Source: an uncultured Enterobacteriaceae bacterium
GTDB taxonomy: Bacteria; Pseudomonadota; Gammaproteobacteria; Ga0077536
Length of the DNA: 64,000 nucleotides
Assembly: GCA_964523765.1 (NCBI GenBank)
Contig: CAZFZX010000004.1
Coordinates: 1,394-65,393, forward strand
Direction of reading: 5' to 3'
In this document: positions 1-64,000 of the stretch, piece by piece
Layout of the letters: each line of letters opens with the position of its first letter
Numbering within the stretch: position 1 is the stretch's first letter
The notes under the pieces: generated by a model
Told to the model about the DNA's origin: nothing
The model's input: only the letters and a program-made list of their open reading frames with translations
Databases searched by the model: none
Position numbers and translations under genes: made by a program

Positions 1-158
1 CTCTGATTTTGCTGCTTCGAAAGCGCGAGGCGGCTACGAACAATACTCGATTGCTGAAAGATATCTGCGGCGCCATCCTGCTTGCCCCGGCCCTGCTGAG
101 TATCAGCGGCCTGATGGTTTACTACAAGGCATTCTTTCTTGGTCTATTGCTCGTCTAG
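1..158 (+). CDS. 3' end of a CDS continuing upstream of the window; hydrophobic C-terminal tail, product unknown
   Basis: Frame is open from position 3 to TAG at 156-158 (...ICGAILLAPALLSISGLMVYYKAFFLGLLLV*). Too short to identify. Confidence 0.25.
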   Translation, partial: LILLLRKREAATNNTRLLKDICGAILLAPALLSISGLMVYYKAFFLGLLLV

Positions 159-304
159 GAAAGCGCTGACTAATTCGTGGAACGCCGCCTCGGGTTCAAA
201 ATCCGACTGTCCCAGAATTAATCAGAGGTTCCCTAAACCGAAAATTCCCACGAAGGCCGTTTCGATGCGGTTTGTGCTTGCCGCCCGTCGGCCGCGTGGA
301 GTCA

Positions 305-1615
305 TTATTGTGCGGGTTCCAGCAAAACGAAACGGCTGCCCCGCTCATCTTTTCTTAGCTCGTGGAGAAAAGCATGTTTTATCGGCGTCCCTTCCGGGGC
401 AAAATCCATCTTCCCGGTCACGCCTTCGAAGTCGTCGATCTCGACAAGCGCTTCGCGTACTTTGCTACTCTTGGTCGTTCCGGCGAGTTCGATCGCTTGG
501 GCCAGTAACAGGAAGCAATCATAGGCCAGTGCGGTAAACCGATCGGGGCGATGCTCCCCCAATTGTTTTCTAAACTCGACCATTTCGTCCGATTTACGGT
601 CCGGCGAGAAGGTTGCATAAACCACGGTTCCGCGGACGCTATCTCCACCTTCCAGATAGCGTGACGAGAACAGATCCTCACCACCAAAGATCGGAATGTT
701 CGCACCGGCTTCTCGCAACGCGCGCGCGAGTTGCATTCCTTCTATGGGGCCGCCGGTAAAAATCACGCCGTGCACGCTCGTCGAATCGCTCGTTATGGTA
801 TCGACGACCTTCGCCACGTCACTTTTCCCCGAATAGGTATCGTAGGTGTCGGCTTCGATCTTCAGTGCCCTGCCATGTCTGGCGAGTGCCTGCTTGAATG
901 AAGCGCTGACGTCCAGTGAATAGTCGTAGGTAGAAGACGTAACCATCGCATAATCCACGTAACCGAATCGCTCGGTTGCGTATTCAACTACTTCGTCGGT
1001 GGCGATTTCGTCCGGTAGCGCGGCGCGGAAAACGTAGGGGCCGCTTCTGCCAATGCGTCTTCTCGCTCCTATAGAAATGAAGATCGTGTTCGACTCGTTA
1101 GCCATATGAACGGGCGCGAAAGTAGACCACCCAGTAGGAGCAGACAGTATCGCAACAACGCGTTGATCGATTAGGTCCCTGATGATCGCCTGCGTTAGGC
1201 CCGGGCCGCCCTCATTATCGTAATGTACTAGCTCGATTTCACGGCCGCTAACCCCGCCTCCGCCGTTGATTCGTCTGGCCGCCGCGGCGGCACCCTCGAC
1301 GACGCTCAAACCGTAAGACGCCTGCGGCCCCGTCTCGGGACCGATCACGCCGACCCGCAAAAGCCTCTCGTCCTCCGGTTCTCGCTGCTTCGCCTCCGCT
1401 CTTTGGGCAGGCACCGATGCAACAATGCCCGTTTCGTCGATCGCGACAGGGGCGGCGGGAATCGAATTCTCGTCGGAACAGCCGCAGAGTAGGAGTAGGG
1501 GCATGATCACGGCCGCCAACCGCGACGGGCCGCAAGCGAGGACACCGAATAGTGGTCTGCAGCGCGCCCTCCGCATTACCCGACTGCCGACGAACGACGA
1601 CGTACCTACCCCCAT
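305..1615 (-). CDS. Periplasmic substrate-binding protein, type-1 PBP (Leu/Ile/Val-binding, LivK-like) family, probable lipoprotein
   Basis: 436-aa ORF. Lipobox-like LLLLCGCS after a hydrophobic leader. RVGVIGPETGPQASYG...AAARRINGGGGVSGREIELVHYDNEG...VVAILSAPTG is typical of the branched-chain amino acid binding family. The true start may be an internal Met. Confidence 0.8.
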   Translation of the reverse strand: MGVGTSSFVGSRVMRRARCRPLFGVLACGPSRLAAVIMPLLLLCGCSDENSIPAAPVAIDETGIVASVPAQRAEAKQREPEDERLLRVGVIGPETGPQASYGLSVVEGAAAAARRINGGGGVSGREIELVHYDNEGGPGLTQAIIRDLIDQRVVAILSAPTGWSTFAPVHMANESNTIFISIGARRRIGRSGPYVFRAALPDEIATDEVVEYATERFGYVDYAMVTSSTYDYSLDVSASFKQALARHGRALKIEADTYDTYSGKSDVAKVVDTITSDSTSVHGVIFTGGPIEGMQLARALREAGANIPIFGGEDLFSSRYLEGGDSVRGTVVYATFSPDRKSDEMVEFRKQLGEHRPDRFTALAYDCFLLLAQAIELAGTTKSSKVREALVEIDDFEGVTGKMDFAPEGTPIKHAFLHELRKDERGSRFVLLEPAQ

Positions 1616-1642
1616 GACTTCGTCGCCCAGAAAACTGTCCGT

Positions 1643-2227
1643 CTAGAAAAGCGGATGCAAAGGTTTGTCAAACCACAACCTTTTGCGCTCTCTTCCATAA
1701 GTTCCGAGAAGCTTCCATCTCCCGGCTTCCTTGATGAGCACATGATCTTGCTGGTTCCAGTTATCGATCGTAATGAGATCTTTCTCACCATCCGGAACCC
1801 CGACGAGAAGACCACTACAGCGGACGATGACGACGGTTGTCTCGGGCGCCGTTTTGACAAAACGCATATTGTGGTGCGTCGCCATTGAATCGAATACGGA
1901 AAAAATTCTCGTCCAGATACGCTCGGCTGCGACTTTGTCGTGCTCTCCGTTGGTATAGTTCGCTGAATAGAGATCCATGAGCCCATTGAGATCTTTTGTT
2001 TCGATCGCTTTTTCGGCGTCATGGAAAAATGCCATCACGTCGTTAAAGGTTTCCTCGCCGACCAGTTCCTTGGCTGACGGGTCAACGTCCACCGAATACT
2101 GCTCCGAATACGCGTGGTCCGTTGCATGAAGGTTATGGGATAGAAAGAACGCGGCCAGCAGGATCCATGACGAACGCGTTGCGTACGGGCGGTTCCTGGT
2201 CGCTCCGTGAGCGAAATGATCAAACAT
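1643..2227 (-). CDS. Secreted NTF2-like/SnoaL-like fold protein, function unknown
   Basis: 194-aa ORF with a hydrophobic N-terminus. The core (FFHDAEKAIETKDLNGLMDLYSANY...GRWKLLG) resembles DUF4440/SnoaL-type domains. Assignment by eye only. Confidence 0.45.
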   Translation of the reverse strand: MFDHFAHGATRNRPYATRSSWILLAAFFLSHNLHATDHAYSEQYSVDVDPSAKELVGEETFNDVMAFFHDAEKAIETKDLNGLMDLYSANYTNGEHDKVAAERIWTRIFSVFDSMATHHNMRFVKTAPETTVVIVRCSGLLVGVPDGEKDLITIDNWNQQDHVLIKEAGRWKLLGTYGRERKRLWFDKPLHPLF

Positions 2228-2382
2228 CGTCAGCCCCTCCTGATGAACGCTCCAAAACTCATTTTAACCAGATTAGTTGATTATAATCCGGAAACGTTCC
2301 GATCGACTCACGCGATAACGAATTCCGTGAAGTTCTGTTGGCGCCCGTTGAGAATTCCTGACCAAATCCGGTTCGCCGGTCT

Positions 2383-3345
2383 TTAATCAGGCCGGATCGC
2401 CGCAGCCCATTTCGCCATGTTCGTCTTCAGCGCGTTTACCAGATCCTCGCCGACGATGAACACGTTTTCCGCCTGATTCGTGATCGCGAAATACCCCCTC
2501 CTGATTCTGTCCTTGTCTCCAATTGACAATACTCGCGGGATTTGTGCATCGCCCTCGTAGATCGAGATTTCCAGGTTCGGCGACAACAGGCCGTAGGCCG
2601 CCAAGCCTGATGGGGTCTCGTCGGCAAAGCCCTTTATCCGCGCATTCTTTATTGCAAACAACAACTCCAACACTTTTTCCATTTCGGCAAGCCCAACCGT
2701 TGGCTCGAGCGTAAGCCATTTCCCCTTGTCATGTGTGACTACGATCTTCTCCTCACCCGTTCTCTCTATCTCCAAGCGCCCCATCTTGACCGGGTCGATA
2801 TCGAGAAGGCGCTTATCCCGGAGGGCGTAGACGTCTTTATTCGCCTCTTCGCGCACGCTCGCGTGAACGCGGTATACGGTGGGCTCCCCCCGCAACATAG
2901 CGTAGGCGACATTATGTGTGGGACCGCTGTCGCCGAACGAGACTACCGTTTCGGCGCCGGCAACCGTAAACCCCACTTCTATGCCTGGGGCGTCCAAGCC
3001 AAGCTCCCGCAACTTCTCCGGTCCGGGCTGAGCAAACAGTACCGCGTCCTTCCGACCCGCGACGATATTTAGCAGCATCTTGTCGATCGCTTCGTCGTCG
3101 CCTTTGGCGGCCAGCGGGTGAATGACGTACCACCCGTCCGGCTTGCGCAGAACGTCTATCCTGAGACCTGCCCGCTTATCGGCCACCCAAAATCCCTGGA
3201 CGTCACCAACGGAGAAGGAAAGCAGTTTCAAACTGGCCGCTTCGTCCTCTCGCTTTTTCTGCATCTCTTGCTCGAGAAAGTGAAAGGCCCCGCCCAAGGC
3301 GGTCAATACAAGGATCCAGAAAATGGTCTTTTTGACGAGATTCAT
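2383..3345 (-). CDS. DUF4340-like protein, the usual partner of GldG-type ABC auxiliary proteins
   Basis: 320-aa ORF with a single N-terminal TM helix (IFWILVLTALGGAF). Size and architecture match proteins normally encoded right after GldG-like genes. Confidence 0.55.
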   Translation of the reverse strand: MNLVKKTIFWILVLTALGGAFHFLEQEMQKKREDEAASLKLLSFSVGDVQGFWVADKRAGLRIDVLRKPDGWYVIHPLAAKGDDEAIDKMLLNIVAGRKDAVLFAQPGPEKLRELGLDAPGIEVGFTVAGAETVVSFGDSGPTHNVAYAMLRGEPTVYRVHASVREEANKDVYALRDKRLLDIDPVKMGRLEIERTGEEKIVVTHDKGKWLTLEPTVGLAEMEKVLELLFAIKNARIKGFADETPSGLAAYGLLSPNLEISIYEGDAQIPRVLSIGDKDRIRRGYFAITNQAENVFIVGEDLVNALKTNMAKWAAAIRPD

Positions 3346-3552
3346 GCGCTAGTTCCGTGCTACCGAACGCCCGGCGTTCCGTTGTTATCGGTACCGCGCA
3401 AGCCGAATTCCACTTCCCAGGCATCGCCGCGAAAACGGTTCTTTAGGAGTCTCGGGATCGCGAACACAGGGTGCCGGCGAATGCCCGTCGTGTCATCATT
3501 ACAGTGCCCGCTTCGCCGCGGCGCATAGGTAACCGAACGGAGCACAATCATA

Positions 3553-4224
3553 ATGGCAAAATCAGCGACTCGGACGACGACCGCAGCAGTTCTATTCCTC
3601 GTCGCCGTTTCGGCAGCACTCTTTTTCGGTTGGACAAAGAATTCTGACAGAATATCACGCCCGCCTGAGCAAATTGAGGACTATCTGTTCTGGGAACCAA
3701 AGAAATTGTCTGCCTTCAAATTGACGGGTTCCGGAGACCTGATACTTGACCGAAGCCAGATGAAAGGGAAATGGAGTTTCATTTTTTTTGGATATACGCA
3801 TTGCCCGGATGTCTGCCCCGCCACCCTGGCATCGCTGGGAATGACGTTCAAGGTGCTGGAGAAAAGCGACGATGTATCTTCAAGAATTCAAGGGTTCTTC
3901 GTCTCCGTCGATCCCGCGCGCGACGATCCGACATTACTGAAAAACTATGTCGGCCATTTCCACCCGGATTTTACCGGTGTTACGGGCGACGCCGAACAAG
4001 TAACCGCATTCAGCCGGCAAATGGGCGCGCTATACACGATTGATAGGGAAGACGGGACAGATGACTACGACGTAACACACAACTCTTCAATATTCGTCGT
4101 CGACCCGCGCGCCAGACTGTACGCCCGCTTCCCGCCTCCTCATGAACCCGCCAAGATGGCGGATATATTTGTTGCAATCGACGCGTTCTGGCAGGAAGAA
4201 GAAAAACGTCGGGGTTTCTTCTAA
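3553..4224 (+). CDS. SCO1/SenC-family copper chaperone (thioredoxin fold)
   Basis: N-terminal TM anchor, the CxxxC copper motif in FFGYTHCPDVCP, and a downstream conserved His in VTHNSSIFVVD. Confidence 0.85.
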   Translation: MAKSATRTTTAAVLFLVAVSAALFFGWTKNSDRISRPPEQIEDYLFWEPKKLSAFKLTGSGDLILDRSQMKGKWSFIFFGYTHCPDVCPATLASLGMTFKVLEKSDDVSSRIQGFFVSVDPARDDPTLLKNYVGHFHPDFTGVTGDAEQVTAFSRQMGALYTIDREDGTDDYDVTHNSSIFVVDPRARLYARFPPPHEPAKMADIFVAIDAFWQEEEKRRGFF

Positions 4225-4230
4225 ATACAC

Positions 4231-4377
4231 GTTCCAAAACATCGATGAGTTTCGGATTAGAGGCCGGTTGTCAAACATCATCACCGTCATACCGGGCTTG
4301 ACCCGGTATCCAGTAGAAAAAGTCCGCCGCAGGCGGATATTGTTTGACTGGACCCCGGATCAAGTCCGGGGTGACGG
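4231..4377. repeat. Three-hairpin intergenic repeat, copy A (full length)
   Basis: tcaccgtcat-[ataccggg cttg acccggtat]-ccagtagaaaaag-[tccgcc gca ggcgga]-tattgtttgactgg-[accccgga tcaag tccggggt]-gacgg. About 66 bp are ~90% identical to 39961-40025. The leader 4231-4260 resembles 39911-39940. The architecture is shared with 36894-37012. Confidence 0.7.
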
Positions 4378-4431
4378 CCGCCGGTGCAACGATAAGAGTG
4401 AAACATCTTTCGGAATACCCATTTTACCCCG

Positions 4432-4962
4432 TCATGGACCGCCGGCGCCCTCGTATTGACACTTGCAGAGATCGTTTCTGATATATTGAACGAGGTTTCG
4501 TATCGCCTCGTCGTCGAAAGTTTCACCCCAGTCGGGCATCAATTCCGATAACCCCACGCTTTTTCCGCCTTTCTTTATGACGTCAAAGAGGAATGCGTCG
4601 GTCCGTACCGAGAGCAGACTCGGATCGGCGAGGCTCCGGGGCTTGATGTCTCCCCCGAGGCTGTCGGCCAGCGGGCCGTCACCCCCGCCCGTCGCGCCAT
4701 GACAGGCTAGGCAATTACCCATGTAATTGCCTGCCCCCGACTGCATACCTCCGCTCCACGCTTCCTGGCTTACCGAGTAGGTATCCATGTCCTCAGCCAC
4801 CGCGCCTGTTCCGGCCGACAGCTGGCCCGCGACCACCAGCAACGTTACGAGTATCGTCCGGGCGATCGGGCTACGGCGAACACGGGAAGCGCTCGATGCC
4901 AAGGAGTCAGCTGCACGCGGTGCTTGTACGATTTCACTTGCAGCAATAACGACCGTTTTCAT
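4432..4962 (-). CDS. Class I c-type cytochrome (mono-haem), secreted or membrane-anchored
   Basis: CLACHG haem-binding motif and a distal LMPDWG Met-ligand motif, with a hydrophobic leader. Start set at the ATG at 4962, preceded by GGAGAA. The ORF is open to 5007 (TTG). Confidence 0.8.
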   Translation of the reverse strand: MKTVVIAASEIVQAPRAADSLASSASRVRRSPIARTILVTLLVVAGQLSAGTGAVAEDMDTYSVSQEAWSGGMQSGAGNYMGNCLACHGATGGGDGPLADSLGGDIKPRSLADPSLLSVRTDAFLFDVIKKGGKSVGLSELMPDWGETFDDEAIRNLVQYIRNDLCKCQYEGAGGP

Positions 4963-5095
4963 ATCCGAATTCTCCGATTTCTGTTCTGCGCCCAATCGTG
5001 TCTCCAAAGTACCGGTAGCCCGCGGTACGCCCCCTCGTGAGAAACGCGCGCCCGGAGTCCAAACTTCGGCAGATTCTACCGCAGCGACGACACCT

Positions 5096-6715
5096 TTATC
5101 TTGTCCGTCTGAAAACCATCCCGACGCCGGCCACGATCACTAGCGACGGCATTACCACGACCGACAACCAGAATACGAGCCGTCCCTGCGCCGCCGTCAT
5201 CATTATGGGTGTCAATCCACGCTCTTTTGTTCTTATGGATATCAGCATATTCACGTCCGCCAACCAATTGACCATGTTTAGGAAAAAGTCCTTGTTCCCA
5301 GCCAGTTTTATGTGTGTGTTACTGGCAAAATCGGAATCTCCGGTCACGATGAGTTTTCCCCACTTGGTCGTTTGGCTGCTTTTGTCGCCGCCGGCATCCC
5401 CGTCCGATGTGACTACTTCCACCGCGGCGACGGCCGCGATGCTGATAGGTCCGCGGCGATGTCTGTTCGGGTCGAATTTGAGATTCTCTTCGTCGAGCGC
5501 GCCGGTGATCGTCCAACTGTTAGCGCTTGTCTTGGCGAGACTATAGTTTCCTCTAGCCGGGTCCTCGTCTATCTCCACCGAACGGGCAGCGGGAAAGAAA
5601 GTGGCCAGCTCAAACTCTCGAGTGATCGGGTGTCTGCTTTCGTATTCAACCACGACCGGCGTGAGGTAGTTGGCGCCGTAAACCTGGCTGAGTTTATCGA
5701 TCACGATATCTTCGCTTACCTCGAAACCGAAACCGCTCAAGTATCCAGAGAGGTCGGCGCCGCTACCCGGATCCAGCATGAACAGCGCCCGGCCGCCCCC
5801 GGCGACATATTCCGTGATCTTGTCCAGCTCGACCGGTAACAGCGCGCTCTCCGGGCCGCCGATCACCAAGACGGCGGCGTCCTCGGGGACCTTATCAACG
5901 GCCATCAACAGTAACTCGCTTACCTCGTGGTTTTCCTTCTCTATCGCTTCGCGTGCGACCCCGTAACCATCGGCCTGCATGCTGTCGATACGCTTCTCGC
6001 CATGCCCTTTGACGAAGTAAATGGTTTTCTGTCTGTCGCTGAGAAGCTTGATCAGCGCACTGGATAAACGGCTCTCAGACTCGGTGCCGATGACCTGTTG
6101 CTTGTCACCGTACCTTATCAGGGTCGTGCGGTAGGAAGTTACTCCGAATTTTACGGCTTCGGCGGGACTCTTGTCCGGGTCCACGAAGCGGAATTTGAAC
6201 CTTGTCGAATAGTAGGAATATTCCTTCAACAAATCGTGCATAGCCTGACGCGTGCGTTCGTCGCTTCGGTAGAACGCGATCGCCTCCACGTCGTCCGGCA
6301 AAGAGTTCAGGATCCGGATAGTCTGGGCCGAGAGCGTGTATCTTTGATCCGCAGTCAAATCGATCCTTACTTTGTATCTAACGGACATGATACCGACCAG
6401 GCTCACGATAATGACGAAAACCACGGCCATGATCGTCGTGTTCAGGGCGTACTTCGTCGAGCGCTTCGAAACGAAATGGCGGATTTCGCCGAAGCGAACG
6501 TAGGCGAACAAAAGAAGCAGAAGCAGCCCGATCCAGATCAAGGCCATCGGTAATGCGCCCAACTCGCCCGTTACCGCGTAGACGATGCCCCCCGCCACGA
6601 TTAGAGCCGGGGCGAGAAGACCCAGCAACGTGAAGCCCCCCTTACCTTCCGTTACCGCCACCTCTTGGACTCCAGGCTCCGCAAAGTAAGAAACAAAAAC
6701 AACATGACAAAGCAA
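5096..6715 (-). CDS. GldG-like ABC-transporter auxiliary protein (ABC_transp_aux family)
   Basis: 539-aa ORF with N-terminal TM helices, a large extracytoplasmic domain and a C-terminal TM helix. It directly follows the ABC-2 permease. An alternative GTG start at 6661 overlaps the permease stop. Confidence 0.7.
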   Translation of the reverse strand: MLCHVVFVSYFAEPGVQEVAVTEGKGGFTLLGLLAPALIVAGGIVYAVTGELGALPMALIWIGLLLLLLFAYVRFGEIRHFVSKRSTKYALNTTIMAVVFVIIVSLVGIMSVRYKVRIDLTADQRYTLSAQTIRILNSLPDDVEAIAFYRSDERTRQAMHDLLKEYSYYSTRFKFRFVDPDKSPAEAVKFGVTSYRTTLIRYGDKQQVIGTESESRLSSALIKLLSDRQKTIYFVKGHGEKRIDSMQADGYGVAREAIEKENHEVSELLLMAVDKVPEDAAVLVIGGPESALLPVELDKITEYVAGGGRALFMLDPGSGADLSGYLSGFGFEVSEDIVIDKLSQVYGANYLTPVVVEYESRHPITREFELATFFPAARSVEIDEDPARGNYSLAKTSANSWTITGALDEENLKFDPNRHRRGPISIAAVAAVEVVTSDGDAGGDKSSQTTKWGKLIVTGDSDFASNTHIKLAGNKDFFLNMVNWLADVNMLISIRTKERGLTPIMMTAAQGRLVFWLSVVVMPSLVIVAGVGMVFRRTR

Positions 6716-7434
6716 AAGTAGAAGATCACGTCCTCCGTATCGACGACTCCCTTCGCCAGACTCGCGATATGCTCGTTAATCGAGAGATACGAAAGAACCC
6801 GGCCAAAACCCGCAGAGACGAAAGCTACCGAATAACTCATCAGCCAGAAGAAGAAAAGCATGCCGAAAGACAGCGATGCGGAAATTATCTGATTTTCGCT
6901 CAGCGACGATGTAAATATGCCCAAAGAGATGAACGCGGCTCCCAGCAAAATGAGACCACAATATCCCGTAATGATAGGAATGACTTCCGGCTCGCCCAGG
7001 AAGATCAGGAGGATCGGATACGTAGCCGTCAGCAGAATCATGGTGAGGAAAACAACGAAACAAGCCAGGAACTTCCCGGCGACCACATCGATATCACTTA
7101 CCGGATAGGTCAGGAGCAATTCGATCGTACCGGTCTTCTTCTCCTCGGAGAAAAGTCGCATCGTCAGGAGAGGCGTCATTAACAGCATAATGATGCTGAT
7201 ATTACCGATCAATGGTCTTACTACGGTTTCGTTGACGTTCAAAAGCTGATATTGCTTCGCTAACATTGGATTCGTTTGTGCTTGAAAGCTTACAACCGAG
7301 AACGTCGCGAGAAGATTGTAAAAAAAGTAGCCGGTATTCAACAAAAATGTCGTGATCACGACATAGGCGATCAGGGAACTAAAATACGAGTTCGATTCTT
7401 TGCGGAAAATGAGGCCGACACTTCTGATGTTCAT
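6652..7434 (-). CDS. ABC-2 type permease (NosY/GldF class)
   Basis: 260-aa polytopic membrane protein. The N-terminus IFRKESNSYFSSLIAYVV is typical of NosY/GldF-type permeases. There is a 4-nt overlap with the ATPase gene. Confidence 0.8.
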   Translation of the reverse strand: MNIRSVGLIFRKESNSYFSSLIAYVVITTFLLNTGYFFYNLLATFSVVSFQAQTNPMLAKQYQLLNVNETVVRPLIGNISIIMLLMTPLLTMRLFSEEKKTGTIELLLTYPVSDIDVVAGKFLACFVVFLTMILLTATYPILLIFLGEPEVIPIITGYCGLILLGAAFISLGIFTSSLSENQIISASLSFGMLFFFWLMSYSVAFVSAGFGRVLSYLSINEHIASLAKGVVDTEDVIFYFCFVMLFLFLTLRSLESKRWR

Positions 7435-8366
7435 GCCTCTTCCTTCGTTACGAGTTTGATGAAAATATCTTCGAGCGTCACTCCGATCGGACGCATTTCC
7501 ACCAAGTCCCAGTCGTGATGCACAACCATTGCCTGGATATCTTTCCTCACAGGTTGTGCGTCGTCGAATTCGACAACAAATCCGTTGGCCTCTTCGACGC
7601 CGCCCTGCTCTCGGTCGACGCTCGTTACACCATCCAACGTCCTGAGTTCACGCTCCACCTCATCGGCGGCGCCCGCTACGCGCAAGAACAGTCTCGGGGA
7701 GTTCGCGGACGCCAGCTTATCGGGCTCGTCCACGGCCACGAGTTTTCCTTGGTTAATAATCGCCACCCTGCCGCATAGCAGCGTGACTTCCGGAAGAATG
7801 TGCGTGCTCAAAATAACGGTATGCTTGCCGGCCAATTCCTTGATGAGTTTTCTGATCTCCCGGATTTGCTTCGGATCGAGCCCAACGGTGGGTTCATCGA
7901 GAATCAAAACTTCCGGATCATTCACGACGGCCTGGGCGAGACCCACGCGTTGACGATAGCCTCTTGACAGCGTTCCGACGAGCCTGTCGGATACCTCCGC
8001 GAGGTCGAAATCATCGGTCACGCGGGCCACACAACGACCGACTTCGCCGGACCGCACCCCTTTCATGCCCGATACGAAAGCAAGATAGTCGCGCACCTTC
8101 ATATCGTCATACAGCGGGACGCGCTCAGGCAAGTAACCGATCTTTTGGCGTACCTTCAGGGAATCCTCGAAACAATCAAAGCCTGCTACGAGCGCCCGGC
8201 CTTTGGTCGGCGGGAAAAAGCAGGTCAAGATCCGCATCATCGTGGTTTTTCCGGCACCATTCGGGCCCAGCAGGCCCAGAATCTCGCCCTTTTCGACGCG
8301 GAAACTGACGTCGTCAATAGCCCGGTGCGGACCGTAGTCCTTCGTCAGGTTTTCAACTTCGATCAC
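7431..8366 (-). CDS. ABC transporter ATP-binding protein (NosF/GldA class)
   Basis: Walker A GPNGAGKTT, signature LSRGYRQRV, Walker B LILDEPTVGLD. Confidence 0.9.
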   Translation of the reverse strand: MIEVENLTKDYGPHRAIDDVSFRVEKGEILGLLGPNGAGKTTMMRILTCFFPPTKGRALVAGFDCFEDSLKVRQKIGYLPERVPLYDDMKVRDYLAFVSGMKGVRSGEVGRCVARVTDDFDLAEVSDRLVGTLSRGYRQRVGLAQAVVNDPEVLILDEPTVGLDPKQIREIRKLIKELAGKHTVILSTHILPEVTLLCGRVAIINQGKLVAVDEPDKLASANSPRLFLRVAGAADEVERELRTLDGVTSVDREQGGVEEANGFVVEFDDAQPVRKDIQAMVVHHDWDLVEMRPIGVTLEDIFIKLVTKEEA

Positions 8367-8893
8367 TGGGTGACTCTACCGAAGGACTGTATCTCTTTAT
8401 AAGAGCCTGGTGCTGTGTCACCACTTAAGGCCGTCTCTATCGGCCGGTTTCCCACTTCGGTTGCCGCCAGTTCGAGCAGTGCCCGGTCATCGCCAAGCAA
8501 CTGCTCTATGTCCTGTCGCCTCCAGTCGCCTTCCCAGTTCCCTACGAGCGCATTCCAAACCTGCGCAATCGCGACTAGCTCCGCATCGGTAAACGGTTTG
8601 ACTTTCTGTCCGGCGAGATTACTCAGCTCCACATATTTTCTCATCGCGTGTACGACGACAACGAAGGGCGGACCACAACGAGAACAGTACTGCAGCATCT
8701 TCTCGGCATTATGACAGGTCGTGCATCTACTATAGGCCAGCGCCGTTGCTTCCTCGGCCGTATAGCGCAGATATCCTCTGGCTTTAGCCTCGCTGACGAC
8801 GCTCGCATTCAGGGGGTTAGGTATGAGTAGTATACCGACCAGCGCGGCGCCGATGAGGCCCACGACACCGGTCAGCCACCAGTGCATTTTCAT
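8363..8893 (-). CDS. Membrane-anchored protein with one CXXCH haem motif plus a CXXC motif
   Basis: N-terminal TM helix (WWLTGVVGLIGAALVGILLI), then CTTCHN followed 9 residues later by CSRCGPP. The stop overlaps the ABC ATPase start by 4 nt. Confidence 0.6.
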   Translation of the reverse strand: MKMHWWLTGVVGLIGAALVGILLIPNPLNASVVSEAKARGYLRYTAEEATALAYSRCTTCHNAEKMLQYCSRCGPPFVVVVHAMRKYVELSNLAGQKVKPFTDAELVAIAQVWNALVGNWEGDWRRQDIEQLLGDDRALLELAATEVGNRPIETALSGDTAPGSYKEIQSFGRVTQ

Positions 8894-9119
8894 GCTCGCG
8901 GCCGCCGTTGGCCGTGCACCGGCGCCACCGGCGTCCGTTCCGCTGTATCAGGAAGAATATGCCCGTCCATAAACGTCGTCAGTTCTCTCGCGAAGGCGCA
9001 AAGACACCATGCAAGTATCTTAGATGAATTTAATAACCGTCATCCATCACTTTGCGCGGCTTGCGTCTCCGCGAGAGTCATTCTTTCAGGATACCGACTG
9101 GATAGGCAACGCGATGTCT

Positions 9120-10055
9120 TCAATAACCGCTTTTCACCTTCTTGGAAACGTCGCCGGGAGCCTTCCTCAGCCCACCTTCCACGAATCCGCCTCCTTCGAT
9201 AGAACCGCGTCCGGCCAGATCCGTCTCCAAGAGTTCCTGCTCGTCCTTGAAGTCTTCGCTCGTGCCCGCGTTGAGCGGAGTCACATCGCCCTCGAGCGGC
9301 TTGAAGGTCGATTTGGGATTCAAATACTCCTCGAGGGTCTTGGGTGGTCCGACATCGGCCATCGCCCTGATCCAGGCGACGACATTCCAGATGTCCTGAT
9401 CCTGAAGAAAGTTACCCCATGCCGGCATCGACGACGACAGTGATACGGCTTCGCCGCCCCCTTTGATGACCGTAAACAACTCGAGGTTCGTCTTCTTGTT
9501 CATGTAGTCGCCTTTGGTCAATATTCTCGGCGCCGGATCCAACACATAGGCGCTAGGTCCGTTCCCCTGGAGCGTCCAACCGTGGCAGGTAATACAGTAG
9601 ACGTAATACCATTGTTTCCCCTCATTCGGATCGGCGCCCGCTACCAGCGTCTCGTCGAATTTGGGCGACCAATTGTGAGTCCATTGATTGTAGATCCCTT
9701 CGCCGTCCGCGGCATTGTTTACTCGGTCCCAAAGCTCCGTCCTGCCCCTTGATCCCGCATAACCGCTTTCGCCCTCGTTAAGGGTAGTCTTCTCCGTCCT
9801 TTTGCCTACACCCGTCAGGTAGTCAAACGGCTGAATGCCATAGGTACTGCCGGACTTACCGGCCGCCATGTCCGTAGCCTCGTTTTCATAGGCTTCGGCC
9901 GCCTTCAACAGAGCCTCCTCGGATTGAACCGGGCACTCTACCTTTTTGCCCTGTACCCGACACCTTTTTTCAGCGGCCACGGCAGAAGAGTTCGCACATA
10001 CAGCGAATACACTTACCACTGCGACCATGTATACCCTAAGCTTGGTACTCTTCAT
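9120..10055 (-). CDS. c-type cytochrome with a long N-terminal extension
   Basis: Signal peptide. CITCHG and a distal SMPAWG motif. The haem domain is paralogous to 4432-4962. Confidence 0.75.
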   Translation of the reverse strand: MKSTKLRVYMVAVVSVFAVCANSSAVAAEKRCRVQGKKVECPVQSEEALLKAAEAYENEATDMAAGKSGSTYGIQPFDYLTGVGKRTEKTTLNEGESGYAGSRGRTELWDRVNNAADGEGIYNQWTHNWSPKFDETLVAGADPNEGKQWYYVYCITCHGWTLQGNGPSAYVLDPAPRILTKGDYMNKKTNLELFTVIKGGGEAVSLSSSMPAWGNFLQDQDIWNVVAWIRAMADVGPPKTLEEYLNPKSTFKPLEGDVTPLNAGTSEDFKDEQELLETDLAGRGSIEGGGFVEGGLRKAPGDVSKKVKSGY

Positions 10056-10084
10056 TTCGGTATCCTCCTAGTAAAACAATGGAT

Positions 10085-11074
10085 TCATTGCGGCCACAAC
10101 TTCGACACCGCACTTCCATCCACTTTGAATAAAGCATTCTTCTTGATATCAGAAAACCAGATGTCCCCGGTGGGATCGACGCCGATATCCTTGGGTCGAC
10201 TGTCGCCCAACGCGGCGGTGACTTCCAGGAACTCTCCACTAGCGGGATCGAACGCCCCGATCTTTCCGATACGGCGGAGCGTGAAAAATATTTTTCCGTC
10301 TTCCTCGGCGGTCAAGCTATCGATCACGCCGCTATTGGGGACGGAAAAGGACTCGAACCGTTTGGCTTCCGGGTCAAACGAAGTCAACGCCCGGCCTTTA
10401 CGCCCGGCAAACCAAAGCACGCCCGAAGAGTCGATAGCGAGATCGACCGGCGCTTCGAAGGGTTCCGGCATCTCGTATTCGTGCATCGACCCGTCCTTCG
10501 CGTCCAACCGACCGAGTTTGTTGCCTTCGGTCTCGACGAACCAAACACGTCCTTTTGCGTCGGTAGCGATCCCGGCCGGGCGGCTGGCCGGCGTCAGGAT
10601 CGGATATTCGCTGAAAGTTTCTAGCTTCGGATCGAACACCCCGACCTTGTTGCCATAGAATTCCGTAAACCAGACGTTGCCGTCCGCGCCCTTCGTGATC
10701 CGGTAAGGCGAGCTCTCGATCGTAGGAATATCGTATTCTCGGAACGATTGGGTGGCCGGATCGAAAACGCCGATCTGATTTGCATCTTGTTGGGTATACC
10801 AAACGTTCCCCGCATCATCGACCACCACGTCCGAGGGGAAACTCCCGTGGGTCGGAATATCGTACTCGGAGAACGTCTCCTGGTCCGGCTGAAAACGCCC
10901 GAGTTTGTTCGTGTTCGCCTCGACGAACCAGACGGCGCCCGCCTTGTCCAGGTCGATCCTAACGGGTACCGCAAACGCGGTAGGTACTTCGAAAGAGCGA
11001 AACGGCGTAGTCGCCCATGACGCCGAAACAGGCGCGAAAGAGAAAAAAATCGCGATAATGGCAATTCTATACAC
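10085..11074 (-). CDS. Vgb-type (streptogramin-lyase-like, COG4257-like) beta-propeller repeat protein, secreted
   Basis: Signal peptide. Reiterated blades such as DAGNVWYTQQDANQIGVFDPATQSFREYDIPT and GADGNVWFTEFYGNKVGVFDPKLETFSEYPI. Confidence 0.75.
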   Translation of the reverse strand: MYRIAIIAIFFSFAPVSASWATTPFRSFEVPTAFAVPVRIDLDKAGAVWFVEANTNKLGRFQPDQETFSEYDIPTHGSFPSDVVVDDAGNVWYTQQDANQIGVFDPATQSFREYDIPTIESSPYRITKGADGNVWFTEFYGNKVGVFDPKLETFSEYPILTPASRPAGIATDAKGRVWFVETEGNKLGRLDAKDGSMHEYEMPEPFEAPVDLAIDSSGVLWFAGRKGRALTSFDPEAKRFESFSVPNSGVIDSLTAEEDGKIFFTLRRIGKIGAFDPASGEFLEVTAALGDSRPKDIGVDPTGDIWFSDIKKNALFKVDGSAVSKLWPQ

Positions 11075-11095
11075 GGGCGCTTTCCGCTATAGATT

Positions 11096-12310
11096 TCACG
11101 TTGATCCCCCGACGTACCGCCGCGCCCGACCGGCTAGCACGGCGAGGGCACCGATCAAAACGAACGCCCCTATCCACGCCAACAGTTTCTGCGACCCGAC
11201 GTCCTCCCGCAGTACTTCTTTAGCGACATCTCCTTGCATTTCCGCATCCCGTCGAGTGGCCGAATACGCCAGTGCCCGATCGATCGACAGCCTACCCAAG
11301 CGTTTCGCCTCCGTGCTCCCTTCACTGAACCAGAGCACCGAACGCTCATGATCGATCGCCAAGGCTCCCGGCAGGCTATTGAAACTGGGGATGTCGACTT
11401 CGTGAAACACTGCCGTTCGCGGATTGAAAACACCGATCTTGTTCGCGCGATATTCAAGGAACCAGATATTCCCCGCGGCATCGGCAACAATCGCGTTCGG
11501 GGAACTTCTCTTAGTGGGAATCAACGCTTCGTCGAAACGTAACCAATCGGGATAAAACACCGCGATACGGTTCGCTTGCATTTCGACAAACCAAACCCGG
11601 CCGTCTTTATCGACGGTGATTGCACCTGGATTCGCGAACGCGGTCGGCACCTCGTACTCGTCAAAATGTTGCCGTTCGGGAACGAATCTGCCGATCTTGT
11701 TTACGTTGGCCTCGGCGAACCAGATATGGCCTTTGTGGTCGACCGCCAAATGCCTCGGGTAAGCGTTAGTGGTCGGAACCGGATACCCCTTGACGGAGAA
11801 ATCCGTCGGGTCCACCCGATAGAGGTTGTTCTTATTGGAAGCCGTAAACCAGATGGCGCCACCGTCGTCGACGAGCAGTTCTTCGGGGATCGATTCGATA
11901 GAAAGAACGTAGCGGGCAAATGATCCGTCGACGGGAGAAAATTTTCCTAATGCATAAGACTCATCAGCGTTCTCTGCCCACCTGTTTACTGTGAACCAGA
12001 TCTCGCCATCGGGACTCAGCGCAATCCTCGAGAATCCGACATCGCCCCACGAAGCAGGCAGCGAATAGCTCGAAAACTTCTCGGTTGCGGGGTCATAAAC
12101 TGCCAGAGTCCGGCCAACCTTCTCGGCAAACCAGAGCCGTCCCGCGGAGTCAACGACAATCGACTGCGCGGAACTCAGCGCGTCGGGCAATGGCACTTCT
12201 TCGATCGGATTTTCCGACGCTGCGGGGACACCTCCGCACAACATCAGGGCCGACCCGAACGCCACCGCTCGAAGCGGTTTGTTTGGTTCTTTCGCGGTTG
12301 CGATGTTCAT
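11096..12310 (-). CDS. Vgb-type beta-propeller repeat protein with a C-terminal TM anchor
   Basis: Same blade motif (GRLWFAEKVGRTLAVYDP..., GHIWFAEANVNKIGRFVPE...). C-terminal hydrophobic helix LLAWIGAFVLIGALAVLAG. Start placed at the ATG at 12310 to avoid overlapping the upstream gene. The ORF is open to 12373. Confidence 0.7.
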   Translation of the reverse strand: MNIATAKEPNKPLRAVAFGSALMLCGGVPAASENPIEEVPLPDALSSAQSIVVDSAGRLWFAEKVGRTLAVYDPATEKFSSYSLPASWGDVGFSRIALSPDGEIWFTVNRWAENADESYALGKFSPVDGSFARYVLSIESIPEELLVDDGGAIWFTASNKNNLYRVDPTDFSVKGYPVPTTNAYPRHLAVDHKGHIWFAEANVNKIGRFVPERQHFDEYEVPTAFANPGAITVDKDGRVWFVEMQANRIAVFYPDWLRFDEALIPTKRSSPNAIVADAAGNIWFLEYRANKIGVFNPRTAVFHEVDIPSFNSLPGALAIDHERSVLWFSEGSTEAKRLGRLSIDRALAYSATRRDAEMQGDVAKEVLREDVGSQKLLAWIGAFVLIGALAVLAGRARRYVGGST

Positions 12311-12330
12311 GGCTACTAAATTTCTACGCG

Positions 12331-13026
12331 CTACCAGGTCATGGTCGGCTCGTAAAAATGCCGCAATTGCCAATTTGCATCTTTATAAGACGCGCCAATA
12401 TGGTTCGCATCGCCGATACGATACCTGCCCACCGCTATCTGTCGCGCTCGTTCCGTCTTATAAAACTCGATCATACTCGCTGGCGGTAACGCCTGCCTCA
12501 CACCCATCATCGGGTTGTGGCAGGAAGTGCAACCGGTGGTCTTGGCCGGATGGCCGGCCTTCACCACGCCGGCGAGGGCGCCTATCCAAAACGCGCACAG
12601 AATCAGCGCTGAGACGATCTTACTGGACGTCGCCATCTTTGCTGGTGATGCCTTGCGTCTTTTGAAGATGAGCGGTACCGATAACAGAAAAACGAGTACG
12701 AGCGACGGCAACCAGAACGTTCCGATGGACAACCACTTGGCCGCCTCTCCGGTCAAATACCAAAACGGCTGGAAAATAAAAAAGAGATACCACTCCGGTG
12801 CCGGAATATTCGCTCCTTCGTCGGGGAGCGGCGGCATATTGGAATCCATGGGCACCTGCAAGTAATAGGCCAGTACCAACGGCACCAACAACACGATCAG
12901 CAAAAGGAGCCCGGCCGTTAACGCGTGTTTCGGCCAAAATGGGTGAAACGATTGCGGATACGGCGGCGCATATTTCGGCGCCCGTACGATCTCCCGGTCC
13001 TTGTTACCCATGATCAACTCAACCAC
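12331..13026 (-). CDS. Cytochrome b C-terminal part (subunit IV-like) fused to a c-type haem domain (QcrC-like)
   Basis: PEWYLFFIFQPFWYL motif of cytochrome b/subunit IV, then a TM helix and CTSCHN near the C-terminus. Confidence 0.8.
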   Translation of the reverse strand: MVELIMGNKDREIVRAPKYAPPYPQSFHPFWPKHALTAGLLLLIVLLVPLVLAYYLQVPMDSNMPPLPDEGANIPAPEWYLFFIFQPFWYLTGEAAKWLSIGTFWLPSLVLVFLLSVPLIFKRRKASPAKMATSSKIVSALILCAFWIGALAGVVKAGHPAKTTGCTSCHNPMMGVRQALPPASMIEFYKTERARQIAVGRYRIGDANHIGASYKDANWQLRHFYEPTMTW

Positions 13027-13032
13027 CGGCGC

Positions 13033-13650
13033 TCACAGCGGCCCGGAGATCCCGTGACGCCGCACCATTCGGAAATGGAAATACAACAGCGCCGCCAGAA
13101 CGAGCGGGATCGCGAGGATATGCGTGTAATAAGCCGTTTTCAGGCTGAACGCATCGAGTAGAAGGTCCTTGAAGGGCGCCCCGACGACGCCCCATGTTCC
13201 GATGTAGTCCATCCATATCGCGAACGACCAATAGGCGCGCCAATCCCACGGCAGCAGGATCCCGCTCGCAACGAGGAGAAAAACCATCAACAGCTGAGCA
13301 ACCCCGGACACCCAGGTCAACTCCCGCGGACTCTGATAGGCCTTGTAATAGAACACGATAACCATGTGGGAAAACACCATCGCGAGAAGAAGCGTCGAAC
13401 CCCAACGGTGCACGTTCCTGAACAGCCATCCGAAAGCAATTTCATTACTCATCTGCTCGATACTGTACAAAGCCTTATCCGGCTCGGGTGTATAAAAAAA
13501 AAGCATGAACACACCCGTGACTACCTGAAGGCCGATGAGCGCAAACGACAGTCCTCCGAAACAGTAGAAGAAGTTCACGTGGGACGGGACGGCCTGCCCT
13601 TTCTTGAGCCTGATCCGCTCTTTAACCCGCGTTGCGAGGCCCGCAGTCAT
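13033..13650 (-). CDS. Cytochrome b6-like di-haem cytochrome b (N-terminal four-helix part, QcrB-like)
   Basis: His pairs with haem-b spacing: H-x13-H in NVHRWGSTLLLAMVFSH and H-x14-H in THILAIPLVLAALLYFH. Confidence 0.85.
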   Translation of the reverse strand: MTAGLATRVKERIRLKKGQAVPSHVNFFYCFGGLSFALIGLQVVTGVFMLFFYTPEPDKALYSIEQMSNEIAFGWLFRNVHRWGSTLLLAMVFSHMVIVFYYKAYQSPRELTWVSGVAQLLMVFLLVASGILLPWDWRAYWSFAIWMDYIGTWGVVGAPFKDLLLDAFSLKTAYYTHILAIPLVLAALLYFHFRMVRRHGISGPL

Positions 13651-14192
13651 CGTTTCGCCTCACCCAGCCCAACTTCCAGCATCCCCGGCGCCCCTTCCTT
13701 CGCCAGCGTCAGCGCTGCTTCCTTGTCCATGCCGTAGGTCTCGCCGGTAAAGTCGATTCTCCAGGCCAGCACATCCTCATCGACGTTGAGCGGGATCCGT
13801 TCGCGCACCTTATACGCCTCGTCGAACAACGACGGCATCTGATAACTGATATCGACGAGCGCATGTGTCCCATTGATCTCCACCTTGCCGACGTCCACGG
13901 CCAACCCGGGCGGGTATTTCTTGATGACCTCCAGGAACGCCTCGACCGACAGCCGCGATCGCTCGGAGCCTATCAGTTTATAGGCGAGCCGCGCAGAACT
14001 GCTTCCCCCTTCCTTCGTCGCCTCTGTTATATGCTCGTAGAACCGCTTGACGACGACGGCTGGTCCTTCTTCGGGATTGAGGCCTACACTTTGCCGATCA
14101 CACCCCGCGACGGACAAGCCGATGACCAAAAAAGGTGCGAGCCACCCCGCCCACGCGAGAGGGGTGGCATAACGATAGTCGGAAACCCCCAT
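13647..14192 (-). CDS. Lipoprotein of unknown function
   Basis: Lipobox LSVAGC. No Cys or Met-rich metal motif. It is wedged between the nosZ-like and cytochrome b genes, 4-nt overlap downstream and a 10-nt gap upstream. Confidence 0.55.
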   Translation of the reverse strand: MGVSDYRYATPLAWAGWLAPFLVIGLSVAGCDRQSVGLNPEEGPAVVVKRFYEHITEATKEGGSSSARLAYKLIGSERSRLSVEAFLEVIKKYPPGLAVDVGKVEINGTHALVDISYQMPSLFDEAYKVRERIPLNVDEDVLAWRIDFTGETYGMDKEAALTLAKEGAPGMLEVGLGEAKR

Positions 14193-14202
14193 GCGCCGGA
14201 GA

Positions 14203-15963
14203 CTAAAAACCTTTCACTTCTTCGGCGATCGTAAGCTGACCTTCTTCCACCAAGCCGGGCAGAGTCTGGGCTTCGGCATAATCGCCTATCGCCAGATTCG
14301 AACTGTCCCCGGCCGGATCGTCGACAAAGAACGACCCTCTCATCTCAAGGTGTAAGGGTCCACAGAAATGTTGACAGAAAATCGCGTACTCGCCGGCAAT
14401 ATCGGCCACGAACTCGGTCACTGCGGTGACCCCGCGAGGGGCGCTCATGTTCGTTCGCAATCCGTAGGGTCCGTAGATCGTGAATCCCATGGTGACGTCC
14501 GGATTCTTGGTGATGCCCGCAGCTTTGTCGATATTGGTCACGAAGAGCCGGACCTTATCACCCTTGTTGACCCGGATCTGCCGAGGGATATAACCATAGC
14601 TGAAGGCCTTGACGTGGATCTCCTTGACCCCGTCGACCGTTCTGATCCCCGGCTTCTCATTGGACTTGGGCATAAAGTATCTTTTCGACTTCGCCCTGTG
14701 CGCGGGATCGATCATCGGCGTCGAACCCGTGATCAGACCGCCCGAGGTCGCCGTGCCCATGTTCCAACGCTCGACCTGATAGGCCCAGATATTCTTCGCG
14801 TTGTGGGGCTCGCCATCCACCGGAATGATCTTCAAGGTCTTGCCATAGGTCGGGCTCTTTTCACGCGCGTCCCATAACTCGAAATTGACCGGATAGACGA
14901 TGCCGGTGGGGCTGAACAGACCGGTCGAGAACTTGTTCAGCGCGATGACATAAGCATTGTCGTTGCTGATCGAGATGTGCCCTGTTCTGTAATGTGTCGG
15001 GATCTCGTCGACGACTTCCAATTTCTTCAGATCCACCTTGACGTTGGCGTCGGCGACAAAACAGCTCTCGTAGGCATACTTCGAAGTCAACCCTTCGGTG
15101 CTGTCCTTCCCCGGTTCATAGACTCCGCCGTCCTTGTCGTAGACGTCCATCACCGAATGCAGCGGGCCGGCACAGGTCGGAAGCACCTTTTTCACCGCCA
15201 GTTTGTCCACATCGATAATGGTCATGGTCGCCGACAATTTGTCACTCACGAGCGCCAGCGTGCCCTCCGGAATGACGTCCACGCCGTGGGGATTCTTGCC
15301 GACCGGGATCTCTTTCAGGAATTTAAACGGATTGGCGGAAAAAACACCCACCGTGGAGTGATAATAATTACCCGCGAACACATACTTCCCTTTTCTACCG
15401 GCGTCGATGTAATCGGGTGCGCTCGGCGCGGGGCCCCAATCGATGATTTGCGTTTTGCCGGTCGCGATTTCCGTCTTCGACATCTTCCCGGTGTATTCAC
15501 CGGTGCCGAAGAGATATTTTCCATCCGTACTCAAGGCGATGTGATGGACGCCAAACGGGAACGGCAATGCAATCAACCGCTCGAGAAAACCGGTTTGCAG
15601 ATTGATCTCGCCGACGGTGTTCGCCCCCTTGTCGTTGACATAGAGGTACTTGCCGTCCGGGGTACCGTTCTTGTTCCCGTGATTGGTACCGCCGTACACG
15701 ACCTCGTGCAGATCGACACCGACATCGATGTGCCGGTATGTGCGCATACTCGGCAACCCGATGACCGCGACCTTGCCGTCCAGTCCGCCGGCGTTATACA
15801 TGATCATCGGATCATGCAGCACCGAATCCGCTGGCTCTTGTTCGGCATGCTGCCATTGCGGAATGGTCTCCTCCGCGCCAGCCGCCAGACTCAGCGACAG
15901 AGACACCAGCAAAACCCCGAAAAGAAGATTTCTCATCGGAAAGACGTGTTTCATGTCATGCAT
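14203..15963 (-). CDS. nosZ: Divergent nitrous-oxide-reductase (NosZ) homologue: beta-propeller plus C-terminal CuA cupredoxin, Sec-type leader
   Basis: GGLDGKVAVIGLPSMR, DGKYLYVNDKGANT, KNPHG, GPLHS, HYRTGHISIS, ALNKFS and GEPHN line up with NosZ propeller blocks. C-terminal CuA motif CQHFCGPLHLEM. No twin-arginine. Start at the ATG at 15963, 7 nt after GGAGGT. The ORF is open to a GTG at 15978. Confidence 0.8.
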   Translation of the reverse strand: MHDMKHVFPMRNLLFGVLLVSLSLSLAAGAEETIPQWQHAEQEPADSVLHDPMIMYNAGGLDGKVAVIGLPSMRTYRHIDVGVDLHEVVYGGTNHGNKNGTPDGKYLYVNDKGANTVGEINLQTGFLERLIALPFPFGVHHIALSTDGKYLFGTGEYTGKMSKTEIATGKTQIIDWGPAPSAPDYIDAGRKGKYVFAGNYYHSTVGVFSANPFKFLKEIPVGKNPHGVDVIPEGTLALVSDKLSATMTIIDVDKLAVKKVLPTCAGPLHSVMDVYDKDGGVYEPGKDSTEGLTSKYAYESCFVADANVKVDLKKLEVVDEIPTHYRTGHISISNDNAYVIALNKFSTGLFSPTGIVYPVNFELWDAREKSPTYGKTLKIIPVDGEPHNAKNIWAYQVERWNMGTATSGGLITGSTPMIDPAHRAKSKRYFMPKSNEKPGIRTVDGVKEIHVKAFSYGYIPRQIRVNKGDKVRLFVTNIDKAAGITKNPDVTMGFTIYGPYGLRTNMSAPRGVTAVTEFVADIAGEYAIFCQHFCGPLHLEMRGSFFVDDPAGDSSNLAIGDYAEAQTLPGLVEEGQLTIAEEVKGF

Positions 15964-16270
15964 CTTCATTACCTCCACACACCCCGGTCATACAGAAACC
16001 ACTACCGACCCGTTCAATGTTGCCACGACAACACAAAGGTCAAGGCAGAAGCCATAAATCATTCGTAGCCGCCGTTCGAAGCTCGCGGGCCCTTCAGCGG
16101 ATCAACGTCGGCGGGAGCCAGTCTTACCCACCTGTTTCCGCCTCCGTTCACACAACAGCCCGGGCACGGCGCCGGCGGTCGACACCAGCGCCCTGGTAGC
16201 CGACGACAGCCGCCACAATTCCCGCCCCGTCTGGACACGCACCAATGTCTCTTTTGTGAGTTTTAAAACC

Positions 16271-16284
16271 TTGACCTAGGTCAA
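16271..16284. promoter_or_regulatory. Crp/Fnr-family (FNR/ANR/DNR-type) binding-site candidate upstream of the nosZ-like operon
   Basis: Perfect 14-bp palindrome TTGAC-CTAG-GTCAA, about 310 bp upstream of the 15963 start. A weak -10 (GACATT, minus strand, 16249-16244) lies at class-II spacing. Confidence 0.5.
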
Positions 16285-16561
16285 TTACTCGGTCCGGGGC
16301 AATATCAAGAAACGCTGGTAGAGGCCGCGCCCGACGGGATTTCGGCCTGTACGACGGCGTCTTTCGGCGAGAAGCTCGATACGAATGGCCACGCTATTGC
16401 GCGTGTTGGCGGCGCGGGAGCGGGAGACCGCGCGTTCCTGGTTCTCTGTAATTTCACTTTATTCAATGCGTTACGGCAAATCGCCGGGCGACGGCGGCCA
16501 TCGCGCGAGGCGAAGGCTGAGAACGGTCACGACTCGGTTTCGCGAACCTTCTATCGGTTCA

Positions 16562-17491
16562 TCACTCCCGCAATTGTCGCTCCAGCATCCGTGCCCGCCG
16601 GTCCTCGCTGAACGCCACCGCCCGGCGTGTTTTCAAATCGAGCGCGACGGCGATCCCCTGGCTGTGGGCAACCACGCGGCCGGTTTCGATATCGAAGATC
16701 AAATGGCTCAAACGTTTGGTCTTTGCGGTAAACGATCGCAGCCCGGACACGATGACGAAGCGGTCGCCGTCCCTGAGGTCGGCATAGTAGTCTAGGCGAT
16801 ACTCGATCACCGCGCCGCCCAGCTCGCCCCTGCCGCGGCGATTGAACTCTTCTTCGCTCTGCATCATCGACATGAAATTCGCTATCGAATCCGACGCGCG
16901 GCCGGCGTACTGATACATACTCATGCGCCCGTGGGCGTCGCATTCTTCCGGCATCACCGTTCCGCGTCCGGTCTCCGCGTAGCCCATCTCGAGCGCCTCG
17001 CCGAGGCTTGCAACCGGGGTGTCTCCGGGAGGCAGACTCCTGACGCGGCCGTGCGCGGGGGGATCGAAAGCGCCGCCCCAGTCCGCGACATCAACATCGC
17101 GCAACCGGTCGTTTTTCTCATCTAGGACTTCGACTTCGCTGTTGAAACTCGTATACAGGGTACCGTTGGCGGTATGGCATAGCTCCGAATAGAAATTGAA
17201 CCGAGCGCCGTCGTGCGCGAGCACGGCGCCACGGATGGTAACCGGCAGCGAGAGCAATGCCTCGCGGTGGAACCGGACGTGCTGACTCACGAGCCGGACG
17301 CGTACCCCGAGGTTCGCCAGAACACGGGGTGTAAGACCAATCTCCGCCAACAGGTGCGCCAACCCCTGGCAGTTCTTGGCGATGAAATATCGGGCGTTGA
17401 GATGCCCGTTTTCATCACACTCCCAAGCGTTTACGTTGGAGCGGTGGATAATGAAAGGAAGGTTCGTACCCACGGAGTCAAATCCCGCCAT
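16562..17491 (-). CDS. Acyl-CoA thioesterase-like protein (tandem hot-dog fold)
   Basis: 309-aa ORF. Its two halves each resemble 4HBT-type thioesterase domains (VNAWECDENGHLNARYF...). Assignment by eye. Confidence 0.55.
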   Translation of the reverse strand: MAGFDSVGTNLPFIIHRSNVNAWECDENGHLNARYFIAKNCQGLAHLLAEIGLTPRVLANLGVRVRLVSQHVRFHREALLSLPVTIRGAVLAHDGARFNFYSELCHTANGTLYTSFNSEVEVLDEKNDRLRDVDVADWGGAFDPPAHGRVRSLPPGDTPVASLGEALEMGYAETGRGTVMPEECDAHGRMSMYQYAGRASDSIANFMSMMQSEEEFNRRGRGELGGAVIEYRLDYYADLRDGDRFVIVSGLRSFTAKTKRLSHLIFDIETGRVVAHSQGIAVALDLKTRRAVAFSEDRRARMLERQLRE

Positions 17492-17903
17492 CGCGCCCTG
17501 ATCGGTCGGCGCCGTCGGTCATCTCGATCGGATCGGGCCGGGTTCGCGGCCACGGGACGAATCGACCAAAACGGCGCGCAGCGAAGTATTTTCGGTGCTT
17601 TTCTCGTAGCACGGTAGGCATCCGACAATTCCAAGAATCTGCGCTGAACGCGTTTGAGTTTACAAGAATTCCGAGCGCCAGTATCGTTCCCCGGACCGCC
17701 CTGTTCGGCTCCGTCATCCGTTCAAAAACTGCCGGCCGAAAATGAACCGGTTCTCAACGGTAGCCGCGCCGACAGGGTTCCGCGGCGTCCAACGCCGAAT
17801 ACCGTCGCCACGATCCGGCGATATCGTAGTGCCGAATTCGTCGCGGTGTCGAGTACAATAGTGTCTCGTTACGTCCACCGCATTTAACGAACAGGACAGA
17901 ACA

Positions 17904-18758
17904 ATGTACGAGTGCTTCAAAATAGAAATCTCCGAGCGGATCGCGCATGTAGTGATGAATCGTCCCGACAAACGCAACAGCATGAATCCGGTGTTTTGGA
18001 ATGAGCTGCCCGCGATCATCGAAGACATCGACAACGAAGCGAAGGCGCGGGTGATCGTAATTTCGTCCACCGGGCCCCACTTCACCGCGGGCCTCGACGT
18101 TTCCGCGTTCTTCCAAGGCGGCGATCTGCTGCCGACTGAAGGGACCGACGAGATGGCGACACGCCAACACGGCGCGCGTTTCTACGATACGGTGACGCAC
18201 CTGCAGAAAACATTCAGTTGTCTGGAGGCCTGCCGGGTTCCGGTCCTCGCCGCGATCCAGGGCGGCTGCATTGGCGGCGGCGTCGATCTCGTTACGGCCT
18301 GCGATATCCGGTACGCGACGGAGGACGCGTTCCTTACGATCTTCGAGACCAACATCGGTATGACCGCCGATGTCGGTACCTTTCCCCGCCTGGTAAAACT
18401 GATCCCCGAGGGTTTCGTGCGCGAGATGGCCTACACCGGCCGCCGCGTCGCGGCAGCCGAGGCCCAGGCGATCGGATTGATCAATCGCGTCTACCCGGAC
18501 CACGAATCGATGCTGGCCGGTGTCATGGCGACGGCTGCCGAGATCGCGGCGAAGGCGCCGCTCGCCGTAGCCGGATGCAAACGGATGATCAACTACGCTC
18601 GCGACCACAGCACCAGCGACGGACTCGACTACATCGGGATCTGGAACGCGAGCATGCTGCAGTTGAGCGAGATCCAGGAGGCCATGATGGCGAACAAGGA
18701 ACAGCGCGAAGGCAACTTCGCCGAGTTGCCCGCGCTCACGCGTGGGACCGGCAAATAG
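17904..18758 (+). CDS. Enoyl-CoA hydratase/isomerase (crotonase) family protein
   Basis: IAHVVMNRPDKRNSMNPVFWNEL...VIVISSTGPHFTAGLDV and AAIQGGCIGGGVDLVTACDIRY are crotonase hallmarks. Confidence 0.85.
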   Translation: MYECFKIEISERIAHVVMNRPDKRNSMNPVFWNELPAIIEDIDNEAKARVIVISSTGPHFTAGLDVSAFFQGGDLLPTEGTDEMATRQHGARFYDTVTHLQKTFSCLEACRVPVLAAIQGGCIGGGVDLVTACDIRYATEDAFLTIFETNIGMTADVGTFPRLVKLIPEGFVREMAYTGRRVAAAEAQAIGLINRVYPDHESMLAGVMATAAEIAAKAPLAVAGCKRMINYARDHSTSDGLDYIGIWNASMLQLSEIQEAMMANKEQREGNFAELPALTRGTGK

Positions 18759-18898
18759 CGAATAGGGGACAGCCTCATGCGCCAATCCGCCCCGGAACCG
18801 TCGAAGCAGCCGCCTCAGTACCCGCTGAACGGGAAGCTGCGCCGGGCTTCCGGCGCGACCGCTGAGTGCGGCGCGAAAACCCAGGAGAACCATGGCCG

Positions 18899-19366
18899 AT
18901 GAAAATCGAGAAACAGTTCACCGTCGAAGCGGCACAGGAAACTGTGTGGGATTTTATTACCTCACCGGATAAGGTCGGACCCTGCATCCCCGGCTGCGAG
19001 CAAGTCGAGGTCGTCGGGCCGGGCAAATACCGGGCCACGATCAAACTCAAAGTGGGACCCATCAAGACGACGTTTCACGTCACCGTAACCACGACCGAGG
19101 AGACGCCGCCGCAGTTCGCGACCTACGAGACCAAGGGAGAGGAAGGAGGTAAAGCGAGCCGGTTGAGCGCGACAAGCTCGCTGACCGTTACCCCGCAAGG
19201 GCCGGCGCAATCGGAAGTCGGCTACACATCCGACATTACGATCGCGGGACGCCTCGGGAAATTCGGTGCCGGGGTCATGAACAAGATCGCCGACAAAATG
19301 AATGACAAGTTTGTCGCCGCGCTACGCGCCGGAATAGAGGAAGGTGCTGGCGAACAAAAGGGATAG
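18899..19366 (+). CDS. CoxG-like SRPBCC family protein
   Basis: MKIEKQFTVEAAQETVWDFITSPDKVGPCIPGCE...KYRATIKLKVGPIKTTF matches the CoxG pattern. ATG at 18899 lies 10 nt after AGGAGA. Confidence 0.75.
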   Translation: MKIEKQFTVEAAQETVWDFITSPDKVGPCIPGCEQVEVVGPGKYRATIKLKVGPIKTTFHVTVTTTEETPPQFATYETKGEEGGKASRLSATSSLTVTPQGPAQSEVGYTSDITIAGRLGKFGAGVMNKIADKMNDKFVAALRAGIEEGAGEQKG

Positions 19367-19371
19367 TGTCG

Positions 19372-19639
19372 CTAGCCCGCATTTCTCACCAGATCGACGC
19401 GCCCTCGGTTGTCCGTTGAATCGCATGGAAATTTTCTTCCCTCGGAAAGACAACCTTCTATCCACTCGGTCAGAAAATCTCCATGCAATCCAAATGACTG
19501 CGCGATGCTGTGTAGGATACACAAATGTCGCGGGAGCCATGGCCACTCTTTGGCATCCTGCCATCGCGGCATTTGTGCATCCATGCACATCAGATGGCGG
19601 GAGCAACCATCGCGCCGACTGGTGAGAAATGCGGGCTAG
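19372..19639. repeat. 268-bp MITE-like/structured element bounded by 21-bp perfect terminal inverted repeats
   Basis: ctagcccgcatttctcaccag (19372-19392) is the exact reverse complement of ctggtgagaaatgcgggctag (19619-19639). The interior has visibly lower GC and contains the palindrome tgtgcat-cc-atgcaca. It fills the gap between convergent genes. Confidence 0.5.
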
Positions 19640-19654
19640 TGCCCTGTCCGCTCC

Positions 19655-20695
19655 CTATCGGTAGCCACCATAATTTTCTGCGGCCCGGACCATGGCCCGG
19701 ATGTTGACGATGGGCGCCTCCGGCGGGATCTCGCAGCCACTACTCAGAATGAACCCGCCACCCGCTCCGGCCTGTGCGATACACCGTTCGGCGGCTTCGT
19801 CGACGGCCTCCGGTGTCCCGGTGAATATCGGATCTGAGGGATCGATATTCCCCTGCAGACACACGCGGTGCCCGACTTGTTCCTTAGCGTCGGCGAGATC
19901 AACGGGATGGTCGACCTCGAGGATTTGGGCGCCCGTGTCGCACATCGATTCGAGGATCGGTGTCGTCTGACCACAGACATGCAGGGAAACCACGGCGCCC
20001 GCCTCGCGGGCAGCGCCGAAGACTTTCTTGATACCGGGAGCCGCGAAAGTATTGAACGACTGCGGACTAATCAGATTGGGGCTCGCCGTAGGGTCGCTGA
20101 CGACCACCACATCGATACCCGCTTCGACGTTTGCCCGGGCATAGCGAACCGCAGCCGCTGTCGTAATTTCGGTAAGATTATGGATGAATTCCGGATCTTT
20201 AAGCGTGCTTTTCAGTAACTTGTTGATGTCGCATAGTTGACCAGCGAGAGTGAACGGGCCGGGAACATAGGAGAACAACGGGACCCGATCGCCCACCTCT
20301 CGTTTGACGATCTCCAGGGTCTCCATGTGGATCGGCAATCTGCCGGTAACAAGAGGATCGGGGATCGACAATTTCTCCAGATCGTCGCCGCTCCGGATGA
20401 TCCGCTCCATCACCTGCGGAACGTCACCCTCCGGATAGCGCATGGCGCAACCCATCGCCTCGGCGAGCAGATTGAAAGACGATTCCCAACCGACGTAGAT
20501 CGCGTCATACCCCAATTCCCGCCATCCGGACAAAAGCGCATCGGCTGTTTTTTCGGGACTGTGCAGGGCCTCGACCAGCCCGACGCCCGTAATCTGCGCC
20601 GTCGTATAGGTGATTTGCGGTACGACCGGCACGCGATCCGGAATTTCGCCCCGGATCACCGCTGCGAAGCGTTCAAACGATGCCGAGTCGGTCAT
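19655..20695 (-). CDS. Uroporphyrinogen-decarboxylase-family (MtaA/CmuA-like) methyltransferase
   Basis: 346-aa ORF. The N-terminal ERFAAVIRGEIPDRVPVVPQI and overall length and pattern match URO-D/MtaA-type methylcobamide methyltransferases. Confidence 0.75.
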   Translation of the reverse strand: MTDSASFERFAAVIRGEIPDRVPVVPQITYTTAQITGVGLVEALHSPEKTADALLSGWRELGYDAIYVGWESSFNLLAEAMGCAMRYPEGDVPQVMERIIRSGDDLEKLSIPDPLVTGRLPIHMETLEIVKREVGDRVPLFSYVPGPFTLAGQLCDINKLLKSTLKDPEFIHNLTEITTAAAVRYARANVEAGIDVVVVSDPTASPNLISPQSFNTFAAPGIKKVFGAAREAGAVVSLHVCGQTTPILESMCDTGAQILEVDHPVDLADAKEQVGHRVCLQGNIDPSDPIFTGTPEAVDEAAERCIAQAGAGGGFILSSGCEIPPEAPIVNIRAMVRAAENYGGYR

Positions 20696-21450
20696 TCGCT
20701 GGTCCCCACGTTTCTGTACTTTTTGATGGCTGCATTTGCGCGCCCGTAATGATACGTGATCTGCGCCCGGCTATAACGGGCGTGCGCAGAAACCGGGCAT
20801 GCTTCCCGGGCGGGACAGGCGGTGGCGCAAGGCGAGTTTTCAGCCACAGAAAAATCCATGCAGACGTCCATGTCTATGGCTTGCGAATTTCTAACAGCGC
20901 CCGCGGGACACGCGCCGACGCAATCGCGGTTCGGACAAGCGTCACAGGGTGAATCGGTATCGGGCTCGTTGCTGAGAGGCAGGGATGCGTCGATGAGAAA
21001 TGCGGCCCGGTAGGCGAACCACGGCCCGTATGCCCGATGGATCCCGATTCCCAACGGTGAATCGTGATGCCAGCCGGCGAGACGCCCCAATTGCTGCAGG
21101 GGGACGCCCGGCTCGCCCGGATAGAGGATCCGGAAATCGCCATCGCCCCAATGATCTCTCACGGTATTCTCGACGTTGAATCTGCTGAATTGGTCAACCG
21201 GGTGATCCGACTCGAGGCTCGACACGGTCCCAACCGATCGGGTCAAGCTGTCCCAGAACTGCCCGCCGCCATTACCGAGCACCACCAGGCGCTCGTAACC
21301 GGCCGGGTCGAAATCGAAACCGGCGATCGCCGAACCGATCCGCTCCGGTAGCGCGGCACAGTCGAACACCGCGAGCAGGTTGAAACCGTTGGCGCGCAGC
21401 GTTTCGACGCCGCGCGCGAACGCCGCGCCGCTCACAATCCCGGCTGGCAT
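20692..21450 (-). CDS. 4Fe-4S dicluster protein related to the QueG/reductive-dehalogenase C-terminal region
   Basis: Cys-rich C-terminus: SPCDACPNRDCVGACPAGAV...DVCMDF...SPCATACPAREACP. There is a 4-nt overlap with the downstream URO-D gene. Confidence 0.6.
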   Translation of the reverse strand: MPAGIVSGAAFARGVETLRANGFNLLAVFDCAALPERIGSAIAGFDFDPAGYERLVVLGNGGGQFWDSLTRSVGTVSSLESDHPVDQFSRFNVENTVRDHWGDGDFRILYPGEPGVPLQQLGRLAGWHHDSPLGIGIHRAYGPWFAYRAAFLIDASLPLSNEPDTDSPCDACPNRDCVGACPAGAVRNSQAIDMDVCMDFSVAENSPCATACPAREACPVSAHARYSRAQITYHYGRANAAIKKYRNVGTSE

Positions 21451-21519
21451 GTTATCTATCTGAGGCGGGTGAACTTGCCGCAGCCCGTGGCCCCGGCCCC
21501 AAAACCGGCCGTTGTTTAT

Positions 21520-22431
21520 TCATCCCGTTTCCATCGGCAGCGAATCGTCGTTCGACCATTCGTACATGGATGCGTCATAGACGGACACGTTGTCGTAACC
21601 GAGCATTGTCAGAATGAACGCGTCGCTGGTCGCCGAGATCCCTCCGCCGCAATAGGCGATGATCCGCTCGGCGTCCGCAACGTCGACCGCGTCGAATTTG
21701 TTTCGCAATTCCGAGGCAGGCAGATACGCGGCCGTGTCCGGGTCGCACAGCGAGGCGGCCGGCACGTTGACGCTGCCCGGGATCCGACCTTTGCGCCCGT
21801 AGGCCATGGCGCCGCTGCCATCGTGCTGCTCGGGAAACAGGGCATTGACAGTGCAGATGCTGCCGTCCCCGATCGCGGCTAATACGTCATCGCGGTTGAC
21901 GAACAATTCGGGCCGCGGCCGAGACGGGAAGCGAGTCGCCGGATAGTTCGCCGGTGCATTCGATACCGCCCTGCCCTCTGCCTTCCACTTGGCCCAGCCG
22001 CCATTGAGGATCGCTGCGTTGTCGAACCCGGAGGCACGTAACATCCACCATACCCGGGTGGCCCACATCTCCGGCATCATGGCCGAAGTCCCATACAGCA
22101 CCACTCGAGTCGTGTCGTCCACGCCAACCTTTCCCATTGCGTCGGCAAACTGCTGCGCGGGCGGCATCATGAACGGGAATTTCGACGTCGTGTCCGAAAT
22201 GTCGGCGAGGATATCCACGAAACCGGCACCTGGAATGTGCTCCTGCTCGAAGTGCGCCCGCCCGCTTTCGACCGTATAGGGTGGTTCCTTACCTTGCTCG
22301 TATTGCTCCTTGGGTACGATGTTCACCGTGCAATCGAAAACTCGCAAACTAGGGTCGTCCAAATGCTGCTCCAACCAATCGGTCTCGACAAGGTATTGCG
22401 GTTGCGCAAAGTCGTCGTTTGGTGTCGTCAT
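21520..22431 (-). CDS. Tandem-rhodanese sulfurtransferase (thiosulfate/3-mercaptopyruvate type)
   Basis: Two rhodanese domains. Active-site loop in IIAYCGGGISAT. Confidence 0.8.
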   Translation of the reverse strand: MTTPNDDFAQPQYLVETDWLEQHLDDPSLRVFDCTVNIVPKEQYEQGKEPPYTVESGRAHFEQEHIPGAGFVDILADISDTTSKFPFMMPPAQQFADAMGKVGVDDTTRVVLYGTSAMMPEMWATRVWWMLRASGFDNAAILNGGWAKWKAEGRAVSNAPANYPATRFPSRPRPELFVNRDDVLAAIGDGSICTVNALFPEQHDGSGAMAYGRKGRIPGSVNVPAASLCDPDTAAYLPASELRNKFDAVDVADAERIIAYCGGGISATSDAFILTMLGYDNVSVYDASMYEWSNDDSLPMETG

Positions 22432-22461
22432 AGCCAGTTCCTCTTGTAATCGATAAGCTCG

Positions 22462-24261
22462 TCAGTGAATACGGCCGGCCCGCCCTTTCGGTCTTTTGCG
22501 CTGTTCCGGTTGTTCGAACAACCCGCTGAGTTCGCTGAGCATCACATCACCCAGTTCGGCGATGTCGGGGATGATTACCGCACGTTCGTAATAACGGGTC
22601 ACGTCGTGACCGATTCCGATCGCGGTCAGTTCGACGGGCGAGCAGGTCTCGATCCAGTCGATGACGTCCCGGAGATGGTTTTCAAGATACATCGTCGGAT
22701 TAGACGATAGCGTAGCGTCGTCCCGCGGCACACCGTCGGAGATCACCATTAAGATCCGGCGCCGCTCGGTCCGCCCGAGCAGCCGATTGTGGGCCCAGAC
22801 TAACGCTTCGCCATCGATATTCTCCTTCAACAACCCGTCAAGCAACATCAGGCCGAGATTACACCGGGCCCGGCGCCAAGGTTGATCGGCGGATTTGTAG
22901 ACGATATGGCGCAGCGCGTTGAGGCGCCCCGGGTTCGCGGGTTCGCCGTCGGCGAGCCACTGCTCGCGCGCACTGCCGCCCTTCCAGGCCCTCGTCGTGA
23001 AACCGAGGATCTCGACCCGAACGCCGCAACGTTCGAGCGTACGCGCCAGAATGTCGGCACTCATTGCCGCCATCGTGATCGGACGCCCGCGCATCGAACC
23101 GGAGTTGTCGATCAGCAGGCTGACCACGGTATCGCGGAAGTCCGTCTCGGCTTCGGCTTTGAAGGAAAGCGGATGCAACGGGTCGATGATAACCCTGCCG
23201 AGACGAGCCGAATCGAGGATCCCCTCGTCCAAATCGAATTCCCAGTGGCGGGTCTGTTTCGCCAGGAGCCGCCTCTGGAGCCGATTCGCGAGCCGGTTCA
23301 CCGTCGTCTGCAGGCGACTCAACCGTCGATCCAGATTACTCCTGAGGCGTAGCAGTTCGGCTGGCGGACACAGGGTCTCGGCGCCCACTTCCTCGTCGTC
23401 TGCGGTGGTATAGGCTTTGTAATCGACCCGCGACACCGAAGACTCGCCGCGTTGCGGAACGCGGACCGGTGGGCCGGCTGGCTCACCCTCGCTTGGCCGC
23501 GGGTTTTCGTCGATGCGGGCCCCGGTTTCGGTTTGTGCGCCAGATTCTTCCGATCGGTCCGCATCTGATCCAGGTTCGTGACTGTCCTGCTCCGGTGTTT
23601 CGGCGCCCGCCTCTTCCTCGGGTCCGGTTTCCGCCCCGGCCAAACCCAGCGATTCGATCATGGCGCTCGCCGTTTCAGCAAACGTCTGCTGATCTGCGAC
23701 GCTGCGATCGAGCCGCTCGAGATAGTTAGCGCCGCGCTCCTCCAACCATGTGCGCCAAAGCGCGGTCACATGGGCAGCCGCGGCGGGAGGCGGTCGCCCG
23801 GTCAGCCGTTCGCGCAGCACCAAGGCCATCGCCTCGGCCGGCGGCGCCGCCTCGCGCGTCTCGAAACGCTCGAATCCCCTGCAACGGGCTTCCAGGCAGG
23901 CCTCCAAGTTGGAAGCGACCCCTGCGAGACCCGGAGACCCGATGGTTTCTACCCGCACCTGCTCAAGGGCCTCGAACGCCGCGGTTGCCTCCCGACCGCG
24001 CGGCCTGAAGCGCCGGTGAATCGTTTCGTCGTGGTGAAGCAATTTGAGCGCCGTACCATCGGCAGTTCCGCGCAAACTGGAAACCTCGGCCGGACTCGCG
24101 GCGGCAGACGGCGCCGGTAACCGGGCGACACCGTCGTTCACGCGGCCTTCGCCGCCGGGCGCAAAGGCAACGACGACGTCCGGACGACCGGCCACGGCCT
24201 TCAACGCCGCTGCCGTTACCCGCTCGATCAACTGGGCCCGGTCCGCTGCGGCTTCGGTCAC
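22462..24261 (-). CDS. cobT: CobT-like cobaltochelatase subunit (VWA domain)
   Basis: 599-aa ORF with an acidic central linker and a C-terminal VWA domain ([14 protein letters not shown]). It overlaps cobS by 4 nt. Confidence 0.75.
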
Positions 24262-25247
24262 ACCGGGGCCTCGCGAATCGCCGAGTCAGACAGTTCCTCG
24301 TCGAAACAGCGTTGATAATATTCAGCGACCACCGGACGTTCCAACTCGTCGCACTTGTTGAGGAAAGTGAGTTCAAAAGCGAAGGCCAAACCATCGAAGA
24401 TCTCGGCGTTCTCGGCCCAGGTAATGATGGTGCGTGGCGACATCACGGTCGAAATGTCACCGCACATGAAGCCGGCGCGCGTGAGGTCGGCCATCTCGAT
24501 CATCGCGTTTACAGTTTCGCGACCTTCCTTTGTGTCGTAAGCGGGCGCCTTGGACAGGACAATGCTGATCTCGTCCTCGCGCGGCAGGTAATTGAGCGTC
24601 GCCACGACGTTCCAACGGTCCATCTGACCCTGGTTGATCTGCTGGGTGCCATGATAGAGCCCGGTTGTATCGCCGAGGCCGATCGTGTTCGTGGTCGAGA
24701 ACAGTCGGAAATAGGGGTGCGGAACCATCACCCTGTTCTGGTCCAGCAGTGTCAACCTGCCCTCCGCCTCCAGGATCCGCTGGATGACGAACATCACGTC
24801 CGGCCGCCCGGCGTCGTACTCATCGAACACCAATGCGGCCGGACGCTGGATCGCCCAGGGCAGCAGGCCTTCTCGGAATTCCGTGATCTGCTTGCCGTCT
24901 TTGATCACGATGGCGTCCTTACCGATGAGGTCGATGCGACTGATGTGGCTGTCCAGATTGACCCGTACGCAGGGCCAATTGAGCCGCGCCGCCACTTGCT
25001 CGATATGAGTCGACTTGCCGGTCCCGTGGTAGCCCTGGATCATCACCCGCCGGTTGTAGGCGAAACCGGACAGAATGGCGAGCGTCGTCACGCGGTCAAA
25101 ATGATAGGCGTCGTCGACGTCGGGAACGTGTTCTTCGCTCGCGCTGAAACCCGGCACTTCCATGTCACTGTCGATCCCGAAGGCCTGGCGGACCGAGACG
25201 GTGAGGTCGGGCGCCGTCAATGGCAGGCCGGTATCGAGGGACGCCAT
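24258..25247 (-). CDS. cobS: CobS-like cobaltochelatase subunit (AAA+ ATPase)
   Basis: Near-colinear with remembered CobS sequence: [59 protein letters not shown]. Confidence 0.85.
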
Positions 25248-25254
25248 CGCCTGC

Positions 25255-26841
25255 TTAGTCGGCTCGTGCCTTACGTTTCCGACGACTTACGGTCGCCCGC
25301 CTTTTGGTGGCTTCGGCCTTGAGTTGTTCGATCAGGCGTTCGGCAACATGGTCGGCCCAGGCCGCGATGGTCATGGATGGCGCGGTACCGGGCGGCTTCG
25401 GCAAGGCGGCCGCATCGGCGACATAAAGACCCGCGTGGTCGAACACTTCACCGTTGCAGTCGACGACGCCCTCGCGGATGTTGGCCGCCACGCACGCGCC
25501 GCCCATCGGGTGAACGGTGGTCGGGCGCTGAAAGTAATACACCTTTTTGCGAGTCGCATCGGATACGGAATCCATCGAGTCCTTGATATCCTCGAAGATG
25601 TCGCTGTTGTCGGGCTCGTAGTCGATCTTTAGCTTGCCCTTTTCGGCGGTGACGACGCCATCTTGCGCGTCCGGCCCCATGCCGCCGAGGACCTGTCCAT
25701 GACGGAATTTACGTTTGAACCACGCCGGCAGGGGAAGGTTGTCGGGGTTCGGCAGCGGGATCCCGATAATCGTCGGCCAGCGTCGATTGCCGCCGAGACC
25801 CGACCCTTCTTGCGGCCGGATCCAACCGTGAACGGCGAGACCTTTGGTAAGGTCGCGACTGGTGTCTTCTAAGTCCCAGTAACCGAAGAAGTCACCGTTG
25901 CCGCCGAATCGATGGCCGAGCCTCGCCATGCCGTGCAACCCGCCATCGGCATCACGGCTGCGCAACAACAGATGCAGCGTATTCAAAGTACCGGCAGCGA
26001 CGATCACGCGGTCCGCATAATGCTCCTCGAAAGCGCCCGTGTGATGGTTCTCGACGGTTACTTTGTAACGCGCCGGCATGCCGCTTTCCACCGGCCGGAT
26101 CGACAGCGCCTCACGCAGGTCGAGAACGTCGAGCCCGTGTTTCATCGCGCGGGCAAGAAAGGCAAAATCGAGGGTCGTTTTCCCGCCGAGCGGGGAGCCC
26201 AGGTTCGCATCCGAACCGTAAGTGAATTCGCGGCGGGCAACGCCGTCTTCGTTCACTACTTCTTGCGAACTGCCCGGCTTTTGGGGAAACAAATAGCCCA
26301 GCTGGATCTGATCCACGCTGGGATCGGAGGCGATTAGATCGGAGTCCTTGAATCGCTCACTGATGGAATGGGGGATCTGCTCGGAGGTCGGGGTCGAAGC
26401 ACCCATGCGTTCGATGACGTTGTCGTAATGGGCGTCCATCATGTCGTTCGAAAGGCCGTCGCAGACGCCGTCCCAGTAATCGTCGACGGCAGGGCGCACG
26501 TTAATACCGTTGTAGATCTGGCTACCGCCGCCGACGCTGGACGAGCACACGACATTGAGTCCCTTGCCCATCAGTATCTCGAACAAGCCGCGCTTGTTGA
26601 GAGTGAGCCTTCCGCTCGGCAGCTTGCCGTTGCGGAGCGTGCGCACGAGACTCGTGAAGTAGTGCCGCCCACTCGGATACGGCGCCCGTTCCTGTACGCC
26701 CATCGAGCGCACCGGGACGCTGTCGCGCCATGGACCTCGTTCGAGTAATTTGACCTTGAAGCCGGCTTCGGCGATACGCGATGCAGATACCGATCCGCCG
26801 AAACCGCTGCCGATGACAATGACCTGAGTGGTCTCAGACAT
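25255..26841 (-). CDS. GMC-family FAD oxidoreductase (cholesterol-oxidase-like)
   Basis: FAD fold [30 protein letters not shown]. Start at the ATG at 26841, 7 nt after GGAGG. The ORF is open to 26868. Confidence 0.8.
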
Positions 26842-26894
26842 GATGACACCTCCGCTGTACGGGGACACGCGAAGCGTGGTTCCCCGGCATGAGA

Positions 26895-27299
26895 TTACGC
26901 ACCCCGGCGCGCCAACCGCCGCGGGTGGTAAACCGCAAAGACAATGGCAATGGCGAACAGGAACGGCACATCACCCCACATGTGGGCCATTTCACCTTCG
27001 AGCGCCAGTGCATAATAAAACATTACACCGCCATGCAGGACGCTGGAAATCACCGCGTAGTCGACGATGATGGCGTGACGGACCGGATCCTTAGCACCCA
27101 TGACGAAGCAGATGCCCAGCGCCACGTACATGGCGATAATCATACGCTCGTCCGCCAGGTTGACCGCCGGGTTGGCCCAACGGAACAGCGTCGGCAGCAC
27201 CTCGGTCGAAAAAGGCACGACGAAAATACACGAAAGGCCGAACACGAACATGCCGACCGACAAACGGCGCAGGGCCACATTATCACCTTTGAAAAACAT
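26895..27299 (-). CDS. Small integral membrane protein (about 4 TM helices), unknown function
   Basis: 134-aa hydrophobic ORF packed between flanking minus-strand genes. Confidence 0.5.
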   Translation of the reverse strand: MFFKGDNVALRRLSVGMFVFGLSCIFVVPFSTEVLPTLFRWANPAVNLADERMIIAMYVALGICFVMGAKDPVRHAIIVDYAVISSVLHGGVMFYYALALEGEMAHMWGDVPFLFAIAIVFAVYHPRRLARRGA

Positions 27300-27346
27300 A
27301 GTTTGTTACTCCCCTTTTCGTCTACTGGAAAACTGCCGAGTACGTC

Positions 27347-29476
27347 TTACTCGGGCACGGCGCTCACGGTCACCGGCGTTCCGCTGAACGCGGCGTTGCC
27401 GGATACCTCATCCAGGCGCCCGGCGTCGGTGATGTCGTTGATACTGACCCCGGGGTGCGCGTTCGCGATTCCTAACTTCGTTCCCGGACGGCCGTGCCCC
27501 CAACCGTGCGGAAGACTCACCACGCCCCGCATCATCTCGTCACTCGCTTGCACGGGAACGTGAAGTTCGGCCACCCGAGAGCGGACGCAGACCGTCTGAC
27601 CGTCGCTGATCTGGCGCTCCGCGAGGTCCGTCGGATGCATGATCAAGGTACATCGTTGCGGCCCTTTTACAAGACGACGATAGTTGTGCATCCATGAGTT
27701 CTTCGACTGGAGGTGCCGGCGGCCGATGAGAACCAACTCGTCGCTCGGCTCGCATTCGAATAAATCCCTGGTCATGCGCTCGAGATCGGTCTTCATCTCC
27801 GGCACCGCACATCGAACCCGCTTATCGTCAGTATACAGGCGCGCCGGCAGACACGGCTCCAACGGCCCGATATCGATGCCGTGGGGACTCGCTCTGAGCT
27901 TGTCGAGGCTAAGCGCCAGCGGATGCCCCGCAGCCTCACCGTAAGGTCCGGCTGCGAGCGCTGCCTCCAGCATTTCCTCCGGCGTCACGATCGGCGCCGG
28001 CTCCTCGCCGAGCCTAGCCGCGACCGCCGCGCCCAAGCGCGTATAAAGCTCCCATTGTGCGGGGGTATCTTCGGCCCTTGGCAGCACGGGCTCGTTGTAA
28101 CGCGCCACGTTGCGCGGCATCAGTAAACTCAGCACCGCGTCGAACCTCGGCACCTCGAGTGGTCCGGGCGGCGGCAGGATGATATCCGCATAGCGCGTGC
28201 TCTCGTTGATGTAGGGGTCTATCGCGACCATGAACTCCAATTGCTCGAACGCCTGCTCCATGGTCGAGCCGCTCGGGAATGACAATACGGGATTCCCCGC
28301 GAGCATTACCAGGGCGCGGACTTGTCCGTCACCGGGCGTCAGTATTTCCTCCGCCATGACCGCCACGGGCAATTCACCGGCACATTCCGGTCGGCCGCTC
28401 ACGCGGCTCCGATAACTGCCGTAACCGCCCTGCGGGTCGTCACCGAGGATATCGAAAGCCGGCCGCGAGAACATCACACCGCCCGGCCGATCGAGATTGC
28501 CCGTGACGATGTTGATCACCTCGATCAACCAAGCGTTCAGCGTGCCGAACGACTGCGTATTGGTGCCGAAGCGGCCGTACAGGACCGCGCGGTCGGCGGC
28601 CGCGAATTCCCTCGCAAGGCGCCGGATGGTTGCGGCTTCGATACCGGTTACGCCTGCCGCTCGCTCGGCGGTGAAAGGTGCGACCCAGTCGAAGACCTCG
28701 GCCAAGCCGTCGACGTAAGCGGGCAACGCCGCGGGGTCGACCAGCCCCTCACCGACCATCGTATTGAGCATGCCGAGCAGCAGAGCAGGATCGGCCTCGG
28801 GTCGAATGAAGTGATGCTCGTCGGCAATATCGGCGGTTTCCGAACGCCGCGGGTCGATCACGACGAGCTTGCCACCGCGGCGTTGTAACTGCGAGAGGCG
28901 GGTTTTCACATCGGGGGTCGACACGAGGCTACCCATCGACGCGAGCGGGTTACCGCCCAGGACCAGCAGGTATTCGGTGCGGTCCAGATCGGGCAGGCCG
29001 AACAAAAAGGCGTGCCCGTACATCCAGTAACTCACCGCTAAACGCGGGAAGTGGTCCATCGATGCGACCGTAAACCGGTTCTTGGTGCCGAGACTGCTCA
29101 GAAAGCCGTCGCCGTAGATGGGATTTTCCAGACCATGGTAGGCCGGATTGCCGAAGTAGGTCGCGATCGCATCCGCGCCAAAGCGGTTGCGAACCGCAAC
29201 GAGCCGCTCCGCAACGGTATCGATGGCCTCATCCCAACCGATCGCTTGCCATTCCGATCCACTCCGGCGCATCGGCTGCCGCAGCCTGTCAGGGTCGAGT
29301 TGTTTGTCCTGGAGGGCGACCCCTTTGGGGCAGATGAACCCGTGACTAAAAGGGTCCTCGGCATCGCCGCGGACCGAAACAACCTCCCCGTTCGAGATCT
29401 CGATCGCGAGCCCGCAGAGCGCCTCGCAGACATCGCAGACGCGATAACGGGTTTCTACTGGATGCGTATCGGACAT
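27347..29476 (-). CDS. Cytoplasmic molybdopterin (MopB superfamily) oxidoreductase, substrate unknown
   Basis: N-terminal 4Fe-4S motif CDVCEALCGLAIE...FICPKG and no Tat signal. Start at the ATG at 29476 (MSDTHPVETRYRVCDVC). The ORF is open to 29659. Confidence 0.8.
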   Translation of the reverse strand: MSDTHPVETRYRVCDVCEALCGLAIEISNGEVVSVRGDAEDPFSHGFICPKGVALQDKQLDPDRLRQPMRRSGSEWQAIGWDEAIDTVAERLVAVRNRFGADAIATYFGNPAYHGLENPIYGDGFLSSLGTKNRFTVASMDHFPRLAVSYWMYGHAFLFGLPDLDRTEYLLVLGGNPLASMGSLVSTPDVKTRLSQLQRRGGKLVVIDPRRSETADIADEHHFIRPEADPALLLGMLNTMVGEGLVDPAALPAYVDGLAEVFDWVAPFTAERAAGVTGIEAATIRRLAREFAAADRAVLYGRFGTNTQSFGTLNAWLIEVINIVTGNLDRPGGVMFSRPAFDILGDDPQGGYGSYRSRVSGRPECAGELPVAVMAEEILTPGDGQVRALVMLAGNPVLSFPSGSTMEQAFEQLEFMVAIDPYINESTRYADIILPPPGPLEVPRFDAVLSLLMPRNVARYNEPVLPRAEDTPAQWELYTRLGAAVAARLGEEPAPIVTPEEMLEAALAAGPYGEAAGHPLALSLDKLRASPHGIDIGPLEPCLPARLYTDDKRVRCAVPEMKTDLERMTRDLFECEPSDELVLIGRRHLQSKNSWMHNYRRLVKGPQRCTLIMHPTDLAERQISDGQTVCVRSRVAELHVPVQASDEMMRGVVSLPHGWGHGRPGTKLGIANAHPGVSINDITDAGRLDEVSGNAAFSGTPVTVSAVPE

Positions 29477-29597
29477 TCCCCCGCCCCATTTTGTGTTTAG
29501 TGTCGACGACGGCCGCCGCGTTCCCGCGTCAGGACGCGGGCAAACGCTGACTTCATGGGTATCTTCTCTCCGATTACAGGATACTGTCCGCGTTTCG

Positions 29598-29611
29598 TTG
29601 ACCGAAATCAA
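29598..29611. promoter_or_regulatory. FNR-type box in the divergent region between the Mo-oxidoreductase and the RACo/DMSOR operon
   Basis: TTGAC-CGAA-ATCAA, within gTTGACCGAAATCAAc. It differs at one position from the box at 39023-39036. It lies about 103 bp upstream of the ATG at 29708 and 128 bp from the start at 29476. Confidence 0.55.
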
Positions 29612-29707
29612 CTGTGCGCCATCTTGCGGCACCGCGACAAACGCCCTGGACAGGAGCATCGTCGAATGCTTCTATGGTCGGGAATGGGACGATTGCAATC
29701 GTAGCGA

Positions 29708-31681
29708 ATGGATTTTCAGGTCATCTTCCAGCCATCGGGCCGTCGCGGCAAAATTGAAGCCGGCCGGACCATTCTCGATGCCGCGCGCGAACTCGGTGTC
29801 GATATAGAGGCCATTTGCGGCGAGAAGCGCACCTGCGGTAAATGCCGCGTCAAGGTGCAGGAGGGTTTCTTCGGCCAATATGGCATCGAGTCGCGCCTCG
29901 AGCACACCTCGCCGCCGCATCCGTTGGAGGCTAAATTCATCGATCGGGCGCACAACCCGACCGACCGCCTCTCGTGCTACGCGGAAATTTCCGGTGACCT
30001 TGTCGTGTTCGTACCGGAGGAAAGCCGCGCTCACAACCAAGTCATTCGCAAGAGCGCGCGGGAAGTCAACGTCACCATCGATCCGGCGATGCGCAAAGTG
30101 TCCGTCGAACTGACGCCGCCCACACTCGACAACCCGCGCGGCGACTTCGAACGACTGGCCGAGGAACTGGCCCGTACCTATGGCATCGACGATGTCACGA
30201 TCGACGTCCAGGTACTGCGTACGCTGCCGCGCGTGCTGCGCGCCGGAGACTGGCGCGCGACCGTGACCCTGTGGCAGAACCGGGAAATCGTTCTGGTCGA
30301 GCCGGGTTTCGTCGAAAGCTGTTATGGCCTGGCGGTGGATATCGGCACCACGACCGTTGCCGGGTTCCTCTGCGACCTGCGCACCGGCCGCATCGCCGGC
30401 ACCGCCTCGATGATGAATCCGCAGGTAACCTACGGCGAAGACGTGCTGTCGCGCCTGACCTACGCCGTGACGAACCCGGACGGGTTCGAACAACTCCACC
30501 GGTCCATCATCGACGGTCTCAACGGAATCATCGCCAAGGTCGCCGAAGAGGCAGGGATAGCGCCCGACGAAATTCTGGAAGCCGTGTTCGTCGCCAATAC
30601 CGTAATGCACCATATCTTGCTCGGCATCCGCCCGGACGCACTCGGTCTCGCGCCCTACCCGCCGGCATCGCACCAAAGCATCAACCTGAAGGGCCGCGAC
30701 TCGGGTCTCGCGATCCTGCCGTCCGGCAATGTCCACGTACTGCCCATCGAGGCCGGCTTCGTCGGCGCCGACAGCGTCGCCGTACTGATTGCGGAGGAAC
30801 CGTATAAACAGGACGAACTAACCTTGATCATCGATATCGGCACCAACGGCGAACTGATCCTCGGTAACCGTGAGCGGCTGCTGTCGTGTTCGTGTGCGAC
30901 CGGGCCGGCGTTCGAGGGCGCGTCGATTAAATTCGGCATGCGGGCGGCGCCGGGGGCAATCGAGAAAGTAAAGATAGACCCCGCCACCCACGAGGTAGCG
31001 TGGAAGGCCGTCGGGGATCGAAAGTGGCATCGGGAGCCGCACGCCGAGGGCGCCGCGCGCGGGATCTGCGGATCGGGGATCATCGACGCGGTCGCCGAAA
31101 TGGTCCGCGCCGGCATCGTCCAGCGATCGGGCGCTTTCAATAAGGGCCTCTCCACAGAGCGCCTGCGGCACGACGCGAACGGCAAACGCGAGTTCGTATT
31201 GGCATGGGCCGACGAGACCGTGATCGGCAAGGATATTTCGGTGACGATACACGACATACGCTCCATTCAGCTCGCCAAGGGCGCGATGTACTCGGGCGCG
31301 AAATTGATGCTCAAGCGGCTCGGCCGCGAGCGGCCAGACAAGGTCGTACTGGCCGGTGCGTTCGGCAGCTTCATCGACAAAAAAAAGGCGATGGCGCTCG
31401 GCATGTTTCCGGATTGCGAACTGCGTAGCGTCTATGCCGTCGGCAACGCCGCCGGCGACGGCGCGCGGCTGGCCCTGCTCAGCCGGCAGAAACGCGCCGA
31501 GGCCGAAGACATGGCACGCCGCGTCGAATACGTCGAGTTGTCGGCGCAGGAAGATTTTCAAAGGGAGTTCATGGGCGCAATGCATCTGCCTCACATGACA
31601 GATGCGTTTCCGCATGTGCGAAAATACCTCGATGCAGCAGCCGCCAAGACCAAAGCTGCACCGCGCCTTAGGGGAGGATGA
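29708..31681 (+). CDS. RACo-type reductive activator of corrinoid proteins (2Fe-2S ferredoxin domain + ASKHA ATPase, DUF4445)
   Basis: N-terminal plant-type ferredoxin (CGEKRTCGKCRV). ASKHA blocks DIGTTTVAG, DIGTNGE, SCSCATGPAFEG and GMRAAPGAIE. Confidence 0.9.
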   Translation: MDFQVIFQPSGRRGKIEAGRTILDAARELGVDIEAICGEKRTCGKCRVKVQEGFFGQYGIESRLEHTSPPHPLEAKFIDRAHNPTDRLSCYAEISGDLVVFVPEESRAHNQVIRKSAREVNVTIDPAMRKVSVELTPPTLDNPRGDFERLAEELARTYGIDDVTIDVQVLRTLPRVLRAGDWRATVTLWQNREIVLVEPGFVESCYGLAVDIGTTTVAGFLCDLRTGRIAGTASMMNPQVTYGEDVLSRLTYAVTNPDGFEQLHRSIIDGLNGIIAKVAEEAGIAPDEILEAVFVANTVMHHILLGIRPDALGLAPYPPASHQSINLKGRDSGLAILPSGNVHVLPIEAGFVGADSVAVLIAEEPYKQDELTLIIDIGTNGELILGNRERLLSCSCATGPAFEGASIKFGMRAAPGAIEKVKIDPATHEVAWKAVGDRKWHREPHAEGAARGICGSGIIDAVAEMVRAGIVQRSGAFNKGLSTERLRHDANGKREFVLAWADETVIGKDISVTIHDIRSIQLAKGAMYSGAKLMLKRLGRERPDKVVLAGAFGSFIDKKKAMALGMFPDCELRSVYAVGNAAGDGARLALLSRQKRAEAEDMARRVEYVELSAQEDFQREFMGAMHLPHMTDAFPHVRKYLDAAAAKTKAAPRLRGG

Positions 31682-32316
31682 GAATGCTTTGCAAAAAAGT
31701 GAGCGACGTAAACGTCTTTGTTGAGCCGGCATCGAACGCGTGGACCGGCGTCTCGGCTACCGACGTGGACCTGATTCCTACCCCGTTGGGCATGCAGCCG
31801 AATGACTACATTATCGCCAAATGGACCGATCGAAAATACGGATCTCTCGATCGCCTTTCGGTCTCTTCCCTACACGACACCAAACGTATTGCCTTTCGAA
31901 TGTCGTGGCGGGACGAAAAAAAGGATACCGGGGACGGCGAAGACGTCCCCGATGGCGCGGCACTGATGTTTCCCGTCAGCGGAGACCCTGTGTTGATGAC
32001 AATGGGCGCCGAGAATGCTCCGGTCCACGCGTTGCACTGGCGGGCGCGCAAGGATGAAATCCGCTCTGTCACCGTTACGGGCATCGGTAGCAGCCAACGA
32101 AGCGGCGCCGTTGCCCAAGCCGTAAAGAGTGCCTGGTCGCAAGGTGTCTGGACGCTGGTTATCACGCGCGACCTAGACGGTCCGGAAGAGGTCGCGACGT
32201 TTCGCCCCGGGCAAGAAACCCGCATCGGTTTTGCTATATGGAACGGCGGCAATCAAGAGCGGGGTGGGATCAAGGCCGTCTCACCCGATTGGACCGCTTT
32301 TGCTCTCGAAGCATGA
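31678..32316 (+). CDS. Type II DMSO-reductase-family gamma subunit (EB_dh haem-b domain), no signal peptide
   Basis: PDGAALMFP (Met ligand region) and ERGGIKAVSPDW (Lys ligand region), as in ethylbenzene-dehydrogenase gamma. The ATG at 31678 overlaps the RACo stop (ATGA). An alternative ATG at 31684 lies 6 nt after GGAGG. The N-terminus MRMLCKKVSDVNVFVEPAS is not hydrophobic. Confidence 0.75.
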   Translation: MRMLCKKVSDVNVFVEPASNAWTGVSATDVDLIPTPLGMQPNDYIIAKWTDRKYGSLDRLSVSSLHDTKRIAFRMSWRDEKKDTGDGEDVPDGAALMFPVSGDPVLMTMGAENAPVHALHWRARKDEIRSVTVTGIGSSQRSGAVAQAVKSAWSQGVWTLVITRDLDGPEEVATFRPGQETRIGFAIWNGGNQERGGIKAVSPDWTAFALEA

Positions 32317-32347
32317 CCTCCGAAATTCGGAAAGAAGGAATTCACGC

Positions 32348-33394
32348 ATGAGTAAACGACAGATAGCGATGGTCATGGACCTCAACAAATGCCTGGGTTG
32401 TCATACTTGCTCGATCGCCTGCAAGACCCTTTGGACTCGTCAGGAGGGGATGGAAGCGATGTGGTGGAACTCCGTCAATACGGCACCGGGGAAAGGTACT
32501 CCCAAAAATTGGGAAGAAATGGGAGGGGGGTTCAAAAACGGCAAGGCTCAGCCGGGGCAACGGCCAACTTATGAGGAATACGGCAAAGCCTGGGACTTTG
32601 ACTTCGACAAGATGTTCTATGGCGGCGATCGAGACGCGGCGCTGTTGCCCGAAGGCGGCGACCCGGACTGGGGCGCGAACTGGGACGAAGATGTAGGTGC
32701 GGGCGAACACCCCCACAACTACTTTTTCTACATCCCGAGGATCTGCAACCACTGCACCGACCCGGCCTGCATGAACGCTTGCCCCCGCGGCGCCATTTTC
32801 AAGCGCGACGAGGACGGCATCGTGCTGATCAACGAAGACCGGTGCCGCGGACATCGCTTCTGCCAGGAAGCATGTCCGTACAAAAAAATCTATTACAACG
32901 TCGAGCGCGATATCGGCCAGAAGTGCATCTTCTGTCTCCCCCGCGTCGAACAAGGCGTCGCCACGGCCTGTGCGCGGCAATGTCCGGGCCGGGTTCGGTT
33001 CTTGGGTTATCGCGACGACGCCGAAGGCCCGATCCACAAACTCGTGGATAAACACAAGATAGCGCTCCCGCTGCACCCGGAGTACGGAACCCAGCCCAAC
33101 GTTTTCTACGTCCCCCCGATGGCACCGCCGGACTTTGACGAGGCCGGCGACCCGACGCAAAAACCGCGCATACCGCTCGCCTATCTGAAATCCTTATTCG
33201 GTGACGAGGTGGAAAGGGTTCTCGACGTTCTCGACAAGGAGCGCGAAAAGACCGCTCGCGGTGAAAAGTCCGAAATCATGGATCTCCTGATCTCGCGAAA
33301 GTGGCTGGACATGTTTGGGCCGTTTACGCGCCAGCCTAAAACGCTCGCCGGTACCGCAGAACACCGAATTCACTGGAAGGAGAGGATGAAATGA
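32348..33394 (+). CDS. Type II DMSO-reductase-family beta subunit (four Fe-S clusters, NarH/EbdB-like)
   Basis: MVMDLNKCLGCHTCSIACK, CNHCTDPACMNACP, CRGHRFCQEACPYKK and CIFCLPRVEQG. ATG at 32348 follows AAGGAA. Confidence 0.9.
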   Translation: MSKRQIAMVMDLNKCLGCHTCSIACKTLWTRQEGMEAMWWNSVNTAPGKGTPKNWEEMGGGFKNGKAQPGQRPTYEEYGKAWDFDFDKMFYGGDRDAALLPEGGDPDWGANWDEDVGAGEHPHNYFFYIPRICNHCTDPACMNACPRGAIFKRDEDGIVLINEDRCRGHRFCQEACPYKKIYYNVERDIGQKCIFCLPRVEQGVATACARQCPGRVRFLGYRDDAEGPIHKLVDKHKIALPLHPEYGTQPNVFYVPPMAPPDFDEAGDPTQKPRIPLAYLKSLFGDEVERVLDVLDKEREKTARGEKSEIMDLLISRKWLDMFGPFTRQPKTLAGTAEHRIHWKERMK

Positions 33395-36300
33395 GGGGCT
33401 ACGTCTCGAGACGATCATTCCTGAAGGGCGGCACTGCGGCCGCGACGATCCTTGCGGTCCCGAGTTTTGCAGCACGCGGCGCACAATCCGTTCAGGCCTT
33501 GGCGGAAGAAACGCCTCCGATCTATAAGGACTGGATGGACATCTACCGCAAGCAGTGGACCTGGGACAAAACCGTCCGCGGGACCCACCTGGTCAATTGT
33601 TGGTATCAGTCGCATTGCGCCTGGGACGTCTACGTAAAAGACGGCCTCGTGTTCCGTGAAGAACAGGCCGGCGAGTACGAACCGATCATGGCCGACATCC
33701 CGGACTTCAACCCGCGCGGCTGCCAAAAGGGCGGCTGTTTCAGCCAAAAGATGTACGAGCCTTCGCGCATTCGTTATCCCATCCGCCGGGTTGGTGAGCG
33801 CGGCAGCGGCAAATGGGAACGCGTGTCCTGGGAAGAAGCGCTCGACGATATCGCCGACACCTATCTCGACGTAACCATGAAAGAAGGTACGGACGTCACG
33901 GTCTGGGACCTCGGGCCGGACATCAATATCGGCGCGGCTTATGCAGCGCAAGCGCGATTGGCACAATTGACCCATTCGATCAGTCTCGATATGAATCCCA
34001 TCAATGGCGATGGCCATCGCGGCGCATTCGAAACGTTCGGCAACGCCTATATAGAGCGATCCATCGACGACTATTTTCGTTCCGACGTCATCGTATGCTG
34101 GGGCGCCAACCCGGTCTTTACCTCGATTCCCAACGCACATTTTTTCATCGAAGCGAAATACAACGGCTCCAAGTTCGTCGTCATCTCGCCCGACTACAGC
34201 GCCTCGGCGACGAAAGCCGATTTGTGGTTGCCGGTCCGTCCCGGCACCGACGGCGCTTTGGCGCTGGCCGTAGCGCACTTGATCGTCAAAGGCGGGCACG
34301 TCAACGAGGCGTTCGTGCGCGAGCAAACCGATATGCCCATGCTCGTGCGCATGGATACGAAGAAGTTCCTGCAGGCCACCGACGTTTTCGGGGACGCGGA
34401 CGGTGACCGCTTCGTCCTCCAGGATGAATCCGGCAAGCTGCACGAAGCACCGTTCCGCTCCCTCGACCTGGACGGCGTAGCGCCCGCTCTCGACGTTACA
34501 ACCGAGGTGACGCTCGCGAGTGGCGAAACGGTCGGGGTGCGCTCCGTTTTCTCCATGCTGAAAGACCGCCTCGACCCCTACACGCCGGAAATCGTCGCGG
34601 AGATGTGTGGACTATCGCCGAAACTGATCCGGCAGTTCGCCGGCCTCGTCATCAACGCGAAGGCGCTGTCGAACGTCACCGGCAGTACGCCGAACAAGTA
34701 TTTCCACGGCAATCTTACCGAGCGTGCGATGATCCTGATTTGGACGCTGCTCGGGCAACTTGGCAAGCCCGGAGCCGGATACTCGGCTTTCTCGCTGCTC
34801 GTCAATGATGGCTGGGAGCACTACGTAGCGGGCTTGCGGCTCAAGGAGCGCCTGTCTTTCGGTGCGGAGATCGGTATCCCGCTCGCCAAGACGCTGTGGG
34901 ACGGCGGCACCATGGAGATGTTTTTCAAGAATCTGGTAAGCGACAGTTTCACCGATCCCGGCCGTCATCTGCCGATCTTCACGGCGGGCGGCATGTTTTG
35001 GAATGTTCACGGCGGCGTGAGCGATCTGTCGGAGACGGCGGAGAAATGGATCCCCGGTCTCAAGCAACCGATCAAAGAAGCCATCCACGAATCCCTAGAG
35101 AAGAAGTGGCTGCCGCTCCAACCCCCGGCCGGCAAAGACCCAAGAATGTTGTTCCATTACTGTGCCAATCCATTAAGGAGCGTGCGCGGCAGTCACAAAC
35201 TGCTGGAAGTGCTGTGGCCGAAACTGAAGAAAATCGTCGTCATCGATTTTCGCATGAGCTCGACCGCGCGACACGCCGACTATGTGCTGCCGGCGGCTAC
35301 TTGGTATGAAACGACGGACCATAAGTGGGTGACACCGCTCATGCCGTACAACCATGTCACCAATGCCGCAACGAAACCGCTGGGCGACAGCAAGACCGAT
35401 TTTTGGATTTTCACCATGCTCGCCAAGCATATCCAGCAACGCGCGAAGCAACGAGGGATAGCCACCATCAAGAGCCACCTGGGCAAGGACGTCCGGCTCG
35501 ACCGGCTGTATGAAGACCTCACCATGGACGGACGCTTTCTCGAGGACGAAACCGACAAAGCCGCCGGGGCGATCCTGGACGCATCGTCCAATCTTTCCCA
35601 CGTGAGCTGGGAAGAGCAAAAGGAAAAGGGGTTCGCACGCTACAACGGTGTCGGACGCAGCCCGATGGCTATCGGTAATGCCGGCGACCTGAATGAGCGC
35701 GAGCCTTTCGTCGCGCTGACGAATCACACCGACGGCAAGAAGCCTTATCCGACGGCAACACGCCGGATTCAATTCTACCTCGATCACGACACCTACCTCG
35801 CCTATGACGAGGCACTGCCACGCTATAAAGCGCCGCCCCTGATCGGTGGGGATTATCCCTTGATGATGACCGGCGGCCATCCGCGGTGGTCCATTCACGC
35901 CGTGTGGCGCGACTCGATATCCATGCTCAGGCTCAATCGCGGTGGCCCCTATTTGATCATGGGACCAGAGGACGCTAAGGATCGGGAAATCGAAGACGGC
36001 GATTGGATCAGGGCATTTAACGATGTCGGCAAGTTCGTCGCTAGGGTCAAGATCTCACCGACACTGATGCCCGGGCAAACGATCATGTATCACGCCTGGG
36101 AGAACTATCAATTTCCTTCGGAACAAAATCCGCGCCGTGTAACCCCGTCGCCGATCAATCCGGTAGAACTCGCCGGGGGCCACCCACATCTGAAGGTCGG
36201 CTTTCTCGAGGGGCAGCCGGGCGGTTTCGACCGGGACACCCGCATCGAAGTCGTTCGCTTGAGCGACGAAGAGGCCCAAGCAATGGCAGCAACAGCCTGA
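33391..36300 (+). CDS. Type II DMSO-reductase-family molybdopterin alpha subunit, Tat-exported (EbdA/DdhA/SerA-like), substrate unknown
   Basis: Tat motif SRRSFLKG. FS0-type motif THLVNCWYQSHC...NPRGCQKG. 969 aa. The start overlaps the beta stop (ATGA). Confidence 0.85.
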   Translation: MRGYVSRRSFLKGGTAAATILAVPSFAARGAQSVQALAEETPPIYKDWMDIYRKQWTWDKTVRGTHLVNCWYQSHCAWDVYVKDGLVFREEQAGEYEPIMADIPDFNPRGCQKGGCFSQKMYEPSRIRYPIRRVGERGSGKWERVSWEEALDDIADTYLDVTMKEGTDVTVWDLGPDINIGAAYAAQARLAQLTHSISLDMNPINGDGHRGAFETFGNAYIERSIDDYFRSDVIVCWGANPVFTSIPNAHFFIEAKYNGSKFVVISPDYSASATKADLWLPVRPGTDGALALAVAHLIVKGGHVNEAFVREQTDMPMLVRMDTKKFLQATDVFGDADGDRFVLQDESGKLHEAPFRSLDLDGVAPALDVTTEVTLASGETVGVRSVFSMLKDRLDPYTPEIVAEMCGLSPKLIRQFAGLVINAKALSNVTGSTPNKYFHGNLTERAMILIWTLLGQLGKPGAGYSAFSLLVNDGWEHYVAGLRLKERLSFGAEIGIPLAKTLWDGGTMEMFFKNLVSDSFTDPGRHLPIFTAGGMFWNVHGGVSDLSETAEKWIPGLKQPIKEAIHESLEKKWLPLQPPAGKDPRMLFHYCANPLRSVRGSHKLLEVLWPKLKKIVVIDFRMSSTARHADYVLPAATWYETTDHKWVTPLMPYNHVTNAATKPLGDSKTDFWIFTMLAKHIQQRAKQRGIATIKSHLGKDVRLDRLYEDLTMDGRFLEDETDKAAGAILDASSNLSHVSWEEQKEKGFARYNGVGRSPMAIGNAGDLNEREPFVALTNHTDGKKPYPTATRRIQFYLDHDTYLAYDEALPRYKAPPLIGGDYPLMMTGGHPRWSIHAVWRDSISMLRLNRGGPYLIMGPEDAKDREIEDGDWIRAFNDVGKFVARVKISPTLMPGQTIMYHAWENYQFPSEQNPRRVTPSPINPVELAGGHPHLKVGFLEGQPGGFDRDTRIEVVRLSDEEAQAMAATA

Positions 36301-36313
36301 ACAGAGGGTCGCC

Positions 36314-36865
36314 GTGAACCCGGACAACGAAATGCTCGTAGAAGCAGCATCTCGCAGCCTGACCTTCAGGGCATTTGCCGAGGCCTTCAGGAAGCCTAAT
36401 GGCGGCGCGGAGATCTTCGACGAGAACGTGATCCCACCTCCGACAGCAGAATCCAACGTCGCGTTTGTAACGGCCTTTGATCCCGCCGTTTCCGACCAGG
36501 CGTGTTCTCTTTACGAAGGCAACTACGGTACCCGGGAACGCACCGCTTTGTTCGAAGAGCTGGTCCGATGGTACGACTTATTCGGCCTGCGCCGAGAAGA
36601 AGAAGCGGAGCTACCGGACCATATCTCGGTTCAACTCGAGTTCATGCACTTTCTGACCTTCCTGGAAGGCAAGCACGGGCGGGAGCCAGAAACCAAGCAA
36701 TCGCTGCGAAAAGCGCAAAACGATTTCTTGGAGAGGCACCTCATTCCCTTCTCCACCCGACTACATGAAGCCTTTCAAAGCGACGACCCCAGGTGTAAGG
36801 CGCTGGTAGAACACCTTCAGGCATTTTTGGAGAGCGACAAGGCAATGATTGGGGCGTGTCCCTAG
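36314..36865 (+). CDS. TorD/NarJ-family assembly chaperone (delta subunit)
   Basis: DHISVQLEFMHFLTFLE is typical of TorD/NarJ/DdhD chaperones. GTG start 13 nt after the alpha stop. Confidence 0.7.
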   Translation: MNPDNEMLVEAASRSLTFRAFAEAFRKPNGGAEIFDENVIPPPTAESNVAFVTAFDPAVSDQACSLYEGNYGTRERTALFEELVRWYDLFGLRREEEAELPDHISVQLEFMHFLTFLEGKHGREPETKQSLRKAQNDFLERHLIPFSTRLHEAFQSDDPRCKALVEHLQAFLESDKAMIGACP

Positions 36866-36893
36866 AGAATTGATCTGAAATTCGCTTCAATTT

Positions 36894-37012
36894 CATCGTC
36901 ATTCCTGCGAAAGGATTGCAGGAGCAATCCTCGCCCAGGAATCCAGTTAAAAATGTGCCGCTGAAAGCGGCAGCTTCATTGACTGGATGCCGGATTGAAT
37001 CCGGCATGACGG
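36894..37012. repeat. Three-hairpin intergenic repeat, copy B (divergent stems, same architecture)
   Basis: catcgtcat-[attcctg...caggaat]-ccagttaaaaatg-[tgccgc tgaaa gcggca]-gcttcattgactgg-[atgccgga ttgaa tccggcat]-gacgg. Linkers are conserved with copy A. The stems differ but remain complementary. Confidence 0.6.
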
Positions 37013-37091
37013 TAATCAAGTTCATCAGTCAATCCCGGATTAGATACTGACCGATATCTCGGAACAGTTATCTAGCCGTCCCCTTTGGCGT

Positions 37092-37748
37092 TTAAACCGC
37101 GCCTATAAGACTCATCGCTTCGCGCAACGCGTTGGGGGCACTGTCCGCCGTAGCATCGGCACCGAATCGTTGTACGGTGTCCGCAGTGATGGGCGCACCG
37201 CCGATCATGATCTTTACGTCGGGATTTTTCGCGCGGATCATCTCGATGATCTTTTTCATTCCCATCATCGTCGTCGTCATCATCGTCGACAGGCACACGA
37301 GCTGAGCACCTGTTTTGACCTGCTCTTCCACGAACGCATCCGGCGCCACGTCCTGCCCCAAATCGTGGACGGTAAAACCGGCCACGTCCAGCATCATCTT
37401 GACGAGATTCTTGCCGATGTCATGGATATCGCCTTGGACGGTGCCGATGACGACATCGCAATTGATATTGCCGGCGCCGGTAAGTTCCACGTGCGGCTGC
37501 AGAATTTCGAGGCCGGCGTAAAGGGCGTCAGAGGACAACAGAACTTCGGGGACAAAATACTCGCCGTTATCCCACAATTCGCCGACCTTCTCCATACCGG
37601 CCGCGAGGCCGCTCATGATCGCATCGTAAGCGTCCAGGCCCGCCCCGATCGCCTCCTCGCTCGTGGCCTTCACACCGTCTTCGTCGAACTCCACCACGCC
37701 GTCGATCAAGCGCTGCAGAATCTCCTGACGTTTCGTTTCGTCAACCAT
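37092..37748 (-). CDS. Corrinoid (B12-binding) protein of a methyltransferase system
   Basis: B12-binding DxHxxG motif in GTVQGDIHDIGKNLV, an N-terminal helical cap, and a 218-aa length. ATG at 37748 follows GAGGAG. The ORF is open to a TTG at 37814. Confidence 0.85.
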   Translation of the reverse strand: MVDETKRQEILQRLIDGVVEFDEDGVKATSEEAIGAGLDAYDAIMSGLAAGMEKVGELWDNGEYFVPEVLLSSDALYAGLEILQPHVELTGAGNINCDVVIGTVQGDIHDIGKNLVKMMLDVAGFTVHDLGQDVAPDAFVEEQVKTGAQLVCLSTMMTTTMMGMKKIIEMIRAKNPDVKIMIGGAPITADTVQRFGADATADSAPNALREAMSLIGAV

Positions 37749-37810
37749 GCTGTTCTCCTCGCCCTTGCGGCTCTCTCTTATCGCCGGGTAGGTTGCCGCT
37801 CTTACCCGGT

Positions 37811-38890
37811 TCAACCATAGTAGCCAAAATCATTCGACGCCTTGGCCATCATCCACACATTGTGCGGGATCGCCTGCGGCGGCATTTCACACCCGGGTGC
37901 GAGGATAAAACCGCGCTCGTGCTTCTTGCCTTTCTCGACAGCCACACGACACTTCTCGTAGACCTCATCGGCGGTACCCACCTGGAATAACGCCGGCTCG
38001 ATGTTGCCGAGGAGCATATAGTCCGGAAAGCTGGCACTGGCCTTTTCGAGGTCGACCTCGTGCGATACGCTGATGATACTGAGCGGTGGCAGCGGCACAT
38101 CGGGATAGAATTCGTAGTTGAGATTTTGTTCGCCGCAAAGGTGAAAAACGATCGACGGCGCGCCCATATCGATGATCTTGGTGTGATACTCGATGAGGTA
38201 CGGCATCACGAATTTTTCGAAGGTCTTCGGCGAAATAATGACGTTGGCAGCGGAGGCGGTACTGTTTAGGGGCCAGAAACTCGCCGGGCCGACGATATCG
38301 CACATGATCTGCATAAATTTCACCAGGAAATCCGTTGCATAGCGGATGACGTGGTGGGCGAGGTCCGGTTGCTTGACCGACCATCTGCACATGCGATCGA
38401 GACCGACGATGTTTCCGGCTGTCGTCCACGGACCGTACACGGGTACTACGAACGGCAGCCCGGCATCCTTAATCAAGTGAGCGACCTCGATAAAAGTCGG
38501 AACGAACCCTAGCGTCTTGAGTTTTTCCGGATCGATGAATTCCAACGCCCAGGCGTCATCCTCGGTAGTGATCGCCGGCTCGACGTTCGGGCATTGCGAG
38601 AATTCACCGGTTGGCCACACCACTTCCGCCCCGAGCTCCGCCGGCCCAAGCGCGGGATAACCGCCAAAAGGAAGCCACATGGCGCCGTATTGGTCAGACG
38701 TCATTTGCCCGGATTCGAAGGACTTCAGCGTGTCGCTGTACCAGTCCATGACGCTGTAGCCGACATTGACCCCTAGAAACGCGAAACCAAAAATCGTGAA
38801 CGGCACCCGGTCGATCGGCTTTCCCGACAACAGGGCTTCGGCACGTTCTTCTCCCGACATGGTGTCTTTATGAAAAAGCGGCATTCCCAT
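37811..38890 (-). CDS. Uroporphyrinogen-decarboxylase-family (MtaA/MT-I-like) methyltransferase
   Basis: 359-aa URO-D-fold ORF immediately upstream of the corrinoid protein. It is a paralogue-type of 19655-20695. Confidence 0.7.
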   Translation of the reverse strand: MGMPLFHKDTMSGEERAEALLSGKPIDRVPFTIFGFAFLGVNVGYSVMDWYSDTLKSFESGQMTSDQYGAMWLPFGGYPALGPAELGAEVVWPTGEFSQCPNVEPAITTEDDAWALEFIDPEKLKTLGFVPTFIEVAHLIKDAGLPFVVPVYGPWTTAGNIVGLDRMCRWSVKQPDLAHHVIRYATDFLVKFMQIMCDIVGPASFWPLNSTASAANVIISPKTFEKFVMPYLIEYHTKIIDMGAPSIVFHLCGEQNLNYEFYPDVPLPPLSIISVSHEVDLEKASASFPDYMLLGNIEPALFQVGTADEVYEKCRVAVEKGKKHERGFILAPGCEMPPQAIPHNVWMMAKASNDFGYYG

Positions 38891-39022
38891 GGCCTAGGTC
38901 CTCCTGATTGCAACGTTTATCTTGCGCGCGGGTCGAGGCGGAAATCCGCCGGCACAACAGAACCCCCCACGCTTTTGAGTATCGCGTCGTACAAGCATAG
39001 ATTAGGGTGAGATCAGACAAAG

Positions 39023-39036
39023 TTGATCGAAATCAA
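39023..39036. promoter_or_regulatory. Consensus FNR box upstream of the methyltransferase/corrinoid operon
   Basis: Perfect TTGAT-CGAA-ATCAA within the 16-bp palindrome gTTGATCGAAATCAAc. On the minus strand TATGCT (38999-38994) sits at class-II -10 spacing. The box lies about 140 bp upstream of the ATG at 38890. Confidence 0.6.
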
Positions 39037-39111
39037 CCGGATAGCAACGGAGCCCGGAATTCGTCGAAAGGTCGCCGACAAAATGCTCAAAAGGGGCCGG
39101 CGAAGGGAACG

Positions 39112-39876
39112 TCAGCGCACGAAATCCATCTGCTGCACCTCGGCGCCGGGGGGTATGACGACAAACTCGTCGCGATCGAGGTCCGTTGCGTCCACTTGCC
39201 AGACCAGGCGTTCGAGGAGCGTCGGTGTCCCTAGCATCTCGTCGTAGACCACACCGAGAAGATCCGCCACTGCCTGCGATTCGCTACGGTAGCGGCTGAG
39301 TTCCTCAGGTGTGAACGCGACGAGCACGACCCGCTGATAGTGCACGTAGACTCGGGCGATCAATTGCCGAGCTTTTTCCTCTCCATGACGCTCCGACCAT
39401 TCCCGTAACTGGCCCAAGGGATGGAAACCGCTTTCCAACCATCCCTCGCTGAGGTAATAGGTCCCCGGATGGCGTTGGAAATCTTCAAGGTATTTCTGGT
39501 ACGAACCCATCAGGATGGCGATGCAATCGTCCGTGCGCGGAATGACCAGCGTATGCCGTCCGGCTCGCAAACCGACCAGACCGTTGCCGCACAAACCGTA
39601 TCCGAGCAGCACGATGCCCGGCTTGACCGCCGCATCCAATACGACTTGAAGTTCGGACGCCATCTCGCCGGGGGTGCAGTGCAAACCGTAATCCATGAAG
39701 CTGCAGGACGCCAGTTCCGGCAGTTTGTCCAACAGCGGTTGCAAAGCGCGTTGCAGCACTTGGCAGCTGACGACATACACGTCTCGCGGCTCACGCTTTC
39801 GGGTTTGAGCGCTACGTGTTTCTTCGGCTGCATTGGTGTAGGTCAAAGTCCGCTCCGATCCGTCTTCACCACCCAT
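39112..39876 (-). CDS. DUF1638-like protein (family recurrently linked to corrinoid methyltransferase genes)
   Basis: VLLGYGLCGNGLVGL, IPRTDDCIAILMGS and GTYYLSEGW blocks resemble DUF1638. Confidence 0.6.
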   Translation of the reverse strand: MGGEDGSERTLTYTNAAEETRSAQTRKREPRDVYVVSCQVLQRALQPLLDKLPELASCSFMDYGLHCTPGEMASELQVVLDAAVKPGIVLLGYGLCGNGLVGLRAGRHTLVIPRTDDCIAILMGSYQKYLEDFQRHPGTYYLSEGWLESGFHPLGQLREWSERHGEEKARQLIARVYVHYQRVVLVAFTPEELSRYRSESQAVADLLGVVYDEMLGTPTLLERLVWQVDATDLDRDEFVVIPPGAEVQQMDFVR

Positions 39877-39910
39877 ATGATTCTAGCGCATTCTCATACG
39901 CTAAATGAGT

Positions 39911-40025
39911 GTTCCGAAATATCGATCAGTTTCGAATCGGTGACCGGCGAGCATACGCCGTCACCGTCATACCGGGCTCGACCCGGTATCCAGTAGAAGA
40001 AACCCGCCGCAGGCGGACATTGATT
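39911..40025. repeat. Three-hairpin intergenic repeat, copy C (3'-truncated)
   Basis: gttccgaaatatcgatcagtttcgaat... then tcaccgtcataccgggctcgacccggtatccagtagaagaaacccgccgcaggcggacattg. About 90% identical to copy A through hairpin 2. The third hairpin is missing. Confidence 0.7.
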
Positions 40026-40066
40026 CGTTAGTTCGTAAGCCCGAGATACCGCGAGGAATCGAAATG

Positions 40067-40138
40067 AACCACGGAGAACACGGAAATAAGGATATGAATT
40101 TGCTATCCAAAAACATCCCCTCCGTGTTCTTCGTGGTT
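40067..40138. repeat. Long imperfect inverted repeat (18-bp arms, 36-nt loop)
   Basis: aaccacggagaacacgga (40067-40084) pairs with tccgtgttcttcgtggtt (40121-40138), 17/18 complementary. It lies just downstream of the CoA-ligase stop. Confidence 0.5.
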
Positions 40139-40210
40139 TCATTTTTGACGCGCAGCTATGTCTACGGCTCGATTAAGGCGGGAAGATCCTGCTTGTTAAC
40201 GCATTCTTAC

Positions 40211-41509
40211 TTAATCAATACGTTTGTAACGCCGGGCTTTGAGTTCGTAACGCGGGAGGCTGCCGGCGGCGGCCTCTGCTACCGAGACGCCAATGTTGAA
40301 GGTATCGCGAAAGGCGGCGAGGATGCGCGCCTCGGCTTGATCGAAATCGGTGTCGCCATTCGTCTCGACCCGGATGGTCAGCGCATCCATCCCGCGGATG
40401 CGTTGAATATTGACTTCGTATTCGACAATCTCCGGGAGCGCGCGGATCAGATTATCGATGGCGCTCGGGTATAGATTTACCCCGCGCACAACAAACATAT
40501 CGTCGGCACGTCCGAGTACGCCGCCCTTGATACGGGCGAACGTACGACCACAAGCGCACCCCTCATTGGTCAATTCAACGAGATCCCCCGTTCTATACCG
40601 CAGCAGCGGCATACATTGGCGCCCGAAATTGGTGATGACGAGTTCACCCCGTTCGCCTTCGGCAGCGGGTTGGGTGCTTTCGGGGTCGATCACTTCAAAG
40701 ACAAAATCGTGCTCGTTCAGATGCATTCCCGCGCCATCGGCCTGGCAGGTGAACCCCCACGCGCCGACCTCCGTCGCCCCGACATGGTCATAACAACGGG
40801 CTCCCCACGCGGTCTCAATAGCGCGCTTCACGTTCGGCACGTTCGCGCCCGGCTCGCCCGCGTTAATCAACGTGCGGATATTCGAGCCGCGGATGTCGAT
40901 CTGCTGTTCGCGTGCTACTTCGGCGAGCCTGAGCGCGTAGGTCGGCGTACATACGAGCACGGTGCAACGGTTATCCAGTATCATCTCGAGTCGTCGCTCG
41001 CTGCTCATCCCGGCACCAGAAATACATAAAGCACCGAGCCGGCGGGCACCGTCGATCGCGATCCAGTGACTGATGTAGGGTCCAAATGAAAACGGCAAAT
41101 AGACGATGTCGTCGCTGGTTACGCCGGCGCCGGTATACACGTATTGCCAGCATTCGGTCCAGCCTTGCCAACTCTCCTCGGTATCCAGCCACTTGAGGGG
41201 TTTACCGGTAGTACCGGAGGTTTGGTGGAAATAGGTGTATTCGGACAGCGGATGGCTCAGCAGGTCGCCGAACGGCGGCGACTCGAGTTGTGAAGCGAGC
41301 AGTTCGGACTTGGTCGTAAACGGCAACTGCGCCAACGCATCCAGCGAGTCGATATCCTCGGCCTTTACCCCCGCTTCCTCGAGCTTTCGTTTGTAGAAGG
41401 GATTCGCGTGCAGGCCCGTGACGAGGTTGCGCAGACGTTCGTACTGCACGCTCCGGATCCTCTCCCGGGGCAACGTCTCGATTTCACGACGGAAATATTG
41501 ATGTGTCAC
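40211..41509 (-). CDS. Phenylacetate-CoA-ligase-family (PaaK-like) aryl/acyl-CoA ligase
   Basis: Length and pattern of PaaK/F390-synthetase family (YFHQTSGTTGKPLKW, INAGEPG, RYRTGDL). Start set at the GTG at 41509 (VTHQYFRREIETLPRE), which gives 433 aa. The ORF is open to a TTG at 41611. Confidence 0.8.
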   Translation of the reverse strand: MTHQYFRREIETLPRERIRSVQYERLRNLVTGLHANPFYKRKLEEAGVKAEDIDSLDALAQLPFTTKSELLASQLESPPFGDLLSHPLSEYTYFHQTSGTTGKPLKWLDTEESWQGWTECWQYVYTGAGVTSDDIVYLPFSFGPYISHWIAIDGARRLGALCISGAGMSSERRLEMILDNRCTVLVCTPTYALRLAEVAREQQIDIRGSNIRTLINAGEPGANVPNVKRAIETAWGARCYDHVGATEVGAWGFTCQADGAGMHLNEHDFVFEVIDPESTQPAAEGERGELVITNFGRQCMPLLRYRTGDLVELTNEGCACGRTFARIKGGVLGRADDMFVVRGVNLYPSAIDNLIRALPEIVEYEVNIQRIRGMDALTIRVETNGDTDFDQAEARILAAFRDTFNIGVSVAEAAAGSLPRYELKARRYKRID

Positions 41510-41602
41510 TTCGGCGCCCTCTATTCCAGCTTCTACCCAAATCGGGGCAACCGCGCTTGTCGCACTTGATTCCTGCCCCCCCGTGGGAATAGTATATAAA
41601 CA

Positions 41603-42244
41603 GTGGTTCAAAATTTAAACAACGGTTCATATCGGCCCTCGGACCGCGTCCAGCGCCGCGCCGAGGCGCGCCGCTATGAGATACTGCGGGCCGCTTCGAA
41701 AGTGTTCCGCAAACGGGGTTTCGACGCCGCGAGTATGCGCGAAATAGCGGCCGAAGCCGATCTGTCGCCCGGCAATCTCTATCACTATTTCAGCGGCAAG
41801 GTCGAGATCCTGTACTTCTGTCAGGACCGGGCGCTCGATCGGATGCTGGCGGCGCTGAAGGCCGCCAGTGAATCGGGGGCGCCCTATGTCGAGCAAGTGG
41901 ACGCCGTGATCCGGGCCCATTTATGCTGCATGCTCGACGAACTGGAAGGATCGACGGCCCATCTGCAGGTAGAAGCACTGCCCGATGAAATGCAGACCCG
42001 GATCATCGCCAAACGCGGGCGCTACGAAAAGGCGATACGAAACCTGGTAGAGAACGGCATCGATAGTGGAGAATTCGCCACCTGTGACCCGACCTTGGTG
42101 ACGCGGGCAATGCTCGGCTCCTTGAACTGGGCGACGCGATGGTACCGACCGAACGGCCGTTATTCGGCAGCGGAGATCGGTGAGGAATTCGCGAACTACC
42201 TAGTCGGGGGGCTGGTCAGCGCGCCGCCGCCGACTACCGTGTAA
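41603..42244 (+). CDS. TetR-family transcriptional regulator
   Basis: N-terminal HTH ILRAASKVFRKRGFDAASMREIAAEADLSPGNLYHYF. Start codon uncertain (GTG at 41603). Confidence 0.8.
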   Translation: MVQNLNNGSYRPSDRVQRRAEARRYEILRAASKVFRKRGFDAASMREIAAEADLSPGNLYHYFSGKVEILYFCQDRALDRMLAALKAASESGAPYVEQVDAVIRAHLCCMLDELEGSTAHLQVEALPDEMQTRIIAKRGRYEKAIRNLVENGIDSGEFATCDPTLVTRAMLGSLNWATRWYRPNGRYSAAEIGEEFANYLVGGLVSAPPPTTV

Positions 42245-42272
42245 GTACAGCGAGCGCAATCTGGAGGCTAGC

Positions 42273-42809
42273 GTGAACGACTTCGTTACATCGGATCCAA
42301 TAGACCGCGACAACGTGCATGGTACGTTTATCGTCAACGGTGAACGCATTCAAGTGTCTTTCGCACCGAACAAGACACTGCTCGAGGTGCTGCGCGAGGA
42401 ACTCGGTTTGACCGGAACCAAGCACGGTTGTGAACTGGGCGAGTGTGGCGCCTGCGCGGTTCTGATTAAGGGCAAGCCCGTGCTGTCTTGTCTGACGCTA
42501 GCGCTCGAAAGCACCGATACCCCGATCGATACCATCGAGGGGATGGCCGTAGACGGGGAATTGGATCCGCTGCAAGCCGCTTTTGCCGACCTCGGCGGTT
42601 CGCAGTGCGGCTATTGCACGCCGGGGGTATTGTTGACGACCAAAGCGCTGCTTGCGAGCGAACCGGCGCCGAGTCGCGATCAACTACGCGAGGCCTTGTC
42701 CGGCAATTTGTGCCGATGTACGGGATATCAACAGATCTTCGAGGCGATCGAGGCGGCCATCGTCGCGCTTCCGGATCAGGGCAAGAAAACGGCCGGAGCA
42801 CCGTCATGA
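42273..42809 (+). CDS. hcrC: Xanthine-dehydrogenase-family small subunit, two [2Fe-2S] (HcrC/CoxS-like)
   Basis: GCELGECGACAV and GGSQCGYCTPG...CRCTGY motifs. Confidence 0.8.
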   Translation: MNDFVTSDPIDRDNVHGTFIVNGERIQVSFAPNKTLLEVLREELGLTGTKHGCELGECGACAVLIKGKPVLSCLTLALESTDTPIDTIEGMAVDGELDPLQAAFADLGGSQCGYCTPGVLLTTKALLASEPAPSRDQLREALSGNLCRCTGYQQIFEAIEAAIVALPDQGKKTAGAPS

Positions 42810-45280
42810 AACAGCGGGACAAATTCGAGGTGATCGGAAAACCGCGTCGGCGGGTAGACGGCCGTGCCAAAGTGACGGGACAGACAGTGTTCGCCGACGA
42901 TATCGTGCTGCCGCGGATGCTGCACACGAAGCTGTTACGCTCGCCCCATCCCCACGCCGACATCGAGAGGATCGATACGACGCGAGCCGCACGCCACCCT
43001 GGTGTACATCTTGTATTGACCGGCGCCGACATCCCCAACGAATACGGCATTCTGCCGGTCAGCCAGGACGAGCAGGCCCTGCGCACCGACCGGGTACGGT
43101 TTGTCGGCGACCCAGTGGCGGCGGTCATCGCCAAAGACGAATTCACGGCGACCGAAGCCCTCGAGCTGATCGACGTCTCCTACAATCCCTTGCCGACAAT
43201 CGCCAACCCCGAAGAGGCTCTGTCTCAAGGCGAGGTGCGTCTGCATGACTACAGCGAAGAGGGCAACATCCACAAGCGCCTTGCCTATTCTTTCGGCGAC
43301 GTCGACGAAGCCTTGGAGTCCGCGGATCGGGTGTTCGAAGATTGCTTCTTCTATGAAGGCAACACCCACCTGCCGATGGAACAACACGCAGCCGTCGCAA
43401 CCGTCGACCCCGACGGCAAGCTCACGCTCCGTTCGAGTACCCAATGCCCGCATTACGTGCACCGGGCATTAGCAAAGGTCCTGGAAATCCCGCAAGCCCA
43501 CATCCGGGTGATTGCCCACCCCAATGGCGGCGGCTTCGGCGGCAAGACCGATCCTTTCGGGCACGAGATCGTCGTCGCCAAAGCCGCACTGGCGTTGGGG
43601 CGACCCGTCAAGATCTGCTTGACCCGGGAAGAAGTTTTCTATTGCCACCGCGGCAGGCATCCGGTGATCATGAAGCTGCGCACCGGTGTGACCAAGGACG
43701 GAAAATTGACCGGTATGCATCTACAGACGCTGTTGGATGGCGGCAGCTACGGGTCCTACGGCATCGCCAGCACGTTCTACACTGCGGTGCTGCAGCCCGT
43801 GACCTATCATCTACCTCGTTACCAGTTCAACGCCTGTCGGGTTTTCACCAACAAACCCCCGTGCGGACCAAAACGCGGCCACGGAACTCCGCAATCGCGA
43901 TTCGGCCAGGAGGTGCAGCTCGACAAAATCGCCGAGGCGCTCGACCGGGATCCGGCCGAGCTACGACTCAACATCGTCACCGAGCCCAACAGCCTGACGG
44001 CGAATTTTCTGCAGATCGGCACTAACGGTCTGGCCGAGTGTATCAAGCGGGTGACCGAACGGTCGGATTGGAAAAACAAACATCGCAAACTACCCGACGG
44101 GCACGGCGTCGGCCTCGCGTGTTCTTCGTATCTGACGGGCGCCGGTAACGCGATCTACTGGAACAAGATGCCGCATACCGGTGTGCAACTGCAGCTTGAC
44201 CGCAGCGGGCTGGTAACCGTGTTCTGCGGCGCCACCGAAGTCGGGCAAGGATCGGACGACGTGCTGGTTGCCTCGGTCGCCGAGATTTTGGGTATCACCC
44301 CGGCCGAGGTCAAGTGCATCACCGGCGACACCGATCTCACCCCGGTGGATCTGGGCTCCTATTCAAGCCGCGTTACTTTAATGATGGGTAACGCCGCGAT
44401 CGACGCGGCCGAGCGCGCACGCGCGCTGATCGGCGAGGCGGTTGCGGTGCGGCTGGAACGGCCGGTGCAAAACCTCGTGTTCAGCGGCGGCAACGTTTTT
44501 GACGCCGGCGATCCTGCCACCGGTATGACCTTTCAAGAGGCCGTCGTGTGTGCGGAGGAACGCCACGGCACCCTGGGAACTACGGGTTCGTACGCTCCGC
44601 CGAAGCCGCCGGCGCAATTCAAAGGCGGTGGCGTGGGGCCGTCGCCCGCTTATTCCTTTACGGCTGCCGTCGTCGAAGTCGAGGTCGATCCCGCAACCGG
44701 CTGGATCACGGTTCCCCGGGTATACGTAGCTCACGATGTCGGTCGCGCGCTGAACCCGGTGCTGGTCCGTGGGCAGGTACAAGGCAGCGTCTACATGGGC
44801 CTTGGTGAGGCACTGATGGAAGAACAGGTCTTCCGCCGTCTGCCGCCGAAGTTGTCCGCCGCAATGGTCCACAAGAACCCGTCGCTGCTGGAGTACAAGA
44901 GCCTCACGTCGCTGGATATGCCCGAGGTAATTACCGATCTGATCGAAGACCCGGATCCGAATGGACCGTTCGGCGGCAAGGAGGCAGGTCAGGGACCGCT
45001 GCTTCCTATCATGCCGGCCGTCGCCAACGCTGTATACGACGCGGTGGGGGTCCGGATCGATGCGGTCCCGATCACGCCGGACAAGGTGCTGCAGGCGCTC
45101 GAACTCAAAGCTGCGGGGAAAGACCCGCGTTACGGGCCGTCGACCTTTCCGACCGTCGACTGGCCGGAGCCGTACTTCGTACTGCCCCCGTGGGAAGGCG
45201 GCGACGGCACCGCCAGCAACCGCCCCGAACGTAAACGCGCAGCAAAGATGCACGTCATGGATAAGGTGCACTCATCATGA
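42806..45280 (+). CDS. hcrA: Xanthine-dehydrogenase-family molybdopterin large subunit (HcrA-like)
   Basis: MKQRDKFEVIGKPRRRVDGRAKVTGQTVFADDI start. GGGFGGK. The ATG at 42806 overlaps the small-subunit stop (ATGA) and lies 7 nt after GGAG. Confidence 0.8.
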   Translation: MKQRDKFEVIGKPRRRVDGRAKVTGQTVFADDIVLPRMLHTKLLRSPHPHADIERIDTTRAARHPGVHLVLTGADIPNEYGILPVSQDEQALRTDRVRFVGDPVAAVIAKDEFTATEALELIDVSYNPLPTIANPEEALSQGEVRLHDYSEEGNIHKRLAYSFGDVDEALESADRVFEDCFFYEGNTHLPMEQHAAVATVDPDGKLTLRSSTQCPHYVHRALAKVLEIPQAHIRVIAHPNGGGFGGKTDPFGHEIVVAKAALALGRPVKICLTREEVFYCHRGRHPVIMKLRTGVTKDGKLTGMHLQTLLDGGSYGSYGIASTFYTAVLQPVTYHLPRYQFNACRVFTNKPPCGPKRGHGTPQSRFGQEVQLDKIAEALDRDPAELRLNIVTEPNSLTANFLQIGTNGLAECIKRVTERSDWKNKHRKLPDGHGVGLACSSYLTGAGNAIYWNKMPHTGVQLQLDRSGLVTVFCGATEVGQGSDDVLVASVAEILGITPAEVKCITGDTDLTPVDLGSYSSRVTLMMGNAAIDAAERARALIGEAVAVRLERPVQNLVFSGGNVFDAGDPATGMTFQEAVVCAEERHGTLGTTGSYAPPKPPAQFKGGGVGPSPAYSFTAAVVEVEVDPATGWITVPRVYVAHDVGRALNPVLVRGQVQGSVYMGLGEALMEEQVFRRLPPKLSAAMVHKNPSLLEYKSLTSLDMPEVITDLIEDPDPNGPFGGKEAGQGPLLPIMPAVANAVYDAVGVRIDAVPITPDKVLQALELKAAGKDPRYGPSTFPTVDWPEPYFVLPPWEGGDGTASNRPERKRAAKMHVMDKVHSS

Positions 45281-46299
45281 TGCGACTGCCCTATTTCCGG
45301 TATTACGCGCCGTCTGATATCCAGGAAGCCGCCCAGATGCTCGCGAATGAAGGGAGCGACGCAATGCTGCTGGCCGGCGGAACCGATCTGCTGCCGAACA
45401 TGAAACGCCGCCAGCAGGAGCCTCGCACGCTGATCGCGCTCGGCGGGATCGAAGCCTTGCGCTCGCTACACAACGGCTCCGAAACGCGGCTGGGCACGGG
45501 TTTGACCCTGACGCAATTGGTCGAGGACGCGTCGCTTAAGACGAACTATCGTGGTTTATGGCAGGCGGCCGCCCAGGTTGCCTCGCCGCATCTGCGTAAC
45601 ATGGGGACGCTTGGCGGCAATTTGTGTCTCGACACGCGATGCCACTACTACAATCAGAACTACGATTGGCGCAAGGCGATAGACTTCTGTATGAAGAAAG
45701 CTGGCGAAACCTGCTGGGTCGCCACGCGCAGCCGAAAGTGCGTCGCGGTGTCATCCACCGACACGGCGCCGATGCTCGTCGCCCTTGGGGCGAAGGTCCG
45801 TCTGGTATCCGCTAACGACGAACGCGTGCTCGACCTGTCGGATTTCTATCAAAACGATGGTATCGATTATTTGACGCGCCGGCCGGCGGAAATCATGACG
45901 GAAGTGATCCTGCCACCGGCCGACGGTTGGCGCAGCAGCTATTGGAAACTGCGGCGTCGCGGGTCGTTCGATTTCCCGGTCCTGGCGGCCGCGGTCGCGG
46001 TCGAAATCGACGGCGACGGAACGGTATCGCAAGCGCGGATCGTGCTCGGTGCAACGGCACCGCAACCGGTCTCCTGTGATGCGGCGGCGGCGTTGCTGAT
46101 CGGTCAACGCCTCACCGACGAGGTGATCGAACAGGCGGCCAAAAAGGCCGCCAGCCGCGCGAAACCAATGGATAACGCGGACTTCACGACGCAATGGCGG
46201 AAACGCGTAGCCGCACAATTCGTCGGCTACGCGTTAAGCGAAGTACGCGGCGACGACCTAAGCGACACCCGGAAACGGATTGCCGGCCAGGTGCTTTAG
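45277..46299 (+). CDS. hcrB: Xanthine-dehydrogenase-family FAD subunit with a Cys-rich insertion (HcrB-like)
   Basis: FAD-binding LLAGGTDLLPNMK. The insertion LCLDTRCHYYNQNYDWRKAIDFCMKKAGETCWVATRSRKC places Cys at positions 122, 138, 146 and 155 of this ORF. Confidence 0.75.
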   Translation: MMRLPYFRYYAPSDIQEAAQMLANEGSDAMLLAGGTDLLPNMKRRQQEPRTLIALGGIEALRSLHNGSETRLGTGLTLTQLVEDASLKTNYRGLWQAAAQVASPHLRNMGTLGGNLCLDTRCHYYNQNYDWRKAIDFCMKKAGETCWVATRSRKCVAVSSTDTAPMLVALGAKVRLVSANDERVLDLSDFYQNDGIDYLTRRPAEIMTEVILPPADGWRSSYWKLRRRGSFDFPVLAAAVAVEIDGDGTVSQARIVLGATAPQPVSCDAAAALLIGQRLTDEVIEQAAKKAASRAKPMDNADFTTQWRKRVAAQFVGYALSEVRGDDLSDTRKRIAGQVL

Positions 46300-46311
46300 C
46301 AGTCGGTAAGG

Positions 46312-47238
46312 CTAGGACTTCGCCTCCTCCTCGCCCGGTTTCATGCCAAGCGCGCGTTGGGTCGCTTCCGGGAGGCCGGTCGGGTCCAGCAACACGTCGT
46401 AGAGTTTCAACCAATGGGTGTGGGCGAGCTGATGCAGGTGAAAAGCATTCTGCATGGCGAGCTTGCGGCCCTGCGCGTCCTGGCTCGCGTTGATCGCCTT
46501 CTTCGTCAACTTGAGCGCGAACCGCGACTTCGCCGCAATCTTGCGGGCCATCTCGAGCGCGGCCTCTTCTAGCTGCTCGCGCGGAACGACTTTATTGACC
46601 ATCCCGAGTGTCAGCGCGTCCGCGGCGCTCAATGCGTCGGAAGTAAACAACATCTCCTTGGCCTTGCGTGCGCCGACTTCCCACAGGTGCGTGAAGTATT
46701 CGACGCCGCCAACCCCGAAACTCACCGTGGGATCGGTGAAGCTCGCATCTTCAGTCGCGATGATTAAGTCGCAGGGCCAGGCCAGCATGAGGCCGCCGGC
46801 AATGCATTTGCCCTGCACCGCGGCGATCGTCGGCTTCGGGATATTGCGCCAGCGTTCGCTGAAACCGACGTAAATCTCTTCTTCACGGCTCATTTGTGCT
46901 TCAGCGCCGTCGCAGGTAAATCCGCACATCGTGCCGACGGTATCGTAGTCGTGCATATTCGCATGCCAGTTCTGTTCGGACAGATCATGGCCCGAGGAGA
47001 AGTGCTTACCGTTGGCCGCGAGAATGATGACGCGGATAGCCTCATCATGCGCCGCCCGATCGAACGCATCATTCAATTCGTAAAGGAATTGCGTGTCCTG
47101 GGCGTTCGCCGTTTTCGGACGATTGAGAACGATACGGGCGATGCCGTCCTCGGGAGTTTCATAGAGTATGTAGGTCGAGTCAGTTGTTGCGTCCATCTTA
47201 GTCCTCGCATCGATTGAATCGGTTTCCGCTACGGTCAC
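46312..47238 (-). CDS. Enoyl-CoA hydratase/isomerase family protein
   Basis: IARIVLNRPKTANAQD...VIILAANGKHFSSGHDL and AAVQGKCIAGGLMLAWPCDLI. Confidence 0.85.
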   Translation of the reverse strand: MTVAETDSIDARTKMDATTDSTYILYETPEDGIARIVLNRPKTANAQDTQFLYELNDAFDRAAHDEAIRVIILAANGKHFSSGHDLSEQNWHANMHDYDTVGTMCGFTCDGAEAQMSREEEIYVGFSERWRNIPKPTIAAVQGKCIAGGLMLAWPCDLIIATEDASFTDPTVSFGVGGVEYFTHLWEVGARKAKEMLFTSDALSAADALTLGMVNKVVPREQLEEAALEMARKIAAKSRFALKLTKKAINASQDAQGRKLAMQNAFHLHQLAHTHWLKLYDVLLDPTGLPEATQRALGMKPGEEEAKS

Positions 47239-47496
47239 TGCGCACGGATATCCTTTGAAACCTCAGTGTAGTTTAGGCGCGCATCGCATAGCGTAGCGTA
47301 AACCCGGGCGAGCCGCGCGCAATACCCGTGCTAAGGAACCTCTGATTCATTCTGGGACAGTCGAGTTGCCGCCCAAAATTGTTCAGGTCAAGGCGCGGCG
47401 CCCAGGCGATAGCCAGGGACTATTGGCAAGCGCCGCAACGCAGACCGGGACGATTTTGGGCGCAAGGCGACGTTCCATGAATTGATCAGGGGTTCC

Positions 47497-48129
47497 CTAG
47501 TTCTTGATCCCTTGTTCGTCCGCCCGTTTCGCCATTTCGAGCGACCAGCGGATTTCCTCCTCTTTGAAGAACAGTGCATCTTTTTCGCCTTTCGACAACG
47601 CGGCGCGTTGCGCTTTAAAGTGCGCCATCGCCGTCGCGAATAACGGTGCGAGCGCGGACTCGCGGATCTTGAGCGGCATATCCATGTAGTCTATCGACAT
47701 GATGTAGACGTGCTCTAGCAAGGCGTTGACGTAGCGGTGCCTTAGCGCGCTGAGTTCGGTACCCGGCGAGGCTTCGACGGCTGCGGCGGCACGATCGAGG
47801 TAACCCCGGTAGTGCGCGGTAGCGGCAGCCGCGGCCTGCCCTTCGCCAGCCCTGACCATGGCGCTGATCTCCGCGAGTTTCTCACGCGCGAATTCAAGAC
47901 AGAGACTCAAAGCCTCTTCGCCCGATTCAGCCAGCGCCAACTCGGCGCGTTCACCGATCCGATCGAGCGGGTACGTCAGTTGGTCCGGGGTCGTGCCGGG
48001 ATCCGGCAACCACTCGACGTCGCCGAAAGAATTCATCAAGCCGTGTCCGGCCTGAGCTGCCACAGCCGCGAGCAGCGACAGTACGAAGACCGCAAGGCGC
48101 GCGTTCGCAAGCGGCCGCCGTCCGCTCAT
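47497..48129 (-). CDS. Secreted all-helical protein, function unknown
   Basis: Signal peptide (LAVFVLSLLAAVAAQA) and an Ala/Glu-rich helical body. There is a 4-nt overlap with the upstream lipoprotein gene. Confidence 0.5.
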   Translation of the reverse strand: MSGRRPLANARLAVFVLSLLAAVAAQAGHGLMNSFGDVEWLPDPGTTPDQLTYPLDRIGERAELALAESGEEALSLCLEFAREKLAEISAMVRAGEGQAAAAATAHYRGYLDRAAAAVEASPGTELSALRHRYVNALLEHVYIMSIDYMDMPLKIRESALAPLFATAMAHFKAQRAALSKGEKDALFFKEEEIRWSLEMAKRADEQGIKN

Positions 48130-49097
48130 AGGTCGCTCAAGGGATGCATGGTCGTATCGATGCCCTCGACAAACGGAACGGCATCGACCACGAATTGAAA
48201 CAACTCGGGCTCGCCTTTCGGCGCTGCCTGCAGAAAGAGGTGATATCTACCGGGCTCCGGAAACACGTAACGCATGGGGATGGTCGGTCCCGAAAACACC
48301 AGTTCCGCATCGAGGCACATCAATTGAACCAACATCTCGGCGATCCGGGCGCCGCGCAGAGCCGGCTCGATACCGCGATCGTGGGCGAGTTCTATGATCG
48401 CCGCAACGCGCGGGGTGTGGCTGTGCAAATGGCCGAAATACTTGCCATCGTCCCGCCAGACGGCTGCGTGCAGCTCCGAGCCGAGATACAGCTCGAGATC
48501 GGTTACCGGCGCACCGTCTCGTTGGATCTCCAATACGAGTTCCGTCTCGTAACCCGCGACCGGAGTCTGGGGCGAAACCCGCAAAGTCGCCGTGTAATCA
48601 CCGAACCGCCGGGCCCGCGCGCTGTCCACGGGTACGCTGGCGACGGGGCCGGGTGCGCCGACTTCAATATCGAAGTGTTTTGTCCAAAGTCGGTCCTGGT
48701 GGGCAAATTCGCTGACGATGCGATAGTGTCCGGCTTTCGGAAAACGGTAAGGGAAACGCACGCGGGTCTCGGTTCGATCGCTGTCGGTGAAGGGATGGAA
48801 GTCCTCGTGGTGGACATGGGCGAAACTCGAGAAATCGAGGTTCACGATGAAGTGATGCATGAGACGTTCGTGCGCGAGCTGGAGCTCCCGGACCGGCCTG
48901 CCGCTCTGGGTGTGGGTCAGTTGGAAATTAAACTGCGTTTCCTCGCCCGGTCGCGGGGCCCCCGGATCGAGCTGCAAGGTCAGGCGGTAGGGTCCGCCGG
49001 GCCGGCCTTCTAGCCGCCGGTCTTCGTCCTCGGCACAAGCCGCGAGCAGGACCAGGGCGCTGATGACGACAATCCAATAACGCATGGGCACGATCAT
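48126..49097 (-). CDS. Lipoprotein with His-rich motifs, unknown function
   Basis: Lipobox VLLAAC. His clusters: LMHHFIVNLDFSSFAHVHHEDFHPF and GHLHSHTP. Two Ig-like-length repeats. Confidence 0.55.
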   Translation of the reverse strand: MIVPMRYWIVVISALVLLAACAEDEDRRLEGRPGGPYRLTLQLDPGAPRPGEETQFNFQLTHTQSGRPVRELQLAHERLMHHFIVNLDFSSFAHVHHEDFHPFTDSDRTETRVRFPYRFPKAGHYRIVSEFAHQDRLWTKHFDIEVGAPGPVASVPVDSARARRFGDYTATLRVSPQTPVAGYETELVLEIQRDGAPVTDLELYLGSELHAAVWRDDGKYFGHLHSHTPRVAAIIELAHDRGIEPALRGARIAEMLVQLMCLDAELVFSGPTIPMRYVFPEPGRYHLFLQAAPKGEPELFQFVVDAVPFVEGIDTTMHPLSDL

Positions 49098-49167
49098 GGA
49101 CCACGAGTCGCCTACTCTACAAGGGTACGAAGGTCAACGCTCGACGCCTGGATCAAGCGCCGCGAAG

Positions 49168-50529
49168 TCATTCTCCGGTCGCGTTACCCGGGGCGCCCGC
49201 GGTTTCGAAAACCAGATGACCGGCTTCGTTTTGCGCCCGTACGCGCGCTTCCACTTGTGCCGGTACAGCGACATTCCGCTCGCCCGGAAACTTTTCCGGG
49301 TGTAGGTGCGGCCGCAAAAAATACTCATCAGGGTCGCTGATCAGGACCTGGCCTTTCATCGGTTCTATCAACCAGTCGCGGCGCATGAACTCGGCGGTGA
49401 AGATCATGGCTTTCTGTTCCTCGGTCCACTCACGCACGTGCATGGGGTTGTGAAAACTATAACTGATCAAATCATTCGGAATGTTCCAATAAACGGTACT
49501 AAATGCGGTGTACCCGAACGTCCCGAGCTCGGGACGTTCGTGCTCGGCGAGTCTGACTTCGACGGTCATCAGCGCGCCGTCCTTATCGTATTTTTCCCGC
49601 CGCAGCGGATAGAACGTCGTTTTCTCCAACCACAGGATCAGAGTTTTCTCGCTGTATCCCGGCAGCCAGTCGTCCCTCGCCGTCGCCTTCACGACCCAAC
49701 ATGCAACGCCGCCATCGGCAAGGTAATGTGGATAGTCGTCGCCCATGGGTTTCAGTGAATCAGTCGCCCGCTCCACGAACCCTTGGCTGTGTCGGTTGAG
49801 GGTGATGGTCGGGCGCGTCGTCGGGAATCGAATCGTCTCGTATAAGACGTCCGTCCCCAACAGCTCCCACTCGAACTCCCAGGGGTCACGGCCGATCACA
49901 TCATCGAAGGTCTGGGCGTTGTCCGCAAAGCGTTGGTCCCGCCGCGGTTCAGGCTGACGGCGTACGCGTCGAAGCTGCGGGGAATAAACGAAGAAATCCA
50001 TCTTCGTGCGGAACTCCCTGTCCGTCCGCCGGGTCGCCCACAGTTGCTGGGTCCCCTCGTTTTCCGGTGGAAAGATGTCGTAGGCCATCCAGCGCCCATA
50101 GACGTCACCCGGCTTCGTGGCATAGAGGTAGCCCTCATACCCCACCCCGGGTTCCAGCATCATATAGAAGATCGTCTCGCCCTGATTGATATAACCGGAA
50201 CTCGTGATCGCGCCAAATACATCGAGCATCGCCCCCTGCCAGCGCGCGACGTGCGGGAAGTTCGCGGCGCGATAGCCCATTTCCTCTACCGTATACGGCG
50301 CTTCGAAGGGGTAGCGCTCGGCCGGCATGTAGGGAAACTCCGAATCGCGCGGTGTCGACGTCGCCGGGTCGAACAAGGCCTTGTCCTCCGCGCTCATTTG
50401 GGCAACTGTTTTCCAGATCTGCTCGGCATTTGCGTCGGCGATCATCGACCCGCCGCATAAGAGAGCGACGAGCGCCAACCCCACACGGCGGCGGGCGTTC
50501 GTTGTCTCGCGTCGCAATTCAGAACTCAT
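49168..50529 (-). CDS. DUF1329-like periplasmic protein (LolA-like fold family)
   Basis: Signal peptide. The block FFVYSPQLRRVRRQPEPRRDQRF is typical of DUF1329. It overlaps the DUF1302-like gene. Confidence 0.6.
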   Translation of the reverse strand: MSSELRRETTNARRRVGLALVALLCGGSMIADANAEQIWKTVAQMSAEDKALFDPATSTPRDSEFPYMPAERYPFEAPYTVEEMGYRAANFPHVARWQGAMLDVFGAITSSGYINQGETIFYMMLEPGVGYEGYLYATKPGDVYGRWMAYDIFPPENEGTQQLWATRRTDREFRTKMDFFVYSPQLRRVRRQPEPRRDQRFADNAQTFDDVIGRDPWEFEWELLGTDVLYETIRFPTTRPTITLNRHSQGFVERATDSLKPMGDDYPHYLADGGVACWVVKATARDDWLPGYSEKTLILWLEKTTFYPLRREKYDKDGALMTVEVRLAEHERPELGTFGYTAFSTVYWNIPNDLISYSFHNPMHVREWTEEQKAMIFTAEFMRRDWLIEPMKGQVLISDPDEYFLRPHLHPEKFPGERNVAVPAQVEARVRAQNEAGHLVFETAGAPGNATGE

Positions 50530-52069
50530 AACTCAGCTCCCAGCCGAAGTTATCCCACTCTTCATACTGCCCGTAAAGACCCGTATCGTCACCGCTGTCG
50601 TAGCCATTATAGATGAGCTGGCCGGTGACGAATTGCGAAAACTTGTACTTGAAGCGCAGTTTCGATTTGATCCCCTGCCAGTCGGCCGAGGGTCCGCTGA
50701 CGACGGGAAAGACGGTGAACTCCATACTCAAGCGATCGCGGGTAAACGCGAACGGCCTCGAAACGTTCGCGACCGGGATCACGGTCCACTCGTCCCCAAT
50801 CCCACCGCCGAAGCCCGGCCCGAGTGTGTTTTTCCAGTCGAATGTATAGAACAGCGACCCCTGCACAATGAAAGTGGTTCGCGCCGGTAGACCAAACTCG
50901 GCCGCCACGGCGGCGCGTAAAGTGTCGCGCTTGGACGTACCGTCGAGGTTTGCGCCCGCCAGCGCGGCGGCGCGTTTGCCGAAATCTGCAAACCGCACGC
51001 CGTTGGTATAGAGCGCCTCCACCCGAAAGACGGTCGGTAGGACATTGACGTAAGGGACGTCCGTAAACGTCGTCCCGTAGTCCGCCGTGATACCGAAGTG
51101 ATGGAGCCGTTCGTGCTTCGGCCGCACGCGGAGTACCGTGCGACCAGCGCTGAGCTGGGTCCCGATGACGTGATCGACCGGGTTCTTGTCCCAGGCATAG
51201 AGGTAGACGAACCCGTAGGTCAGGGCCCCCTGGGCGCGATCGAAACGCAGGCCGTATTCGTGGTCGGCGAAGCGACCGGCGTTCGGCCGGTCCACGTCCA
51301 ACACGACGTCGGTGATCGCGCTCGGCGGCGGGACGAGGGGTGAGGCCCACGGCGATCCCGGCAGGGCCTGCCGGTCGTGCTCGAAATCAAAGATATAGAG
51401 TACTTGCAGCGAGTTGCGCCCGAAATAGAAGGTGCTGCTCGCCATCCAGGTCGGCAGGCGCCGCCACTCGTAGTCCTCGGTCTCGAGCTGCACCGATTCG
51501 CGGCGGTCCATGGCGTTGACGGTATCGATGAACTGCCCGTCCATTTTACCCCAGGCGATCTGCTGCTTGCCGATCTTCAAATCGACGCCTGGTATGCGAT
51601 AGCTGAGATACGCCTCGCGCAGGATCCGCTCGCTATCGTGATAGACCTCGGCGGTTCGATCGATGTCGTCGGCGAACAATCCGTCCGATTTTTGCCAGTC
51701 GTAGACCCCATCGTAGAGGAAGTGCGAGACGACGTTGAAGTCGAGTCCCGGCGCAAAATGATAGCCCGATTCGAGTTCCAGCAGATTCTGCAATTGCAGG
51801 AAACGGAAATCCTGGTCGCGGAATCCGACCGTGCCGTCTTCGTCGGTCAGCACATCCGACCATTGGCGTAAGAACCCCTTGAACCGGAGATTGGGGAATC
51901 GCCGCTCGATGGGCTTACGCACGTGCTCGCCGATGGGATTGAACTTCGCCATCGCACGGTCGAATTTGGACCAGGTGTCGGCGAGCGTGCCTGCAGCAAG
52001 CGGCATAGCGAATGAGAATAGGAGCAACGGCGCCAGCAGGCGATAAAGAAACGCCTTCGTGATTGTCAT
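50519..52069 (-). CDS. DUF1302-like outer-membrane beta-barrel protein
   Basis: Signal peptide, alternating beta-strand pattern and a C-terminal ...WELSYEF (aromatic terminus of OM barrels). Paired with DUF1329 as usual. Confidence 0.6.
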   Translation of the reverse strand: MTITKAFLYRLLAPLLLFSFAMPLAAGTLADTWSKFDRAMAKFNPIGEHVRKPIERRFPNLRFKGFLRQWSDVLTDEDGTVGFRDQDFRFLQLQNLLELESGYHFAPGLDFNVVSHFLYDGVYDWQKSDGLFADDIDRTAEVYHDSERILREAYLSYRIPGVDLKIGKQQIAWGKMDGQFIDTVNAMDRRESVQLETEDYEWRRLPTWMASSTFYFGRNSLQVLYIFDFEHDRQALPGSPWASPLVPPPSAITDVVLDVDRPNAGRFADHEYGLRFDRAQGALTYGFVYLYAWDKNPVDHVIGTQLSAGRTVLRVRPKHERLHHFGITADYGTTFTDVPYVNVLPTVFRVEALYTNGVRFADFGKRAAALAGANLDGTSKRDTLRAAVAAEFGLPARTTFIVQGSLFYTFDWKNTLGPGFGGGIGDEWTVIPVANVSRPFAFTRDRLSMEFTVFPVVSGPSADWQGIKSKLRFKYKFSQFVTGQLIYNGYDSGDDTGLYGQYEEWDNFGWELSYEF

Positions 52070-52185
52070 CCCCGATCTCCCGGCAAATCACGCGTGCGAG
52101 GCGACCTGCCGCGGCGGAAGAATCACCGCCCAGAGCGTCGTACCGTTGAATTGCAGTTAATCTAATTTATATGAAGTATACCCTA

Positions 52186-52214
52186 ACTATATTAATAAAT
52201 TATATATTTAGCAA
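52186..52214 (-). promoter_or_regulatory. Sigma70-type promoter candidate for the DUF1302/DUF1329 operon
   Basis: On the minus strand: TTGCTA (52214-52209), 17 nt, TATAGT (52191-52186). It sits inside an AT-rich island about 115 nt upstream of the start at 52069. Confidence 0.45.
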
Positions 52215-52299
52215 CTACTTAAAGTGTTTTCGAGATACTCCTTGATCAATTTCAACCGGTTGAGGGAAAAATGCGAGATCCAGAACGGCCGCTTGTCCG

Positions 52300-53706
52300 C
52301 TACAGCGGCGGCCGCCGCAGGTGCCAGTCGGTCGCCCGTTGAAAGCTATACCCGGCGTTCAATACAGCCGCCTCCTCGAAAGCGGGCCCGACCAACTGCA
52401 GCGACACCGGCATCTGGTCGCCGGCGAAGCCGCACGGCACTACCAGCGCCGGCAGGCCCGTGAGATCGAAAGGTTCGGTATTACGCAGCATCGCCCCAAA
52501 TACCCCGTCGGGTACGCCGCGCACGTCGACTTCGGCGACCCCGATCGGCGCGGCCGTGATGGGAACGGCGGGCATGGCGAGAATGTCGACATCGCTATAG
52601 ACGGCGGCCATCGACTGACCAAGCAGGCTCCGGTAGCGTTGGGCGTGCAGGTAATCCTTCGCCAGGACCTGGTTGCCGAGCTCGATGAAGGTCCGCACCT
52701 GCTCGGTATAGAGGCCCGGATCGCGATCGATCTGATCGTCGTGATAGGCGACCGCTTCTGCCAGATAGATAGCCATGGCTGCGGCGGCTGCGTGTTCGAT
52801 GTGGGGGATGTCGACATCGACGAGTACCGCGCCCCCGACCTCGAGTTCCGCCAGCGCGGCGCGGACGCAAGTATCGACGTCGGCCTGAGCGCGATCGAAG
52901 AAATGCCGATTGGGCACACCGATCCGAAGACCGGCGATCCCGCCGGTCAAAGCCGCGCGATAGTCGGGGACCGGGCGTGAGGAGCTGGCGGCATCGTTAG
53001 GGTCCTGCCCCGCCATGGCGCCCAACAACAGCGCGCAATCCTCCGCCGAACGCGCCAGCGGGCCGGCGTGATCCATCGTCCAGCACAAGGGAAATATCCC
53101 GTGGCGGGAGATCCGGCCATAGGTCGGCTTCAATCCGGTGACGCCGCAGCACGCCGCCGGCATCCGGATCGAGCCGCCGGTATCGCTGCCGGTCGCGGCG
53201 GGCAACAGCCGGCCGCCAACGGCGGCGCCGGAGCCGCCGCTGGAGCCGCCACTGAAGCAGTCCACGTTCCAGGGGTTGCGGCACGGGCCGAAATACGATG
53301 AATCGTTGGTCGGACCGTAGGCGAATTCGTGGGTGTTCAATTTTCCGAGCATGACCATACCGGCGTCGGCGAGCCGGGCGACCGCGGTCGCGTCGAAGTC
53401 GGGAACGAAATCTGCGTTGACCGCCGATCCGGCCGTCGTACGCACGCCCTTCGTGTAATACAAATCCTTATAACCGATCGGCACGCCGTGGAGCGGCCCG
53501 CGCGAACGGCCCGCGCGGAGTTCCGCCTGCATTGCCTCGGCGCTCTCGAGCGCAGTCTCAGCGGTAAGCGTGACGACCGCATTGATACGTTCGTTGACCA
53601 TACCGATGCGATCGAGAAACGCGCTCGTTACTTCCGTCGCAGAAAAATCACCGGCAGCGATCCCGGCGCCCAGCTCCGTTGCACTCAAGCGAATGAGGTC
53701 GCTCAT
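52300..53706 (-). CDS. Amidase-signature family amidase (GatA/AtzE-like)
   Basis: Amidase signature GGSSGGSGAAV with the catalytic region GSDTGGSIRMPAACCG. Confidence 0.85.
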   Translation of the reverse strand: MSDLIRLSATELGAGIAAGDFSATEVTSAFLDRIGMVNERINAVVTLTAETALESAEAMQAELRAGRSRGPLHGVPIGYKDLYYTKGVRTTAGSAVNADFVPDFDATAVARLADAGMVMLGKLNTHEFAYGPTNDSSYFGPCRNPWNVDCFSGGSSGGSGAAVGGRLLPAATGSDTGGSIRMPAACCGVTGLKPTYGRISRHGIFPLCWTMDHAGPLARSAEDCALLLGAMAGQDPNDAASSSRPVPDYRAALTGGIAGLRIGVPNRHFFDRAQADVDTCVRAALAELEVGGAVLVDVDIPHIEHAAAAAMAIYLAEAVAYHDDQIDRDPGLYTEQVRTFIELGNQVLAKDYLHAQRYRSLLGQSMAAVYSDVDILAMPAVPITAAPIGVAEVDVRGVPDGVFGAMLRNTEPFDLTGLPALVVPCGFAGDQMPVSLQLVGPAFEEAAVLNAGYSFQRATDWHLRRPPL

Positions 53707-53909
53707 GACTCGCTACCTTCGACCGGTTGGAACACGATCGCGGGCTCAACGTCCTTCAGCGGGAGCGCGCGGAGGCCTTCGAACATTTGATAGATCGGCT
53801 CGGCGTAAGCCAGGTACGCTTCGGCACGCGTCGGATCGAGCCCTTGCCCGGCATATTGTGCGGCTACCGCCTGGATCGTATCGCTGGTGACGGATTCACG
53901 TTTGCTCAT
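53703..53909 (-). CDS. Small (68 aa) partner protein of the amidase (GatC/AtzG-like, DUF4089-like)
   Basis: ATG at 53909 lies 9 nt after GGAG. Its stop overlaps the amidase ATG (ATGA). Size and position are as for AtzG/GatC-like subunits. Similarity judged by eye only. Confidence 0.45.
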   Translation of the reverse strand: MSKRESVTSDTIQAVAAQYAGQGLDPTRAEAYLAYAEPIYQMFEGLRALPLKDVEPAIVFQPVEGSES

Positions 53910-54056
53910 GATGCATACTCCGATTAGGGCTGCGGCCGGCGCCGCAGGTATCAGTCGGGGAATATCCCACAATCCGACGTCCTATACCCCATCGGACATG
54001 CGGTAGCCTACCGCAAGAGGCCTGTCCCGGCTCCCTGCGGGAGACACCCATTTGGG

Positions 54057-54467
54057 TCAGGCATCAAACGTGCCGCCGATGGACGCGGTATCGTTATACT
54101 CCCGCACGTATTTGAGCTTGCCGTCGTTCGCGAATCTGAACTCCCAGATGAATTGCATATCGCAGGCTCGGCCGGTCGATATCGCTTTACCGTTCTTTTC
54201 GACGCCGGTCGCTGCCAGAATTTTCGTTTCGGGATCAAAAATAAAGTCATGAAAGACCAGTTCGCCGATTACCCAGTTCGCGCTAATCTGCTCGAGATAG
54301 GTCTGCAGACCGGCGGCACCATCGTAACTACCGCCGAAAGGAACATGCGGCGGAAGAAAGTTCTCCCAGACAAAGTCGTCGGAAATCATTTCCAGGCACT
54401 TGGGAAAGTCTGTAAGCATCAGCTCCAAATACTTGTTCGCTGTGTCGATAGCTTGTTGTTTGTTCAT
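54057..54467 (-). CDS. SnoaL-like/NTF2-fold protein (ketosteroid-isomerase-like)
   Basis: 136-aa ORF with FVWENFLPPHVPFGGSYDGAAGLQTYL...FRFANDGKLKYVREY. Confidence 0.65.
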   Translation of the reverse strand: MNKQQAIDTANKYLELMLTDFPKCLEMISDDFVWENFLPPHVPFGGSYDGAAGLQTYLEQISANWVIGELVFHDFIFDPETKILAATGVEKNGKAISTGRACDMQFIWEFRFANDGKLKYVREYNDTASIGGTFDA

Positions 54468-54890
54468 AGTTTTTCCTCACTTGAACCAGACCTGCCCAAG
54501 ATGGCCAGATGATTTAACGTGCATTGCCTTGATTGCTTACGACTCGGTTGTGCCGCGGTCGTCTGATCGGGGCGTTCATCGCTCTCAGTTTCACCCCAGA
54601 GTTCGATCCTCACGCGGCTCTCCCCGCGTCGGCGTAATACGGACCTCGTCCGGACCGTCAGCCAGGCGCAGCGCTAGAATCTTGTCACTCTATAGTCGAA
54701 ATTCATGTTGCGCTATCACCTCGCGTCGGTTCTCGACGGTGTGCTGAAGCCTTGCGTGGTGATTACCGAAGCCGGACGTTGGCTATCGCCGTTTCGTCGG
54801 TGGGAAAGCTGCGTATAGACACGCGGGAGCGGTCGATCTGATTTGATCGAGTACAAAGGACTGTGCCGGGTTTGCATCGTCGCCTCTACG

Positions 54891-55649
54891 CTATTGGTCG
54901 AACGCGAGCCGGAGCCAACCCGGGGTCGTGAGCTTGTGGCCGTCGCGTTGGGCTGCCGCGCCTTCCCACAACGCGCAAGCAAACGGCACCGGGCGACCAC
55001 CCTGCAAACGGGCGTGGTACTCACCCTCACTGTCGAGCGGGCGCGACAAAACGACTGTCCAGCGAGCACGGTCCGCGTCGAAGTCGCTCGCCGCCGTGAC
55101 GTTTTGCAATGGCAACGCCTCGGTACTACCGAAGCCGGCGGCGGCGAGGTTCTCGGCGCCGGCCCGGCCCGCGCGCCAGTACCAGATGTTCACCGGTGTG
55201 TCCGCCGCCCCCATCATGTAGGACGTCGAATCCCCACCGTCGAGCGCGAACTGAACGGCTGCGGCATCGGCGAAACGCGCATAGGCATTCGTCGCCTCGC
55301 GGCTTTCATCGCGCCACGACAACAGGATGTAGAGGCGCTCGTCATCGCGCGCCGCGCTGATGTCCAACTCGCGGGTGCGCATTGACACCTCGCCCTGGAG
55401 ACTTACCGACTGATGCACCGGCGGCGCGGGCTGGAGCGTGACCCGATAGCGCGGTACGCGGTGCCAAATCGGTGAGCGGGGATCGTTGTCGCTCCGCAGA
55501 AAAATGTCCGAGGCGATCACCGGTACCGGGATCGTTGCGTTCACCTCGACCGGAAACACGGAGGGATCGGCTCCCGTGTTACCTGCACCGGACAGGCAGG
55601 AACAGAGCAGCAATGCACGAATATGCCGACGCGAGTCGTTGCGATTCAT
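54891..55649 (-). CDS. Type II DMSO-reductase-family gamma subunit (EB_dh haem-b domain) with N-terminal leader
   Basis: DAAAVQFAL...SYMMGA and QRDGHKLTTPGW ligand regions. Leader RRHIRALLLCSCLSGAG. The ATG at 55649 overlaps the delta stop (ATGA). The ORF is open to 55655. Confidence 0.7.
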   Translation of the reverse strand: MNRNDSRRHIRALLLCSCLSGAGNTGADPSVFPVEVNATIPVPVIASDIFLRSDNDPRSPIWHRVPRYRVTLQPAPPVHQSVSLQGEVSMRTRELDISAARDDERLYILLSWRDESREATNAYARFADAAAVQFALDGGDSTSYMMGAADTPVNIWYWRAGRAGAENLAAAGFGSTEALPLQNVTAASDFDADRARWTVVLSRPLDSEGEYHARLQGGRPVPFACALWEGAAAQRDGHKLTTPGWLRLAFDQ

Positions 55650-56356
55650 TCCCATGACGCGATCTCCGTCGCCATTTTTCCGGCCCGTGGCACTGAAACA
55701 TCACCGGCCGGTTCATCGAGGCCGCTCAATTCTTCGATCGTCTCGGCGACGACCGATGCAAGAAAGCGCAGCACGTCGGCAAAGAATGCCGGCGCGTCCC
55801 TCATCGATTCGAGCCGGCCTTCCATTTCCCCTAGTAAGGGCAGGGTCAGGCGAGTCGCGAAATCCCGCTGCGCGCGCTGGTAACCGGCCTCGAGCTCCGT
55901 AGTGCGCGCGCCGGCTTCTAGGTACGCCAGCCAGGCCATGAATTCGAGTTGGCAACTCAGATGGTCCGGCAACTCGTTTGCCCCGGCTTCGGTGTCGAGT
56001 TGCAGACCGAAATGTCGATAGCAACGAAGATACTCGAGCATCTGCTCCGCGCGCGATCGCCCGAGCCGCAGTCGCTCGTACTCACCCGCGTTCAGCGGCA
56101 CCACCGGGTGCCCGCCGCGCCCGGTAGCGAACAAACCGATGTAGTCGGATTCATAGTCGACGAACGCCGCGGGCGGCTCCGCGAAAGGCTCGGCCTGGCC
56201 GTACAAGCCGACGATCGAATCGGTTAGCGCGCGCCGGTAACTGCCGTCGACGAGGAGAACATGGAGCGCCGATTCGGGGTGGGTGAACACGAGCGCAAAG
56301 AGCTGGTAGGCACGCGAACGCGCCTCGCCGCGAGCGCTTGCGGTTAAGACGCTCAT
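55646..56356 (-). CDS. TorD/NarJ-family assembly chaperone (delta subunit)
   Basis: DHLSCQLEFMAWLAYLE. ATGA overlap with the beta stop. Confidence 0.7.
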   Translation of the reverse strand: MSVLTASARGEARSRAYQLFALVFTHPESALHVLLVDGSYRRALTDSIVGLYGQAEPFAEPPAAFVDYESDYIGLFATGRGGHPVVPLNAGEYERLRLGRSRAEQMLEYLRCYRHFGLQLDTEAGANELPDHLSCQLEFMAWLAYLEAGARTTELEAGYQRAQRDFATRLTLPLLGEMEGRLESMRDAPAFFADVLRFLASVVAETIEELSGLDEPAGDVSVPRAGKMATEIASWE

Positions 56357-57339
56357 GTCAGCTTAAACATGTCGGCCTGTTTATGAGCGATGAGGAGATC
56401 CATCAATTCGGATCCCTCACCCTGTGCCTTCTTCTGGCGCTCCCGATCGAGCGTTTCGAGCGCCTGCGACACGCCGTCGCCGAACAGGCTTTCTAGCAAT
56501 TCCAACGGAATGCGGGACCCGGCCACCGGCCGGCCCTCGTTGTCGAACTTTGCCGGCGCCATGGGTGGAACGTAGAACACATTCGGCTGGGTCCCCCATT
56601 CCGGGTGCAGCGGCAACGCGACTCGGTGTTCGTCGACGAGTTTGTAGATCGGTCCGTCCTCATCGTCACGGTACCCGACCCAGCGAATGCGGCCGACACA
56701 TTGTTTGGCGCATGCCATCGGCAGGCCCTTGGCGATACGTGGATAACAAAAAATACATTTTTCGGACTTCGAGATCTCCTCGTTGAAGTACACTTTCTTG
56801 TACGGACAAGCCTTGACACAATAGCGGTAACCGCGGCAGCGTTCCTGGTCGATGAGAACGATCCCATCCTCCTGGCGCTTGTAGATCGCCTTGCGCGGGC
56901 ACGCGTCGAGGCACGCCGGGTTGGTGCAGTGGTTGCACAGGCGCGGCAGATAAAAAAAGTAGCTATTCGGATATTCGCCCTCACCCACGTCTTCGTCCCA
57001 ATTCGCTCCGCCCGTGGGTTTGACATTTGGGCGCAGCCACGGCTCGGTGCCCGACATCAAGGTGGCCGCGTGGTCGTACTCCCACGGTGTACCGTAGTCT
57101 TCCAGGGTCGGCTGGGTTCCGGCTTTGAGCTTCCCGTCGCCGTCGAAGCCGCCGCCCATGTCTTGATAATTGCGCGGATAGCCTTCGCCAGGCATGGTCT
57201 CTACGTTGTTCCAATACATGAAGTCGCGGCCGTTACGGTTCGTCCACTGCGTCTTGCAAGCGATCGTGCAAGTCTGACAGCCGATGCACTTGTTGAGGTC
57301 CATGACCATCGATAACTGACGTTGCGCGGGATTCGTCAT
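56353..57339 (-). CDS. Type II DMSO-reductase-family beta subunit (Fe-S)
   Basis: MVMDLNKCIGCQTCTIACK, CNHCTNPACLDACP, CRGYRYCVKACPYKK and CIFCYPRIAKG. The ATG at 57339 overlaps the alpha stop (ATGA). Confidence 0.9.
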   Translation of the reverse strand: MTNPAQRQLSMVMDLNKCIGCQTCTIACKTQWTNRNGRDFMYWNNVETMPGEGYPRNYQDMGGGFDGDGKLKAGTQPTLEDYGTPWEYDHAATLMSGTEPWLRPNVKPTGGANWDEDVGEGEYPNSYFFYLPRLCNHCTNPACLDACPRKAIYKRQEDGIVLIDQERCRGYRYCVKACPYKKVYFNEEISKSEKCIFCYPRIAKGLPMACAKQCVGRIRWVGYRDDEDGPIYKLVDEHRVALPLHPEWGTQPNVFYVPPMAPAKFDNEGRPVAGSRIPLELLESLFGDGVSQALETLDRERQKKAQGEGSELMDLLIAHKQADMFKLT

Positions 57340-60092
57340 GCCTGCATCTCCTGTGCCGGCGCCGCTTCGATGTCGACGCTGCCTTCGTTCGCGACCTGGT
57401 TCTGATTCCAACGCAGAAACTGGAACTTGAGATGGCCCCAATTGCCGACGAGCTCCAGCGGCTGCAGCAACGTCGGGACCACATCGTTGAGATAGCGTCC
57501 GCCCTCTATCTGGTACTGCTCCCAGCCGTGCTCCATCATCACCGTGTCGTCACGCATTCCGGGCATGAGCTTCGCCTGCACATGGAATTCGCCGAACCCG
57601 TTGAACACCCGCACGCGGTTGCCGTCGCCGATCCCTTTCGCCGCCGCGAGTTGGGGACTGATACACACGTGCGGCTCCCCTCGCTGCATGCGCATCATGT
57701 ATTTGTCCGAGCGCCAGTTACTGTGGATCCCCCAGCGCGCATGCGGCGTGTGAAATATCAGCGGAAAATTCGACGCTTGCGGGCCAGCGTTGGGGCGCGC
57801 CGTCGGCACTTTCGAATCCAGGCGCGCGAACCAATCGTGATCGCAAAAGAAGGTGATCCGGCCGGACAGCGTCGGATACGGTTTCTTGTCCACGACCTGG
57901 TGCTCCCAGGGATTGACGGGCCGATCCGGCTTCACCGTCGTGTGCGCGGGGAACGGGCTGGTCTGCACGGTCAGGAAACCTTTCTCAGCACCCTCTTCAA
58001 ACGTCTGCCCGGCGAGTTCGGGACTGTTCTCCACCATCCATTGAACCGCGTCTCGCGCCGTGGTGAGCTTACCGTTCATGGTGTAGTCGTCGTAGATGGT
58101 GTCGAAGTCGCGCGTGAAATCGCCATCCTCGTATTTCGAAACGCCGCGCGCTTTCGCTCGTTCCTGCACCTTTTCTGCGAGTAAGGTAAAGATCTCCCAC
58201 TCGGGTTTCGCCTCACCGATGGGTTTAACCGGCGCGGTGAAGAAATTGACGTTGCGATGCAGCGGCGTCAGGCGCAGATCCCACTTCTCGTAGTAACTCG
58301 CGGCAGGCAGCAGGTAATCCGCCCAGCGCGTGGTGGAATTCATCCGCGGATCAACACAGACGAACAAATCCGTCGCTTCTGCGAGGACACGTTCTCTATA
58401 GGCCGCACCGCCCTTGGCGCGGCGAAAACGATTGTCCGCCGACAGGATCATGCCCTTTACGGGTCCGTAGTGCGGCATCCAACGTTTATCGATGGACTCA
58501 TGAGCCATCGCCATCATCTCCTCGACATCGAAGCCGACCCTCTCCTTCAGTTTTTTTGGATCGTAATGGCGGCTCGCCTCCTCCCACATGTGGCCGTGCA
58601 TATATTCGCCCAAGCCGCCGGTGTCGAGGCGCGGAAATTTCGTGTTGTCGAAAAATGCGAGCCGCAGCACCGAGACCCAGCCCCAGTCGAGCCACGAAGT
58701 GTCGATGCCTCCGGTCGGCCCCCCGTGCCCGGTCAAGGCGAGAAACAAAGCCTGCGCCCAACCGGTATAAATACCGTTCAGATGCTTGCCGATATTGAAC
58801 CCATCGAGCATCACGAGTTTCTTCGCCGCAGCCATGTGGCGCGCTTCCTCGCGCACCAGGTCGGGATGGACGCCGGTCGTAGGCTGGACCGCCTCCGGGG
58901 TAAACCGAGCGGCCTCCTTTCGCATGTGCACGAAGGCCGGTTCCACTGTAATACCGTCGACCTCATAGCTGCCGGCGAGTGCCGGATCGCGCTCACCCAA
59001 CGCGATCGTTTTCTCTTCGCTGCCCATCGATCCGCTTGCCGGCACGGCCGCGTCTGTGTTCAAGTCCCAAACGAAAAAGACATCCGTTTCGCCGTGTTCG
59101 TCCAAATCGGATTGTCGCAGCAACCTGCCGTTGTCCTTGCGCACGAGGAGAGTCAGATCGGTCTGTTCTTTTACAAAATCCGCGGACCATAGATCTTCTT
59201 CGAGTACGACATTGACGAGGGACATGTAGAAGTACGGATCGGTACCGGCTTCGATCGGAACCCACACGTCCGCGTGGATCGAAGAAGGGTTGTAGTCGGG
59301 TGTTACGCTCATGATCCGGGCGCCGCGATAGCGTCCCTCCCAGACGAAATGCGCGTCGGGGATCCGCGTTACGCTCGGGTTGAACATCGCCAGCACGATG
59401 TAGTCCGCCTCATACCAACTGTCGGAGGTCATACTCTGCAGCGGATCGCCGTAGGCGAGGTGCGCGCCCGTGTTCAAGTCGCCGACGTCACTGATCGTAT
59501 CGCCCTGAATGCCGCCGAGGAGCGTAGCGAAACGCAACGACGCGGTCCACGGCATGTGACTCACAGTGCCGGTGCCCCAGTGGCTCATGAGATGACCGGG
59601 CCCGTACGACTCGTAGATATCGATGATCTTATCGGCGACTTCGGTCGCGGCCTGATCCCACGAAATGCGCTGCCATTTTCCTTGGCCGCGTTCGCCGATC
59701 CTTTTCATCGGATAACGCAGACGATCACCCTCATACATGTTCGACGAGTGAATGGCGCCCTTCTGACATCCGCGCGGGTTCGTATCGGGAATGTCGTCGC
59801 GGACTACCGGATAGGCGGCGATCTGCTCTTCGCGCACGACGATACCGTCCTTGACGAACACCTGGAAACCGCAGTTGCCCTGACAATTCACGCAATGCGC
59901 CGCGTAGCCCACGTGGTCCCAGTCGAATTCCTTTTCGTAGAGGTCTTCCCAAGCTCGGTAGGGGTACTCAGCGTTCAATGGGTCGCCGATGGGCTCCAGC
60001 CGGGTCAAGCCCCAGGCGTTGCCGGCACCGATGATACCGATCGAACCGATGGACGAGCGTTCGAGAAATTGACGTCGGTTGTACTTGCTCAT
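57336..60092 (-). CDS. Type II DMSO-reductase-family molybdopterin alpha subunit, Tat-exported, substrate unknown
   Basis: Tat motif NRRQFLERS. Canonical H-x3-C-x3-C FS0 motif AAHCVNCQGNC...NPRGCQKG. 918 aa. Confidence 0.85.
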   Translation of the reverse strand: MSKYNRRQFLERSSIGSIGIIGAGNAWGLTRLEPIGDPLNAEYPYRAWEDLYEKEFDWDHVGYAAHCVNCQGNCGFQVFVKDGIVVREEQIAAYPVVRDDIPDTNPRGCQKGAIHSSNMYEGDRLRYPMKRIGERGQGKWQRISWDQAATEVADKIIDIYESYGPGHLMSHWGTGTVSHMPWTASLRFATLLGGIQGDTISDVGDLNTGAHLAYGDPLQSMTSDSWYEADYIVLAMFNPSVTRIPDAHFVWEGRYRGARIMSVTPDYNPSSIHADVWVPIEAGTDPYFYMSLVNVVLEEDLWSADFVKEQTDLTLLVRKDNGRLLRQSDLDEHGETDVFFVWDLNTDAAVPASGSMGSEEKTIALGERDPALAGSYEVDGITVEPAFVHMRKEAARFTPEAVQPTTGVHPDLVREEARHMAAAKKLVMLDGFNIGKHLNGIYTGWAQALFLALTGHGGPTGGIDTSWLDWGWVSVLRLAFFDNTKFPRLDTGGLGEYMHGHMWEEASRHYDPKKLKERVGFDVEEMMAMAHESIDKRWMPHYGPVKGMILSADNRFRRAKGGAAYRERVLAEATDLFVCVDPRMNSTTRWADYLLPAASYYEKWDLRLTPLHRNVNFFTAPVKPIGEAKPEWEIFTLLAEKVQERAKARGVSKYEDGDFTRDFDTIYDDYTMNGKLTTARDAVQWMVENSPELAGQTFEEGAEKGFLTVQTSPFPAHTTVKPDRPVNPWEHQVVDKKPYPTLSGRITFFCDHDWFARLDSKVPTARPNAGPQASNFPLIFHTPHARWGIHSNWRSDKYMMRMQRGEPHVCISPQLAAAKGIGDGNRVRVFNGFGEFHVQAKLMPGMRDDTVMMEHGWEQYQIEGGRYLNDVVPTLLQPLELVGNWGHLKFQFLRWNQNQVANEGSVDIEAAPAQEMQA

Positions 60093-60127
60093 TGGCCTCT
60101 CTCCCGATAACGGCAGACGCGCACGAT

Positions 60128-60766
60128 TCAGCCCTTAGGTTTGCGCGCGGGCTCCGATTTCACCGTTTTCAGATAATTCGTATTCGTCATCAGCGCGACG
60201 GTCGGCTCGACGAGCTCGTCGCGGGAACGACCCATATCGAGCTGATTCGCGAGATCCAGGCTCGCGAGACCGTGCAGACCTATCCACCACAGGTGGACAA
60301 GGTCGAGCGGATCGATATCGACATGGCCGGCTGCGACGAAGCCCTCCGCAATCGTAAGGGCCGCATCGAACGTCGTCTGCCGGTCGTCGCGCACCCACTG
60401 CGGTGCCGGCGCCTCACCCTGATCGAGCTCGTACATAATGCGGTACAGATCGGGCTCGTCGACGGCGAAATCGAGCGCGGCACGCAACATCTCACGCCCC
60501 TTGTTCAACGGGCGCGCCCGGCTTTCCGCCACTTTCCGAAATATCTCCCCCAGCCGACGAAAACCTTCGGCGCGAAGCTCCGCCAGCAGCTGGTCTTTGT
60601 TGTCGACGTAGCGATACAGTGCCGGCGCCGTCAGCCCCATCTCGCGTGCGACCGCACGCAGTGAAAAATTGCGGTAACCCTCGCGGCCGAAAACATGCAG
60701 CGCCGCCGCGCTGATGCGCTCTTCCATGTCCTGGATCTGTTCCTCCGTGTAGCTCGGTCTCGGCAT
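60128..60766 (-). CDS. TetR-family transcriptional regulator, 35 nt upstream of the DMSOR alpha gene
   Basis: HTH FSLRAVAREMGLTAPALYRYVDNKDQLL. Start at the ATG at 60766 (GGAAAG upstream) or 60781. The ORF is open to 60811. Confidence 0.8.
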   Translation of the reverse strand: MPRPSYTEEQIQDMEERISAAALHVFGREGYRNFSLRAVAREMGLTAPALYRYVDNKDQLLAELRAEGFRRLGEIFRKVAESRARPLNKGREMLRAALDFAVDEPDLYRIMYELDQGEAPAPQWVRDDRQTTFDAALTIAEGFVAAGHVDIDPLDLVHLWWIGLHGLASLDLANQLDMGRSRDELVEPTVALMTNTNYLKTVKSEPARKPKG

Positions 60767-60787
60767 ATCGGATCTTTCCATTCGTTT

Positions 60788-60832
60788 AGTTGACAGCGTT
60801 AAGTTAATCATGTTTAATTAACGCGGTCAACT
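60788..60832. promoter_or_regulatory. Candidate TetR operator (15-bp inverted repeat) in the divergent TetR/DUF3179 region
   Basis: agttgacagcgttaa (60788-60802) versus ttaacgcggtcaact (60818-60832), 14/15 complementary. The spacer is AT-rich. Confidence 0.4.
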
Positions 60833-60846
60833 GAATTTGCGATCGA

Positions 60847-62112
60847 ATGGATGACACACTATTGGAGAACAGAATGACCGATACCGTTTTTGATACTTCG
60901 CTCGTGTGGGAGGCGAGTCACTGGACTGGACTCGCGATAGGCACTGCTGCCGCCTTCGTCTATTTCCGCGATCTGGGCGACGTCACTCAAGCCCTTTTCG
61001 GGGTAAAGCGCCACAATATGATGTTTGCGATCCGGCATGAGTACCGCCTCATTGGGGCGGCCGTACTCGGCACAGTAGTCGCCGGCGCTGCGCTGGCCCT
61101 GGCGGACGCAGGTATCCCGAGCGTCTACCTGACGCTTGCCGCGCTTAACCTGGTTCTCATTGCATTTCCCTACACCTGGCTGCATTGGGGACTTCGAAAT
61201 CAACAGAATTCCGCCGTGTTCTACTCCGTGGACGAAGCGCGAAAATACGTACGCGACGGCGAGAGCGTGATCGTCCTGGAAAACAACGGCGAGGCCCGCG
61301 CGCACCCCGACAATCACATCAAACGCCCGCATCTGGCAGGCAATCCCGAGGGCCTCGGTGGCGAAAACGTGATCATCACTTACTGTTGCATGACACACCT
61401 CGGGCACGGGTTCAAACCGGAGATTGATAATCAACCGCTAGATCTCGAAGTCATTGCACAACATGGCAACAACCTCATCATGCGCGATAAGGCGACCGGT
61501 GAACCGATCCAGCAGGTGTACGGATCGCGCGAGTGCGATGGCCGGTGGGGTCCCAAGATGCAGGAGTGGCCGACATTCCGCATGCCGTTTCGCGCGTTCG
61601 CCAAAGCCTATCCGGATGGCAAAGTATTTCTGAACAAATACACTCCGGTCACAAAGAACCCTGTACTTTGGTTGTGGGATCACATTGTCGAGATCATGTT
61701 CCTGTTGGTTGTAGTACCCCACCATCACAGCGAAGATCTGCTGTTCAATACCATGGACATCGAAGACAAACGCCTGCGTCGAAAGGAACTCGTATGGGGT
61801 TTTAATGTCGGCCAGGATTCCGTCGCTTATACGGAGCAGTTCATCCGCGACAACGGCAACGTTATCAACGCAAATGTCGGCGACCAGAATATCGTCGCAT
61901 CTTACGACTCCGATTTCGAAAGCGTCGGCATTTGGTATAATGACAGCGGCGAGCCGGTCCACCGCGTCGATTTTTGGGGCGATTCCGACCGGGGTAAACT
62001 CGATCGCGTAGAAACCGTCAAGGCGGGCCTTTATTGGTTTGTCTGGGTAAACTATTTTCCGGAGACTGAACTCAATCGCCTTGGGCGAATTGCTGATAAG
62101 CAAGCCGCCTAA
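60847..62112 (+). CDS. DUF3179-like protein with an N-terminal membrane domain
   Basis: N-terminal TM helices, then VIVLENNGEARAHPDNHI...VIITYCCMTHLGHGF, resembling the DUF3179 core (ARAYP ... TYCPLCG). Confidence 0.55.
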   Translation: MDDTLLENRMTDTVFDTSLVWEASHWTGLAIGTAAAFVYFRDLGDVTQALFGVKRHNMMFAIRHEYRLIGAAVLGTVVAGAALALADAGIPSVYLTLAALNLVLIAFPYTWLHWGLRNQQNSAVFYSVDEARKYVRDGESVIVLENNGEARAHPDNHIKRPHLAGNPEGLGGENVIITYCCMTHLGHGFKPEIDNQPLDLEVIAQHGNNLIMRDKATGEPIQQVYGSRECDGRWGPKMQEWPTFRMPFRAFAKAYPDGKVFLNKYTPVTKNPVLWLWDHIVEIMFLLVVVPHHHSEDLLFNTMDIEDKRLRRKELVWGFNVGQDSVAYTEQFIRDNGNVINANVGDQNIVASYDSDFESVGIWYNDSGEPVHRVDFWGDSDRGKLDRVETVKAGLYWFVWVNYFPETELNRLGRIADKQAA

Positions 62113-62133
62113 TCCGAATATTGGAAGTAACTC

Positions 62134-62598
62134 ATGAACGATGTAGAAAAGATCCAATGGCTATTTGACGTAGAGCAGATCAAGCAACTCAAGCACCGCT
62201 ATTGCGGTTATTGCGATGAACGCTACGACCCCGACGGTATCGCCGCGCTGTTCACGGCCGACGGTATCTGGGACGGCGGCGCGTTCGGCCGCGCCGAGGG
62301 ACGCGAGGAAATCCACAAGTTCTTCAGCGAGGTGTCTTCGCAGGTCATCTTCGCCAACCACTACGTTAGCAACCCCATTATCGAGATCACGGGCGATGCG
62401 GCCACGGGACGTTGGGATCTCTGGCAACCGATGGTCCTCGGTCCCGACCCTGCCGCGATGTGGTTGGTGGCCAAATACCGCGAGCAATACGTGCGCGCCG
62501 GCGACGGCTGGCTCTTTAAGGTCCTGGAAGTCGACATCCGCGGCCTGACGCCTTACGAGGAAGGGTTCGCCAAGCAACGGATCGCCGAGATGGGCTGA
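62134..62598 (+). CDS. SnoaL_4/NTF2-like family protein
   Basis: IKQLKHRYCGYCDERYDPDGIAALFTADGIWDGG...YVRAGDGWLFK is typical of SnoaL_4 domains. Confidence 0.7.
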   Translation: MNDVEKIQWLFDVEQIKQLKHRYCGYCDERYDPDGIAALFTADGIWDGGAFGRAEGREEIHKFFSEVSSQVIFANHYVSNPIIEITGDAATGRWDLWQPMVLGPDPAAMWLVAKYREQYVRAGDGWLFKVLEVDIRGLTPYEEGFAKQRIAEMG

Positions 62599-62666
62599 GA
62601 GCGGGCCGACCGCGGACCGGATCGGCCGGGCCGCGGGGAAGCGAAGACATCGGGTCGTTCGCGCGC

Positions 62667-63890
62667 CTACGGGACGATATACAGGTCATGCGACAGGTAC
62701 CGCGTCAGGTTTTCGTATCCGTCTTCGGTGACCAGGACAATATCCTCCGGCATGCCGCCGCCGACTTCGTTGGCGGGATCGAAGATGCCAATTTCGATCA
62801 TGAAAACCATTCCCGGCTGAACGACCGTTTTTTCATCGGCGCGGATCCAGGGAGGTAGGTGATCGTTCATGAGCCCCATGCTGTGGCCGTCGAAATCAAT
62901 GAGCGGGGCCTGATCGCGTTTCCGGCGAGCGGCCATTCCAGCCTCGCGGATTTCGCAGACGGCGATGCCCGGCTTTATTACGTCCATGGTTTCGCAATGC
63001 GCGTCGACCGCCTGTCGATAGATTTCCAGCTGCTTTTTCGGCGGTTTGCCGACATAGAAATTACGCTGGAAATCCGTGCGATATCCCTGGTAGCTCGGTC
63101 CGAAGTCACTCATTCCGAAATCGCCATATTCTATCGTCCGGTCTAAGGGTCGGGTTATCCACCGATGGCTCGGCGGCGACTCCCCCGCGTTCGTCGAAAA
63201 GGCGATCCAGGTCGACACCTGCGGCGAATCCAACATACCGAGATCGGCACAAGCTCTCCAGAATACCCGATGAAAATCGCGTTCCTTCATGCCGGGACGG
63301 ATAGCATCAAACGCGGCGCGATGTGCAACGCACGCCCTCCGGCACCCTTCCCGTATCGTCTCTACCTCCCAGGCGGTCTTAACCGCGATTTGAGCACAAA
63401 TGAAATCGTCCGCACTGACGATTTCTGCATTCGGGAGCCCGGATTGCAATTGGCGATATTCGTCAATGCTCAGGTAGTTCATCGTGAACTGCGGGCCGGT
63501 TTCAACGCCCAAAACTTTATCCGACAGATTCAAGTCCGCAAGCGTATCGAACAGACAGACCCAGAAATCAGAATGCGGCGTCGCCCATATCGGCTCTTCG
63601 CTCCAGGGCCGGACATCGTCGACCCACGAACTCGATGCGATCCCGAAATACGCATAGGCGCCGTGGGCGACAATAACGGGATCGCGGTCTGGCAATACGA
63701 TCACGCAACAGCGCCAGGCCGGACAGTGCATGAATCCGGCATCCGTCCAACCGGCGTAATACCACCAGTTGGCCGGCGCGAACAATACCATCGCATCCAT
63801 CGCCGAGGCGGCGAGTAGGCGCTGTGTATTTTCTATGCGATGACGGAATTCTTCGCGCGGAATCAACGGCCATTTGACGTTATCTCTCAT
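62667..63890 (-). CDS. M24-family metallopeptidase/creatinase-like hydrolase (Xaa-Pro peptidase type)
   Basis: Creatinase-like N-domain plus a pita-bread C-domain (DFGMSDFGPSYQGYRTDFQRNFYVG, HSMGL, MVFMIEIG). Confidence 0.8.
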   Translation of the reverse strand: MRDNVKWPLIPREEFRHRIENTQRLLAASAMDAMVLFAPANWWYYAGWTDAGFMHCPAWRCCVIVLPDRDPVIVAHGAYAYFGIASSSWVDDVRPWSEEPIWATPHSDFWVCLFDTLADLNLSDKVLGVETGPQFTMNYLSIDEYRQLQSGLPNAEIVSADDFICAQIAVKTAWEVETIREGCRRACVAHRAAFDAIRPGMKERDFHRVFWRACADLGMLDSPQVSTWIAFSTNAGESPPSHRWITRPLDRTIEYGDFGMSDFGPSYQGYRTDFQRNFYVGKPPKKQLEIYRQAVDAHCETMDVIKPGIAVCEIREAGMAARRKRDQAPLIDFDGHSMGLMNDHLPPWIRADEKTVVQPGMVFMIEIGIFDPANEVGGGMPEDIVLVTEDGYENLTRYLSHDLYIVP

Positions 63891-63939
63891 GCTTCCTCCA
63901 AGGTGGTTTCCTCGATCCTCGACCGCTTCCTCCCGCCGT

Positions 63940-64000
63940 CTATGGTGCGACCGCCTTCCGCGCTTGTTGGCGAACGTAGTGCAACAAACCGTCGATGTCG
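63940..64000 (-). CDS. 3' end of a minus-strand CDS continuing beyond the window, product unknown
   Basis: Open frame reading ...DIDGLLHYVRQQARKAVAP* with TAG at 63940-63942. Too short to identify. Confidence 0.2.
   Translation of the reverse strand, partial: DIDGLLHYVRQQARKAVAP

Follow-up and report, generated by a model that had tools for sequence, protein, structure and literature searches.

A probable complete type A clade III (lactonase-type) nos gene cluster with a proposed mechanism of electron supply and maturation

Gene content of the region and identity of the NosZ homologue

At this locus a NosZ homologue is encoded while nosD, nosL, and nosR are missing from its surroundings. The absence of these genes, noted in an earlier sequence-only reading, was borne out, as no match was found among the ~60 proteins scanned in the window (the whole 64-kb stretch of DNA analysed); other denitrification genes were likewise not detected in the 64 kb. 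The region very likely represents a complete "type A" clade III (lactonase-type) nos gene cluster, with a proposed mechanism of electron supply and maturation, and the uncultured organism that it comes from is probably gammaproteobacterial. The 14 genes of that reading were all recovered at the same coordinates and with the same identities by ORF listing, Pfam, and NCBIfam, as follows:

14203-15963, minus strand: L-nosZ, clade III lactonase-type nitrous-oxide reductase (NF052460.1); the ORF reaches GTG at 15978
13647-14192, minus strand: lipoprotein of NTF2-like fold (AF2 model), lipobox LSVAGC
13033-13650, minus strand: cytochrome b6-type di-haem membrane subunit, 4 TM helices (PF00033, E-value 1.7e-35)
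12331-13026 or 12331-13011, minus strand: subunit-IV-like/haem-c fusion; 3 TM helices, PEWY quinol-site motif, C-terminal CXXCH
11096-12373 or 11096-12310, minus strand: Vgb-lyase-family beta-propeller 1, periplasmic (PF24684, E-value 1.2e-46)
10085-11074, minus strand: Vgb-lyase-family beta-propeller 2, with signal peptide (PF24684, E-value 2.9e-83)
9120-10055, minus strand: periplasmic monohaem cytochrome c (PF13442; C154, C157, H158, M210)
8363-8893 or 8363-8887, minus strand: TM-anchored, all-alpha CXXCH/CXXC protein with haem-c motif and CXXC
7431-8366, minus strand: ABC ATPase, NosF-like and GldA-like (PF00005)
6652-7434, minus strand: ABC-2 permease, GldF-like and distantly NosY-like (PF12679)
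5096-6715, minus strand: GldG-like auxiliary protein (PF09822, E-value 5e-27, and DUF7088), start codon uncertain
4432-5007, minus strand: second monohaem cytochrome c (PF13442; C99, C102, H103, M157)
3553-4224, plus strand: SCO1/SenC copper chaperone, TM-anchored (PF02630, E-value 2.4e-36; CPDVCP and His176)
2383-3345, minus strand: DUF4340 protein with N-terminal TM helix (PF14238, E-value 5e-32)

The L-nosZ product matched the NCBIfam equivalog model NF052460.1 ("clade III lactonase-type nitrous-oxide reductase") at 787.7 bits, versus a cutoff of 700, and scored far below cutoff with the NCBIfam clade I and II NosZ models. Solved PDB structures of NosZ were also matched (best E-value 9e-26). 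Gene calls on contigs with 100%-identical neighbours gave a length of 586 aa, which corresponds to the ATG start at 15963. In this protein, a Sec-type signal peptide is followed by a 7-bladed propeller, in which ten histidines are invariant, and by a cupredoxin (CuA) domain at the C terminus; all of the motifs by which the clade III family is recognised (GVHH, NPHG, GPLH, EPH, and CQHFCGPLHLEM) are present. The first CuA histidine, which is His in all canonical NosZ and cytochrome oxidases, is replaced by Met in the whole L-NosZ family; thus, electron entry may differ from that of canonical NosZ. This family was described by He et al. (Nature 646:152, 2025) and is reported there to reduce N2O.

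Conservation, extent, and regulation of the cluster

A total of 80 genomic loci were recovered, most of which had the same neighbouring genes as the window and which spanned the Gamma-, Alpha-, Beta-, and Zetaproteobacteria, Magnetococcales, Desulfobacterota, Nitrospirota, and Nitrospinota. The gene order after L-nosZ was conserved in at least eight major lineages, and in the window these genes are closely spaced or overlap. By two scans, the order of the window from nosZ through the GldG-like gene was repeated exactly in at least 13 loci (L007, L009, L010, L012, L013, L041, L067, L094, L099, L130, L136, L140, and L147), with the shared order being nosZ, lipoprotein, b6, subunit-IV-c, Vgb, Vgb, cytochrome c, CXXCH, ABC, permease, and GldG (and DUF4340). 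Independently annotated Halieaceae and Rhodospirillales contigs displayed this order as well. The search for synteny beside L-nosZ orthologues that had been suggested as a check was, with these 80 loci and annotated contigs, strongly positive, and because the same gene order recurs across phyla the arrangement is far from chance. When searching in reverse from the CXXCH/CXXC protein, L-nosZ was found within 10 kb in 18 of the 22 loci that were 15 kb or longer, and Vgb propellers were found in 35 of the 39 loci that were 9 kb or longer. Gallionellaceae clusters had a CydA-like module in place of the b6 module and retained the cytochrome c. The cluster is coherent and real, and is typical of the clade III L-NosZ type rather than a new kind of system.

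The junctions from nosZ to the cytochrome c gene at 9120-10055 were 10, -4, 21, 20, 21, and 29 nt, based on starts as called on related contigs (those with 100%-identical neighbouring proteins). A gap of 226-232 nt separates this gene from the CXXCH/CXXC gene, and the next two junctions are -4 and -4, the former being a 4-nt overlap of the CXXCH/CXXC and ABC ATPase genes. These recomputed values agree with the junction sizes and 226-nt gap given previously. The overlap of the permease and GldG-like genes varies in size with the start selected for the latter. The interval originally proposed for the cluster held with respect to gene content; however, the conserved unit is larger, taking in an ORF and a periplasmic binding protein gene on the left, which recur in related clusters, and a conserved FNR-type box on the right. 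These features and a terminator-like site within the cluster are as follows:

16271-16284, no strand assigned: FNR/Dnr/NnrR-type palindrome TTGACCTAGGTCAA, ~300 nt upstream of L-nosZ
4322-4338, no strand assigned: bidirectional terminator-like site, a GC-rich hairpin with T-runs on both strands, predicted on both strands
1643-2227, minus strand: small ORF, homologues of 61-63% identity in L067 and L161
305-1615, minus strand: Peripla_BP_6 periplasmic binding protein (PF13458, E-value 7.6e-44)

The Peripla_BP_6 protein is a probable member of the cluster, as its gene follows DUF4340 in L099, L130, L136, L140, L146, L147, L154, L156, and the Halieaceae contig, while the product of ORF 1643-2227, with no Pfam or NCBIfam match, is a possible member. 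The terminator-like hairpin is located between the convergent cytochrome c (4432-5007) and SCO1 genes. The palindrome, of which the intergenic regions of the cluster contain no other perfect copy, is probably a site for an anaerobic or NO-responsive activator. Of 68 related loci, 36, the window among them, had the pattern TTGAY-N4-RTCAA in the 500 nt upstream of L-nosZ, versus a background of 0.028 per 500 nt.

Genes of electron supply

The cytochrome b6 protein has the haem ligands His81/His95 and His177/His192, with the 14/15 spacing of b6-type proteins. These four b-haem histidines were conserved in at least 90% of 39 cytochrome b6 sequences, and the NCBIfam ExtP and b6 models matched the protein below their cutoffs. 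The adjacent fusion protein has a C-terminal monohaem c domain (C166, C169, and H170) and an invariant H223. Its earlier label of "subunit IV" is in keeping with the PEWY motif, gene position, and topology but is not reinforced by Pfam (no match) or by the family profile, which matched cytochrome b weakly over residues 217-334 of the C-terminal part (E-value 0.06); NCBIfam has no model for this fusion. Alignment revealed that the PEW motif, CXXCH motifs, and axial ligands are conserved in the families of the electron path. It is unusual for a quinol oxidase site to lack a Rieske protein, and this, like the weak profile match, counts against the mechanism proposed below.

The cytochrome c at 9120-10055 is the probable direct electron donor to L-NosZ. 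Homologues were found in 87% of the loci with at least 9 kb downstream, making it the most constant partner of L-nosZ, and a cytochrome c of this type was the immediate L-nosZ neighbour in 34 loci. The protein has a Cys32/Cys41 pair as well as an N-terminal domain that is conserved, and 108 of its residues were shared by at least 90% of 56 sequences. The second cytochrome c (4432-5007) closes the long minus-strand unit as its last gene, and its type is paired with SCO1 in L006, L089, L091, and L161. The previously suggested chain from quinol through b6/subunit-IV-c and cytochrome c to the NosZ-type protein, with a helper set other than NosD and NosL, appears reasonable.

Candidate genes of copper-centre maturation

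By sequence comparison, the ABC pair is NosF/NosY-like. The ATPase aligned with NosF (7o0y_B) at an E-value of 1e-40 and matched the GldA model at 300.9 bits, under the cutoff of 402.6. The similarity of the permease to NosY is marginal (7o0y_D, E-value 0.004); NosY was the sole PDB match of the permease family profile below an E-value of 0.1, and the two share the motif GT.ELLLTYP. The permease scored 151.4 bits with the GldF model (cutoff 288.5), and its identity of 61-83% across phyla is comparable to that of L-NosZ itself. The GldG-like protein has TM helices at its N terminus and a further one at its C terminus, along with a large periplasmic domain, and reached 96 bits with the GldG model (cutoff 389.9); its gene follows the permease gene in all complete loci and directly precedes the DUF4340 gene in other L-nos clusters. 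The CXXCH/CXXC protein has an invariant haem-c motif (C57, C60, H61, and M84) and an invariant CXXC (C70 and C73); neither Pfam nor NCBIfam gave a match, and no PDB fold was matched by its AF2 model (pLDDT 85).

The genes of the two propellers are kept side by side across loci. Propeller 1 has a C-terminal TM anchor (helix residues 392-410), while propeller 2 matched 2qc5 at an E-value of 2e-57, in an alignment that pairs RPH with RPA and EPH with APV, and differs from the solved lactonase in having Ala and Val at the two "PH" positions of the latter. Conservation alignments of each propeller family revealed no invariant Cys, His, or Met. The lipoprotein gene is the immediate downstream neighbour of L-nosZ in 32 loci, invariably so in type A clusters. 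Its AF2 model matched ketosteroid-isomerase/NTF2 folds (3hx8, E-value 3e-4), and this predicted fold is unlike that of NosL. No Pfam or NCBIfam model covers the lipoprotein, and its family alignment had no conserved Cys, His, or Met besides the lipobox. That neither the propeller families nor the lipoprotein have invariant copper-capable Cys, His, or Met residues is a point against the mechanism proposed below.

SCO1 has conserved C84, C88, and H176. The gene is present and convergent as first described; however, it is not a universal part of the cluster but a lineage-specific neighbour, found in 10 of 75 loci and adjoining L-nosZ in gammaproteobacterial loci. In L170, SCO1, PCuAC, Csp, and thioredoxins were encoded beside L-nosZ.

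Proposed mechanism and alternative explanations

We propose that, upon anoxia or exposure to NO, an FNR-family activator would switch on the long minus-strand unit. A Rieske-less quinol dehydrogenase, formed by cytochrome b6 and the PEWY-bearing subunit-IV-like/haem-c fusion, would then oxidise membrane quinol, with the fused haem c passing electrons to cytochrome c 9120-10055 in the periplasm, and possibly also to cytochrome c 4432-5007. From cytochrome c they would reach the CuA site of L-NosZ, and N2O would be reduced to N2 at the copper-sulfide centre. The stand-ins for NosD and NosL in assembly or upkeep of the periplasmic copper centres would most likely be the remaining conserved genes, i.e., those of the two Vgb-like propellers, the haem-c/CXXC membrane protein, the NosF/NosY-like ABC pair, and the GldG-like and DUF4340 proteins, with gene linkage as the basis for this role. 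SCO1 would most likely serve the CuA site.

A different division of labour, in which only the ABC/GldG/DUF4340 set matures L-NosZ while the two propellers and the haem-c/CXXC protein belong to the electron-transfer complex, and could dock or scaffold L-NosZ and cytochromes at the membrane, is possible though doubtful. It would suit the location of the propeller genes between those of subunit-IV-c and cytochrome c, the TM anchor of one propeller, the lack of conserved metal-binding residues in both, the haem with conserved Met in the CXXCH protein, and the Gallionellaceae block of Vgb-Vgb-CXXCH-cytochrome c that is separate from the ABC genes. However, the CXXCH/CXXC gene overlaps the ATPase gene and lies directly before it in all type A loci, and the propellers are retained in clusters without the b6 module (L048, L050, and Gallionellaceae). 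We also consider it unlikely that the ABC/GldG-like/DUF4340 cassette and Peripla_BP_6 protein form a general envelope transporter that is a passenger unconnected with N2O reduction. The best family matches are those to the gliding-motility models GldA, GldF, and GldG, conserved His/Met are few and conserved Cys absent in the GldG-like and DUF4340 proteins, and the cassette is on the opposite strand several kb from L-nosZ in the betaproteobacterial L021, L022, and L027 and in several metagenome contigs (e.g., L096, L123, and L139). Counter to this, all three Gld models scored far under their equivalog cutoffs, NosF and NosY are the nearest relatives of solved structure, and linkage to L-nosZ is kept in the Gamma-, Alpha-, and Betaproteobacteria, Desulfobacterota, and Nitrospirota, where permease identities are 61-83%.

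That the L-NosZ-type protein of the window uses a different substrate from N2O, or functions in detoxification instead of respiration, is highly improbable. The CuA Met, the low clade I/II scores, and the lack of another denitrification gene in the window are compatible with such a function, yet the equivalog cutoff is exceeded, the family is reported to reduce N2O (He et al., 2025), and the dedicated quinol dehydrogenase and FNR-type box point to respiratory use. Canonical nos helpers may be present elsewhere in the source genome, our search having covered the 64-kb window, since one L-nosZ MAG in the literature also has nosDFLYX. Least tenable is the claim of the sequence-only reading that this nos architecture is new to the literature, a view to which we give almost no credence. 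It draws on the lipoprotein, subunit-IV-c fusion, and CXXCH/CXXC protein being without NCBIfam or Pfam models, and on the neighbours being described only as "cytochromes and transporter-related proteins" in the papers examined (PMC13477213). The claim is nonetheless out of date: lactonase-type nosZ-like genes were noted by 2024 (PMC11033732), He et al. (2025) have published the family, which has its own NCBIfam equivalog model, and a 2026 paper describes clade III MAGs without canonical nos accessory genes, with cytochrome and NosF/NosY-like transporter genes nearby instead (PMC13477213). The same cluster was also found in many public MAGs.

Gene content of the cluster

The sequence-only reading had described a nos-like cluster at 2383-16284, and every gene that it named was recovered in the ORF list and translations with its strand and coordinates. 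The gene identities it had assigned were borne out by Pfam and NCBIfam searches, including matches of cytochrome b6 to PF00033 (E 1.7e-35) and of the two propellers to PF24684 (E 1e-46 and 3e-83); the lipoprotein, the 'subunit IV/cytochrome c' fusion and the CXXCH/CXXC protein matched no family in either collection.

Genes of the cluster and its left flank (window positions)
14203-15963, minus strand: nosZ-like gene (L-nosZ)
13647-14192, minus strand: lipoprotein
13033-13650, minus strand: cytochrome b6
12331-13011, minus strand: subunit-IV/cytochrome-c fusion
11096-12310, minus strand: Vgb-type propeller
10085-11074, minus strand: Vgb-type propeller
9120-10055, minus strand: first cytochrome c, monohaem (PF13442)
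8363-8887, minus strand: CXXCH/CXXC protein
7431-8366, minus strand: ABC ATPase
6652-7434, minus strand: ABC-2 permease
5096-6715, minus strand: GldG-like protein (PF09822)
4432-5007, minus strand: second cytochrome c, monohaem (PF13442)
3553-4224, plus strand: SCO1/SenC (PF02630, E 2.4e-36)
2383-3345, minus strand: DUF4340 protein (PF14238, E 5e-32)
1643-2227, minus strand: small conserved ORF
305-1615, minus strand: Peripla_BP_6 binding protein

Gene starts were taken from metagenome contigs that carry the same cluster with a 100%-identical lipoprotein and CXXCH/CXXC protein. On that basis, successive genes between nosZ and the first cytochrome c meet at junctions of 10, -4, 21, 20, 21, and 29 nt, and the first cytochrome c is followed by a gap of about 230 nt and then by two overlaps of 4 nt. 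Rfam gave zero matches across the window. The reported lack of nosD, nosL, and nosR was reproduced, as the window's proteins matched no NosD, NosL or NosR model, and none of the three was found among the annotated neighbors on four related contigs. The proposal that this is not a described nos architecture was not supported, since clade III metagenome-assembled genomes (MAGs) without canonical nos accessory genes, and with cytochrome and NosF/NosY-like transporter genes nearby, were already published (PMC13477213, Wang et al. 2026). The locus adds one complete example of the clade III L-nos clusters and is nothing new in kind.

Identity of the central enzyme

To our knowledge, N2O reductase is the sole biological sink for N2O, a major greenhouse gas. 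The NosZ-like protein of the window was found to match NF052460.1, the NCBIfam equivalog model for the 'clade III lactonase-type nitrous-oxide reductase' (curated cutoff 700 bits), at 787.7 bits (E 3e-237) over model positions 1-480 of 480, while its scores against the clade I (TIGR04244, 125.2 bits) and clade II (TIGR04246, 177.7 bits) models were both below the cutoffs of 625. The N-terminus is a Sec-type signal without a twin arginine, and the propeller that follows is of the lactonase/YncE type (PF21783 YNCE, 4.5e-15; PF10282 Lactonase, 1.4e-7) rather than the canonical NosZ propeller and is succeeded by a cupredoxin domain (PF13473 Cupredoxin_1, 1.6e-5). Solved NosZ structures were matched at E 9e-26. 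According to several citing papers, this family was published as new N2O-reducing enzymes (He et al., Nature 646:152, 2025), and the same citing literature reports reduction of N2O to N2 at the family level; clade III enzymes were recognized only in 2025. Lactonase-domain nosZ-like genes had been described in Nitrospirota and Nitrospinota (Mosley et al. 2024, PMC11033732), including the genome that holds L069, one of the related loci compared here. The recognition criteria quoted from the discovery study (He et al. 2025) call for a protein of 400-900 aa that contains CX2FCX3HXEM, GXHH/DXHH, PHG, GPLH, and EPH. The window protein, at 586-591 aa, lies inside this range, and all five motifs were present (CQHFCGPLHLEM at residues 535-546, GVHH at 143-146, PHG at 230-232, GPLH at 271-274, and EPH at 390-392) and invariant among 72 relatives. 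The window enzyme is thus a clade III lactonase-type NosZ (L-NosZ), and N2O reductase activity is predicted for it from its sequence.

Copper-site ligands

C535, C539, H543, and M546 of the CuA ligand set are present in the window L-NosZ. The full canonical set (His, Cys, Cys, His, Met) was not found in this protein, where the column of the first His is occupied by Met497 (codon 14473-14475, minus strand, within 14203-15963). This column corresponds to H583 of Pseudomonas stutzeri NosZ and holds Met in 72 of the 72 L-NosZ relatives examined (scan of related loci L001-L080); the two best PDB matches are the F583 and W583 variants, which differ from each other exactly at this position. The corresponding stretch of the ba3 oxidase CuA domain, which we take to read PDVIHGF, aligns with PDVTMGF of L-NosZ. 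As Met stands at the first CuA His in every relative, the CuA-type site of the whole family differs from that of canonical NosZ and of cytochrome oxidases. The CuZ center requires seven His, and ten are invariant in the propeller half of L-NosZ (H83, H91, H145, H146, H207, H231, H274, H329, H334, and H392). By phmmer, GVHH was placed opposite H178 of P. stutzeri NosZ and not opposite the DCHH pair, so that the first three CuZ ligands are ambiguous on sequence alone.

Synteny of L-nos clusters across lineages

The comparison of gene order that the sequence-only reading had proposed was performed with an alignment of 21 close homologs as query and one genome per species, and the order of the cluster was found to recur beside L-nosZ orthologs across many lineages. 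The scan returned 80 L-nosZ loci (52-83% identity) from Gamma-, Alpha-, Beta-, and Zetaproteobacteria, Magnetococcales, Desulfobacterota, Nitrospirota, and Nitrospinota, and mapping the window proteins onto them revealed two architectures: type A (n = 32) and type B (n = 34). Type A, which is the order of the window, runs L-nosZ, lipoprotein, b6, subunit-IV-c, two propellers, cytochrome c, CXXCH/CXXC protein, ATPase, permease, GldG-like protein, and DUF4340 protein; it is complete at the genomic loci L007, L009, L010, L012, L013, L041, and L067 and at the metagenome loci L094, L099, L130, L136, L140, and L147, and it was also seen on independently annotated Halieaceae and Rhodospirillales contigs. 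Type B, mainly of Gallionellaceae, Nitrosomonadales, and Zetaproteobacteria, has the cytochrome c directly after L-nosZ and a CydA-like membrane protein with c-type cytochromes upstream of nosZ, and many type B loci have the propellers and the CXXCH/CXXC gene grouped on their own at a distance of a few kb. At one type B locus of Gallionellales (L081, 1-21767), multihaem cytochromes c are found beside the upstream CydA-like protein, as is an EB_dh haem domain. The interval that separates the cytochrome c from the propeller block at this locus holds a radical-SAM/SPASM gene, two PCP_red-domain genes, and an FAD oxidase.

Metagenome contigs were also searched in the reverse direction, with the CXXCH/CXXC protein family as query. 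L-nosZ was located at most 10 kb away in 18 of the 22 loci of at least 15 kb, and propellers were present in 35 of the 39 loci of at least 9 kb; this linkage indicates that the orphan CXXCH/CXXC protein is dedicated to L-nos clusters. At the other end of the cluster, related loci frequently continue beyond DUF4340 with a Peripla_BP_6 binding protein and a second cytochrome b. The window has the small conserved ORF (1643-2227) and then the binding protein (305-1615) beyond DUF4340, which argues that the cluster extends to the left of the originally drawn boundary at 2383; a second cytochrome b was not found at window positions 1-304, where there are zero open reading frames. At many type A loci this second cytochrome b closes the cluster after the Peripla_BP_6 gene (e.g., L099 13715-14872 and L130 16036-17136, both metagenome loci); it is full-length and shares about 30% identity with the b6 and subunit-IV pair.

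Across the approximately 160 loci compared, the partner set is fixed across phyla with no adjoining NosD or NosL, so that defined candidates are at hand for testing how the copper centers are assembled and how electrons are delivered. In base composition, the G+C content at 2000-16000 of the window is 52-57%, compared with 60-62% in the adjoining 16000-32000, and L-NosZ identity across Alpha-, Beta-, Gamma-, and Zetaproteobacteria is 72-83%. Together, the lower G+C of the cluster and this identity across classes suggest that the L-nos cluster moves horizontally.

Proposed electron path to L-NosZ

The four haem-ligand His residues of the b6 protein (H81, H95, H177, and H192) are conserved, with spacings of 14 and 15 residues. 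Its partner, the subunit-IV-like protein, has three transmembrane (TM) helices, a C-terminal CXXCH, an invariant distal His, and PEWY at residues 77-80, of which P, E, and W are invariant. This partner had zero Pfam matches, and the profile of its family matched cytochrome b 217-334 weakly (E 0.06) and b6f subunit 4 at E 2.8. No Rieske protein was found among the window's proteins or in the related clusters, and in related loci the stretch from b6 to the propellers leaves no room for an unassigned gene. Of all partners of L-nosZ, the cytochrome c at 9120-10055 is the most constant; it is present in 87% of the loci with at least 9 kb downstream, and conservation reaches 90% or more at 108 of its residues. 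On these features the b6/subunit-IV-c pair would oxidize quinol, and electrons may then pass by way of the fused haem to the cytochrome c in the periplasm and on to the CuA of L-NosZ. The functional reading first offered for the cluster, a path from quinol through cytochrome c to the NosZ-like protein plus an alternative maturation set, is reasonable. The b6 module is swapped for the CydA-like module in type B and is missing from the related loci L048 and L050, with the cytochrome c kept; a module that is exchangeable or lost beside a retained cytochrome c fits a modular electron input, and the interchange of quinol-oxidizing modules (b6/subunit-IV-c versus the Gallionellaceae CydA-like type) suggests modular evolution of this input.

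Among known systems, the ExtP- and Cbc-type complexes of Geobacter and the b6f complex share with the window a split cytochrome b, b6-type His spacing, a second subunit with PEWY, and a c-type haem partner, and ExtP was the best NCBIfam match of b6 (169.6 bits, below the cutoff of 290). The window differs from these complexes in carrying its c haem as a fusion on the subunit-IV-like protein and in having neither a Rieske subunit nor a multihaem partner.

Helper genes and the question of copper-center maturation

The ABC ATPase was found to match NosF (7o0y_B) over residues 2-235 at E 1e-40; however, ABCA-type ATPases outscored NosF, so this likeness is at the level of the family and does not indicate orthology. 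The permease as a single sequence did not match NosY in the PDB at E values up to 1, whereas a 15-sequence profile had NosY as its top PDB match (E 0.0038, over TM2-5; next match at E of at least 0.48), and the two proteins have the motif GT.(E/M)LLLTYP in common. The permease is also 61-83% identical across phyla, a level of conservation that points to a constrained function linked to the cluster. GldA, GldF, and GldG are the best-scoring NCBIfam models for the ATPase, the permease, and the GldG-like protein, and the gene order ATPase-permease-GldG is that of the gliding-motility ABC transporter of Bacteroidota. All three scores fell far below the equivalog cutoffs (GldA 300.9 versus 402.6, GldF 151.4 versus 288.5, and GldG 96 versus 389.9), the hosts are non-gliding Pseudomonadota, and the cassette is linked to L-nosZ and not to gld genes. 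Compared with NosDFY(L) of P. stutzeri (PDB 7O0Y), the window has in common the NosF-related ATPase and a permease whose profile has NosY as its best solved match; it differs in having no NosD beta-helix and no NosL, in the periplasmic GldG-like and DUF4340 partners, and in an adjoining lipoprotein of NTF2 and not NosL fold.

The lipoprotein was considered as a substitute for NosL and rejected, as conserved Cys, His or Met residues are lacking outside its lipobox and its predicted fold is NTF2-like; its sequence had zero PDB matches. In the CXXCH/CXXC protein the haem motif, the CXXC, and one Met are all invariant. Pfam and NCBIfam were blank for this protein, the PDB profile search returned chance antibody matches only, and Foldseek with its all-alpha model (pLDDT 85) gave no PDB match, the best E value being 1.7. 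The two propellers are seven-bladed and belong to the family of the virginiamycin/streptogramin B lyase Vgb, with matches to the solved proteins 2qc5 (E 2e-57) and 2z2n (E 2e-46), and their scores against the VgbA and VgbB models were 108-164 bits versus cutoffs of 600. The RPH and EPH of 2qc5, whose His residues we take to be catalytic or Mg-binding, correspond to RPA and APV of the window propeller in the alignment, so that both His are replaced (by Ala and Val), and neither propeller family has an invariant His; with these 'PH' histidines lost, the propellers are unlikely to be lyases.

SCO1 retains C84 and C88 (CxxxC) and H176 and has a TM helix at residues 8-26. It lies near L-nosZ in 10 of 75 loci and directly upstream of it in the closest gammaproteobacterial loci; in the window it is paired with the second cytochrome c, and the two genes are inserted together after the GldG-like gene and before DUF4340. 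This two-gene module was observed at differing positions among L-nos clusters (in related loci, L006 16783-18082, L089 8187-9036, L091 10594-11700, and L161 642-1800; in the window, 3553-5007). The window resembles Sco1/SenC systems (with PCuAC) in the conserved CxxxC and His and in the position of SCO1 beside the gene of a CuA enzyme. It differs from them in that a PCuAC gene is missing from the window and SCO1 occurs near L-nosZ in some lineages only; PCuAC and Csp do accompany SCO1 at an alphaproteobacterial L-nos locus. At that locus (L170 3154-9605, Rhodospirillales), the region directly upstream of L-nosZ contains SCO1, PCuAC (PF04314), the copper storage protein Csp, and a CcmH-like gene, as well as three thioredoxin-like genes and one for DsbD_TM.

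Judging by gene linkage, the helper genes may mature or maintain the copper centers. By helper set we mean (i) the two Vgb-like propellers; (ii) the haem-c/CXXC protein; (iii) the NosF/NosY-like ABC pair; and (iv) the GldG-like and DUF4340 partners. Our tentative proposal, about which we have somewhat more doubt than confidence, is that this conserved set could represent an uncharacterized builder of the CuZ-type copper-sulfide center without NosD/NosL, alongside an L-NosZ CuA-type site with Met for the first His. One clade III MAG has nosDFLYX in addition (Mosley et al. 2024, PMC11033732), so canonical helpers may exist elsewhere in the present genome. The remaining interest of the locus lies in the conserved list of non-NosDL partners and in the Met-for-His CuA site, either of which may already stand in He et al. 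2025.

Relationship to clade II and other clade III clusters

Clade II clusters of the Wolinella and Firmicutes types encode a Sec-dependent NosZ with NosB/G/H/C or Rieske/cytochrome b genes. The window shares with them Sec export, a membrane quinol dehydrogenase and c-type cytochromes beside nosZ, and an ABC ATPase and permease, but differs in that NosD, NosL, NosB, NosG, and NosH are missing, the b6 module has no Rieske protein, and Met replaces the first CuA His. With the published clade III L-nosZ clusters it has in common the enzyme family, the Sec signal, the lack of nosD/nosL/nosR nearby, the neighboring cytochromes, and the NosF/NosY-like ABC ATPase and permease, and many public MAG L-nosZ loci have an identical gene order. 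The window departs from other clade III clusters in two respects: its cytochrome c and SCO1 genes are between the GldG-like gene and DUF4340, whereas the SCO1 of its closest relatives is upstream of nosZ, and the window does not contain the second cytochrome b that other clusters often have after the binding protein.

Regulation and transcription signals

FNR/Dnr/NnrR regulators bind sites of the TTGAY-N4-RTCAA type and control canonical nos genes. A palindrome, TTGACCTAGGTCAA, was identified at 16271-16284, the exact right end of the cluster interval as first drawn, and this box is the sole perfect copy within the intergenic regions of the cluster. In 36 of 68 loci, including nearly all of the proteobacterial ones, TTGAY-N4-RTCAA was detected in the 500 nt that precede L-nosZ, against a background of 0.028 per 500 nt over all locus sequence. 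The strict FNR consensus (TTGAT-N4-ATCAA, at most one mismatch) was not enriched in the window, and the informative test is that of the relaxed palindrome across loci only. Sigma-70-like promoter sites in the window were not above chance (5 found versus 6.6 expected). Terminator-like sites were somewhat higher in number than in shuffled sequence (26 versus 16.9 +/- 5.4), and a hairpin with T-runs on both strands is located at 4322-4338, between the last minus-strand gene and the convergent SCO1.

Other genes in the window

Elsewhere the window carries genes unrelated to the cluster, including corrinoid methyltransferase genes, three molybdopterin oxidoreductases, and a xanthine-dehydrogenase-type enzyme. 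The ORF at 17754-18893 (minus strand) was rejected as a shadow ORF, the plus-strand genes being real according to closely related metagenome contigs, on which the following were called:

17904-18758, plus strand: enoyl-CoA hydratase
18866-19366, plus strand: CoxG

The corrinoid methyltransferase set at 19655-38890 consists of two URO-D/MtaA-like proteins, a B12-binding protein, the reductive activator RACo, CobS, and CobT; interspersed among these are molybdopterin oxidoreductases accompanied by 4Fe-4S and NarJ-like proteins. Further FNR-type boxes were observed at 29598-29611 (TTGACCGAAATCAA), adjoining molybdopterin oxidoreductase and RACo genes, and at 39023-39036 (TTGATCGAAATCAA), adjoining URO-D-like methyltransferase and DUF1638 genes; their placement beside such genes hints that the corrinoid methyl-transfer genes may also be under anaerobic control. 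At 54891-60092, a type II enzyme of the DMSO-reductase family is encoded, whose molybdopterin subunit has 918 aa; it comes with a NarJ-like chaperone and a haem subunit of the ethylbenzene-dehydrogenase type.

Follow-up and report, generated by a model that had tools for sequence, protein, structure and literature searches.

A gene on the reverse strand of the window (the whole 64,000-nucleotide stretch of DNA analysed here) most probably encodes a clade III (lactonase-type, L-NosZ) periplasmic nitrous oxide reductase of the subclade that we call Met-type, and reduction of N2O is its predicted function. As judged from the alignments, replacement of the first CuA histidine by methionine is genuine and conserved in this one subclade of the family only, which it defines. 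The protein adds a member to an already known lineage and is no new enzyme type. NosZ is, to our knowledge, the only biological sink for N2O, and environmental surveys now count clade III genes as N2O-reduction potential. Among the clade III homologues recovered from Proteobacteria and Nitrospirota in the databases searched, nearly all are Met-type. The Met-type L-nosZ operon in the window is complete and conserved, includes putative genes for electron transfer and maturation, and comes with an FNR-type control site.

Family assignment

The clade III lineage was described in 2025 (He et al., Nature 2025, doi 10.1038/s41586-025-09401-4), and a curated NCBI equivalog model, NCBIfam NF052460, exists for L-NosZ. 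The protein matched this model over positions 1-480 of 480 with 787.7 bits (E 3.3e-237; equivalog cut-off 700 bits), and scored 125.2 bits with the clade I model TIGR04244 and 177.7 bits with the clade II model TIGR04246, each of which has a cut-off of 625 bits. The motif set that a preprint (10.64898/2026.07.10.737647) attributes to He et al. 2025 (CX2FCX3HXEM; DXHH or GXHH; PHG; GPLH; EPH) was found complete in the query, as C535..M546, G143-V-H-H146, P230-H-G232, G271-P-L-H274 and E390-P-H392.

The architecture is that of a seven-bladed lactonase/YVTN-type propeller followed by a cupredoxin domain. Pfam matches covered the propeller (YNCE 56 bits, nos_propeller 32.6, Lactonase 31.5) and the C-terminal domain (Cupredoxin_1, 25.3 bits, slightly below its cut-off), and the AF2 model (pLDDT 73, pTM 0.78) has the strand pattern of seven four-stranded blades and then a beta-sandwich. 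N2OR chains in the PDB were matched by HMMER (E 9e-26), and N2OR crystal structures were the top Foldseek matches of the AF2 model over its full length and both domains (E about 5e-29), among them clade I NosZ of Pseudomonas stutzeri (PDB 3SBP, 6RL0; H583 variants 7AQ2-7AQ9; E about 1e-28).

In a neighbour-joining tree built on 482 alignment columns with 100 bootstrap replicates, clade III was split from clades I and II in 100/100 replicates, and the query fell inside the Met-type clade with the same support (100/100). The Met-type clade is sister to a His-type clade that includes the Desulfitobacterium enzyme, the two subclades joining in 71/100 replicates. These scores and this topology bear out the proposal of the first-pass annotation that the gene represents an atypical N2O-reductase lineage and not a standard clade I enzyme, from which it is further set apart by a leader free of RR. 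A highly divergent but otherwise ordinary clade II (Sec-dependent) NosZ would share the Sec-type leader, and TIGR04246 is indeed the second-best NCBIfam match and the cupredoxin half aligns well with NosZ. Against this reading, the TIGR04246 score lies far below its cut-off, the canonical DxHH motif is absent (the query reads DLHE), the propeller matches the Lactonase and YNCE profiles, and the bootstrap separation includes all clade I and II representatives; the model scores and the tree refute it, and we regard it as barely credible. The likeness to clade II NosZ covers export by Sec, five of the seven histidine motifs of CuZ, the CuA loop and the two-domain fold, whereas DxHE plus GXHH replace DxHH, a methionine replaces the CuA histidine, an insert of about 40 residues ahead of the first histidine motif is missing from the query, and nosB, nosD, nosG, nosH and nosL are not nearby.

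The closest comparison is with the clade III enzymes of Desulfitobacterium nosdiversum Sab5 (UniRef100_P0DXY7 / WP_425804335.1) and Sporomusa acidovorans DSM 3132 (UniRef100_P0DXY8), which are those behind the work of He et al. (Nature 2025, doi 10.1038/s41586-025-09401-4). All three share the NCBIfam equivalog, the lactonase-type propeller with cupredoxin, the DxHE, GXHH, PHG, GPLH, EPH and CX2FCX3HXEM motifs and a lysine corresponding to P. stutzeri K454. The query is, however, only 43% identical to the validated Bacillota proteins, carries Met where both have His as first CuA ligand and His where both have Tyr at residue 537, has an SPase-I type signal where they are lipoproteins, and extends about 40 residues further at the C-terminus.

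Gene, start and leader

The gene and its leader are as follows.

14203..15978, minus strand: L-nosZ, predicted clade III lactonase-type nitrous-oxide reductase, Met-type subclade (ORF, NCBIfam NF052460, Pfam and Foldseek)
15874..15978, minus strand: Sec-type signal peptide, residues 1-35 (hydrophobic, read from the sequence), with cleavage probably after AGA35

The open reading frame, of 591 aa, opens at a GTG at 15978. The start is probably the ATG at 15963, giving a product of 586 aa, because a GGAGG (Shine-Dalgarno) at 15972-15976 precedes the ATG at 15961-15963 by 8 nt and the resulting length equals that of the closest homologues. Sequence inspection found no twin-arginine motif in the leader, as had been noted before, and the protein is predicted to be Sec-exported and periplasmic with an SPase-I type signal. 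It was also correctly described as shorter than classical NosZ: unlike P. stutzeri NosZ it has no Tat signal, and it is about 50 residues shorter. An exact-sequence look-up gave no match; the best genome match, 83% identical, lies in a Chromatiales MAG, so that the organism is probably a gammaproteobacterium.

The predicted CuZ site

All NosZ-like motif blocks quoted in the first-pass annotation are present, with exact coordinates for the M497 codon, H91-E92 and the CuA loop, and the P. stutzeri strings quoted there agree with the PDB sequences in the HMMER alignment. The blocks lie at residues 64-79 (GGLDGKVAVIGLPSMR), 108-121 (DGKYLYVNDKGANT), 228-232 (KNPHG), 271-275 (GPLHS), 329-338 (HYRTGHISIS), 346-351 (ALNKFS), 389-393 (GEPHN) and 535-546 (CQHFCGPLHLEM). 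The following sites belong to the predicted CuZ pocket.

15703..15714, minus strand: D89-L-H91-E92, counterpart of the canonical DxHH (MAFFT with nine clade I/II NosZ sequences)
15541..15552, minus strand: G143-V-H145-H146, GXHH motif (alignments), located where innermost strand 144-149 begins in the AF2 model
15283..15291, minus strand: P230-H231-G232, PHG motif, invariant; H231 equivalent to H326 (HMMER)
15157..15168, minus strand: G271-P-L-H274, GPLH motif, invariant; H274 equivalent to H382 (MAFFT)
14977..14979, minus strand: H334 within HYRTGH, equivalent to H433 (alignments)
14932..14934, minus strand: K349 within ALNKFS, invariant, equivalent to P. stutzeri K454 (alignment)
14803..14811, minus strand: E390-P-H392, EPH motif; H392 equivalent to H494 (alignments)

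H91, the counterpart of H129, is predicted to ligate CuZ, and E92 stands where the second histidine, H130, would be. This His-Glu reading of DxHH at 15703-15708, already made in the first-pass annotation, was supported by a 180-sequence MAFFT alignment in which DxHE pairs with DxHH; the competing HMMER pairing of P. stutzeri H130 with H100 was rejected, H100 being Ala in most homologues. GPLH, too, was misplaced in the pairwise HMMER alignment to PDB chains. DxHE is invariant in all functional-looking L-NosZ sequences and is a hallmark of the family, and the change from DxHH would be compensated by the GxHH doublet of blade 2, in which H145 is equivalent to P. stutzeri H178 and H146 is the seventh histidine, moved from blade 1 to blade 2. 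Seven putative hub histidines therefore remain, the number of ligands in a canonical CuZ site, and by the alignment and the AF2 strand positions the invariant residues H91, H145, H146, H231, H274, H334 and H392 lie where the innermost strands of blades 1, 2, 2, 4, 5, 6 and 7 begin. The earlier description of altered copper sites thus holds for CuA, where the exchange of His for Met is real, but not for the number of predicted CuZ histidines, which is kept through GxHH. K454, the counterpart of K349, is in P. stutzeri a second-sphere lysine adjoining the sulfide SZ2 (PMC8179356).

Set against P. stutzeri NosZ across both domains, the query has counterparts of H178, H326, H382, H433, H494, K454, C618, C622, H626 and M629, and differs in the Glu equivalent to H130, the additional histidine after the H178 equivalent, H583 to Met, W620 to His, and an Ala aligned with S550.

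Three lineages of the family, P0121, P0128 and P0136, have lost CuZ ligands and score below the NF052460 cut-off. The two canonical ligand positions at which the query deviates from clade I/II enzymes could likewise be taken as marks of a decaying, non-functional relic that is losing its copper ligands. Both deviations are, however, invariant across at least 150 sequences from several phyla, the reading frame is unbroken, has a Shine-Dalgarno sequence and belongs to a conserved operon, and the truly degenerate relatives are those that fall below the family cut-off; this pattern of conservation refutes the relic, to which we attach a negligible probability. Because the ligand columns, M497 included, are invariant across these sequences (65-95% identity), both copper sites including M497 are under purifying selection.

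The CuA site and Met497

The CuA site of the query comprises two segments.

14488..14490, minus strand: M497, Met in place of the first CuA histidine, P. stutzeri H583 (HMMER to 7aq2, 7aq6 and 7aq9, with MAFFT)
14341..14376, minus strand: CuA loop C535-Q-H537-F-C539-G-P-L-H543-L-E-M546 (CX2FCX3HXEM), intact (alignment, sequence)

In cytochrome oxidase subunit II and in NosZ of clades I and II, the canonical CuA ligands are a pair each of His and Cys, a single Met and a backbone carbonyl. In the query C535, C539, H543 and M546 are present and the first His is Met497, so that the canonical set is incomplete. M497 pairs in the HMMER alignment with residue 583, which PDB entries 7aq2 to 7aq9 carry in mutated form, and MAFFT gave the same result, in agreement with the first-pass annotation. 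Methionine at this position is invariant in about 155 homologues and present in 46/46 related genome loci that cover it; Met-type loci span Alpha-, Beta-, Gamma- and Zetaproteobacteria, Nitrospirota and "delta" lineages, nearly all as records labelled MAGs. The AF2 model is of low confidence in the CuA loops, with pLDDT < 50 at residues 486-494 and 538-545, which counts against the favoured reading. H537 (CQHFC) may stand in for the lost histidine, but it is no obligatory partner, because Thr or Gln replaces it in some Met-type sequences.

H583 of P. stutzeri is a ligand of CuA1, and this flipping, protonatable histidine has been proposed as the gate of (proton-coupled) electron transfer in the P. 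stutzeri/clade I enzyme. In the JACS 2021 work of Zhang et al., P. stutzeri N2OR reportedly turned over only with a protonatable residue at this position (His, Asp or Glu). Methionine is non-protonatable, which we counted against reading the Met-type as an N2O reductase.

Since the gating CuA histidine is lost and, as described below, the accessory machinery is exchanged, the Met-type protein might instead be a NosZ-derived copper enzyme that does not work, or does not mainly work, as an N2O reductase and acts on another small oxidant or in electron transfer. M497 takes the H583 position in the whole subclade, whereas His is retained in both validated enzymes, NF052460 scores are lower in Met-type (690-788 bits) than in His-type sequences (854-914 bits), and CuZ ligands have been lost repeatedly elsewhere in the family (P0121, P0128, P0136). 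On the other hand, the seven CuZ histidines and the K454-equivalent lysine are strictly conserved, and H583 is frequently unbound from CuA in P. stutzeri N2OR (PMC8179356), and CuA therefore tolerates its absence. Taken together with the regulatory and transcript evidence given below, we judge such a loss of function unlikely.

Gene neighbourhood and upstream box

L-nosZ is the first gene of a conserved cluster. Synteny of the 12-gene neighbourhood extends to Alpha- and Gammaproteobacteria, Magnetococcales, Nitrospirota and one "delta" MAG. The following features surround it.

16271..16284, strand not assigned: FNR/Dnr-type palindrome TTGACCTAGGTCAA, about 293 bp upstream of the ORF start
13647..14192, minus strand: 181-aa lipoprotein with lipobox SVAGC, role unassigned (no family match; syntenic in at least 20 loci)
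13033..13650, minus strand: cytochrome b6-like N-terminal half of cytochrome b, 205 aa (Pfam Cytochrome_B, E 1.7e-35; syntenic)
12331..13026, minus strand: QcrC-like protein, a cytochrome b C-terminal (subunit IV) part with PEWY plus a c-haem site CTSCH (sequence; BLASTP to the Cytochrom_B_C protein of locus L005, E 2e-14)
11096..12373, minus strand: periplasmic Vgb-lyase-family beta-propeller protein 1, membrane-anchored at its C-terminus (Pfam PF24684, E 1e-46; syntenic)
10085..11074, minus strand: periplasmic Vgb-lyase-family beta-propeller protein 2 (Pfam PF24684, E 3e-83; syntenic)
9120..10055, minus strand: 311-aa monohaem cytochrome c, candidate direct electron donor (Pfam Cytochrome_CBB3)
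8363..8893, minus strand: 176-aa membrane-anchored CxxCH protein (sequence; syntenic, 49-64% identity)
7431..8366, minus strand: ABC transporter ATPase, GldA/DrrA-like (profile matches, synteny)
6652..7434, minus strand: ABC-2 permease, GldF-like (profile matches, synteny)
5096..6715, minus strand: ABC_transp_aux (GldG-like) accessory protein (profile match, synteny)
4432..5007, minus strand: 191-aa cytochrome c (profile match)
3553..4224, plus strand: SCO1/SenC copper chaperone with a CPDVCP motif (Pfam PF02630, E 2e-36)
2383..3345, minus strand: DUF4340 protein, fourth member of the ABC-2 module (profile match, synteny)

In 40/51 tabulated Met-type loci a homologue of the 311-aa cytochrome c, with 53-74% identity, is encoded no more than about 10 kb from L-nosZ, and SCO1 adjoins L-nosZ in many relatives. 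Among the window ORFs scanned, none was nosD, nosF, nosY, nosL or nosR, and the lack of nosD, nosL and nosR among them speaks against the favoured reading as an N2O reductase. Neighbouring cytochrome b, ABC transporter and periplasmic propeller genes are shared with the Desulfitobacterium and Sporomusa loci, but the accessory genes themselves differ: an ABC-2/GldG-like/DUF4340 module, Vgb-lyase-like propellers and SCO1 in the query, as opposed to a MacB/FtsX transporter, a BNR/sortilin propeller and a YtkA protein in the two Bacillota. This unlikeness to the validated loci fits a loss of N2O-reductase function, whereas the upstream boxes argue against it: FNR-type boxes are typical of denitrification promoters, and one lies upstream of L-nosZ in 30/47 related loci, where about 2 are expected.

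Proposed mechanism and wider relevance

Returning to the favoured reading as an N2O reductase, the enzyme would act as the usual head-to-tail dimer, in which CuZ at the propeller hub would take N2O and CuA of the partner subunit would supply electrons (N2O + 2e- + 2H+ -> N2 + H2O). With Met497 in place of the first CuA histidine, the ligands of CuA1 would all be sulfur (the two bridging Cys, Met497 and Met546), and CuA would be without the flipping, protonatable histidine of the P. stutzeri gate. Electrons would probably pass from quinol through a Rieske-less split cytochrome b, made of the b6-like half and the PEWY/haem-c fusion, to the 311-aa cytochrome c. Copper for maturation probably comes from SCO1, and the role of NosDFY and NosL is probably taken by the ABC-2 transporter (ATPase, permease, GldG-like and DUF4340 proteins) together with the two Vgb-lyase-like propellers. 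Expression would probably be induced by an FNR/Dnr-type regulator at low oxygen or by NO. That the Met-type thereby constitutes a mechanistically distinct N2O reductase, with sulfur-only CuA1, no gating histidine and ABC-2/propeller/SCO1 maturation, is a tentative proposal, which we consider possible but less than even in likelihood.

The CuA ligand that differs in the Met-type is the one implicated in the gating of electron transfer in P. stutzeri. If the proposal holds, with another redox potential, gating or substrate, metagenomic estimates of the N2O sink that count Met-type genes would need revision. The clade III hosts that reduce N2O are D. nosdiversum, in enrichment culture, and S. acidovorans (PMC13274427). 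Both validated enzymes are His-type, and the physiological evidence for N2O reduction is confined to His-type hosts; since the Met-type differs from both of these Bacillota enzymes at a CuA ligand, the predicted function of the subclade rests on homology. Among the data searched there was no cultured Met-type host, nearly all related genome records being labelled MAGs. Speaking against a loss of N2O-reductase function, a Met-type homologue in the Nitrospirota MAG nzgw271 (locus L053) was transcribed in situ, in groundwater, alongside nir and nor genes (PMC11033732).

Family assignment and gene product

The query gene, L-nosZ, encodes a clade III lactonase-type nitrous-oxide reductase (L-NosZ) and reads as follows:

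14203..15978, minus strand: L-nosZ ORF, 591 aa

The real product probably has 586 aa, as in the closest database relatives, because a GGAGG (15972-15976) sits 8 nt ahead of the ATG at 15961-15963. Its leader is hydrophobic and Sec-type and, as the first-pass annotation had noted, carries no twin arginine. All motif blocks quoted in that annotation are found in the ORF at the residues assigned to them, with exact coordinates for the His-Glu pair (15703-15708), the Met codon (14488-14490) and the CuA loop (14341-14376), and the P. stutzeri NosZ strings it quoted for comparison agree with the PDB entries aligned by HMMER.

The query scored 787.7 bits over the whole of NCBIfam NF052460, the curated L-NosZ equivalog (cut-off 700 bits), compared with 178 bits on the clade II and 125 bits on the clade I NosZ models (cut-offs 625 bits), and a neighbor-joining tree split clade III from clades I/II in 100/100 replicates, bearing out the earlier view that this is not a standard clade I enzyme. 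Pfam matches comprised YNCE, Lactonase, nos_propeller and a cupredoxin domain, and the published family motifs are present as a complete set. The AlphaFold2 model (pLDDT 73, pTM 0.78) contains seven four-stranded blades and a beta-sandwich, and its closest PDB structures were all N2O reductases (E ~5e-29). The best genome match is a Chromatiales MAG, 83% identical. The family was described by He et al. (Nature 2025;646:152), and citing papers place clade III lactonase-type nosZ in Nitrospirota, Nitrospinota, Desulfobacterota and Pseudomonadota, without canonical nos accessory genes and with cytochrome and transporter genes on its flanks. The query is a further member of this known, curated family, not a new kind of system.

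CuZ ligands

CuZ of P. stutzeri N2OR is ligated by H129, H130, H178, H326, H382, H433 and H494, and Ala at any one of them abolishes or nearly abolishes activity, H178A keeping ~2% (PMC8179356). We mapped these ligands in a MAFFT alignment that combined nine clade I/II sequences with ~170 L-NosZ relatives. G-V-D89-L-H91-E92 of the query fell on canonical G-D-x-H-H, so that the first-pass pairing of DLHE with DxHH was right; G143-V-H145-H146 fell on canonical G-x-H-G, and H231, H274, H334 and H392 matched the remaining four canonical histidines one to one, as K349 did K454. The second CuZ His is shifted to a neighbouring blade, and the total is therefore still seven. By strand position in the AlphaFold2 model, each of the seven lies where an innermost strand begins, in blades 1, 2, 2, 4, 5, 6 and 7, with blade 3 giving no His, as in canonical NosZ. 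HMMER had paired the canonical second His with H100, a pairing we rejected, since most homologues have Ala in place of H100.

DxHE and GxHH are common to all functional-looking clade III sequences, the validated ones included, and are covered by the existing family motif definition (preprint 10.64898/2026.07.10.737647). Of the two ligand positions first described as changed, the CuZ "substitution" is a hallmark of clade III with seven histidines kept, and the CuA His-to-Met change is a real feature that defines one subclade.

A CuA methionine defines a subclade

Three independent alignments (HMMER, large MAFFT and small local-pair) placed M497 opposite P. stutzeri H583, and in the first of them it shared the column of the residue mutated in PDB 7aq2, 7aq6 and 7aq9. 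The query keeps the canonical CuA residues C535, C539, H543 and M546, and has H537 at the position of W620, the residue expected to bind CuA2 by its carbonyl. Met at position 497 was invariant across ~155 sampled sequences and in 46/46 genome loci with the position covered, which came from Alpha-, Beta-, Gamma- and Zetaproteobacteria, Magnetococcales, Nitrospirota and "Deltaproteobacteria"/Thermodesulfobacteriota, nearly all labelled MAGs. It is not family-wide, the sister subclade (Desulfitobacterium, Sporomusa, Desulfovibrio, Chloroflexi) having His. In the phylogeny with clades I and II, an analysis the first-pass annotation had proposed, the query fell within the Met-type clade of clade III; the Met-type and His-type clades were each recovered in 100/100 replicates and joined in 71/100.

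This change sets the two validated enzymes apart from most clade III sequences of Proteobacteria and Nitrospirota, an uncultured majority, and poses a concrete, testable question on Met-type function. We found no discussion of it in the accessible literature.

Separately, an insertion of ~18 residues, DKDGGVYEPGKDSTEGLTS, follows GPLH at residues 279-299 (window ~15082-15144). Within the alignment it occurs in proteobacterial Met-type sequences (query, Gallionellales, Rhodospirillales) and is missing from "delta" Met-type, His-type and clade I/II sequences.

Validated and degenerate relatives

A list of N2O-reducing cultures names two clade III reducers (PMC13274427): Desulfitobacterium nosdiversum Sab5, which was studied within an enrichment, and Sporomusa acidovorans Mol. 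The proteins of these hosts, UniRef100_P0DXY7 and P0DXY8, belong to the clusters of database proteins P0123 and P0274. Both hosts' enzymes are His-type lipoproteins, whereas the query is Met-type and 43% identical to the Desulfitobacterium enzyme; on NF052460, His-type sequences score 854-914 bits and Met-type sequences 690-788. In dysoxic groundwater, the Met-type gene of the Nitrospirota MAG nzgw271 (locus L053) was transcribed along with nir and nor (PMC11033732), and functional evidence for the Met-type in accessible sources consists of transcription only.

Three database relatives score under the NF052460 cut-off. P0121 (1139 aa), nested within the Met-type clade, lacks GXHH, the EPH His and the CuA Cys and has gained a ~570-aa C-terminal extension; P0128 has lost GXHH and the EPH His, and P0136 all CuZ His, both keeping CuA.

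Gene neighbourhood

Downstream of L-nosZ, the cluster runs in this order:

13647-14192, same strand as L-nosZ: conserved lipoprotein, Cys-poor, first downstream
within 12331-13650, same strand: b6-like cytochrome b half
within 12331-13650, same strand: subunit-IV-like protein with PEWY quinol-site motif and CxxCH haem site, QcrC-like
next, same strand: two Vgb-lyase-family propellers
next, same strand: 311-aa cytochrome c
next, same strand: 176-aa CxxCH protein
next, same strand: ABC ATPase, ABC-2 permease and GldG-like auxiliary protein
next, same strand: cytochrome c gene
next, divergent: SCO1/SenC gene
last listed, beyond SCO1/SenC: DUF4340 protein

No Rieske gene was found in the cluster beside the split cytochrome b (12331-13650); the place expected for QcrA is taken by the lipoprotein. 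Nor were nir, nor or canonical nos genes seen among the window ORFs scanned. The cluster order is repeated in Halieaceae, Rhodospirillales, Magnetococcales, Nitrospirota and one "delta" MAG, and in Gallionellales, Zetaproteobacteria and Burkholderiales the 311-aa cytochrome c directly follows L-nosZ, with other cluster genes nearby. At three Gallionellales loci (L001, L002, L026), the neighbours of L-nosZ are a 613-aa cytochrome bd-I-like protein, several c-type cytochromes, an EB_dh-domain protein and radical-SAM/PCP_red genes, not the cytochrome b/ABC module.

His-type loci differ: cytochrome b is accompanied there by an ABC transporter of the MacB/FtsX type, a BNR/sortilin-like propeller, a YtkA protein and small cytochromes. 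In each subclade, then, the reductase is encoded alongside a cytochrome b on the quinol side, an ABC transporter and a propeller in the periplasm, and we infer a parallel to NosFY plus NosD, though one built from unrelated parts.

Regulation

A perfect FNR/Dnr-type palindrome, TTGACCTAGGTCAA, lies at 16271-16284, ~293 bp upstream of the L-nosZ ORF start. TTGAN-N4-NTCAA boxes occurred at most 500 bp upstream of L-nosZ in 30/47 related loci compared with ~2 expected (background 0.047 per 500 bp), an enrichment that indicates regulation of the FNR/Dnr type, like that of denitrification genes.

Proposed electron path and function of the Met-type

Beside the observed fold, ligand conservation, operon and regulatory motif, we propose that L-NosZ would act as a periplasmic head-to-tail dimer reducing N2O at its His-ligated CuZ cluster, that CuA would receive electrons from the 311-aa cytochrome c, and that the Rieske-less cytochrome b module would feed electrons in ahead of it. 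In N2OR, the first His and Met ligate CuA1, and the second His and a carbonyl CuA2 (PMC11573801). The CuA1 ligands of the query would be sulfur only, because Met497 replaces the first CuA His.

Zhang et al., in JACS in 2021, reportedly obtained turnover only when the side chain at the position of P. stutzeri H583 was protonatable. This residue switches between a bound and an unbound state, forms hydrogen bonds with S550 and D576, and is a proposed electron-transfer gate (PMC11573801, PMC8179356); the Met-type therefore either works without the gate or is not an N2O reductase. A change of function would fit the loss of a protonatable gate, but we consider it unlikely, given that H583 is often unbound in the resting P. 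stutzeri enzyme (PMC8179356) and that both copper sites of the query group are, by their conservation in the alignments, under strict purifying selection. On these grounds the Met-type is, with high probability, a working reductase whose CuA is tuned differently.

Other genes and a possible B12 link

In Desulfitobacterium-type His-type loci (L055, 3658-6948; L057, 3834-7110), genes for a corrinoid protein, a URO-D-family methyltransferase and a RACo activase lie just upstream of L-nosZ, and the window holds two URO-D-family genes and cobS/cobT within ~25 kb (19655-20695, 22462-25247, 37811-38890). N2O inactivates cob(I)alamin, and a link between these genes and L-nosZ through such damage is conceivable. 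A perfect FNR consensus, TTGATCGAAATCAA (39023-39036), ~133 bp upstream of the URO-D-family gene at 37811-38890 (minus strand), suggests a second unit under anaerobic control. The window also encodes several molybdopterin oxidoreductases (27347-36300 and 57336-60092), one of them in an ethylbenzene-dehydrogenase-type operon with gamma-beta-alpha order (31678-36300, plus strand), and a CoxL/CoxM-like pair (42488-46299).
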